From contig CANFSD010000001.1 in the NCBI GenBank assembly GCA_947449515.1, forward strand, positions 1-38,062: a stretch of 38,062 nt of DNA, read 5' to 3'. Within the stretch, counting starts at the first letter, position 1. Each line of letters begins with the position of its first letter. The translations under genes were made by a program, and so were the position numbers. Below are positions 1 to 38,062 of the stretch, piece after piece. The notes under the pieces were generated by a model. The model had not been told where the DNA came from. It did no database searches and saw only the letters and a program-made list of their open reading frames with translations. The stretch is from Bacteroidota bacterium. Lineage in GTDB: Bacteria; Bacteroidota; Bacteroidia; UKL13-3.

Positions 1-162
1 AGTCCTTCATCTCTCGAAAATGCAGAAAGCCTAGAGCAATTGCGTTGGTTGGAGCATGGTTTTAAAATTAAATTGGTTCGAACCAATTTTGACAGCCATT
101 GCATAGATACCCCAGAAGATGTGGCAAAAGTTACCCAATTAATGGGTGGAAAAATTAACTAG
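1..162 (+). CDS. kdsB: 3-deoxy-manno-octulosonate cytidylyltransferase (CMP-KDO synthetase), C-terminal fragment; the 5' end lies outside the window
   Basis: Frame 1 is open from base 1 to TAG at 160-162; it is absent from the ORF track because it has no start. The translation ...SLEQLRWLEHGFKIKLVRTNFDSHCIDTPEDVAKVTQLMGGKIN resembles the conserved KdsB C-terminus (LEQLR..LE.G ... DTPEDL). Only 53 codons are visible. Confidence 0.6.
   Translation, partial: SPSSLENAESLEQLRWLEHGFKIKLVRTNFDSHCIDTPEDVAKVTQLMGGKIN
75..84. repeat. GGTTCGAACC iterated palindrome, copy 1 (extends to a 20-bp perfect palindrome AAATTGGTTCGAACCAATTT at 70-89)
   Basis: Read directly. It lies inside the kdsB fragment with codon phase G|GTT|CGA|ACC (L-V-R-T). 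Confidence 0.9.
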
Positions 163-1364
163 TTTCCTTTTTCTAAATCTGAATAAAGCAGGTAAGGTCG
201 GCGCATATTGCGGTACTTCACCAAGCCAGCTTGCCAACTTTTTCTTATTTCCTCTTCCGTTTTTCCAGCAATAATTTGCTTGCGGAGCATATCGGTTCCA
301 GCTAATTTATCAAAAAACGAATTAAAGTAAGCCGCTTTATTGTCGTCGTTTTTATATAATTCAATGAGCCAATACAGGTTCAATTTGTTTTCAAATGGGG
401 CTAGGTTCTTTGCGTAATCTGTTAACAAAAATCCTGTACATTGTTTTCCCTCAAATGGTGGATGCTCTGCAATTCCCGGTAAATTAACAGGTGTAAAGGT
501 GTCTGATCCAATTTTGCAAAATGGTTTGCCTACTCTTTCAAAGGGCTTTTTGGTACCTCTTCCCACGCTGTAGGGTGTACCTTCAAAAAAGCATAAACTT
601 GGATACAAATAAATGCTTCCCATGGTAGGTAAATTTGGGGATGGTGGAATAGGTAAATCATAACGACTTTGATGGGTGTAATTTTTTAATTTTACGAGCA
701 TCAAGTTGCATTTGAGTTGGTTTTTCAACCAGCCTTCACCATTTATCATTTGGGCGTATTCAGCCATGGTGCAACCATGCACAACGGGCACCGGGTGCAT
801 ACCTACAAACGACCTAAAAGCGGTATCCAAAATGGGCCCATCTATATAGGCGCCATTAGGGTTGGGTCGATCCAAAATTAACAAAGGTTTTTTCTGCTCT
901 GCGCAAGCCTCCATCACATAATGTAAAGTGGAGATATAGGTATAAAACCTAGCACCCACATCCTGGATATCAAAAATTACGATATCGAGTTTTTTTAGTT
1001 GTGCCTCATTCGGTTTTTTATAGGCACCGTATAAGGAGTAAACTGGGAGTTTTGTTTTGGCATCAATGCCAGAGGCCACCTTTTCTCCAGCGCTATGATC
1101 TCCCCTAAAGCCATGTTCAGGTGCGAAAATGCATACTACTTTTATTTTCTTTTTAAGTAAAAAATCTACCAAATGCATTTGGCCAACTGTTGCGGTTTGG
1201 TTCACTACTAATCCTACTTTTTTGTCTTTGAGCAAACTGAGGTATTTTTCTGGTTGATCTGCACCCGGAATTTGGGCAAACAAATTGTTTCCAAGTAGGA
1301 AAAAGCACAAAAGCCAGATACAGTGATTATATTTGAGCTGAATTATGAAGTTTAGTTTTTTCAT
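159..1364 (-). CDS. DUF1343 family protein (NamZ-like exo-beta-N-acetylmuramidase), secreted
   Basis: 401-aa ORF with an ATG start and an N-terminal signal-like segment (CIWLLCFFLLGNNLFAQ). Motifs VGLVVNQTA, FAPEHGFRG and FDIQDVGARFYTYISTL are typical of DUF1343. Confidence 0.7.
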   Translation of the reverse strand: MKKLNFIIQLKYNHCIWLLCFFLLGNNLFAQIPGADQPEKYLSLLKDKKVGLVVNQTATVGQMHLVDFLLKKKIKVVCIFAPEHGFRGDHSAGEKVASGIDAKTKLPVYSLYGAYKKPNEAQLKKLDIVIFDIQDVGARFYTYISTLHYVMEACAEQKKPLLILDRPNPNGAYIDGPILDTAFRSFVGMHPVPVVHGCTMAEYAQMINGEGWLKNQLKCNLMLVKLKNYTHQSRYDLPIPPSPNLPTMGSIYLYPSLCFFEGTPYSVGRGTKKPFERVGKPFCKIGSDTFTPVNLPGIAEHPPFEGKQCTGFLLTDYAKNLAPFENKLNLYWLIELYKNDDNKAAYFNSFFDKLAGTDMLRKQIIAGKTEEEIRKSWQAGLVKYRNMRRPYLLYSDLEKGN

Positions 1365-2589
1365 TGCAAAAAGGTTAATGGCCCATAAGGCGCTTCAAAG
1401 TAATAAAAAGGGAAGCGGATTTTCAAAGTTGATTATCAACCTTGCATTGGCGGCTGTATGCGTTAGTGTAATGGTAATGATTTTGGCCACTGCCATTGTG
1501 AAGGGGTACCAAAATGAAGTGAAGGACAAACTCATTGGTTTCAATGCGCCTTTGCAAATTACCCACCTCGATTTAAATAACAGTTTTGAAAGCTTGCCAA
1601 TTGTGCGCGATACTATTATGGAAGGCTTGGCGCGCAAGAAAGAGGGCGTAGTTTTTATTCAAGCTTATGCCACCAAGGCGGGTATTATAAAAACCGAAAA
1701 TGCCTTTGAAGGAATAGTATTAAAAGGAATTGGAACAGATTTTAATTCCAATTTTTTACAAAAGAATTTATTAGAAGGCAAAATGCCAGCCTTAGCAGAT
1801 TCAATTTCCTCGCAAGAAATAGTATTATCTGCTATTACAGCAAAGCGTCTCGAATTAAAATTAGGCGACCCTGTTTATATCTATTTTATTCAAGACCCTC
1901 CAAGGGTTAGAAAGCTAAAAATTGCAGGTATTTTTGATACAGGCATGGGCGAATTGGATGAATTGTATGCCTTTGTAGATATCCGTCAGGTACAAAAACT
2001 AAATAATTGGGATCAAGCATCTATAAGTGGATATGAAATTGGTCTCAAAAATTTGGATCGAACCGAAACCGAAATTATGCGGGAAGAGATAGCTCAAATT
2101 ACGCCCTATAATATGGGATTAAGTAGTATTTATGAAATGTATCCTGCCTTGTTTGATTGGTTAAATTTGTTGGATATGAACGTGCTCATCATTATGATTT
2201 TAATGATTGCCGTTGCTGCTATAAATATGATAACAGCCTTATTGATTTTAATTTTAGAGCGCACCCAAATGATTGGTTTGTTTAAAGCAATGGGGGCGGA
2301 AGACAAACAAATTAGTTCGGTTTTTCTGTGGATGGCCATAAAAATTGTTTTACAAGGATTATTGCTTGGGAACCTGCTTGGCCTAGGTTTGGCCTATTTG
2401 CAAAAACAATTCTCTTGGATAAAATTAGATCAAAAGTCGTATTACCTCAATAGGGTGCCAATTGAAATAAATGTATTGGATGTTTTATATATAAATGTTT
2501 TTGCTTTTTTAATTTGCATGATTTTACTGCTTATTCCTGTAAAAATGGTAAGCAAAGTAAACCCTATAAAAAGTATCCAGTTTAACTAA
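1345..2589 (+). CDS. ABC transporter permease, LolC/LolE (FtsX-like) family
   Basis: 414-aa ORF. The N-terminus MKFSFFIAKRL is followed by a TM helix, a large periplasmic domain (MacB-PCD-like), then a C-terminal FtsX-type 3-TM bundle ending in ...NPIKSIQFN. Confidence 0.8.
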   Translation: MKFSFFIAKRLMAHKALQSNKKGSGFSKLIINLALAAVCVSVMVMILATAIVKGYQNEVKDKLIGFNAPLQITHLDLNNSFESLPIVRDTIMEGLARKKEGVVFIQAYATKAGIIKTENAFEGIVLKGIGTDFNSNFLQKNLLEGKMPALADSISSQEIVLSAITAKRLELKLGDPVYIYFIQDPPRVRKLKIAGIFDTGMGELDELYAFVDIRQVQKLNNWDQASISGYEIGLKNLDRTETEIMREEIAQITPYNMGLSSIYEMYPALFDWLNLLDMNVLIIMILMIAVAAINMITALLILILERTQMIGLFKAMGAEDKQISSVFLWMAIKIVLQGLLLGNLLGLGLAYLQKQFSWIKLDQKSYYLNRVPIEINVLDVLYINVFAFLICMILLLIPVKMVSKVNPIKSIQFN

Positions 2590-2591
2590 GT

Positions 2592-3386
2592 ATGGGCCTT
2601 AAATCAATTTTTCCGCAAGGTGTTAAATATCCACTTTGGTGGCTGTTCAAAGCGCCTCAGAGAAGCTATGGCTTTTATACGGTTATCACAGATTTATATG
2701 CATTGGTTCGAACCGTAAGCCCTCTTAAAACTGAGCCAGTAGCCATTAGTATTTGTGTAGGACTATATAATAGGAGTGAAACCTTTTTACAATATTTCCT
2801 GCCAAGTATTGCTCAATGTGAAAATGCACATTTAATAGAATTGTCGGTTTTTGATTGTGGCAGTTTGGATGCCGCGCAATTGGAAAAAGAGATTCGTTTG
2901 CAATTTGCGGGTAAAGTTATTTTTAAGAGTCAGGTGCATCCCTTTTCACGCGCGTTTGCCTTTAATAAAGCAGTTCGTCAGAGTTCAAATGAAATGGTTT
3001 TTCTTTGTGATGCCGATTTTTCTATTCCCCGAAATATAGTTGCCCTTTGCACCAAATACACTAGAAACAGTACTTTTTGGTTTCCAATTGTGTTTTATTT
3101 GTATAAAAACAAACCTGCTGCCTATGCTTCAAAAAATGGCGAATGGATGTTATGGGGAGGCAAGGGATTGGTGGCTTGCCGCAAAAATGCTTTTGAACGG
3201 GTAGGAGGGCTCAACGAAGCTTTTACCCAATGGGGTGGAGAGGATGAAGAGTTTTGGCTACGTTGTTACCAACACCAAGAAATAGTGCTGAGAACCAAAT
3301 GCAAAGGATTATTGCACCATTGGCATCCAAGCCTGAATCCAAAATATAAAAAGTTGGAAGAGTTGTCGGACATGGGCTTATTATAG
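2592..3386 (+). CDS. Glycosyltransferase with a beta-1,4-galactosyltransferase-like C-terminal motif (GT2/GT7-like fold)
   Basis: 264-aa ORF with an ATG 2 nt after the lolE-like stop. It carries a DxD-like CDADF and WGGEDEEFWLR, which resembles the WGGEDDD signature of the Glyco_transf_7C / beta4GalT family. Confidence 0.6.
   Translation: MGLKSIFPQGVKYPLWWLFKAPQRSYGFYTVITDLYALVRTVSPLKTEPVAISICVGLYNRSETFLQYFLPSIAQCENAHLIELSVFDCGSLDAAQLEKEIRLQFAGKVIFKSQVHPFSRAFAFNKAVRQSSNEMVFLCDADFSIPRNIVALCTKYTRNSTFWFPIVFYLYKNKPAAYASKNGEWMLWGGKGLVACRKNAFERVGGLNEAFTQWGGEDEEFWLRCYQHQEIVLRTKCKGLLHHWHPSLNPKYKKLEELSDMGLL
2705..2714. repeat. GGTTCGAACC iterated palindrome, copy 2
   Basis: Read directly. It lies inside the 2592-3386 glycosyltransferase with phase G|GTT|CGA|ACC (L-V-R-T). 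Confidence 0.9.
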
Positions 3387-3402
3387 TATATTTGTCATCC
3401 CA

Positions 3403-4158
3403 ATGAATCCGCCTTTAGTATCTATTATTACCCCATCCTTCAATCAAGCAAAATGGCTAGAGGCTACCATACAATCTGTATTGGCCCAAACTTACACCAA
3501 TTTTGAATACATAATAATTGATGGAGGTTCCACAGATGGTTCAAAAGAAATAATTGAAAAATACGCCACTAAATTAACCTATTGGCAAAGTGAAAAAGAT
3601 GGCGGTCAGGCCGATGCCATAAATATTGGTTTCAGAAGGGCAAAGGGTGTTTTAGTAGCATACCTCAATGCCGATGATTTGCTTGAACCCAATGCTGTTG
3701 AAGGGATAATCAATGCCTACGAGGTTAACCAAGAGTTTGCTATTTATTTTGGCAAATGTAAAACCATTGATACCGATGGGAACCTCTTATTGGAAGGACA
3801 AGGCAATCCTGTAAAATTTGTTGATTTGGTTCGAGACGGCATGTTGCCTAACATTTACCAACCCGCTTGTTTCTTTAATACGGCTTATTTACGCCGCGAG
3901 CGCTTGTTAGAAACCAAGTATAAATTTGCTTTTGATTTTGAATTGATTTTGTCATTAACATCCACCAAAAGCACCTTGTTTTTAAACAGGGATATTGCCA
4001 GTTACAGGGTGCACAACGAAAGTAAAAGTCACTTATATAAAGTGGAGGCTTTCAAGGAAAAGCTTAGCATACAAGAGCAATACAGTAAACGTGATATTTT
4101 ACTATTCAAATGGCGCAGGATTAAATTGGCCATTGCGCAGAAAACAGGAAAAATATAA
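3403..4158 (+). CDS. Family 2 glycosyltransferase
   Basis: 251-aa ORF. The N-terminus VSIITPSFNQAKWLEATIQSVLAQTY...IIIDGGSTDGS and the NADD motif are classic GT2 (GT-A) signatures. Confidence 0.8.
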   Translation: MNPPLVSIITPSFNQAKWLEATIQSVLAQTYTNFEYIIIDGGSTDGSKEIIEKYATKLTYWQSEKDGGQADAINIGFRRAKGVLVAYLNADDLLEPNAVEGIINAYEVNQEFAIYFGKCKTIDTDGNLLLEGQGNPVKFVDLVRDGMLPNIYQPACFFNTAYLRRERLLETKYKFAFDFELILSLTSTKSTLFLNRDIASYRVHNESKSHLYKVEAFKEKLSIQEQYSKRDILLFKWRRIKLAIAQKTGKI

Positions 4159-4164
4159 ATTTTA

Positions 4165-5142
4165 TTAGTTATTGAGGATATCAATTAACTTCAATAAATC
4201 TGGGTTTAAGTCTTTCTTCTTGGTTATAGAATCAATAAAAGGAGTGAGTTTTATTTTGTTATCAACCAATCCAACCATTTTATTTTTCTCACCAGCCAAT
4301 AACGCATTAACGGCACCATAACCCAATTTGGATGCCAATACACGGTCGTAGGCACTAGGCGAACCTCCTCTTTGAATATGGCCCAATATTACCACACGTG
4401 ATTCGAACCCAGGAATTTCTTTGTTGAGCATTCCTGAAATTGCGATAGAACCACCTTCAAAATTACCTTCTGCCACTACTACCAGTGAAAATGATTTTTT
4501 GCTTTGCTGGCGGTTTTTGAAAAATTCAATGAGTTTAAGGTGATCCCCTTTTACTTCGGGTAATAAAACCATTTCGGCACCACCTGCTATGGTTGCTGCA
4601 AGGGCAATAAAGCCGGCATCACGACCCATAACTTCCACAAAAAATACGCGGCCATGGCTATCTGCAGTATCTCTAATTTTATCGATGGCCTCCACGGCAG
4701 TATTAATAGCGGTATCGAACCCAATGGTTAAATCTGTTCCAAATAAATCGTTGTCGATGGTGCCTGGTGCGCCAATGGAAGGAATACCATACTCATTGTA
4801 GAAAATTTCTGCACCGGTGAAAGTACCATTACCACCAATACAAACAATGCCTTCAATACCCTGTTCAATCAAATTGTCATAGGCTTTTTTTCTACCTTCT
4901 GGTGTCATAAAAGCTTTGCTTCTTGATGATTTAAGTATGGTGCCACCTCTTTGAATAATATTACCAACCGAGCGAGAACTTAGCGGCATAAAGTTTTCTC
5001 CACCTTCAATCATTCCCTTGTATCCTTGCATTATTCCAACTACCTCCACATCATAAGACATGGCAGTTCTAACTACAGCACGCACACAGGCATTCATACC
5101 CGGGGCATCACCTCCAGAGGTAAACACAGCAATTTTCTTCAT
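4165..5142 (-). CDS. pfkA: ATP-dependent 6-phosphofructokinase
   Basis: 325-aa ORF with MKKIAVFTSGGDAPGMNA, IGGNGTFTGA, PGTIDNDL and MGRDAGFIAL, all canonical PfkA motifs. Confidence 0.95.
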   Translation of the reverse strand: MKKIAVFTSGGDAPGMNACVRAVVRTAMSYDVEVVGIMQGYKGMIEGGENFMPLSSRSVGNIIQRGGTILKSSRSKAFMTPEGRKKAYDNLIEQGIEGIVCIGGNGTFTGAEIFYNEYGIPSIGAPGTIDNDLFGTDLTIGFDTAINTAVEAIDKIRDTADSHGRVFFVEVMGRDAGFIALAATIAGGAEMVLLPEVKGDHLKLIEFFKNRQQSKKSFSLVVVAEGNFEGGSIAISGMLNKEIPGFESRVVILGHIQRGGSPSAYDRVLASKLGYGAVNALLAGEKNKMVGLVDNKIKLTPFIDSITKKKDLNPDLLKLIDILNN

Positions 5143-5150
5143 GGTGTAAA

Positions 5151-5186
5151 AATAAAAAAAGGCCGCTTCATTTGGAAGCGGCCTTT
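5151..5186 (-). terminator. Rho-independent terminator downstream of the 5208-6143 lipoprotein gene
   Basis: A 12-bp stem (5158-5169 pairs with 5175-5186, GC-rich core GGCCGCTTC/GAAGCGGCC) has a 5-nt loop. On the minus strand it is followed by TTTTTTTATTTTT. Confidence 0.7.
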
Positions 5187-5207
5187 CTTAATGTGAAAAA
5201 CTATTTA

Positions 5208-6143
5208 TTATAATTCTGTTTTAGCAACCAACAAGATTTGGCCAGAAGCACTTGCAGATGGGTTACCTACAAGGATAAATCCTCTTTTACCATCAGCTTT
5301 TTTGAAAGCAAATACTTGGTTAACAGTTAAGTTAGCTAATTTGTTAGTAGTGCCACTGGTAAAATCAACAATGCTAATTTCTGTTAAGAAAGTACTACCA
5401 GTTAAGGCATCAAAAGCAGATGAAGTAATGTCTGGAGCCAATTTGAAGATGGTAGTATTTTTTGTAGGCCAAGTTGTAGTTTCAGCATTCCAACCAATAC
5501 CAGCACCAAAATTGTAATCAGGAGAATAAACGGCATTTTGCACGCTACCTGCTGAATTGTAATAATAGATGAAATCAATTTTAGCTGAATTGTCTTTAGC
5601 TAAATCTGCACCAGTTGTACCTGCACGGTATCTTCTGAAACCATCAGCTACACCAAAGAAATGGTATTCGTTAACGGTGCTGCTTGGACCACCTAATAAA
5701 ATTTGGCCAGAAGTAACCATACTAGCAATAGTAACTACACAAGTAGTGTTGGTGCTTTTACCATTATCGTCTTCTACAGTAACTGAATAAGTAATTTCAT
5801 CGCCTTCGTTTACAACTAGGTCTCCTTTGATAATATCTTGGTGAGTATAAATTACATCTTTAGCAGAATAAGTTGCAGTTTTAATGGTGTTAGTACTTTG
5901 ACCAGTGATAGCACGGGTAATAGTTAATTTAGTAATTTTTCTGTTTACATCAGCAGAAGCAATAACTTTAATTGCAATTGAATCTACATTTAAAGATGCG
6001 CTACTTTTTTTAACGCCATCGTTAACAGTTAAGGTAGGAGCAACAGATTCTACAGTGGTAGTTGCTTTGTCGCCGCAAGATGAGAATAATGCCGAGCTAG
6101 CAATAGCCGCCATTACGAAAAGTGATTTGAATGATTTTTTCAT
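5208..6143 (-). CDS. Hypothetical lipoprotein
   Basis: 311-aa ORF with a lipobox-like signal peptide (MKKSFKSLFVMAAIASSALFSSC). The composition is Thr/Ser/Asn-rich and beta-strand-like. No family is recognised. It has its own strong terminator. Confidence 0.6.
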   Translation of the reverse strand: MKKSFKSLFVMAAIASSALFSSCGDKATTTVESVAPTLTVNDGVKKSSASLNVDSIAIKVIASADVNRKITKLTITRAITGQSTNTIKTATYSAKDVIYTHQDIIKGDLVVNEGDEITYSVTVEDDNGKSTNTTCVVTIASMVTSGQILLGGPSSTVNEYHFFGVADGFRRYRAGTTGADLAKDNSAKIDFIYYYNSAGSVQNAVYSPDYNFGAGIGWNAETTTWPTKNTTIFKLAPDITSSAFDALTGSTFLTEISIVDFTSGTTNKLANLTVNQVFAFKKADGKRGFILVGNPSASASGQILLVAKTEL

Positions 6144-6210
6144 ATGTTTTTTTATCTAGTTTGTTTTAGGAGTGATGGAAACAAATATAAGGCTAAAATT
6201 TAATTAATAA

Positions 6211-6534
6211 TTAATTTGATTGTGCTTCGCGGGCTTCAGCAGCTTCAAAAGAATCATGTCTAAATTCATCGAAATTGTAATCTGGCATCAAATCTGTTTT
6301 GATGTGGTTTACTGTTTCGTTGAGGGCTTCGGTAAATTTATTGAAATCTTCTTTGTAAAGAAAGATTTTATGTTTTACAAAATTTCCGTCCTCAAAGCTT
6401 TTTTTACTTTCTGTAATGGTAATAAAATAATCTTTTCCTCTAGTTGATTTAACATCAAAGAAATAAGTTCTTTTGCCAGCGCGGATTTTTTTAGAAAAGA
6501 TTTCCTGACTGTCGTTTTTGTTGAATTCGTCCAT
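6211..6534 (-). CDS. PUR-like nucleic-acid-binding protein (DUF3276 family)
   Basis: 107-aa ORF. KIRAGKRTYFFDVKSTRGKDYFITITESKK...HKIFLYKEDFNKF matches the Bacteroidota DUF3276 / PUR-repeat pattern as I remember it. Confidence 0.7.
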   Translation of the reverse strand: MDEFNKNDSQEIFSKKIRAGKRTYFFDVKSTRGKDYFITITESKKSFEDGNFVKHKIFLYKEDFNKFTEALNETVNHIKTDLMPDYNFDEFRHDSFEAAEAREAQSN

Positions 6535-6627
6535 GCAATTTGTTAACTATAAACATCGGCAAAATATACGTTCAGAGTTTGTTTTCAAAACATTTTTTCA
6601 ACATGCGCAAAATAAATTCCTAATGGG

Positions 6628-8451
6628 CTATTTTAATTTAATTTCTTCTTGGATTTGCTTGTTGTAAATATCACTATATGAGCCGTTTAATTGCATAAGC
6701 GCTTGATGCGTGCCAAACTCTAAAATTTTGCCAGCTTCCAACACCAAAATTTGGTCGGCATCTTTAACCGAAGAAACGCGGTGGCTAACAATAATGAGGG
6801 TTTTATCACGCTTTATTTTTGAAAGGTTATTCAATATTTCAGATTCCGTTTTGGTATCTAAAGCGCTTAAACAATCATCCAATAATAAAACCTCGGGGTC
6901 TTTAATGAAGGCTCGTGCAATAGCAACCCTTTGTTTTTGACCGCCAGATAAACTGATACCGCGTTCCCCAACTTTGGTTTCAAATTTCTGAGGGAATTCC
7001 ATGATATTTTCATACAAGGCAGCCATTTTTGCTGCGTCTTCGGCCTTTTGTTTCTTATTTGGCGAATTTTCTTTTAAACCAAAAGAGATATTATTGGAAA
7101 GGGTATCACTGAATAAAAATACATCTTGTGGGACGTACCCAATTTGTTCCTTCCAACTCACCAGGGAACAATTTTTCAGGTTCTGCTCATCAATAAAAAT
7201 ATCACCTTCATTTGGGTCGAACAAGCGCAATAGCAATTGTATCAGGGTAGTTTTTCCAGATCCAGTGCTACCTAAAATAGCAAAGGTGCTTCCTTTGGGA
7301 ATTTCAAAGTTTAATTGATCCAAGGCAGGAATGGTCTTGCCTGGGTAGGTATAACTAACATTCTTAAATTGAATGCTATTTTGAAAGGTGGTCCTACCTG
7401 TAGTTGGAATATCCATCAATGGTTTGGTACTTAAAAACTCGTTAATTCTTGCTTGGGAGGCTGCGGCCCTCTGAATTAAACTGCTGGTATAACCCAAACT
7501 GGTTACTGGCCATACCAATAGATTTACATAAATTACAAATTCGGCAATATTGCCCAGAGTTGCATTGCCATTAATAACCTCAAGGCCCCCAATATAGATG
7601 GTTATCAAAGAGCTGAGTCCAGTTAAGAAGAGCATTAGTGGGAAGAAATAGGCTTCTACTTTTGCCAAGCGCATTTGTTTTTCTCTGTAAATATTGGTTT
7701 CCTTTTCAAAGCTTTGTTGGTTGGCTTTTTCTGCCGCAAAGGCTTTAATTACCCGAATACCAGAAAAAGCCTCCTGCACAAAGGATGTAAGGGAAGATAA
7801 TTGCTTTTGAATGGCATCACTGCGTTTATTTATTTGATTATTAACCCTATATATGGTAAACGACAATATTGGCAAAGGCAATATTACCAATAATGCCAAA
7901 TGGGCGTTAACACTAAACATTACAGTTAACACCAAAACAATAGTTAACACCAAATTAATGGCATACATAATGGCAGGTCCAACATACATTCTTACCCTGC
8001 TCACATCCTCGCTAATTCGAGCCATTAGGTCTCCAATTCTATTGTTTCTATAAAATCCTTGGTCTAAATCCTGGTAATGCTTAAAGATTTCATTTTTTAA
8101 ATCGTATTCAATGTGCCTACTCATTACTATTAAGGTTTGGCGCATGAGGTACATAAAAATGCCTCGAACCAAGGCAAAGGCTATCAGTAAAAGAAAAAAC
8201 TTTAGAACCTCTGCACCAAGGGTTTCTGTGAGCATTTCTCTGTTAATTCCTTTGCTTTGAGGGTATTGCGATAAAATATCCTTGATCAAATCAATAGCTT
8301 TCCTAACCATTTGGGCCGGAAAAATGGCAAATAGGTTCGAAGCGGCCACAAAAAGGAAGCCGAGCAATAGCCTTAATTTGTATTTAAGGAAGTATTTTCT
8401 GAGGTATCGAAGTGCTTTCAACCCTACAAAATAAAGGAAAAATAAGGACAA
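6628..8451 (-). CDS. ABC transporter, fused permease/ATP-binding protein (MsbA-like exporter)
   Basis: 607-aa ORF with a six-TM domain, then Walker A GSTGSGKTT, signature LSGGQKQR and Walker B LLLDD. The longest ORF begins with TTG at 8451 and there is no ATG near the N-terminus, so the exact start is uncertain. Confidence 0.9.
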   Translation of the reverse strand: MSLFFLYFVGLKALRYLRKYFLKYKLRLLLGFLFVAASNLFAIFPAQMVRKAIDLIKDILSQYPQSKGINREMLTETLGAEVLKFFLLLIAFALVRGIFMYLMRQTLIVMSRHIEYDLKNEIFKHYQDLDQGFYRNNRIGDLMARISEDVSRVRMYVGPAIMYAINLVLTIVLVLTVMFSVNAHLALLVILPLPILSFTIYRVNNQINKRSDAIQKQLSSLTSFVQEAFSGIRVIKAFAAEKANQQSFEKETNIYREKQMRLAKVEAYFFPLMLFLTGLSSLITIYIGGLEVINGNATLGNIAEFVIYVNLLVWPVTSLGYTSSLIQRAAASQARINEFLSTKPLMDIPTTGRTTFQNSIQFKNVSYTYPGKTIPALDQLNFEIPKGSTFAILGSTGSGKTTLIQLLLRLFDPNEGDIFIDEQNLKNCSLVSWKEQIGYVPQDVFLFSDTLSNNISFGLKENSPNKKQKAEDAAKMAALYENIMEFPQKFETKVGERGISLSGGQKQRVAIARAFIKDPEVLLLDDCLSALDTKTESEILNNLSKIKRDKTLIIVSHRVSSVKDADQILVLEAGKILEFGTHQALMQLNGSYSDIYNKQIQEEIKLK

Positions 8452-8475
8452 AAAGGGGCTTGGGTAAATTTGGAC

Positions 8476-8504
8476 TTGAAAAACGAAAAATAAGTATACT
8501 TTTG
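8476..8504 (+). promoter_or_regulatory. Putative Bacteroidota-type promoter for the dehydrogenase gene
   Basis: TACTTTTG at 8497-8504 fits the -7 consensus TAnnTTTG. A TTG lies 18 nt upstream (8476-8478), and the ATG is at 8539. Confidence 0.35.
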
Positions 8505-8538
8505 CGCCACTAAAAACTCAAAATTTAATCCATTAAGT

Positions 8539-9612
8539 ATGGCTGAACTAGAAATTTTCTCACAACTCGCTACATACGATCACGAACAAATTGTATTTTG
8601 TAACGACAACGCAACTGGACTTAAAGCAATTATTGCTATTCACAATACGGTATTAGGCCCAGGTTTGGGAGGTACACGTGTTTGGAATTACCAAAACGAG
8701 GCAGAGGCTATTAACGACGTAATGCGTTTATCTCGCGGTATGACATATAAGGCAGCTATCTCTGGGTTAAATTTAGGTGGCGCAAAGGCTGTAATTATTG
8801 GCGATGCTTCTAAAATTAAAACAGAAGCCTTGATGCGTAAATTTGGAAGATTTGTAGAAAACTTAAACGGTAAATATATTACTGCCGAGGATGTTAACAC
8901 TACTACCAAAGATATGGAATATGTGAACATGGAAACAGACCATGTGGTTGGTTTACCTGAAAGCATGGGTGGAGGAGGAGATCCTAGTCCAGTAACAGCT
9001 TATGGTGTATACATGGGTATGAAAGCAAGTGCAAAACACGTATTTGGTAACGATAGCCTTAGTGGTAAAAAAATTGCTGTTCAAGGAATTGGTAAAGTTG
9101 GTGGTCACTTATTAGACTATTTACATAAAGAAGGTGCTAAGCTTTATATCAGTGATATCAATGCAAATGTATTGAGCCATTATGCCTCAACTATGGGAGC
9201 AACTGTAGTAACTGGCGATGATATTTATAGTTTAGATATGGATGTATTTGCTCCTTGTGCAATGGGTGCCATTTTAAATACTGAAAACATTGCTAAATTG
9301 AAATGTTCAATTATTGCAGGTGCAGCAAATAACCAATTGGCAGATGAAACTGTTCATGGTCCTGCTTTAATGGAAAGAGGTATTACTTATGCCCCAGATT
9401 TCTTGATCAATGCAGGTGGTTTAATTAATGTTTACCAAGAACATATTGGTTACAATAAAGAAACAGCCATTAGAAAAGCGGAGCACATTTTTGATGTTAC
9501 TGCCGAAATTTTAAATATTTCTGCAACTGAAAAAATATACACGCAAAAAGCAGCCATGAATTTAGCTGAAAAACGCATCAATGATGTGTTGAAATTGCAG
9601 TCTACTTACTAA
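8539..9612 (+). CDS. Leucine/valine/phenylalanine dehydrogenase (Glu/Leu/Phe/Val dehydrogenase family)
   Basis: 357-aa ORF with GPGLGGTRVWNY, LNLGGAKAVI and a Rossmann motif VQGIGKVGG. The length and motifs fit the short Leu/Val dehydrogenases. Confidence 0.85.
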   Translation: MAELEIFSQLATYDHEQIVFCNDNATGLKAIIAIHNTVLGPGLGGTRVWNYQNEAEAINDVMRLSRGMTYKAAISGLNLGGAKAVIIGDASKIKTEALMRKFGRFVENLNGKYITAEDVNTTTKDMEYVNMETDHVVGLPESMGGGGDPSPVTAYGVYMGMKASAKHVFGNDSLSGKKIAVQGIGKVGGHLLDYLHKEGAKLYISDINANVLSHYASTMGATVVTGDDIYSLDMDVFAPCAMGAILNTENIAKLKCSIIAGAANNQLADETVHGPALMERGITYAPDFLINAGGLINVYQEHIGYNKETAIRKAEHIFDVTAEILNISATEKIYTQKAAMNLAEKRINDVLKLQSTY

Positions 9613-9706
9613 TTATTATTATTCCCATCGCGCAAGCGGTAAACGTTCTTTTCATAGTGCCTTTTTTATGTAATTCGTTTGCTGCTTGCATTGATATTTT
9701 TTAACT

Positions 9707-10648
9707 ATGTTGAACAGAAGATTTTTACGCGTTAAGGCATTTCAAGCTTTATATAGCTATTCCCGCGAGGAGGGAGCCAACGCTGCCGTTTGTCGCAAAC
9801 AGCTATTAAATGGTTTAGACAAAACCTATGAATTGTATCTGTTCTTATTGTCTTTTGGTGTTGAGTTTAAAGCTTTTTTGAACCAAGAATTAGAAACCGA
9901 AAAGGCAAAATACATTCCCTCTTCCGAACAAATTTCATTGATCCAACGCCTAATAAATAATCAGGCTGTTGCCGTAATTGAAAATAATTCAGCTTTTAAT
10001 AAAGGTCTCAAAGATTATAAAGTCTTATGGAATAACCACAGCGATTTATTTCGTCAGGTTTGGATCGAACTTAAAGGTCATGATTTGTTAAAAAGCTATT
10101 TGCTCAATGAAACACCCAGTTTGATTGATGACAAGAACTTCTTAGCTGGAATGCTTGAATGGCTTACTGCAGATTTTGAATTGTTTGAATCTTTTATTGA
10201 AGATCGTTTTGTTAATTGGGAAGACGACCAAGTTTTGGTGCTTACCACTTTGCAAAAAACTTTGCAAATGCTAAAACCAAATTCTGTTAACATACTGCCA
10301 GAAAAGCACAAAGATGAAGAGGAAGACCTCAAATTTGTGAAGCAGTTATTTGATGAATGCGTGCAAAATGACCAGGAATTAACCCTACTTATTTCTGCCA
10401 AAACACAAAATTGGGACCAAGATCGTATAGCTTTGGTAGATATGATTTTGATGAAAATGGCATTGTGTGAAGTTTTGTATTTTCCATACATACCCTTGAA
10501 AGTTAGCATCAATGAATACCTTGAATTGGCCAAGTTATACAGCACGCCAAATAGCCATGGATTTATCAATGGTGTTTTAGATAAGGTGCAAATTGAATTG
10601 AAAAAAGAAAATAAAATTAATAAATTGGGCAGGGGTTTAGTAAACTAA
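9707..10648 (+). CDS. nusB: Transcription antitermination factor NusB (long Bacteroidota form)
   Basis: 313-aa ORF. It has a NusB-like N-terminal helix (RRFLRVKAFQALYSY) and C-terminal core (DRIALVDMILMKMALCEVLYF...INEYLELAKLYSTPNSHGFINGVLDKV), separated by a long insert. Confidence 0.7.
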   Translation: MLNRRFLRVKAFQALYSYSREEGANAAVCRKQLLNGLDKTYELYLFLLSFGVEFKAFLNQELETEKAKYIPSSEQISLIQRLINNQAVAVIENNSAFNKGLKDYKVLWNNHSDLFRQVWIELKGHDLLKSYLLNETPSLIDDKNFLAGMLEWLTADFELFESFIEDRFVNWEDDQVLVLTTLQKTLQMLKPNSVNILPEKHKDEEEDLKFVKQLFDECVQNDQELTLLISAKTQNWDQDRIALVDMILMKMALCEVLYFPYIPLKVSINEYLELAKLYSTPNSHGFINGVLDKVQIELKKENKINKLGRGLVN

Positions 10649-10672
10649 TTGACATTTAATTTAATTAAGAAC

Positions 10673-11125
10673 ATGAATAAATTTATTATTTCAGCTAGCT
10701 TATTTCTTTTAGTAGCTTGTGGCCACGATCCTAAAAAAGCATCGGGCGATTTGGTAAATAATCCATTAAGTGCAAATGATACGGCCGCAAATTTGGCTGA
10801 AAATGCACCTAGTATGACTTTTGATGAAAACATCCATGATTTTGGTAAATTGGTAGATGGAGAAGTGGTTACCTATAAGTTCAAATTTAAAAATACAGGC
10901 AAATCAGATTTGATTATTAGCAATGCAAGTGCAAGTTGTGGTTGCACCGTTCCTAGCTATCCAAAAGAGCCATTAGCTCCAGGTAGCGAGGCGGCCATTG
11001 ATGTGCAGTTTAACAGCAGCGGTAAATCTGGTGTAGTAGAAAAAAATATAACCATTACGGCCAATACCATTCCTACCCAAGTATATTTAATTATAAGAGC
11101 AGACGTAAAACCTAAACAAGAATAG
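10673..11125 (+). CDS. DUF1573 domain lipoprotein
   Basis: I chose the ATG at 10673 (MNKFIISASLFLLVAC, lipobox) over the TTG at 10649. FDENIHDFGKL..GEVV...FKFKNTGKSDLII.NASASCGCTVP is the DUF1573 signature. Confidence 0.75.
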   Translation: MNKFIISASLFLLVACGHDPKKASGDLVNNPLSANDTAANLAENAPSMTFDENIHDFGKLVDGEVVTYKFKFKNTGKSDLIISNASASCGCTVPSYPKEPLAPGSEAAIDVQFNSSGKSGVVEKNITITANTIPTQVYLIIRADVKPKQE

Positions 11126-11167
11126 AATAGGTATTAAATTGAATTCAAAAAACAAAACAATAAACGA

Positions 11168-11509
11168 ATGATGAACCAAATTTTATTAATGGCGCCGCCA
11201 GCTGCCGGACAAACCGGTGGAAATCCAATTATGCAATTTTTACCATTGATCTTAATTTTTGTGGTATTTTATTTCTTCATGATTTATCCGCAAATCAAAA
11301 AGAATAAAGCGCAAAAGAAATTCCGTGAGAGCATTGGTAAAGGAGATAAAATTATTACCATTGGTGGTGTACACGCAAAAATTATTGATGCTACTGAGCA
11401 TACTTTCCTAATTGAAAGTGAAGGAACCAAATTGCGTATCGATCGCACTGCAGTTTCTATGGAAGCTTCTCAAGCCTTGAACCAACCGGCTAAAGAAGAA
11501 AAGAAATAA
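11168..11509 (+). CDS. yajC: Preprotein translocase subunit YajC
   Basis: 113-aa ORF with a single TM (FLPLILIFVVFYFFMIYPQ), followed by KKF..S.GKGDKIITIGGVHAKI. Confidence 0.85.
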   Translation: MMNQILLMAPPAAGQTGGNPIMQFLPLILIFVVFYFFMIYPQIKKNKAQKKFRESIGKGDKIITIGGVHAKIIDATEHTFLIESEGTKLRIDRTAVSMEASQALNQPAKEEKK

Positions 11510-11521
11510 TTTAATAATCAT

Positions 11522-11558
11522 TTGAACATTTGCTTTCTTTGAGAAAGCAAATGTTCAA
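11522..11558 (+). promoter_or_regulatory. Perfect 17-bp stem-loop between yajC and coaE
   Basis: TTGAACATTTGCTTTCT (11522-11538) pairs perfectly with AGAAAGCAAATGTTCAA (11542-11558) around a 3-nt loop. It sits 12 nt after the yajC stop and 2 nt before the coaE ATG. No U-tract follows, so it is not a canonical terminator. Confidence 0.5.
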
Positions 11559-11560
11559 TT

Positions 11561-12151
11561 ATGAAAAAAATAGGCATTACAGGAAATATTGGAAGTGGTA
11601 AATCTACCATATCCAACATATTTGCCCTCTTGGGAACCCCTGTTTATGATGCCGATAGCCGTGCTAAAGCGGTAATGGTAGAAGACCAGCAATTGGTTTC
11701 TGCCATAAAAAACACACTTGGTCCCGATGCCTATTTCTCAGATGGTAATTTAAATAGGGCCTATATTTCTTCTAAAGTTTTTCAAAACGATAGTTTATTA
11801 GCTGCCCTCAATGCAATTGTGCATCCTGCTGTTTTTGCAGATTTTGAAAGTTGGTGCGCTCATCAACATGCGCCTTATGTTTTGAAAGAAGCTGCACTCC
11901 TTATTGAAAGTGGCTCCTACAAACAATTAGATCAACTTATAATGGTTAGTGCCAATGAAGACATTCGTTTGGCACGTTGCTTGGCAAGAGACCATTCAAA
12001 AGAAGAGGAAGTAATTGCACGCATGCGCAACCAAATGGCGCAGGAGGAAAAGTTAAAGTTTGCAGATTTTATTATTCAAAACAACGACGATTTATTGATA
12101 CCGCAAGTGATGAAAATTCACCAACAGCTTATTCAATTATCTTCAGTTTAG
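11561..12151 (+). CDS. coaE: Dephospho-CoA kinase
   Basis: 196-aa ORF with MKKIGITGNIGSGKST (P-loop), YDADS and VHPAV, the typical CoaE layout. Confidence 0.9.
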   Translation: MKKIGITGNIGSGKSTISNIFALLGTPVYDADSRAKAVMVEDQQLVSAIKNTLGPDAYFSDGNLNRAYISSKVFQNDSLLAALNAIVHPAVFADFESWCAHQHAPYVLKEAALLIESGSYKQLDQLIMVSANEDIRLARCLARDHSKEEEVIARMRNQMAQEEKLKFADFIIQNNDDLLIPQVMKIHQQLIQLSSV

Positions 12152-14411
12152 CAAACTTTAGAACCAATACCTTTTTTCCAGAAGTATCAAAGTCGATATT
12201 GGCTTTGCGGTTGTCGCCGTTTCCTTCCATTCCAGTAACAATACCTTTTCCAAATCTTTGGTGTTCCACTTTGTTACCTGCAACCAAATTGCTGGTATCA
12301 TCTGGTTCAAAATTAGGGTCCAATGGAGGAGCAACAGCAGCTGTTCTAGGTTGTGGTCTATTAATGGTTAATGCTTTTTTAGGCAAGCCACTCATGGTGC
12401 CACTGCCTTTTGAACCACCATCACGACCTTCGCTGTATTGCCCTTTGGCACTAAACATGTTTTCAAAATGAAGGTATTGTGGGTCTAGTTCGGATAAAAA
12501 CCTGCTTGGTTCGGAATTAACAATACTTCCAAATTTAAACCTACTTGTTGCAAAACTAATGGTTAGTTTTTTCATGGCACGGGTAATTGCCACATAAAAC
12601 AAACGACGCTCTTCTTCTAATTCTTGTCTGCTATTTAAGGATAATTGGCTAGGGAAAAGATTTTCTTCTAAGCCAACTACATGTACATATTTATATTCCA
12701 AACCCTTTGCAGAGTGTATGGTCATTAAACTAACATGGTCCTGATCTTGGTCCTTGTCTTTATCGTCATTGGTTAACAAAGCAACGTCAGCCATAAAATC
12801 TGCCAATGTTCTTGATTTTAAAACGCCATCATCATCTGCGGCTTCCTCTATACTAAATTCTTTGATACCATTTAACAATGCCTCAGTATTTTCATAACGA
12901 GCAATGCCCTCAACGGTTTTATCTTCATATAAGGATTTTAATACACCACTTTCTTTGGCAATATGCATAGCCACATCATACGCGTTGCGGTCGAGCATAA
13001 TTTGAAAGCTCTTAATTTTGGTTACAAAGTCTTCAACGGCTGTCATGTTTTTAAAGCCAATTTGATTCACTTGTTCCATTACTTGCCAGAGACTTACTTT
13101 ATGCTGGTCGGCCACCAATGCCAATTTCTCTAAAGTAGTTTTACCAATACCTCGGGTAGGGTAATTGATTACTCTTTTTAACGCCTCTTCATCTCTTGGA
13201 TTTAAAACCAAGCGATAGTAACCTAATAAGTCTTTTACCTCTTTTCTTTGGTAAAACGAAAGGCCTCCATAAATTTTATAGGGGATGTTGAGCTTGCGCA
13301 AAGCCTCTTCCATCGACCTACTTTGGGCGTTGGTTCGGTACAAAATAGCAAAATCTTTGTTGTTGGCTTGGCTATTCATTTTGTCTTGAAAAATAGCAGA
13401 AGCCACCATTTTGCCTTCTTCGTTATCTGTTAAAGCCCTTAAAACGCGAATGCGCTCGCCTGCTTCATTATCTGTCCAAACCTTTTTCTTAATTTGGTCT
13501 TTGTTCTTTTCAATGATACTACTGGCAGCATTTACAATTACTTGTGTGCTTCTGTAATTTTGCTCAAGTTTAAAGGTTTTTACGTCTGGAAAATCTTTTT
13601 GAAAGCCTAATATGTTTCTAATATTTGCACCGCGAAATGCATAAATACTTTGGGCATCATCTCCAACCACGGCAATATTTTCATTTACCATGGAAAGTTT
13701 TTTGATAATCATGTATTGCGCATGATTGGTATCCTGAAACTCATCTACCATTATATACCGAAACATGTGTTGGTATTTGTTCAAGACATCAATATGGTTG
13801 GCAAAAAGTTTGTGTGTATTTACCAATAAATCGTCGAAATCCATAGCCCCAGCTCTAAAGCAACGGTCTTGGTATGCTTTAAATAGAAATCCAAATTTTG
13901 GACGACCGCTGCTGCTGTCATTTTCTGAAAACTCTGAATTGCCAAGGTATTCATCTGCAGAAATCAAAGCGTTTTTAGCCGAAGAAATGCGGCTCAACAT
14001 ATTGGATGGCTTGTACAATTTATCGTCGAGTTTCATTTCACCAAGAATGGTTTTTATTAAACTCTTGCTGTCATCACTGTCGTAAATAGTAAAATTTCTT
14101 GGATAGCCTATGCGTTCACTTTCACTTCTAAGAATTCTGGAGAAAATACTATGGAATGTTCCCATCCAAAGGTTTCTACTTTCTGAACCAACTGCTTCAT
14201 AAATACGGTGACGCATTTCTTTTGCAGCTTTATTGGTAAAAGTGAGTGATAAAATTTGAAACGGATCAACCCCATTTCTGAGCATATGCACAATACGGTA
14301 GGTAAGAACCCGGGTTTTACCTGAACCTGCACCAGCAATAATCATAACTGGCCCGTCTATTTGCTCAACAGCGGCTCTTTGCGAAGGGTTTAATGTCTCT
14401 AAATAATCCAC
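12129..14411 (-). CDS. ATP-dependent DNA helicase, UvrD/PcrA/Rep family
   Basis: 760-aa ORF with AGAGSGKT (motif I), VDEFQDTN (motif II), YRS (motif IV region), TIHSAKGLE and a C-terminal Tudor-like tail (KVEHQRFGKGIV). The start is GTG at 14411, and no ATG is available upstream of the Walker A motif. Confidence 0.9.
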   Translation of the reverse strand: MDYLETLNPSQRAAVEQIDGPVMIIAGAGSGKTRVLTYRIVHMLRNGVDPFQILSLTFTNKAAKEMRHRIYEAVGSESRNLWMGTFHSIFSRILRSESERIGYPRNFTIYDSDDSKSLIKTILGEMKLDDKLYKPSNMLSRISSAKNALISADEYLGNSEFSENDSSSGRPKFGFLFKAYQDRCFRAGAMDFDDLLVNTHKLFANHIDVLNKYQHMFRYIMVDEFQDTNHAQYMIIKKLSMVNENIAVVGDDAQSIYAFRGANIRNILGFQKDFPDVKTFKLEQNYRSTQVIVNAASSIIEKNKDQIKKKVWTDNEAGERIRVLRALTDNEEGKMVASAIFQDKMNSQANNKDFAILYRTNAQSRSMEEALRKLNIPYKIYGGLSFYQRKEVKDLLGYYRLVLNPRDEEALKRVINYPTRGIGKTTLEKLALVADQHKVSLWQVMEQVNQIGFKNMTAVEDFVTKIKSFQIMLDRNAYDVAMHIAKESGVLKSLYEDKTVEGIARYENTEALLNGIKEFSIEEAADDDGVLKSRTLADFMADVALLTNDDKDKDQDQDHVSLMTIHSAKGLEYKYVHVVGLEENLFPSQLSLNSRQELEEERRLFYVAITRAMKKLTISFATSRFKFGSIVNSEPSRFLSELDPQYLHFENMFSAKGQYSEGRDGGSKGSGTMSGLPKKALTINRPQPRTAAVAPPLDPNFEPDDTSNLVAGNKVEHQRFGKGIVTGMEGNGDNRKANIDFDTSGKKVLVLKFAKLKIIE

Positions 14412-14647
14412 CTTACGAATGTAAGTTGAAAAATGTAGAGCGCCGTTTTAAGATTTCAACAAATAGGTTTTTTTAATCACCTGTAGATGAAGGAAAAAGT
14501 TTCTTCTTGTTGATAGTTCAATATTTTTTTACCTACAATTTTACCTCCAATAAAAATTTTACAATGATTGCTGCAGTCCAAAATTTGGCTGAAAATCGTA
14601 TTCAGAAATTGCTTCAAAAAAAATATTGGTAAAACTTCCTAAACTGC

Positions 14648-14677
14648 TTGTAGGTTGAGGATAAAATAATAATTTTG
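14648..14677 (+). promoter_or_regulatory. Putative Bacteroidota-type promoter for the M20 dipeptidase gene
   Basis: TAATTTTG at 14670-14677 fits TAnnTTTG. A TTG at 14648-14650 lies 19 nt upstream, and the ATG is at 14699. This argues against the TTG at 14675 being the start codon. Confidence 0.4.
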
Positions 14678-14698
14678 GTTCAGATAAAATTACCCAAA

Positions 14699-16075
14699 AT
14701 GTTACAAACCTACTTGAACCAAAACAGAGAGAAATTCTTAAACGAACTTTTTGAATTATTGCGCATTCCTTCAATTAGTGCCGACAGTGCCTACCACAAT
14801 GATACCATTGCTGCGGCAACCTATATCAAAAATAAATTAACAGAAGCTGGTGCCGATAAAGTAGAACTTTGCCATACTGCTGGCAACCCAATTGTTTATG
14901 GTGAAAAAATAATTGATCCTAATTTGCCTACTGTTTTGGTTTATGGTCATTACGATGTGCAACCTGCCGTGCCATTGGATTTATGGGAAACACCTCCTTT
15001 TGAGCCAACCATTCGTAAAACAGAAATTCATCCCGATGGTGCCATTTTTGCGCGCGGTGCCTGTGACGACAAAGGTCAAGTATACATGCACATTAAGGCT
15101 TTTGAAATGATGATGGCCACCAATACCTTGCCTTGCAATGTAAAGTTTATGATAGAAGGGGAGGAAGAGGTTGGTTCAACCCATCTTGGTCCTTTTTGTA
15201 TAGCAAACAAAGACAGGTTAAAAGCAGATGTTGTTTTAATTTCTGATACTTCCATTATTGCAAATGATACCCCAAGTATAGATTGTGGCTTGCGTGGGTT
15301 AAGTTATGTAGAAGTAGAAGTTACGGGCCCGAACCGAGACTTACACAGCGGCGTATATGGCGGTGCTGTTGCCAATCCTATCAATGTTTTGGCAAAAATG
15401 ATTGCCAGCATGCACGATGAAAATAACCATATAACCATTCCTGGTTTTTATGATAAAGTACTTGAATTATCTGCTGCCGAGCGAACAGAATTAAATAAAG
15501 CTCCTTTTGATTTAGAAGCCTACAAAAAAGATTTAGGCATTGGAGATATTTGGGGTGAAGCCGGTTTCAATGTTTTAGAAAGAACAGGTATTCGTCCTAC
15601 CTTAGATTGCAATGGAATTTGGGGCGGATATATTGGTGAAGGTGCCAAAACCGTTTTGCCTTCAAAAGCATTCGCAAAAATTAGCATGCGTTTAGTGCCG
15701 AACCAAGACTCCCATACAATTTCAGATTTGTTTCAAAAACATTTTGAATCTATTGCCCCTGCAGGCGTTAAAGTTGTTGTAAAGCCGCATCACGGAGGAG
15801 AGCCTGTAGTTACACCAATTGATTCACATGCCTATTTGGCTGCTGAAAAAGCGATGGAAACTACCTATGGCAAAAAGCCAATACCAACACGTGGTGGTGG
15901 AAGTATTCCTATTGTTGCCTTATTTGAGAAGGAGCTTGGGCTTAAATCGGTTCTAATGGGATTTGGCCTCGATAGCGATGCACTGCACTCGCCAAATGAG
16001 CATTATGGCTTGTTTAACTATTATAAAGGAATTGAAACCATTCCTTATTTCTTTCAATATTTCGCAAAAAAATAA
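14699..16075 (+). CDS. M20-family dipeptidase / metallohydrolase
   Basis: I chose the ATG at 14699 (MLQTYLNQNREKFLNELFELLRIPSISAD). VYGHYDVQP, RGACDDKGQ, EGEEEVGS and HSPNE are M20 (PepV / Cys-Gly dipeptidase-like) metal-site motifs. Confidence 0.85.
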   Translation: MLQTYLNQNREKFLNELFELLRIPSISADSAYHNDTIAAATYIKNKLTEAGADKVELCHTAGNPIVYGEKIIDPNLPTVLVYGHYDVQPAVPLDLWETPPFEPTIRKTEIHPDGAIFARGACDDKGQVYMHIKAFEMMMATNTLPCNVKFMIEGEEEVGSTHLGPFCIANKDRLKADVVLISDTSIIANDTPSIDCGLRGLSYVEVEVTGPNRDLHSGVYGGAVANPINVLAKMIASMHDENNHITIPGFYDKVLELSAAERTELNKAPFDLEAYKKDLGIGDIWGEAGFNVLERTGIRPTLDCNGIWGGYIGEGAKTVLPSKAFAKISMRLVPNQDSHTISDLFQKHFESIAPAGVKVVVKPHHGGEPVVTPIDSHAYLAAEKAMETTYGKKPIPTRGGGSIPIVALFEKELGLKSVLMGFGLDSDALHSPNEHYGLFNYYKGIETIPYFFQYFAKK

Positions 16076-16207
16076 AACTAGATTTATACTTTTCGACCCA
16101 AATTTCGTTAAGAAAAGTGCTGCAATAAAATTACCAACTTGTTTCCTGCATAATTTGTAACTTGCAGGAAGCAGGTTTGGGAAACAATGGCCGCTGGATA
16201 AATAGGA

Positions 16208-19200
16208 ATGCGTAAAATAAAGTTTAAAGTTCAATTTGTACTTCTGCTAGGAACCTTGTTCTGCCTTGCTCCAGTGGCACAGGCACAGAAAAAATATGGA
16301 TTTGAATGGATAAGGACCTACCAGCCTTACCTTAAATTTAAAATAGCACAGGATGGATTGTACCACATAGATTCTATTGCACTCAGAGCCTGGGGAAATT
16401 TTGATCCGCGAAATGTGCAATGTTTTTTTAATGGCCAAGAACAACCCATTTATATCCAAGGTGAATCAGATGGCGTTTTTAATGCAAATGATTTTATTGA
16501 GCTTTTTGCCAAAAAGAATGATGGGAAATTAGATGCTGAATTATTTAGATCAGCAGGTGAACAAGCAAATACCTATAATAGTTTGTTCTCTGATACTGGT
16601 ATTTATTTTCTAAGTATTTTACCAGATACTTCTCTGCAAATGCCTTTGCGCATGCAAAATTTTACCGACAATGATTATGGGAATTACCTACCAGAAACCA
16701 TTCTGAGTTTGGAGAAAATAATTGCACCGCAAGAAGAATATTATTACGGGGCATTCTTACCTGCCCAAGAAAAATATTATCTCTCAGAATATGGTGATGC
16801 AGAAAGCATGATGAGCGCCTTGATTGGGCAGGGGCAATCAAGAACCTTTACCTTCAAAACTCCCAATGCGCTTTCAAGCCAAACAGCCCAAGTTGAAATT
16901 AAAATAATTGGCGCCTCCGATTTTTTTATTGAAAACCAGAATTCACCCAATCATCATACCAAAATTTATATTGTAAATAATAACCAAGTACCAATATTAT
17001 TGGTAGATACCACCTACAGGGGTTATGGCGAACGTAAATTTATTAGAAACATCAGCGGCGCACAAATAGGCGATTCTACCAGCTTTCTTATTGAGGAGCT
17101 TAATGATTTATCTGTTGGTAGTGATTTTATTGGTTTATCGTATATTAAATTTAATTACAAGGTAAGCAATGAAGCCATTGCTTTGAACGGCTTATTTGGC
17201 CTCAATGCATTGCAAACGGGTATAAAAACCTTGCTTCAACTTAATAACTATCCATACCAAACTCCTGTTTTCTGGGATTTGAAAAACAATAAAAGGAGTC
17301 TTGGGTCGAAACAAGGTAACAATGCCCGAGCCTTATTGCCTTCTGGTTCAAATTATAGAAATGTTTTTGTTCAAGACCTGCAAGAAATTAATGCTATTCC
17401 AACATTAATACCTGTAAGTTTTGTGGTACCTAATCCCCAATTAAATTATTCCTATTTAATTGTTTCAAATAAGAAATTGTCTAGTGTTGCCGAGGCTTAT
17501 AAAACATACCGAAACCAGCGTTATACAACCTATTTAGCCTACGCAGAAGATTTATCCGATTACTTTTTTTATGGAAATTTCCATCCATTAGCCGTAAAAC
17601 GCTTTTGTGAATACCTCTATCAAACACAAAGTAAAGAGCCAGATTATTTATTGCTTTTGGGCAGAGGTTACCAAAATAATTTGTTGAAGGCAAATGCAGA
17701 AAATGCAGCATTAAACCTAGTGCCTGCTATGGGTGTTCCATCTTCTGATCACTTGTTTACAAATGGTTTTGTTGGCGCAAATGGCGCGCCATCCATAGCA
17801 ACAGGAAGGATTCCGGCAAGCACACTGGCAGAAGCAAATAATTACCTGCAGAAAATTATTGCCTATGAAACCAATCCAGATTCCATTCAACAATGGCGCA
17901 AAGATTTTCTAAATGTTTCGGGCGGACAAGAAATTGGGCTGCAAACTACCTTTAGAAATAAATTGGCAGCGCTTGCAAGCATTGTTAAAAATAAACCAAT
18001 AGGCGCAAATGTATTTGCCTATGCAAAAAACAATTCAGTTCCTGTATCAGATGCAGTTCGCGAAAAATTAATTGCCCACCTCAATAGTGGCATTAATATG
18101 ATGACTTTTTATGGTCATGGTTCCTTAACCTTATTGGATATGGATTTTGGAGGAATTGCAGATTTGCAGGTGAACCATCGACCAACTTTTTACTATTTTA
18201 ATGGTTGTAATATTGGAAATGCAAATGATGTAGATCCCAATGGTACGGGATCTGTTTATGGCAAAGATTATATCTGCGCAGATGGCAAAGGTGCAATTGC
18301 TTGGTTGGCCCATACCAACTTAACTTTCACCAATAATTTAGAAGCTCAAATGGACCAAATGTTTGCACAATTTGGTCAGAATTCATACGGGCAAGCATTG
18401 GGTATGCAAATTAAGCATGCATTGGAATTAAGCTCCCAATCCAATGAAGCCTTTTCGCGTTCACATGCCTTACAAATATTATTACAAGGTGATCCGGCAT
18501 TGGTTTTATATGCACCAGGAAAACCTGATTATAAAATTGCTGACGCAGATTTATTCATTTCACCACCAAATGCCTCAGTGCAAAATGATTCATTGGCAAT
18601 AGGTGTAATTGTTCATAATTTGGCCAAAGCACAAATAGATTCAATAGCTATTCTTGTAGAGCGAAAATTGCCCAATAATGTCACGCAAACTTATACCCTT
18701 CCCAAGCAAATTGCCCCAAACTACCAAGATACATTTTATGTTTGGATTAAACCCTTGCAAAAAAATGAAATAGGTTTAAATAACTTTAAAGTCCAAATAA
18801 ACCCTTTGCAGCTTGCGAATGAAATAAGCTATTCAAATAATGAGGCCAATGTAAGTTATTATTTACCTGGAAGTGGTTTGCAAGCCCTATTACCTCAACC
18901 TTATGAAATAATTGCCCAAGATACAGTTCAACTCTTGGTTCAGAATAACAATAACCTTGCAAAGGCAGAGTCCTATATTTTTGAAATTGATACCTCACTT
19001 GCTTTTAATAGCGCAAGCCCTTTTTATAAAAACAGTGGAATTATAAAAGCAGATAATTTGGCAAAATGGAATGTGCCTGTTATGGGTTTAGATTCAATGG
19101 CCTTTTACTGGAGAGCGAAATTAGATTTGCCCGAAAACCAGGGTGGGGTATGGATAACCCAAAGTTTTACTTATATAAAAAATGGTCCAAATGGTTGGCA

Positions 19201-21235
19201 CCAACGGAGGTTCAACCAATTTAAAAATGCCAGTGCAGCAACTTTTATTTCTTTTAACGATAGTTTGCAAAAAATAGAATTTAGCGACAATGAATTGGTG
19301 TTGGGAATGGAAAATAGGCGTTGGGACCATAGTAGAATGGGGGTTGTTATTCCTTATCTTTTAAACGCGGGAGTAGGGAATTGTCTTTCGCAAGGAACGG
19401 TTGCATTGGTGTTTGAACCATTTCAAGTTGATTTTCCCTATGAGTTACCCAATTACCCATTTAATTGTTCTTGGGTGCAACAAAATAAAAACGACCAAAG
19501 TGTTCGTTATTATACCTTCAATACAAATACAAGTCAGGGCGAATTGGAACTAAAACAATTTATTGATTCTGTTCCAAATGGTTATTATGTGGCAATGTTT
19601 TCGCGCTATAGTTCTGGAATTCCTAATTGGCAAACCAGCACCAAATCGCTATTTGCTAAAATTGGATCAACCCAAATTGCTCAAATAAAAAGTCCTAATA
19701 CAGCATGGGCAATAATTGGTAAAAAAGGGGAGATGCCTGGTTTGGCGGTTGAAGACACCGTAATAAACAATGCACTTGAAAATGCGCCCCACTTACCTCC
19801 CTACCCAACAGATCCTCAAGATGAAGTTTTTTTGCGCATCAGGAGAAATATTAAGTTGAAATGGTATACCGGAAATTTTGTTTCAGCACCTATTGGTCCA
19901 GCCACTCAATTTCATAATTTGAATTTTGCCCTCAGCGACAATGATCCGCATCCAAGTGGGAGGTGGTGGGTAAATATTATTGGTACAAACCTTCTTGGTG
20001 TTGACACCTTAATTTATTCCAAAATCACCAATACTTCTTTTGATTTATCGAGTATCAACGCTAAAAAATACCCTTATTTAAAACTTCAAATTGGATTTGT
20101 AGACAGTAATTACCGCACACCACAACAATTAAACTTCTGGCAAGTTAGTTATGATCCATGTCCAGAATTGAGCATTGATTTAAACAATTCATTCTCTTTT
20201 TATGCCGCCAATATTGAGCAAGGTGATAGTTTAAAACTAAATCTACCTATTATTAATTTGGGTCGTACCACTGCAGATTCTAGCGATGCCTTGGTAGAAG
20301 TAGTGGATGAAAATAGACTATTGCCACTTAGCACATGGGTTAAAGTTCCGCCCTTAAATTCTTCCCAAACAACTGTTTTACCTATTGCTTTAAGTTCACG
20401 CAGTTTATTCGGTTCGAACCAACTTAATGTAAATATTAATGCCAATAAACGATTCTCTGAATTAAGCTATAACAACAATTTTTTCAAACAAAGTTTTACG
20501 GTAAAAGCAGATATTCAAAACCCGTTTTTAGAGGTAACTTTTGATGGGCAAAGAATTATGAATGGTGATTTTGTGTCACCCAGTCCAATCATAAAAGTTA
20601 GTTCCACAGATAAAAATCCTTATTTGTTGCAAAAAGATACCAGCACTTTTGAATTGTATATTAGGCGACCAAAGCAATTTGATTTTGAACGTGTTTATTT
20701 AAGTAGCAGTGAAGTGCAGTTTATTCCGGCTAATGAAAACAACCAAGCACAACTCATTTTTTTGCCAACTAAATTAGTAGATGGCAATTATTCATTAAGG
20801 GTTCAAGCAATGGATGCCAGCGGTAACAAAGCAGGTAAAAACGATTTTGAAATTGATTTTAACGTGCTTAATAAAAGTTCAATTAGTCATTTTTATCCTT
20901 ATCCAAATCCTTTTACCACACAAACGCGCTTTGTGTTTACACTTACTGGAGAAAAGGTGCCTGATCAATTATTATTGCGAATTTTAACAGTGAATGGAAA
21001 AGTGATTCGTGAAATAAGGAAAGATGAATTTGGTACTATTCATATTGGCAATAACATAAGTGAATTCGCTTGGGATGGCACCGATCAATTTGGCGACAAA
21101 CTTGCAAATGGCGTATACCTTTATCAGGTTTTTACAAAGATAGAAGGCCGTGATATTGAAACAAGAACCACCAAAGCAAAAGAAGAGTCGTCTTTCTTTT
21201 TAAATGGAACTGGAAAAATATTTTTAATGCGCTAG
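16208..21235 (+). CDS. Very large secreted C25 (gingipain-family) cysteine peptidase, PorU-like (candidate T9SS-associated C-terminal signal peptidase or paralogue)
   Basis: 1675-aa ORF with a signal peptide (LLLGTLFCLAPVAQAQ). The C25-like core spans about aa 415-770 (about 17450-18518). A His is in FYGHGS (codon 18116-18118) and a Cys in FNGCNIGN (codon 18206-18208), 30 residues apart, as in the gingipain catalytic dyad. An Ig/CTD-like module (FYPYPNPF...NGVYLYQVF, 20891-21130) lies near the C-terminus. Confidence 0.65.
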   Translation: MRKIKFKVQFVLLLGTLFCLAPVAQAQKKYGFEWIRTYQPYLKFKIAQDGLYHIDSIALRAWGNFDPRNVQCFFNGQEQPIYIQGESDGVFNANDFIELFAKKNDGKLDAELFRSAGEQANTYNSLFSDTGIYFLSILPDTSLQMPLRMQNFTDNDYGNYLPETILSLEKIIAPQEEYYYGAFLPAQEKYYLSEYGDAESMMSALIGQGQSRTFTFKTPNALSSQTAQVEIKIIGASDFFIENQNSPNHHTKIYIVNNNQVPILLVDTTYRGYGERKFIRNISGAQIGDSTSFLIEELNDLSVGSDFIGLSYIKFNYKVSNEAIALNGLFGLNALQTGIKTLLQLNNYPYQTPVFWDLKNNKRSLGSKQGNNARALLPSGSNYRNVFVQDLQEINAIPTLIPVSFVVPNPQLNYSYLIVSNKKLSSVAEAYKTYRNQRYTTYLAYAEDLSDYFFYGNFHPLAVKRFCEYLYQTQSKEPDYLLLLGRGYQNNLLKANAENAALNLVPAMGVPSSDHLFTNGFVGANGAPSIATGRIPASTLAEANNYLQKIIAYETNPDSIQQWRKDFLNVSGGQEIGLQTTFRNKLAALASIVKNKPIGANVFAYAKNNSVPVSDAVREKLIAHLNSGINMMTFYGHGSLTLLDMDFGGIADLQVNHRPTFYYFNGCNIGNANDVDPNGTGSVYGKDYICADGKGAIAWLAHTNLTFTNNLEAQMDQMFAQFGQNSYGQALGMQIKHALELSSQSNEAFSRSHALQILLQGDPALVLYAPGKPDYKIADADLFISPPNASVQNDSLAIGVIVHNLAKAQIDSIAILVERKLPNNVTQTYTLPKQIAPNYQDTFYVWIKPLQKNEIGLNNFKVQINPLQLANEISYSNNEANVSYYLPGSGLQALLPQPYEIIAQDTVQLLVQNNNNLAKAESYIFEIDTSLAFNSASPFYKNSGIIKADNLAKWNVPVMGLDSMAFYWRAKLDLPENQGGVWITQSFTYIKNGPNGWHQRRFNQFKNASAATFISFNDSLQKIEFSDNELVLGMENRRWDHSRMGVVIPYLLNAGVGNCLSQGTVALVFEPFQVDFPYELPNYPFNCSWVQQNKNDQSVRYYTFNTNTSQGELELKQFIDSVPNGYYVAMFSRYSSGIPNWQTSTKSLFAKIGSTQIAQIKSPNTAWAIIGKKGEMPGLAVEDTVINNALENAPHLPPYPTDPQDEVFLRIRRNIKLKWYTGNFVSAPIGPATQFHNLNFALSDNDPHPSGRWWVNIIGTNLLGVDTLIYSKITNTSFDLSSINAKKYPYLKLQIGFVDSNYRTPQQLNFWQVSYDPCPELSIDLNNSFSFYAANIEQGDSLKLNLPIINLGRTTADSSDALVEVVDENRLLPLSTWVKVPPLNSSQTTVLPIALSSRSLFGSNQLNVNINANKRFSELSYNNNFFKQSFTVKADIQNPFLEVTFDGQRIMNGDFVSPSPIIKVSSTDKNPYLLQKDTSTFELYIRRPKQFDFERVYLSSSEVQFIPANENNQAQLIFLPTKLVDGNYSLRVQAMDASGNKAGKNDFEIDFNVLNKSSISHFYPYPNPFTTQTRFVFTLTGEKVPDQLLLRILTVNGKVIREIRKDEFGTIHIGNNISEFAWDGTDQFGDKLANGVYLYQVFTKIEGRDIETRTTKAKEESSFFLNGTGKIFLMR
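20411..20420. repeat. GGTTCGAACC iterated palindrome, copy 3
   Basis: Read directly. It lies inside the C25 peptidase gene with phase GGT|TCG|AAC|C (G-S-N-Q). Confidence 0.9.
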
Positions 21236-21243
21236 CTTAAAAT

Positions 21244-22905
21244 TTACAAGCCTCGTTTCTTTAAAAAGTAGGTGCTTAAGTAATTTACGTCGTGGGCATT
21301 AAAACACATTTCTTTGTTCAATCCACCTTTTCTTGCTACCGCAACGCCAAAGAACATATCATTGAATCCTTCAACCTCATGCGCATCTGGATTGATACTA
21401 ATCATAACTCCTTTGTTAAGGGCATATTCAATATGACGCCAATCTATATCCAATCTGTAAGGGTTGGCATTTAATTCTATTATTACATGATTGGCAGCAC
21501 AGGCATCAATAATTTTTTGATGGTCAATCGGATAACCTTCCCTCATTAATAACAATCGTCCAGTTGGATGGCCTAAAATGGTGGTATAGGGGTTTTCTAT
21601 AGCGCGTATTAACCTGCTCATTGCTTTTTCTTCGGTCATCTTTAGAATACTATGAACGGAGGCAACAACGTAATCAAATGATTTTAATATTTCATTCGAA
21701 TAATCCATTTGGCCATCATATAAAATATCACATTCAATGCCTGCAAATATTTTGAATTTGCCTGCATATTTTTGATTGAGTTTTGCAATTTCAGCTTGTT
21801 GTAAAATTACCTTTTCCTCGGATAAGCCACTGGCATAAAAAGCACTTTTAGAATGGTCGGCCATTCCCAAATATTCATAACCTTTTTCCATGCAATAATT
21901 AGCCATGGTTTCAATGGTATGTAAACCGTCACTCCAGGTTGAATGATTGTGCAGAGGTCCCTTTAAGTCGGTATACTCAATAAAATTGGGGAGTTTATTT
22001 GCGATAGCTTTTTCAATTTCGCCTCGGTTTTCTCTGTACTCAGAAATAATGAAAGGTAAACCAGCTGCTTCATAAATTGCTGATTCATTTATAAAACTAT
22101 TTGGTTTCGGTTCGATCCGAGACATGATTGCATTAAAATGTTCTTGCTGAGAGCCTCTTTCAAATTGTTTATTTACGTATTCTTTTGGATGGACAATGGT
22201 TAAATGAATGGGATAACCTTCAAATTTAATTTCTTCTACTGAACCTTCTTCTTCTCCAAAATACTGCAACCATTCTTCTCTAAAGGATGCTTCATCGTCT
22301 GTTGAAATAAGTAATTCAATCTCTGTTAGTATTTCTAATTTTCTTCTTATTTCGCCACTTAAATCAACCTTTTCTATGGTTTCAAATTCGTCTAAAATAC
22401 TAAGTAGTTTGAGAGCAACAGGGTAGGCTTTTGCGTAATGAAATTTATTTGCGCTTACAAAAATAAACTCAATTTGTTTGATAATAGCCTCTTGGGTTTT
22501 TAAACCAAAACCTTTGAATTGGGCAAGTCTGTTTTCTTTACAGGCATATAATAATTCGCCAATAGATTCAACCCCAATTTCTTTCCAAATAATGGCAACT
22601 TTTTTAGGCCCAATGCCTTTAATACGCATAATGTCTCTGACGCCTTCGGGCGTTGCTTCTATTAATTCAGTTAATTCGGCAAAGGAATTAGTGCTGCATA
22701 TTTCATGTATTTTTTGAGCAATACTTTTGCCAACTCCTTCCATGGCTTCCAATTCTTGCAATGATTTACCAAAAAGAGGTTCCAACATTTTGTCGATACG
22801 GAAAGAGGCCGCAGCAAACGATTTTATTTTAAATGGATTCCCATTGTGAAGTTCACTTAAATCTGCGTATAATTTTAAGATATCTGCTAGGTCTGAATTT
22901 GTCAT
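21244..22905 (-). CDS. polX: Family X DNA polymerase with C-terminal PHP phosphoesterase domain
   Basis: I chose the ATG at 22905 (MTNSDLADILKLYADLSELHNGNPFKIKSF) over the TTG at 22935. HhH motifs GVGKSIAQKI and IKGIGPKK are present. The C-terminal PHP domain has LHNHSTWSDG, MADHS and HPTGR. Confidence 0.85.
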   Translation of the reverse strand: MTNSDLADILKLYADLSELHNGNPFKIKSFAAASFRIDKMLEPLFGKSLQELEAMEGVGKSIAQKIHEICSTNSFAELTELIEATPEGVRDIMRIKGIGPKKVAIIWKEIGVESIGELLYACKENRLAQFKGFGLKTQEAIIKQIEFIFVSANKFHYAKAYPVALKLLSILDEFETIEKVDLSGEIRRKLEILTEIELLISTDDEASFREEWLQYFGEEEGSVEEIKFEGYPIHLTIVHPKEYVNKQFERGSQQEHFNAIMSRIEPKPNSFINESAIYEAAGLPFIISEYRENRGEIEKAIANKLPNFIEYTDLKGPLHNHSTWSDGLHTIETMANYCMEKGYEYLGMADHSKSAFYASGLSEEKVILQQAEIAKLNQKYAGKFKIFAGIECDILYDGQMDYSNEILKSFDYVVASVHSILKMTEEKAMSRLIRAIENPYTTILGHPTGRLLLMREGYPIDHQKIIDACAANHVIIELNANPYRLDIDWRHIEYALNKGVMISINPDAHEVEGFNDMFFGVAVARKGGLNKEMCFNAHDVNYLSTYFLKKRGL

Positions 22906-22959
22906 AATAATTTGGGTGAAACTACAAAATTTCAAACTGGTCTAAAACCACAATTTACC

Positions 22960-22999
22960 AACTAACCCTTCGAGGGTTTAAACCCTCGAAGGGTTAGTT
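22960..22999. repeat. 40-bp perfect palindrome (20-bp arms, no spacer)
   Basis: AACTAACCCTTCGAGGGTTT|AAACCCTCGAAGGGTTAGTT, verified base by base. Each arm can also fold on itself (AACCC-TTCGA-GGGTT). It lies in the 214-bp spacer between the EamA-family gene and polX. Confidence 0.9.
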
Positions 23000-23092
23000 T
23001 AACCTATATCTTCCTATAATCACGCACTTTATCCACAATTTAAGTAAGGTAAGCGCTTATCATTTAGGAGTTTAACTGTTTTCCACCGTCTG

Positions 23093-23131
23093 GGTCACGA
23101 GGGTGGTACCCTAGTGACCTTTTAACTTTTT
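23093..23131 (+). terminator. Intrinsic-terminator-like hairpin whose U-tract is on the plus strand
   Basis: GGTCAC-g-AGGGT ggt ACCCT-a-GTGACC (23093-23119; 11 bp with one mismatch, 3-nt loop) is followed by TTTTAACTTTTT. It lies 19-57 nt beyond the stop of the minus-strand EamA gene, but on the minus strand no U-tract follows it. Confidence 0.4.
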
Positions 23132-23149
23132 CATGGATTTGGGATAATC

Positions 23150-24079
23150 TTAAAAATTGTTCCTCCAAACCAAGACCATTACCCCAAGAATGGAAACAAA
23201 TACCGCTAAATAGGATAAAAAGGGAACACGCTCTTTATAAAAAACAACAGCTGTAAAAAGTACACTTGCAGGTAATAAAGTAAATATTGTTTGTGCAACT
23301 GAAGCATCCAAATGATTAGCAGCCAAAAGGGAAAAACTTACCCCAATTACTGGACCAAATACGGTTCCTAATAACACCGCACGAATTACATTTTTATTGC
23401 CAATAATATCCTTCATTTCTTTCCAAAGCGGAACGGTAAAACTTCCCATTAAATAAACAAAAACACTCGCACTAAACATTCTAATCCAGGTGGCATACAT
23501 TGGGTTAAAATTATTCTCAGAAACACTAAATCCCTTTTTTGCCAATACCAAACCAAGTCCCTGGCAGATTGCCCCTAAGGCTGCAAATAAAATTCCTTTG
23601 TTAAAGCTACCCATGTGCTCGTTTTCTACAGCATTGTGTTCTTTTCTTGATGAAACCAACAAAAGGATTCCACTTATTGAAATAGCCATGCCTAATATTC
23701 CTGCCGTGTTAATTCGTTCACCCACTAAAAAATAAGCGGCAAATAATGCCGCACCTGGTGCAAAACAAGCAAACAAACTTGTTCTTCTACCTCCTAAAAT
23801 ACTGTAGGCTGTAAAGGCAAAATAATCGCCTAAAGTCAATCCTATAAAACCAGAAATTCCAAACCATAAATATTGTTCAGAATTTGGAATGGCAAATAAT
23901 TCAATTGGACTAATTCCTAAATAAATACAGGTTAATATGCTTAAAATTATAAATGCAAATAATAACCTAACTCTATTAACACTAGAAGGATTTGTTAACT
24001 GCGATGCACGCGTAAAGGCAAAAGTTCCAACCGTCCAACTTATTAATGTAATTCCCGCGGCAATAAACCCTATATTCAT
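23150..24079 (-). CDS. EamA/DMT-family transporter
   Basis: I chose the ATG at 24079 (MNIGFIAAGITLISW), which removes the overlap with the upstream gene. The protein has about ten predicted TM helices in two EamA-like halves. Confidence 0.8.
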   Translation of the reverse strand: MNIGFIAAGITLISWTVGTFAFTRASQLTNPSSVNRVRLLFAFIILSILTCIYLGISPIELFAIPNSEQYLWFGISGFIGLTLGDYFAFTAYSILGGRRTSLFACFAPGAALFAAYFLVGERINTAGILGMAISISGILLLVSSRKEHNAVENEHMGSFNKGILFAALGAICQGLGLVLAKKGFSVSENNFNPMYATWIRMFSASVFVYLMGSFTVPLWKEMKDIIGNKNVIRAVLLGTVFGPVIGVSFSLLAANHLDASVAQTIFTLLPASVLFTAVVFYKERVPFLSYLAVFVSILGVMVLVWRNNF

Positions 24080-24080
24080 T

Positions 24081-25505
24081 CTAAAAATTAAATTCTTGTT
24101 CCATATCTGGAACAACTACACTGGCAATACCTTCTCCTTCAACGGCATTTTTCATAGCCATTAATTGCGGCTCTTCGCCATGTACCAAAAATATTTTTTG
24201 AATAGGTTTGCCTGCTTTTCTAGAATTTTCTGCGCTACGTTTAATGTATGATAAAACCTCCTCATGGTCGGGATGTGAGCTGTAAACATCTGTTTTTGCT
24301 ATTTGGGCATACACATTTTTATCTGTGTTTTTAATTCTAATAGTAGATTGTCCTTGCAATAATCGATGTCCTAAAGTACCCTCTGCGCAAAATCCTGCAA
24401 TCAGAATAGTAGAGTAGGGGTTGTCAATATTATTCATTACATGCTCCTGTATACGTCCGCCCTCCACCATTCCGGCGGCCGAAATAATAATACATGGATC
24501 AAAATAATTTAACAACTCATCATGTTCGTCCATTCCCTCTAAATACGTTATACCATCAAAATGGAATAAACTACCATGTTCTTTTTGAAATGCCAATGCC
24601 TCCTCATTTAAAAGGTAAGAATGTCGTTCGTAAACTGGTGTGCTTTTTATGGCAAGCGGACTGTCAACAAAAACCTTCAGCCAATTTGGGATTAATCCTT
24701 TTTTCTTTAATTGGTTAATGGTAAATACAACGGCTTGGGTTCTACCTACACTAAAGGCAGGAATAATTAAGCGACCTCTAAATTCAATACAAGTTTTTTG
24801 AATGTATTGCAGTAATTCTTCTTCGGCCGTGCCAATGGCAAAATGCTTTCTGCCACCATAGGTAGATTCTGTTATTAAATAATCTGCTTGTTCAAATATT
24901 TCACCATCTTTAACCAATTTACTGTTGGCTCGACCCAAATCTCCTGAAAACCCAATCTTGGTTGTTTTGTTGTTTTCATTTACGGTAACCAAAATGCTTG
25001 CTGCTCCAAGTAAATGTCCTGCTTCCAAAAATCTTACATGAATATTTTCAGTAATTTGAAAGTCTTCATTGTAATTTACTGTTAAGAATTGTTCGACTGT
25101 TTGTTTTACGTTTTTTTCGCTAAACAATGGCTTTGCCACTTGATCTCTTCTAGTTTTTTTTGCCCTTCCAAGACTTTTTCTATAATCATGGAATTGAATA
25201 TTGGCAGAATCATAAAGTAAATATCCTGTTAATTCTGCTGTTGCAGGCGTGCACATAATATGTCCTCTAAAACCATGATTTACCAGGGCGGGTAAATTCC
25301 CAGAATGGTCTATATGCGCATGGGTTAGTAATACCAAATCCACATCAACGGGGTCAAACGGAAATAAATTGGCTCGTTCAATGGGATTCTTCTTTACTTC
25401 ATAATCCATTCCACAATCCACCAAAATGGTATAGCCATTATCAAGCCTCACCATATACATACTTCCCGTAACCTGCTTGGCTGCACCTAAAAACTTTAAC
25501 TTCAT
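24081..25505 (-). CDS. MBL-fold metallohydrolase of the beta-CASP type (RNA-metabolising, RNase J/CPSF-like)
   Basis: I chose the ATG at 25505 (MKLKFLGAAKQVTGSMY). It has LLTHAHIDHSG (HxHxDH), a later ESTYG and a C-terminal HGE, which is the beta-CASP architecture. Confidence 0.85.
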   Translation of the reverse strand: MKLKFLGAAKQVTGSMYMVRLDNGYTILVDCGMDYEVKKNPIERANLFPFDPVDVDLVLLTHAHIDHSGNLPALVNHGFRGHIMCTPATAELTGYLLYDSANIQFHDYRKSLGRAKKTRRDQVAKPLFSEKNVKQTVEQFLTVNYNEDFQITENIHVRFLEAGHLLGAASILVTVNENNKTTKIGFSGDLGRANSKLVKDGEIFEQADYLITESTYGGRKHFAIGTAEEELLQYIQKTCIEFRGRLIIPAFSVGRTQAVVFTINQLKKKGLIPNWLKVFVDSPLAIKSTPVYERHSYLLNEEALAFQKEHGSLFHFDGITYLEGMDEHDELLNYFDPCIIISAAGMVEGGRIQEHVMNNIDNPYSTILIAGFCAEGTLGHRLLQGQSTIRIKNTDKNVYAQIAKTDVYSSHPDHEEVLSYIKRSAENSRKAGKPIQKIFLVHGEEPQLMAMKNAVEGEGIASVVVPDMEQEFNF

Positions 25506-25564
25506 TTTTTTTCTTAAACCTTTATTCGGCTCATTATTAAGCATACAAAGAAAGGAAGTTTCTG

Positions 25565-25572
25565 TAACTTTG
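25565..25572 (+). promoter_or_regulatory. Putative -7 promoter box upstream of upp
   Basis: TAACTTTG fits TAnnTTTG and lies 18 nt before the ATG at 25591. I saw no clear -33 TTTG. Confidence 0.3.
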
Positions 25573-25590
25573 TGTTATAAAAGCCAAGGT

Positions 25591-26235
25591 ATGATTCATA
25601 TTTTAACAAACAATGCCTCCTTAATTAACGATTATTTAGCCGAACTTAGAGATGTTGAAATTCAAAAAGACCGGGCCAGGTTTCGCAAAAATGTGGAACG
25701 TATTGGCGAAATTTTAGCATATGAAGTAAGTAAATTTTTGCCTCGAAAAACCGCTTCCATTCAAACACCTCTTGGATTAAGCAATACGGAGGTATTGTCG
25801 GAACAACCAGTTTTGGCAACTGTTTTAAGAGCAGGATTGGCCTTGCATCAGGGTTTTCTTAATTATTTTGATCATGCAGATAATGCTTATATTTCTGCTT
25901 ACCGTAAACATACCAACCAACATGAATTTGAAATAGTGGTAGAATATTTAGCCACTCCTACCTTAAGTGGAAGAACCCTGCTATTAATAGACCCAATGTT
26001 GGCAACAGGAAGAAGTATGTTTTTAGCTTATAAAGCATTGTTAACCAAAGGAAAGCCAGCTAAAGTCATTGTTGTTAGCCTTATTGCAAGTGAACAAGGT
26101 GTAAGTTATATTCAGCAGCATATGCCTGAAGCCGAAATCTTTATCGCAGCGGTTGATCCTAGCCTCGATGAAAATAGTTATATTGTGCCAGGTCTTGGTG
26201 ATGCTGGAGATCTCAGTTTTGGCGAGAAATTATAA
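25591..26235 (+). CDS. upp: Uracil phosphoribosyltransferase
   Basis: I chose the ATG at 25591 (MIHILTNNASLINDYLAELRD). It has the PRPP-binding motif LLLIDPMLATGRS and a C-terminal YIVPGLGDAGD. Confidence 0.9.
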   Translation: MIHILTNNASLINDYLAELRDVEIQKDRARFRKNVERIGEILAYEVSKFLPRKTASIQTPLGLSNTEVLSEQPVLATVLRAGLALHQGFLNYFDHADNAYISAYRKHTNQHEFEIVVEYLATPTLSGRTLLLIDPMLATGRSMFLAYKALLTKGKPAKVIVVSLIASEQGVSYIQQHMPEAEIFIAAVDPSLDENSYIVPGLGDAGDLSFGEKL

Positions 26236-26236
26236 G

Positions 26237-26725
26237 ATGAAAAAAATAGCTGTTGTAATTATTTTTTGCTTTGGGTTTTTAACGCAAAATTCTTTCGCGC
26301 AAAAAATTCCCATGATAAAAGTAAAACAACTTCAAAGTTGGAAGGCAAGTGTTTCAGATACCCTGTATATTATTAATTTCTGGGCCACTTGGTGTAAACC
26401 CTGTGTGGAAGAAATACCCGACTTGGTGAAATTGTCAAAGAATTATTCCGATCCAAAAATTAAAATAATTTTAGTGAGTAATGATTTTAAGAAGCATATA
26501 CAAAGCCATTTAATTCCCTTTGTAAAGGCAAATCATATTGGCTCAAATGTGGTTTTTATGGACGAACCAAACCCTAATGATTGGATTGAATTAATTGATC
26601 CTAATTGGAGTGGTGCAATTCCTGCAACGCTTTTCATTAAAGGCAATATAGGGTTTTCCGAGTTTCATGAAGGTGTTTTAACCTACCAAGAATTAGAAGC
26701 AATTTTGAAAAAAACAAGACAATGA
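26237..26725 (+). CDS. TlpA-like thioredoxin-fold protein, secreted
   Basis: I chose the ATG at 26237 (MKKIAVVIIFCFGFLTQNSFA). The redox motif is FWATWCKPC. Confidence 0.75.
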   Translation: MKKIAVVIIFCFGFLTQNSFAQKIPMIKVKQLQSWKASVSDTLYIINFWATWCKPCVEEIPDLVKLSKNYSDPKIKIILVSNDFKKHIQSHLIPFVKANHIGSNVVFMDEPNPNDWIELIDPNWSGAIPATLFIKGNIGFSEFHEGVLTYQELEAILKKTRQ

Positions 26726-27333
26726 AAAAGTATTTCCTGTCATTCCTTTTTGTATGCTATTTTTATACATCCCAACATGCGCAAGAAATAGAAAAATTGG
26801 CTTTGGCAATTGGACAAACGGCACCAGATTTTAACCTCAAAGGGGTGGATGGCAAACTTCACAGCCTTTCATCCATTAAAAATGCCAAGGGATATTTAGT
26901 TGTGTTTACCTGCAATCATTGTCCTTTTTCACAAGCATATGAAAAAAGAATCATAGCAATTCATCAGAAATTTGCATCAAAGGGAGTTCCCGTTATTGCT
27001 ATCAATCCAAATGATGGAGAACGCGAACCTGCAGATAATTTTGAAAACATGATTAAACGCGCCAAAGAACAGCATTACCCTTTTTTATATTTGTTGGATG
27101 CAGATCAAAGAATTGCCAAGGCTTATGGTGCCAAAAGAACACCGCACGTGTTTTTGTTGGATGCTAATAAGAAATTAATTTATACAGGTGCAATCGACGA
27201 TAATTTTGAAGAGCCAAAGGAGGTGAAAATTAAGTACCTCGAAAATGCCATCAAAGCATATTTAGCAAAGCAATCCATCAACACGCCTATCACCAAGGCA
27301 ATTGGTTGTGGCATAAAGTGGAAGAAAAATTAG
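26722..27333 (+). CDS. Thioredoxin-fold (redoxin/AhpC-TSA-like) protein, secreted
   Basis: 203-aa ORF whose ATG overlaps the upstream stop (ATGA). It has a signal peptide and a FTCNHCPF CxxC motif, and RTPHVFLLD is typical of this family. Confidence 0.75.
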   Translation: MKKYFLSFLFVCYFYTSQHAQEIEKLALAIGQTAPDFNLKGVDGKLHSLSSIKNAKGYLVVFTCNHCPFSQAYEKRIIAIHQKFASKGVPVIAINPNDGEREPADNFENMIKRAKEQHYPFLYLLDADQRIAKAYGAKRTPHVFLLDANKKLIYTGAIDDNFEEPKEVKIKYLENAIKAYLAKQSINTPITKAIGCGIKWKKN

Positions 27334-27335
27334 CT

Positions 27336-27779
27336 TTAAGCCGGTACATCAATAACAGCAAATGTGCCGCTTGCCTTAGCAATCAGTACCTCCTTATTAT
27401 CGTTATTTGCAAATATTTCTGCTTCAGAAAAAATTAACTTTTGACCAGCTTTTAAAACAAATCCACGGCAAAATGCAGTATCACCCACGCCAGGATTTAA
27501 ATACGAAATCTTAAGCTCTGCAGTTACCACCGTTTGTTTGTTACCAACTAAGGTATAGGCGGCAAATCCAGCAACTAAATCTGCTAAGGTAGCAATTACA
27601 CCGCCATGTATAAAGCCAATTTGTTGCCTATGTTGTGGCTCAATTTTTAAAGAACCTTCAATATTTCCAGCTTCTATTTTTGTAATCTTAAAGCCTAAGT
27701 AGTTCATAAAATGGTTGAGTTCCATTTTTTCTTCAACCATTGCTTTAAAATTTTGATTTTGTGGGATAAACTGCTGCAC
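27336..27779 (-). CDS. PaaI-family hotdog-fold thioesterase
   Basis: The motifs HGGVIATLADLVAGFAA and the C-terminal beta-sheet pattern fit this family. The longest ORF starts at GTG 27779, and ATG alternatives exist at 27740 and 27725. Confidence 0.75.
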   Translation of the reverse strand: MQQFIPQNQNFKAMVEEKMELNHFMNYLGFKITKIEAGNIEGSLKIEPQHRQQIGFIHGGVIATLADLVAGFAAYTLVGNKQTVVTAELKISYLNPGVGDTAFCRGFVLKAGQKLIFSEAEIFANNDNKEVLIAKASGTFAVIDVPA

Positions 27780-27792
27780 TTTTTTTTATTTT

Positions 27793-28689
27793 TTGAAAGG
27801 GTTTTACTACTTTGCGAAGATAAGAACAATACTTGTGCAAACCATTCATGTAAAAACGTATTCGGATAATTTATACAATCCGGCAAATAATTCGGCTTAC
27901 GATCACTACGTGTTTTTTGAAGCCAATCATATCAGCGCCGTTATTGCCGATGCCCAAAATCAGCAAATTTTGCAGTTGCAAGTATTTACTTCAGGCGAAA
28001 GTAATTTGTTAAATGCCAGTTACGATGAATTAAAATCTATTACCGAACTCAAAGAAGTTTTGGATCAAAAATTCAGAGAACGTAAAGTAATAATCATTTC
28101 CCCCAATGCTTGCCTTGTGCCAGAGTCCTTGCTAAATGTTGTTGAAACAGAAGCATATTATGCCCTCAACCAAAAATTATTGGCGCAATCGCAAATTCTA
28201 TATAGTAAAATGCATGTGCAACAAACTGCCTCAATTTTTAATGTTCGCAACGAATTAATGAAATTGATCCGTTTCAATATGCCAATGGTAGATGTTTTTC
28301 ATTCTTCACTGCTGTTTATTAAGGCAGTTGAAAGCCAATCTTTTGAAAACCCCGCCAATAAATTACACTTGCAAATGCACGCAGGTTATTTCGAATTACT
28401 CAATATTGATAAGCAAATCAATTTCTATAATACCTTTCATTTTGAAACAGAAACAGAAATTGTTTACCATGTGTTGGCAGTGGCAGAACAATTGCAAATT
28501 CCACATACATGCGAGCTTGTTCTGTATGGCAATTCTGTTCATATGAACGAATTGAATCACCTGCTTTCAAAATATGTTCGTTCGGTTCAATATGGCATTA
28601 AACCTAAGAAGTTTAATTACCCCCTTAGCTTTAAACAATTTGAAGAACATCAATTTTTCACCGAATCAGCTGCTCTTTTGTGCGAATAA
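27793..28689 (+). CDS. Hypothetical protein, probably DUF3822 family
   Basis: 298-aa ORF immediately upstream of and overlapping rsmD, which is the position I recall for DUF3822 genes in Bacteroidota. There is no ATG near the N-terminus, so TTG 27793 or GTG 27835 are the candidate starts. Confidence 0.5.
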   Translation: MKGFYYFAKIRTILVQTIHVKTYSDNLYNPANNSAYDHYVFFEANHISAVIADAQNQQILQLQVFTSGESNLLNASYDELKSITELKEVLDQKFRERKVIIISPNACLVPESLLNVVETEAYYALNQKLLAQSQILYSKMHVQQTASIFNVRNELMKLIRFNMPMVDVFHSSLLFIKAVESQSFENPANKLHLQMHAGYFELLNIDKQINFYNTFHFETETEIVYHVLAVAEQLQIPHTCELVLYGNSVHMNELNHLLSKYVRSVQYGIKPKKFNYPLSFKQFEEHQFFTESAALLCE

Positions 28690-29219
28690 TTGGAGGAAAT
28701 AAAAGGGGTATTATCCTTCATGCGCCCGCATCATTGCCGGTTAGGCCAACTACAGATAGGGCCAAAGAAAGCCTGTTTAATATTCTTGAAAACAATTTTA
28801 ATATAGATGATTTAAGTATCTTAGAATTGTTTGCAGGTACCGGAAATATCAGTTATGAATTTGCAAGCCGTGGAGCCTTAGCTGTATTGAGTGTAGACCA
28901 AGATGCTTCCTGCGTAAAGTTCATGAAGGAAACTTCCTCTAAATTGGATTTTCAATCAATGGAGGTGCGCAAACAAGATGCCTTTGTCTTCCTTAAAAAT
29001 TGTACCGAAAATTTTGACATTATATTTGGTGATGCACCCTACGCGCTTTCTCGTGTAACAGAAATACCTGCTATGGTTTTCGAAAAAAAACTTCTAAAAC
29101 CAAATGGTTGGCTCATCCTAGAACATGCCTCCATGTTGCGTTTAAACCACCTTCCTCATTTTTTTGAAGAAAGAAAATATGGTCAGTCAACTTTCTCGTT
29201 TTTTAAAATGAACAATTAA
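28680..29219 (+). CDS. rsmD: 16S rRNA (guanine966-N2)-methyltransferase
   Basis: The GTG start gives MRIIGGNKRG..L..P....RPTTDRAKESLFNIL. FAGTGNISYE (SAM site) and DAPY are RsmD signatures. Confidence 0.85.
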   Translation: MRIIGGNKRGIILHAPASLPVRPTTDRAKESLFNILENNFNIDDLSILELFAGTGNISYEFASRGALAVLSVDQDASCVKFMKETSSKLDFQSMEVRKQDAFVFLKNCTENFDIIFGDAPYALSRVTEIPAMVFEKKLLKPNGWLILEHASMLRLNHLPHFFEERKYGQSTFSFFKMNN

Positions 29220-29268
29220 AGCTTGCTTACTTTTATAAATTCTTTCAAGTAATTCAACCAAATTCAAT

Positions 29269-29276
29269 TATTTTTG
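29269..29276 (+). promoter_or_regulatory. Putative -7 promoter box upstream of coaD
   Basis: TATTTTTG fits TAnnTTTG and lies 16 nt before the ATG at 29293. The -33 element is weak or absent. Confidence 0.3.
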
Positions 29277-29292
29277 ATTTAATAATCATCGC

Positions 29293-29751
29293 ATGAAAAA
29301 GATTGCACTCTTCCCCGGAACCTTTGATCCAATAACGGTTGGACATGTAAATATCCTCGAAAGAGCATTGCCTTTGTTTGATGAAATAATAATTGGTGTG
29401 GGACACAATAGCACCAAATCTACCTTGTTTCCTGTTGAAACACGTGTAGAATGGATTAAAAATATTTATAAAAATGAGCCAAAAGTTAGGGCAACTTTTT
29501 ATGAGGGACTAACCGTAAAATATTGTGATGAAATTGGAGCCCAATACATTATTCGCGGTATAAGAAATATGGCCGATTTTGATTACGAAAAGAATATCGC
29601 CCAAATGAATAAAATTATTTATCCGCAGGCAGAAACAGTTTTTCTCATGTGCGATCCAGCCTATACTCCTATAAGTTCTTCTGTTGTGCGCGACTTAATT
29701 CGCAATGGGGGTAAGGCAAGTGAATTTGTGCCTAAAGAAGTGATTTTCTAG
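29293..29751 (+). CDS. coaD: Pantetheine-phosphate adenylyltransferase
   Basis: 152-aa ORF with FPGTFDPITVGH (T/HxGH), RGIRN and ISSSVVR. Confidence 0.95.
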   Translation: MKKIALFPGTFDPITVGHVNILERALPLFDEIIIGVGHNSTKSTLFPVETRVEWIKNIYKNEPKVRATFYEGLTVKYCDEIGAQYIIRGIRNMADFDYEKNIAQMNKIIYPQAETVFLMCDPAYTPISSSVVRDLIRNGGKASEFVPKEVIF

Positions 29752-30365
29752 GTTGTTTGGCTCTTAAAATCAAGCAACAATTGTCTAATTGATTCATAGG
29801 TGTCAAAAGAATTTAAATCAATTTCCAACAAACGCATCCAGCAAACTTCGGTGATGTTTTCCTCCAATTGTGGCACCAATTCACCCGTAAATTGAGTTTC
29901 CATCTCGTACCAATGGGTCACTTTTAAAAAGCGATGTCCTTGTAATTTATAGGTATGGTAGGTGTTGTCAAAAAACCTTTTTATCTTTAATTGGTTCAAA
30001 CCACACTCTTCTTCAACTTCCCTAATAGCTCCTTCTTCAATGGTTTCTCCTGGGTCTATTTTACCCTTTGGTAAGTCCCATTTTTCTAACCTCCGCATCA
30101 TTAATATCTCTCCCGATGCATTGAATACAATTCCTCCACCTGCATGAATACTGGTAAAATTTGCCTTTAACTCTTGCATTGTTTCAGTAGGATCATCGCA
30201 AATCAAGCGTATCCCATGTTCTTGTGGCTCCTCCATTTTTCGAACCAAATCCATGAGATTCAATTCTTTGCTCATGCTAATTTGTTTGTAGGCTTCAAAA
30301 GTGTTTAAACTTTCGTTTGAACTTGTGAGGATTAAAGGCTTATCGTTTATGAAAAATTTATACAT
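29748..30365 (-). CDS. NUDIX hydrolase
   Basis: I chose the ATG at 30365 (MYKFFINDKPLIL) over the TTG at 30392. The Nudix box is GKIDPGETIEEGAIREVEEECGL. Confidence 0.8.
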   Translation of the reverse strand: MYKFFINDKPLILTSSNESLNTFEAYKQISMSKELNLMDLVRKMEEPQEHGIRLICDDPTETMQELKANFTSIHAGGGIVFNASGEILMMRRLEKWDLPKGKIDPGETIEEGAIREVEEECGLNQLKIKRFFDNTYHTYKLQGHRFLKVTHWYEMETQFTGELVPQLEENITEVCWMRLLEIDLNSFDTYESIRQLLLDFKSQTT

Positions 30366-30373
30366 TTGTAAAC

Positions 30374-31015
30374 ATGCAAATAAGTGAACCAATCGCTACA
30401 AAGATAGCGGAATATTTATTGGAGATAAAAGCCATTAAACTCGAACCAAATAATCCTTTTACTTGGGCCTCTGGATTAAAATCACCTATATACAGCGATA
30501 ACCGTTTGTCTCTATCACATCCCGCTATCAGAAGTTTTATCAAAAATGCTTTGGCAGAACAAATCCGTATCAACTACCCTCAAGTAGAGGCTATCATTGG
30601 GGTTGCTACTGCCGGTATTGCCCCTGGAGCCCTTGTAGCAGATGCCATGGAATTACCATTTGGTTATGTTAGGTCCGAACCTAAAAAACATGGCATGGGC
30701 AAACAAGTGGAAGGCGATATTCGTCCAGAACAAGCAGTGGTTGTAATTGAAGATTTAGTTTCTACCGGAAAAAGCAGTCTTCAAGCTATTGATGCTTTGC
30801 GCAGTTTTGGTTCAAATGTGCTAGGACTTGCGAGTATTTTCACTTATGGTTTTGAAACCGCTCAAAATAATTTCGACAATGCAAACTGTCCTTATTTTGC
30901 ACTTTGTAATTACGACGCATTAATTGAAGTAGCCGTGGCAAAAGGATATGTAAATAGTTCGGATAAAGAAGTATTAGCTGCTTGGAGAAAAAATCCAGAA
31001 ATTTGGGGTAAATAA
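30374..31015 (+). CDS. pyrE: Orotate phosphoribosyltransferase
   Basis: 213-aa ORF with FTWASGLKSPIY.DNR and the PRPP loop VVVIEDLVSTGKS. Confidence 0.9.
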   Translation: MQISEPIATKIAEYLLEIKAIKLEPNNPFTWASGLKSPIYSDNRLSLSHPAIRSFIKNALAEQIRINYPQVEAIIGVATAGIAPGALVADAMELPFGYVRSEPKKHGMGKQVEGDIRPEQAVVVIEDLVSTGKSSLQAIDALRSFGSNVLGLASIFTYGFETAQNNFDNANCPYFALCNYDALIEVAVAKGYVNSSDKEVLAAWRKNPEIWGK

Positions 31016-31023
31016 ATTTTAGT

Positions 31024-31770
31024 ATGGCCATTAAACTTTCAAAAAATCCATTAAAAGCTGCCTATGCCATCTATTTTGGCTTTTGGGTTGTTTTCTGGTT
31101 TCTACTTTTATACCCGCTGATTCGTTTAGGTTTAAGCCACCCAAAACGCTATCGATTTGCTCATTTGGTTCGAAAATTTTGGGGTAAAATGTTATTGCTT
31201 TTCGGCTTTATTAGGGTCAAAACCTATTACGAAGTACCGCTTGATCCCAAACAATCCTACATGATTGTTCCCAATCATACCTCGCAAGTAGATATAGTTA
31301 CTTTGGCCGCTAAATTGCCCATCTTCTTTAATTTTATGGCCAAGGCAGAATTGGAAAGAATCCCGGTTTTTGGTATTTGGTTCAGAACAATAGATATTGC
31401 TGTTGAACGTAAAGATGCTAGAAAAGCAGCCCTGGCTTTTAGAAAAGCACTTAATTGGATTGAAGAAGGAAACAGTATGGTTATCTTTCCAGAAGGAACC
31501 ATTTCTAGCCAGGTTCCTAAAATGATAAAATTTAAAGATGGTCCGTTTAGAATTGCCATCGAAAAACAAATTCCTTTACTGCCAATTACCATAATTGGAA
31601 ACTGGGAATTGCTGCCAGATCAAGGGGTTTTTGAAGGAAAGCCAGGCTTTTCCTATCAATTTGTGCACCAACCAATTCCTACTGCCGGAATGACCCTAAA
31701 TGATATAGATTTATTAAAAGACCAAGTTTATCAAATAATAAACAATAAATTGCAAGCAAATGGATATTAA
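31024..31770 (+). CDS. 1-acyl-sn-glycerol-3-phosphate acyltransferase-like (PlsC family)
   Basis: 248-aa ORF with an N-terminal TM, an HX4D motif (NHTSQVD) and a FPEGT motif. Confidence 0.8.
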   Translation: MAIKLSKNPLKAAYAIYFGFWVVFWFLLLYPLIRLGLSHPKRYRFAHLVRKFWGKMLLLFGFIRVKTYYEVPLDPKQSYMIVPNHTSQVDIVTLAAKLPIFFNFMAKAELERIPVFGIWFRTIDIAVERKDARKAALAFRKALNWIEEGNSMVIFPEGTISSQVPKMIKFKDGPFRIAIEKQIPLLPITIIGNWELLPDQGVFEGKPGFSYQFVHQPIPTAGMTLNDIDLLKDQVYQIINNKLQANGY

Positions 31771-32050
31771 TAACGAAATAATAGAGCGCTTGTCTGAATT
31801 GGCAAAGTTGGATTTTGATCCTGCCGAAAAAGAAAATATTAAGAACGACTTAAACCGTATCTTGTCGTATTTCGAGAAATTAAATGAGGTAAATACCGAT
31901 GGCGTTGAACCCCTTATTTTCATGAGCGAAAATGTAAACTTATTACGTGAAGATGAACCTCAACAAGCCTATACCAAAGCAGATGCCCTGAAAAATGCGC
32001 CGGCAAAGGATAGTGACTATTTTCGCGTGCCTAAATTCATTGAAAAATAA
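31760..32050 (+). CDS. gatC: Asp-tRNA(Asn)/Glu-tRNA(Gln) amidotransferase subunit C
   Basis: 96-aa ORF: [41 protein letters not shown]...LREDEP. Confidence 0.85.
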
Positions 32051-32736
32051 TGCAAGATTTTGTTATCAATATCACCGGAATAGGTAAAACATATCGCATC
32101 GGTGAGGTGATAGTTAATGCATTGCGCGAAGTAGATTTGCAAATTAAAAAAGGCGAATATGTTGCATTAATGGGGCCTTCGGGTTCGGGTAAATCTACCC
32201 TAATGAATATACTGGGTTGCCTTGATACACCTAGCAGAGGTAAGTATTTTCTAAATGGCACAGATGTGAGTAACATGACAGATAATGAACTCGCAGAAAT
32301 TAGGAACAAAGAAATTGGATTTATTTTTCAAACTTTTAACCTGCTTGCACGAAACACTTCATTAGACAATGTTGCATTGCCGCTCGTATATGCAGGCATG
32401 TCTAAAAAAGACAGAATTGCAAAAGCAGAAGAAGCACTTACAAGCGTTGGTCTTGGCGATAGAATGGACCATAAGCCAAATGAATTATCCGGTGGGCAGC
32501 GTCAAAGAGTAGCCATTGCGCGCGCTTTGGTAAATAACCCATCCATCATTCTTGCAGATGAACCTACAGGAAATTTGGATACCAAAACTTCGGTTGAAAT
32601 CATGGAATTGATTGAAAAAATTCATGAAGCTGGCAATACCGTAATCATTGTAACACACGAAGAAGATATTGCTAAAAGAGCAAAGCGCATCATTCGTTTG
32701 CGCGATGGTTTAATTGAAGACAACGGCTTGTCTTAA
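32050..32736 (+). CDS. ABC transporter ATP-binding protein (MacB/LolD/FtsE-like)
   Basis: 228-aa ORF with Walker [10 protein letters not shown], signature LSGGQRQR and Walker [12 protein letters not shown]. The ATG overlaps the gatC stop (TAATG). Confidence 0.9.
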
Positions 32737-33572
32737 TTCAATAATCCCTCAAAATAAAAATATTCCCTGTAGCTGTCTTTTAATTTTGGTTCGAACCGAA
32801 ACAAACCAAATATACTAGAACCACTGCCACTCATAGATGCATAAACAGCACCTGCTTGATATAAACTATTTTTAATAGCTGGCAGTAGGGGATGCTTTGG
32901 GAAAATACTGTCTTCAAAATCATTGCAAAGCCTGTCTTTCCAGTTACTTGGATCTAATTTAATGATATTTTTTATTGAATTTTCTTCCCTTTGGTTTTGG
33001 TGTTTGTTAATATCAATAGTAGAAAATGCCTCAGCCGTACTTATGTGAATTTCAGGCTTAACAATAACAATCCAACAACCCTTTAAACTTAGTTCAATTG
33101 GATGTAATATTTCCCCTCGGCCCGAACCAAAACATGCTTTGTTATTGATGAAAAACGCACAATCGCTGCCAAGTTTGGCCGCGTATTGCTGTAAGTTTTC
33201 ATTGGCAATATTTAAACCAGCATATTCATTGATAAGTTTCAATGCATAGGCGCCATCTCCAGAACCTCCGCCTAATCCAGCTCCCATTGGAATGTTTTTA
33301 AGCAAGGCAAATTGCAACTTAGGGAGCGAATAATCTTTCTGTAGAAGTTGGTAGGCCTTAATTACTAAATTTTGATTGGCATCCCCTTGCACAGGAATCC
33401 CTCTCATAATTATTGGCATTGATGCAGTTTCTTCCTTTGAGGCATGAACTACTTCAAGCGCATCACATAAGGGAACAGGATAAAATACCGTTTCTAAATC
33501 GTGGTAATTATCTTCCCGCTTTCTAATAATATGCAGGCCTAAATTTATTTTGCAATTGGGAAATACAATCAT
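32733..33572 (-). CDS. ispE: 4-diphosphocytidyl-2-C-methyl-D-erythritol kinase
   Basis: 279-aa ORF with [29 protein letters not shown] (GHMP kinase motif) and MSGSGSS. Confidence 0.9.
32788..32797. repeat. GGTTCGAACC iterated palindrome, copy 4
   Basis: Read directly. It lies inside ispE on the minus strand with phase cGG|TTC|GAA|CCa (R-F-E-P). Confidence 0.9.
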
Positions 33573-34027
33573 AAAATTCTAGGGTCAAAAGTAAAGGGTT
33601 TGTTCCATAAGATTTGCACCCATTTGTCAAATGATGGATGAAGCGGATTTATTATGTAATTCATTGCTTCAGCTACCAGCACAGATGGCACCGCAAAAGC
33701 AATTGCTTTTTGTTGCTTAATAAATTGGTCGCCCACTATTTTGTTTGCTATTGGGCTAGGATAGGTTTGCCAATTTTTAGGCAAATCTTTTATTTCAAGT
33801 TTTTCAATACTTGCCTTTGTGGAAATAGAAATACATGTCAAAGCCAAATTGTTCAAACCCAATAAACCGCCACTGTTACAAGCCAATTCTAATGCGCACA
33901 ATGAAATTTGGCTCGATGTGTATAGCATTGGCGTTCCAATTGAATTCCACCTGCCTCCATATAGCTTAGCTCCTTGGCCACTTAAATCCATTGAAAATTG
34001 CGCATGACTTAATCTAAAAACTTCCAT
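33569..34027 (-). CDS. RES-domain toxin of a type II toxin-antitoxin pair
   Basis: 152-aa ORF. YGGRWNS (Arg), CALELA (Glu) and AVPSVLV (Ser) give the R-E-S signature in the expected order. It starts 2 nt after the antitoxin stop. Confidence 0.85.
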   Translation of the reverse strand: MEVFRLSHAQFSMDLSGQGAKLYGGRWNSIGTPMLYTSSQISLCALELACNSGGLLGLNNLALTCISISTKASIEKLEIKDLPKNWQTYPSPIANKIVGDQFIKQQKAIAFAVPSVLVAEAMNYIINPLHPSFDKWVQILWNKPFTFDPRIL

Positions 34028-34029
34028 CT

Positions 34030-34548
34030 TTAAGCGTAAATACCATGCTCAATTCTGCCCAAAGTTTGCATTACCAGCTTAACGCCAAAGCGAGTGTCTA
34101 AAATGGAAAGGGGAGTTTGGCCATTTAGCGCCAATAGAGGCGTTTTAAGCCAGATTTGCATGGCAATTGTATCTGAGAAAACAAGACTGGCTTTGGCGGT
34201 AACTAGGGCCAGTTCTATGGCCAATTCTGAGGAGAAGATATCTAATACCGTTTCGTCTTCAATGCGCTGAAATGTTTTTGTACTGATATGTAACAACTCG
34301 CAAAGCTTTTCTTGGTTGATGCCCAGTTGTTTTGAAATGGCAATTAAAATATTTTTTTTAATGCCATTTCGAGTGGCTTCTATGAGCATAAAATCATTGG
34401 TAAAATTTTTAGCAATGCCCAAACTTTTTGCCGCAATCTCTTCAGTAGTTTCCAATTTCTTGCCATAAGTCATTGGCCTGTCTGCAACCATATCCAGCTG
34501 AATATTCTCAGATTTTTTAGGCTTTCGGGTGTTTTTATAAGTTCTCAT
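34030..34548 (-). CDS. Xre-family / DUF2384 (MbcA/ParS-type) antitoxin
   Basis: It has an HTH-like segment (ISKQLGINQEKLCELLHISTKTFQRIE). A C-terminal WLKTPLLALNGQTPLSILDT..G...V...LGRIEHGIY matches the DUF2384 toxin-binding domain. I chose the ATG at 34548; alternatives are TTG 34569 and later ATGs at 34491 and 34473. Confidence 0.75.
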   Translation of the reverse strand: MRTYKNTRKPKKSENIQLDMVADRPMTYGKKLETTEEIAAKSLGIAKNFTNDFMLIEATRNGIKKNILIAISKQLGINQEKLCELLHISTKTFQRIEDETVLDIFSSELAIELALVTAKASLVFSDTIAMQIWLKTPLLALNGQTPLSILDTRFGVKLVMQTLGRIEHGIYA

Positions 34549-34584
34549 CTCTGCTGAATTACCCCTCAAAAATACAATTATTTT

Positions 34585-35484
34585 TTATTTTTGTCGCAAA
34601 CCAACAACATTTTCCCTAAACTTATCCAAAAATTGATAATTAATAGCTTGTACTTCCTGATTGATAATAATAGCCTCTGCTTCCTCCGTAGAGGCCACAA
34701 TATGGCCATTTGCGCCGTATAGTAAGTCACCTAAACCTCCAAGTTTTGGACCAATAACTTGCGTGCCTACCAAAAAACTTTCGTGTGCTACGCGGTTCCA
34801 GCCTTCGGCAAATTTTGGAAATGCCAAGGTAAATTTTGAACTGGCCATCTCTATCAGATAGTCCTCAAAAAATTCAAAGTATTTGTTTTCATAATGCGCA
34901 AACTTAGCAGCATACTCTTTTACATTGGTGCTAAAATAACAACGATATCCTTGCGCATGCAAGTGCGCTGCTAATTGGAATAAGCCAGCATCGTTTTTTG
35001 AGGATACTTGCCCAAAATGAATCTTATTAGACTTTTTCATACCCCTATATTCAAGGTATTTCTCCGTATCAAATAAATTGGGATATAAAATCAAATTTGG
35101 CAATCCTAATTGCTGCTTAAAATAATTCATCCAATAGGGCGCCACACAGACTATTTCTAATTTTTGGGCAGGTAGTAAACGTGCCAATTTAATGAACAAT
35201 TGGTACCAATTTTTCAAGAACCACGATTTCCCATCTTCCTCGGCATAATAATGCCAAACAATGTATACCTTGCTATTATTAAAAATATTCCTGAGAATTA
35301 CCGGAATTGCAAGGCGTGCAACACTAATATTTATTTTGCCATTAGCCTTTCTAAATGCCCAAAACAATAAAAGTATTTGTGCAATTATTCCCTCAAAATG
35401 CCGCCATTGGCGAAACATACGCAATTCGTATTTTTCTTGTCCGAGTCTGTTTAACAAACCTTCGGCAAATTGCTTTTCATGCAA
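34585..35484 (-). CDS. GT-B fold glycosyltransferase (GT1/GT4-like)
   Basis: The C-terminal half (FPKFAEGWNRVAHESFLVGTQVIGPKLGGLGDLL) resembles the E-x7-E/nucleotide-sugar site of GT4 enzymes. The tracked start is TTG at 35484, but the frame stays open a further 20 codons upstream (see findings). Confidence 0.6.
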   Translation of the reverse strand: MHEKQFAEGLLNRLGQEKYELRMFRQWRHFEGIIAQILLLFWAFRKANGKINISVARLAIPVILRNIFNNSKVYIVWHYYAEEDGKSWFLKNWYQLFIKLARLLPAQKLEIVCVAPYWMNYFKQQLGLPNLILYPNLFDTEKYLEYRGMKKSNKIHFGQVSSKNDAGLFQLAAHLHAQGYRCYFSTNVKEYAAKFAHYENKYFEFFEDYLIEMASSKFTLAFPKFAEGWNRVAHESFLVGTQVIGPKLGGLGDLLYGANGHIVASTEEAEAIIINQEVQAINYQFLDKFRENVVGLRQK

Positions 35485-35723
35485 ATAGCCTCCGGTTACG
35501 TGTTTGCCATGACTAATATAATTTATCCCTTGCTTTTTGATAAGTTATTTTTCTTGCAAAATACAATTTTTATGGAGCGTTTTTGATTCGCCACAAAAAA
35601 TAATTGGTTACAAAAAAAATAAACACCTAACGACTGTTAGGGTTTGCTAAGTTCTTGATTTTAATCATTTTTTATTTTTTTGAACCTGTCCAACTTGTAC
35701 TTACTAAATGTAAATCAAAATAT

Positions 35724-36956
35724 ATGGAAACAATTTCTTTGAATGATGATTTAATGGCGCCTAATGTAATTTCAGATCCTCATGGTTATTACCGCACTCT
35801 TAGGGAAGCAGAACCAATCCATTGGAATGCCCGTTGGGGTGGTTGGGTGCTTACGGGTTACAACGAGGTGGTAGAAGTGTTGCGCGATTCTTTAAATTTT
35901 TCATCAGATCGCATGGGCTTTTTAGCCCAAGAACTTACGCAAGAGGAACAAGAATCCATTGCGCCCATCTTTAAAATCTTATCCTATTGGATGGTTTTTC
36001 GAGATCCGCCAGAACATACTGCATTGCGCATGTTACTCAACAAACATTTTACGCCAATTGCCATAGAACGATACCGTCCAATGGTGAGAAAAATAGTTCA
36101 AAAAACCTTGGATAAAGTTTTGTCAAAAGGCAAAATTGATTTTGTTAAAGACTTTGCCTATGAAGTGCCAATGACGGTTATCCTAGAATTAATTGGAGCG
36201 CCTGATTTAGATACTGAAAAAATTAAAGAATGGTCGGAGAAATTAGGTGTATTCTTTTTTATCAAAGCAGATGAACCTCGTCGCAGAGAAATTGCTTGCG
36301 AAGGAATAAATGCATTGGTAGATTATATCACCCCCTTAATTGAACAAAAAAGAGAGCGCCCAGGAATTGATTTAATTAGTTTATTGCTTTCTGCAGAAGA
36401 GGCCGGAAGTATAACAGCTAATGATGTTTTGGCCACTTGTGTGCTTTTGGTTTTTGGAGGTCATGAAACCACCATGAACCTTATTGCAAACGGCACAATG
36501 GCATTTATCAATCACCCAGATCAATGGGATAAATTTCAAAAAAATCCAGACCTCTTAAAAAAGGCAGTCGAAGAATTATTGCGTTATGATGGCTCTGTAA
36601 AATCAACAGTTCGCTGGGCTAAAGAAGATACGCAAGTAGGAAACACACTCATTAAAAAGGGCGACCGTATTCTGGTTAGCTTATCTGGTGCAAATAGAGA
36701 CCCGCAACAATTCACAGATCCAGATGGGTTAAACATTGAACGCAATCCAAATTTACATGTGGCATTTGCCCATGGAATTCATGTGTGCCTTGGTGCATCT
36801 CTTGCCCGAATGGAAGTGGAAGAAGCATTTGCTGGTTTAATCAGCAGAATTCAATGTCCAGAATTGGTTGAAGGTGCTCAATTAGAATATTATCCATCTG
36901 TAGTGCACAGAGCAATTAAAGAATTACCTGTATACATCAAGCCTTTAATTAAATAA
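35724..36956 (+). CDS. Cytochrome P450 (soluble class I bacterial type)
   Basis: I chose the ATG at 35724 (METISLNDDLMAPNVISDPHGYY). It has I-helix LLVFGGHETT, the ExxR motif in ELLRYD and the heme loop FAHGIHVCLGASLAR (Cys codon 36786-36788). Confidence 0.9.
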   Translation: METISLNDDLMAPNVISDPHGYYRTLREAEPIHWNARWGGWVLTGYNEVVEVLRDSLNFSSDRMGFLAQELTQEEQESIAPIFKILSYWMVFRDPPEHTALRMLLNKHFTPIAIERYRPMVRKIVQKTLDKVLSKGKIDFVKDFAYEVPMTVILELIGAPDLDTEKIKEWSEKLGVFFFIKADEPRRREIACEGINALVDYITPLIEQKRERPGIDLISLLLSAEEAGSITANDVLATCVLLVFGGHETTMNLIANGTMAFINHPDQWDKFQKNPDLLKKAVEELLRYDGSVKSTVRWAKEDTQVGNTLIKKGDRILVSLSGANRDPQQFTDPDGLNIERNPNLHVAFAHGIHVCLGASLARMEVEEAFAGLISRIQCPELVEGAQLEYYPSVVHRAIKELPVYIKPLIK

Positions 36957-36959
36957 ATT

Positions 36960-37199
36960 ATGGAAAACATTAAAGTCAGTGTTGATCTCAACAAATGCGT
37001 TGGCTCACAATTGTGTATTATGTTCTCTCCAACTGTTTTTGAACGCGATGGCAATGGTCAATCTAAAATAGTAAATAGGAATGGCGCCAACCTAGCAGAA
37101 ATGTTGTCAACGGCAGAGCAATGCCCACAATGTGCTATTAAGGTTGAAAATACTCAAACGGGTGAGGTTTTGTTTCCTCCACCTGAGTTGGCCTTCTAA
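36960..37199 (+). CDS. Small single-cluster ferredoxin (probably [3Fe-4S])
   Basis: 79-aa ORF starting 3 nt after the P450 stop. It has CVGSQLC (CxxSxxC) plus a distal CP (AEQCPQC), the pattern of P450-partner ferredoxins in which a non-Cys second ligand position gives a 3Fe-4S cluster. Confidence 0.8.
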   Translation: MENIKVSVDLNKCVGSQLCIMFSPTVFERDGNGQSKIVNRNGANLAEMLSTAEQCPQCAIKVENTQTGEVLFPPPELAF

Positions 37200-37220
37200 T
37201 TTTTAGTGATTCTTTTTTTT

Positions 37221-37262
37221 AGCCATTTTCTGAAAACTATTTTTGGGAAGTGGCTTTTTATT
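37221..37262 (+). terminator. Possible intrinsic terminator after the ferredoxin gene
   Basis: An imperfect 10-bp stem, AGCCATTTTC (37221-37230) with GGAAGTGGCT (37246-37255) and two G-U pairs, has a 15-nt loop and is followed by TTTTTATTT. Confidence 0.35.
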
Positions 37263-37269
37263 TAGTTCC

Positions 37270-37279
37270 GGTTCGAACC
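37270..37279. repeat. GGTTCGAACC iterated palindrome, copy 5
   Basis: Read directly. It is non-coding, between the ferredoxin terminator-like hairpin and the nnr start. It is followed by a second small dyad, AACCAAA...TTTGGTT. Confidence 0.9.
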
Positions 37280-37306
37280 AAATTAGCGTAACTTTGGTTT
37301 TTGCTT

Positions 37307-38062
37307 ATGAAAATTTTTACCACGGCTCAAATTAGAGAATGGGACGCCTTTACAATACTTAACGAACCCATTAAATCTATTGATTTAATGGAACGTGCCG
37401 CTCAACAAGCCTATGCAGTGTTTGCGCACCAAATGCAAACTTTTTTGCCCGAACCAAGCCAAAAGCAATTTGCAGTTTTTTGTGGCCAAGGTAACAATGG
37501 CGGCGATGGTTTAGTGTTTGCTAGAAAGTTGCATGAAGCGGGTTTAAACACAAAAATTTATGTGCTTAAGCTAAAAGAAAAGGGGAGTGCAGATTTTGAA
37601 ATTCAATTACAAAAAACAATCGAAATTGGAGTGCCACTTCAAATGATTGATAGTATAGATACGCTTACCAAAATTTCATCTTATGATGTTTATATAGATG
37701 CCATCTTTGGTTCGGGACTCACTAAAAATTTAGATGGTTTGGCAAAAGAATTGATTGATTTTTTAAACAAACAAAATGGAATGAAAATTTCCATAGATAT
37801 TCCAAGTGGCCTATTCGGAGATATTGAATTGGCAATACTTCAAGAGAAAACAACAGTTTTTAATGCACACCAAACCTATACATTCCAAATTCCTAAATCA
37901 AGTTTTTTGTTCGAAGAAACGGGGAAAGCCCTAGGTTCGTTATTTGTAGTTCCTATCGGTTTACATCCCAAGTTTTCACCTCAAAAACTATCCACTTGGA
38001 ATTGGCTTATTCCAGAAAATATTCCTTCTGTTTCGTATGCTAAATTCGATTATAAATGGCAA
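37307..38062 (+). CDS. nnr: NAD(P)H-hydrate epimerase / ADP-dependent dehydratase (YjeF/Nnr), N-terminal part; the 3' end lies outside the window
   Basis: The frame is open from ATG 37307 to the window edge (252 codons; absent from the ORF track because it has no stop). FCGQGNNGGDGLVFARKL, DAIFGSGL and SIDIPSG are YjeF_N motifs. Confidence 0.8.
   Translation, partial: MKIFTTAQIREWDAFTILNEPIKSIDLMERAAQQAYAVFAHQMQTFLPEPSQKQFAVFCGQGNNGGDGLVFARKLHEAGLNTKIYVLKLKEKGSADFEIQLQKTIEIGVPLQMIDSIDTLTKISSYDVYIDAIFGSGLTKNLDGLAKELIDFLNKQNGMKISIDIPSGLFGDIELAILQEKTTVFNAHQTYTFQIPKSSFLFEETGKALGSLFVVPIGLHPKFSPQKLSTWNWLIPENIPSVSYAKFDYKWQ

Follow-up and report, generated by a model that had tools for sequence, protein, structure and literature searches.

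An iterated palindromic signature word in the DNA of an uncultured freshwater clade of Bacteroidota

Why does one 10-bp palindrome, GGTTCGAACC, recur along a stretch of DNA that should hardly contain it once? The window, the whole stretch of 38,062 nucleotides analyzed here, holds exact copies at positions 75-84, 2705-2714, 20411-20420, 32788-32797, and 37270-37279, precisely where the initial annotation had placed them, and the more than 100-fold excess that it claimed stands: five copies against an expectation of 0.01-0.03 (0.01 in dinucleotide shuffles, which give 0.35 when up to one mismatch is allowed). The enrichment persists outside the window, with a sixth exact copy in the adjoining 8.9 kb; in 47 kb of the source genome, six copies compare with 0.035 or 0.029 expected under Markov models of order 2 or 3, an excess of ~200-fold (P about 1e-12), at orders 4-5 the motif itself contaminating the model in so small a sample. 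In these 47 kb, no other 10-mer comes close to GGTTCGAACC in over-representation, no other palindrome is comparably enriched, and the word is 60% GC in a 37% GC genome. Identical sites are recovered in independent assemblies (NCBI, ENA, JGI, Logan). GGTTCGAACC is a genuine signature word at the level of the DNA, carried by a single clade of uncultured freshwater Bacteroidota.

Do the genes that carry the word account for it? Four exact copies lie in unrelated genes and use all three codon phases, as had been reported: (i) the copy at 75-84 is inside the 3' end of kdsB, which encodes the KdsB C-terminus here and runs off the left edge of the window, and reads K-L-V-R-T-N (phase V-R-T); (ii) that at 2705-2714, also in phase V-R-T, is in a plus-strand glycosyltransferase gene (2592-3386); (iii) that at 20411-20420 is read as G-S-N in a plus-strand gene for a C25 peptidase/T9SS surface protein (16208-21235), and the orthologous position in the relative L123 encodes Q-R-N-N and is devoid of the motif; and (iv) that at 32788-32797 is read as F-E-P close to the 3' end of the minus-strand gene ispE (32733-33572). 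The fifth copy, at 37270-37279, is intergenic, in the spacer between the ferredoxin and yjeF genes. Over all coding copies tallied, G-S-N accounts for 12, V-R-T for 6, and F-E-P for 5, and the copies make use of rare codons. Their flanks are unrelated beyond ~3 nt, apart from one pair in L334 with 27-45 bp in common. New copies arise by single-base substitution; a Pro-to-Ser change within the conserved peptidase motif VTGPNRDLHSG gave rise to one of them. The earlier view that neither a peptide motif nor a duplicated element explains the copies, and that the signal is at the level of DNA, is borne out by this independence of reading frame, by the unrelated flanks, and by the scatter of copies over many contigs in related genomes.

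The unit is wider than 10 bp. The flanks, described at the outset as often extending the dyad, are biased: over 40 half-sites, a pyrimidine occupies position -1 in 35, and T occupies -2 in 34 and -3 in 26, defining a ~16-bp dyad, TTYGGTTCGAACCRAA; the first copy is centered in a perfect 20-bp palindrome (70-89), as noted before. Nor is the word invariant. The five one-mismatch copies listed previously are all present, at 2055-2064 (GGATCGAACC, with a flank, TTTGG.TCGAACCGAAAC, common to the site at 32788), 4400-4409 (GATTCGAACC, in pfkA), 8334-8343 (GGTTCGAAGC, in an ABC transporter gene), 22109-22118 (GGTTCGATCC, with the flank TTTC), and 30672-30681 (GGTCCGAACC, reverse complement GGTTCGGACC, in a phosphoribosyltransferase gene); L123 keeps neither the pfkA nor the transporter copy. 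A sixth, previously unlisted, is GGTTCAAACC at 29993-30002, where a NUDIX gene encodes its Nudix box; this copy is kept in the relatives L205 and L209. The last two belong to a word family, GGTTC[GA][AG]ACC, all of whose members show enrichment in the clade; the outgroup is enriched in none of them. Different members, with the centers GA, AA, AG, or GG, dominate different lineages; at the 30672 site, L205 and L334 carry the same word as the window and L209 carries GGTTCAGACC, an asymmetric, co-enriched family member that retains the TT flank. Sister lineages favor GGTTCAAACC and GGTTCAGACC, center variants in which the TTGGTTC half-site is kept. This is the behavior of uptake sequences, in which a lineage-specific word has dialects in sister lineages.

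How far does the word extend? Close relatives at 70-85% nucleotide identity carry it: it is present in L123 and L124, and there are three copies in L205, one each in L209 and L332, and two in L334. Five copies lie in 14.1 kb of L330 host DNA (~350 per Mb); a single gene accounts for four of these, which between them use all three phases. Density is ~128 per Mb in the source species and ~50-140 per Mb in relatives not chosen as seeds, figures based on ~47 kb of the source species and ~300 kb of relatives that were partly selected for holding a copy. At least eight related Bacteroidota metagenome-assembled genomes (MAGs) also carry GGTTCGAACC, with matches listed on two to four different contigs each, where base composition leads to an estimate of ~0.02 copies per genome. 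By contrast, 1.09 Mb of distant relatives contain a single copy against 0.5-1.1 expected, which is no excess; the signal is specific to one clade. Copies persist between species at ~83% identity and turn over at ~75%: the site at 32788 is kept in L205 (84% nucleotide identity) and L209 (82%), and that at 37270 in L205. Exact sites were kept in two of two and one of two cases, compared with 21-25% for any 10-mer, a difference only suggestive of positional conservation above background.

To which class of repeated DNA does such a word belong? The best studied iterated palindrome is HIP1, GCGATCGC, which has alternate highly iterated counterparts (HIPs) in cyanobacteria (Elhai, 2015, PMC4390886; Xu, Lawrence & Durand, 2018, PMC5861425). 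HIPs, like GGTTCGAACC, are short perfect palindromes, 15-300-fold over-represented (membership starts at about 15-fold over Markov expectation, which GGTTCGAACC exceeds), present in coding and non-coding DNA irrespective of frame and free of any peptide or RNA motif; they originate by point substitution, their lineage-specific variants supplant each other, and some positions are conserved between genomes. They differ in sequence, phylum, and size (8 bp for HIP1 versus a 10-bp core in a ~16-bp dyad), in composition (at least 75% GC, save one derivative), and in the bias of their inner words, which in GGTTCGAACC is not of the methyltransferase type; an asymmetric word, GGTTCAGACC, is also co-enriched here. 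Because of its 60% GC and its Bacteroidota host, GGTTCGAACC is neither HIP1 nor a listed alternate HIP, and the likeness is one of class behavior only. Against even this likeness, its density (~130 per Mb in the source, ~350 per Mb in one relative) appears to be lower than the 300-2700 per Mb typical of HIPs (PMC4390886). The uptake sequences of Neisseriaceae (DUS) and Pasteurellaceae (USS) share with it a core of 9-12 nt whose flanks are biased, copy numbers in the hundreds to thousands spread over genes and spacers, dialects at the level of the genus, an association with recombination, the capacity to impose amino-acid changes, and perhaps also a scarcity in recently acquired DNA (PMC3630211, PMC2397512); they differ in being asymmetric, in their density (~1 per kb), in the frequent arrangement of DUS as inverted pairs in terminators, and in having a demonstrated receptor (ComP) and natural competence, neither of which is known for this Bacteroidota clade. 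REP/BIME elements and MITEs are repeated palindromic DNA too, but these are imperfect palindromes of 20-40 or more nt copied as units into intergenic DNA, whereas the GGTTCGAACC copies share the word only, with no extended flanks in common, lie mostly in genes, and are born by substitution. In the literature searched, nothing like GGTTCGAACC was found for the phylum Bacteroidota.

We give an even chance to the reading in which GGTTCGAACC is the core of the ~16-bp dyad TTYGGTTCGAACCRAA, a genomic signature of the HIP1/DNA-uptake-sequence class that has been amplified through the chromosomes of the clade; genome-wide behavior of this type, proposed at the outset, holds so far as it has been tested, in relatives, on many MAG contigs, and beyond the window. 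The length and symmetry of the word suggest that a putative dimeric protein would recognize it in double-stranded DNA, and the excess could be maintained if molecular drive or selection favors alleles that acquire the word, in opposition to mutational decay.

What might such a word be for? Clues come from the junctions of a cassette and an insertion, and from a prophage. The sole large indel in the alignment of three relatives is a plus-strand P450-ferredoxin cassette (35595-37269) that itself contains no copy and is flanked by two motif positions: the exact copy at 37270-37279 and, at the other junction, a degenerate copy, GATTCGCCAC, at 35585-35594 (6 of 10 matches), where L205 has an exact GGTTCGAACC. 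In L209, which lacks the cassette (a 1685-bp gap), the hybrid junction reads AGATCGAACC. Any 10-mer that is present twice might passively give rise to such a deletion. In L334, a 5.7-kb insertion abuts one of the two copies with shared flanks, the second being 8 kb away, and a 9.5-kb Mu-like prophage carries no copy compared with five in the adjoining 14.1 kb of L330 host DNA, a weak contrast (P about 0.08). A density in the class of 130-350 per Mb, dialects that differ by lineage, copies at junctions, and absence from the adjacent prophage would fit use of the word as a tag of self DNA in exchange or recombination, biasing uptake or recombination as DUS/USS do and as has recently been proposed for HIP1; such a role is the one that we prefer, at somewhat less than even odds. 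Known uptake sequences are not palindromic, which speaks against an exchange tag, and we know of none described in Bacteroidota. The fuller proposal, that the TTGGTTC[GA][AG]ACC family would be a self-recognition signal for DNA exchange with genus-level dialects, spread by molecular drive, is one that we consider doubtful.

If a dimeric protein reads the word, why not one that organizes the chromosome? The sites of matS, SlmA-binding, Noc-binding, and parS type are likewise 12-16-bp palindromes to which dimers bind, and they too lie in genes irrespective of frame, and selection for chromosome structure has been put forward for HIP1 by Xu et al. (PMC5861425). A perfect ~16-bp dyad, sites of which a part is conserved between species, and a motif that co-evolves between lineages would all suit a nucleoid-organizing or segregation protein. 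Numbers and positions argue otherwise: 130-350 per Mb amounts to hundreds to more than 1000 sites per genome, turnover is complete at ~75% identity, and the related MAGs carry their copies on many contigs, in no single cluster. Organizer systems of this type are known to have tens of sites on a chromosome, all within one region and at conserved positions. Such a protein would also leave the association with junctions unexplained, and we regard this explanation as unlikely.

Could methylation generate the word? The initial annotation pointed to TCGA and TTCGAA, contained in the core, as methyltransferase or restriction targets, a suggestion for which no support emerged. Observed-to-expected ratios of TCGA and TTCGAA are 0.99-1.05 (Markov order 2, source genome and genus), so these inner words are neither driven nor avoided, as a restriction-modification target would be. 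Among three relatives, there is no excess of transitions at the TCGA CpG (0.20, the same value as at the non-CpG equivalent, versus 0.24 at CpG overall), which is therefore not hypermutable; together, the two results leave a simple methyltransferase or restriction explanation unsupported. They also weigh against another model, Elhai's for HIP or over-correction of the very-short-patch type, in which the host's own cytosine methyltransferase marks the CpG at the center and a bias in mismatch repair creates and restores functionless copies in a ratchet. This model draws on the co-occurrence of cyanobacterial HIP words with methyltransferases that read their inner sequence (PMC4390886) and on the ~14-fold enrichment in the clade of the center transition variants GGTTTGAACC and GGTTCAAACC while GGTTTAAACC is not enriched. 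Yet GGTTCAGACC, which is no one-step deamination product, is enriched as much as the transition variants, its mirror decay product is not enriched, and a ~16-bp specificity is far beyond typical methyltransferase sites. A ratchet of this kind is rather improbable.

A neutral by-product of mutation with no recognizer at all, such as template-switch correction of quasi-palindromes combined with an oligonucleotide bias of the clade, would account for the frequent extension of the dyad by flanks and for the hexamer TGGTTC, which reaches 1.27 per kb in the clade versus 0.46 per kb in loci of comparable GC from the outgroup. But template switching perfects whatever palindromes exist and picks no one sequence, a 2-3-fold hexamer bias cannot yield a 200-fold excess of a 10-mer, and a conserved proline position gained one copy, so that a by-product appears highly improbable. 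The word resembles the tRNA T-arm GGTTCGAATCC (GGTTCRANNCC in the tRNA fold) and is one base shorter; the T-arm was rejected, as ARAGORN finds no tRNA genes and Rfam no matches in the window. Together with the P value, the use of three phases across four unrelated genes, the flanks that differ from copy to copy, and the sites shared by independent assemblies, these nulls make chance, a conserved peptide, a single duplicated or mobile element, a tRNA-derived sequence, or an assembly artifact vanishingly improbable, even if some 14-mer matches elsewhere are conserved coding contexts (e.g., in many Flavobacterium species) and others tandem coding repeats in phage genes.

What does the word mean for this clade and beyond? 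Iterated words have been studied in depth in few groups (cyanobacterial HIP1, DUS/USS in two proteobacterial families, Chi), and the origin and role of such signatures are still argued: for HIP1, methylation/repair, chromosome structure, and DNA uptake have each been proposed (10.64898/2026.06.24.733823). A second, independent palindromic case would offer a comparative test of the repair ratchet, uptake drive, and chromosome structure, for which this clade is well suited: the intact palindrome is dominant in some of its sister lineages and center variants in others. In practice, the word can mark the clade's MAGs for binning and reveal foreign DNA in them, and it provides a defined 16-18-bp bait for the putative protein that reads it. 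If the exchange-signal proposal were true, this would be the first exchange signal of its kind in Bacteroidota and the first palindromic one outside cyanobacteria, and it would mean that molecular drive overrides conserved residues and that the word frames exchangeable gene cassettes.

Five exact copies of GGTTCGAACC lie in the window, starting at 75, 2705, 20411, 32788 and 37270, just as the initial annotation had placed them; of the 11 sites within one mismatch, exact copies included, it named 10, overlooking GGTTCAAACC at 29993. Dinucleotide-preserving shuffles predict 0.01 exact copies in the window and 0.35 within one mismatch. When the window is joined to 8.9 kb past its right end from a MAG of the same species (GCA_040403785.1; 99.9% identity across the overlap), the added stretch contributes one more exact copy, the sixth, along with two GGTTCAAACC, so the enrichment persists beyond the window. 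In the combined 47 kb, GGTTCGAACC is by far the top over-represented 10-mer, with a Markov expectation of 0.035 (order 2) or 0.029 (order 3; P about 1e-12).

Where could such a word come from? In the literature searched, the exact 10-mer is known solely from tRNA and oligonucleotide contexts; the window has no tRNA genes and no Rfam matches, and an origin of this kind was rejected. Because the word is a palindrome, V-R-T, G-S-N and F-E-P are the sole peptides it can encode, and two of these three readings require the codon TCG or CGA, neither of which should be common given the genome's high AT content. As had been claimed, all three are used: V-R-T twice, at 75 in the KdsB C-terminus (bases 1-159) and at 2705 in a glycosyltransferase; G-S-N at 20411 in a C25 peptidase; and F-E-P at 32788 in IspE, on the other strand; the copy at 37270 is intergenic. 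The copies have just a few flanking bases in common and thus are not a mobile unit; their unrelated flanks and their use of all three phases exclude both a duplicated element and a peptide motif, the explanations that would have undone the initial reading.

The word extends to relatives. A scan for TTGGTTCGAACCAA, with one genome per species, returned at least 120 matches; among the matches listed, at least eight MAGs assigned to Bacteroidota, with GC contents of 35-39%, each had the word on 2-4 separate contigs, with about 0.02 copies expected per genome (our estimate from base composition). At least two of them are related to the organism of the window: JAUYMZ01, with uvrD at 74% nucleotide identity to the window, and NKJG01, which is syntenic with it (IspE 59% identical). 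Since the relatives' MAGs have matches on multiple contigs, a parS-like regional cluster is unsupported among the matches listed; for the window species itself such a cluster may still apply. Other listed matches fall in conserved coding contexts of unrelated taxa: one seen in Flavobacteriaceae (...CAAAACTTGGTTCGAACCAATCAAA...) and one that spans phyla (...CCTCCTAAAACTACTTGGTTCGAACCAAAATT...) both contain the 14-mer in many unrelated species (14 loci and also nine others), where the word simply follows from conservation of the encoded peptide. A Myxococcota MAG of 75% GC (JAWLBL01) has ten copies of the 10-mer at 3770-4160 of its locus, repeating every 42 bp or so; the array is tandem, and AT-richer than the very GC-rich genome around it.

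Loci anchored on UvrD place the word in the close relatives L123 and L124, and a control set of 77 loci at no more than 61% UvrD identity (1.09 Mb) holds one copy vs 0.5-1.1 expected. Among IspE-anchored loci, three exact copies are present in L205 (84% nucleotide identity to the window), one in L209 (82%), one in L332 (NKJG01) and two in L334 (60% IspE identity); densities drawn from these counts rest on partial sequence, 47 kb of the window species plus the relatives' loci, and part of the relatives' DNA was chosen for containing the 14-mer.

The anatomy of the word argues for a unit longer than its core. In 40 unseeded half-sites, a pyrimidine occupies position -1 in 35, T position -2 in 34 and T position -3 in 26; the unit is therefore about TTYGGTTCGAACCRAA. 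Every occurrence of GTTCGAAC falls within the 10-mer, and TCGA and TTCGAA stand at an observed/expected ratio of 1.0; no methylome link for TTCGAA was found in the literature searched. The word belongs to a family, GGTTC[GA][AG]ACC, whose members are named by their centres: within the clade, both GGTTCAAACC/GGTTTGAACC and GGTTCAGACC/GGTCTGAACC exceed expectation by a factor of tens, and GGTTCGGACC does so less strongly, while no member exceeds it in the outgroup. In the window species the palindromic centre is the commonest (GA 6, AA 3, AG 0, GG 1), and an AG or AA centre is favoured in L334 and several MAGs. The TG/CA variants were at first attributed to m5C deamination. This reading is weakened by two observations: across three aligned relatives, transitions at CpG in TCGA context are no more frequent than at other CpG or non-CpG cytosines; and GGTTCAGACC, whose left half-site retains its TT flank, is not a one-step deamination product and is enriched without its mirror product. 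A tolerated or lineage-shifted centre, giving rise to "dialects", fits better.

Other short words recur in this DNA. TGGTTC is present at 1.27 per kb in the clade vs 0.46 per kb in outgroup loci of similar GC, a 2-3-fold difference that holds when the 10-mer family is removed; further words that recur in the window genome and the clade's loci are GGTTCAGCCA and GGTTCAGAAC. GTTAAC exceeds its expectation 2.5-fold in the window genome (19 vs 7.5); being unconnected with the motif, it was rejected as part of the signal. At 22960-22999, within the spacer that separates eamA from a PolX/PHP gene, lies a 40-bp perfect palindrome with directly abutting arms, AACTAACCCTTCGAGGGTTT followed by AAACCCTCGAAGGGTTAGTT, each arm having a TTCGA/TCGAA core without the 10-mer.

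Comparison of aligned loci shows copies arising and being kept. At the site of the L123 copy, the window, L122 and L124 have GG[CAT] CC[GA] AAC C; in L123 a single C-to-T change completes the word, turning Pro into Ser in the conserved motif VTGPNRDLHSG. The window and L123 (68-80% nucleotide identity) have no site in common. At 82-85% identity, site 32788 is kept in both L205 and L209 and site 37270 in one of the two, against a background of 21-25% for full conservation of an arbitrary 10-mer; this may point to constraint, as a suggestion and not as proof.

When the window is aligned with both L205 and L209 (15.8-20.7 kb covered), only one large internal indel appears, a 1685-bp gap in L209 where a P450-ferredoxin cassette is missing (window 35595-37269; L205 6305-7977; L209 about 3305), so that the cassette varies in presence among close relatives. 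In L205 an exact copy of the word stands at each end of it, the two in direct orientation; in the window its junctions are exact at 37270 and degenerate at 35585-35594; and L209 retains one hybrid remnant, AGATCGAACC, between the outer flanks. Because the more distant NKJG01 has the cassette, the simplest history is that the L209 lineage lost it by deletion between two copies. A hairpin with a T-run lies just inside one cassette end (window 35626-35642). In L334, a 5.7-kb chemotaxis/kinase insertion adjoins a copy that has 27-45 bp in common with another copy 8 kb away; at 1131-1366 this locus also has a complex array of tandem repeats (GCCAGATGCCAGCC...) spaced 14/21/35 nt apart, with inverted partners at 979-1055. 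Most of the other indels that distinguish the window from L123 lack such an association: a family member is nearby at just one of three junctions. Otherwise collinear, L123 has insertions at 7281-9986, ending 5 nt from GGTTCAAACC; at 12282-13819, with a 280-aa ORF containing GGTTTGAACC and a CATACTTCA-like short-repeat run at its end; and at 14813-15414. Between ispE and an unannotated 277-299-aa gene, the window encodes a RES toxin and an Xre/MbcA/ParS-type antitoxin (33569-34569), a pair conserved in L205, L209 and L332 and absent in L334.

Among the viral matches listed there is no sign that phages are enriched in the word: the multi-copy ones are 81-nt tandem coding repeats or host DNA next to a prophage. 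On a 45% GC Bacteroidia contig from the viral scan (L330), 14.1 kb of host DNA has five copies; a single M4-peptidase gene accounts for four of them, which use all three phases and differ in their flanks. The adjoining 9.5 kb of Mu-like prophage has none. This end of the prophage (L330/L331 1-9500; also L296) encodes a transposase-like 679-aa ORF, AAA_22, DUF3164 and an S24 repressor, and is integrated beside an M4 peptidase/T9SS gene (JGI 3300038391); this entry is listed as viral in IMG/VR, yet its last 3.6 kb are host DNA. In three related viral contigs (L290 8909-9548, L314 2597-3317, L321 13438-13681), the 14-mer sits within an 81-nt (27-aa) tandem repeat of a large structural gene; these copies are true duplicates, unrelated to the dispersed ones.

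Neither chance nor a peptide motif explains the copies, and duplicated elements, remnants of tRNA genes and artefacts of assembly are likewise excluded; the reading left standing is that of a signature word specific to the clade and carried by the DNA itself. A methylation ratchet is possible but disfavoured by the ratios of the TCGA and TTCGAA sub-words and by the CpG comparison; sites for an organiser protein are also possible, although the density of copies and their turnover speak against them. The word resembles the uptake sequences of Neisseriaceae and Pasteurellaceae (DUS/USS) and the cyanobacterial iterated palindrome HIP1 in its dialects and its presence at cassette junctions, and may do so in its density class and its scarcity in the one prophage examined; it resembles HIP1 in palindromy and frame-independence (PMC4390886, PMC5861425); a role in transformation has recently been proposed for HIP1 (10.64898/2026.06.24.733823). 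The literature searched reports no uptake or iterated words for Bacteroidota. The word is filed as probably behaving like the HIP/DUS class while a member of neither: GC-richness and a cyanobacterial host, which mark HIP words, do not apply to it, and a cognate methyltransferase or an uptake receptor would be putative. We infer that the clade reads it as a recognised signature: its length and symmetry imply that the reader would be a dimeric protein on double-stranded DNA, and its excess requires that gains would be favoured over decay.
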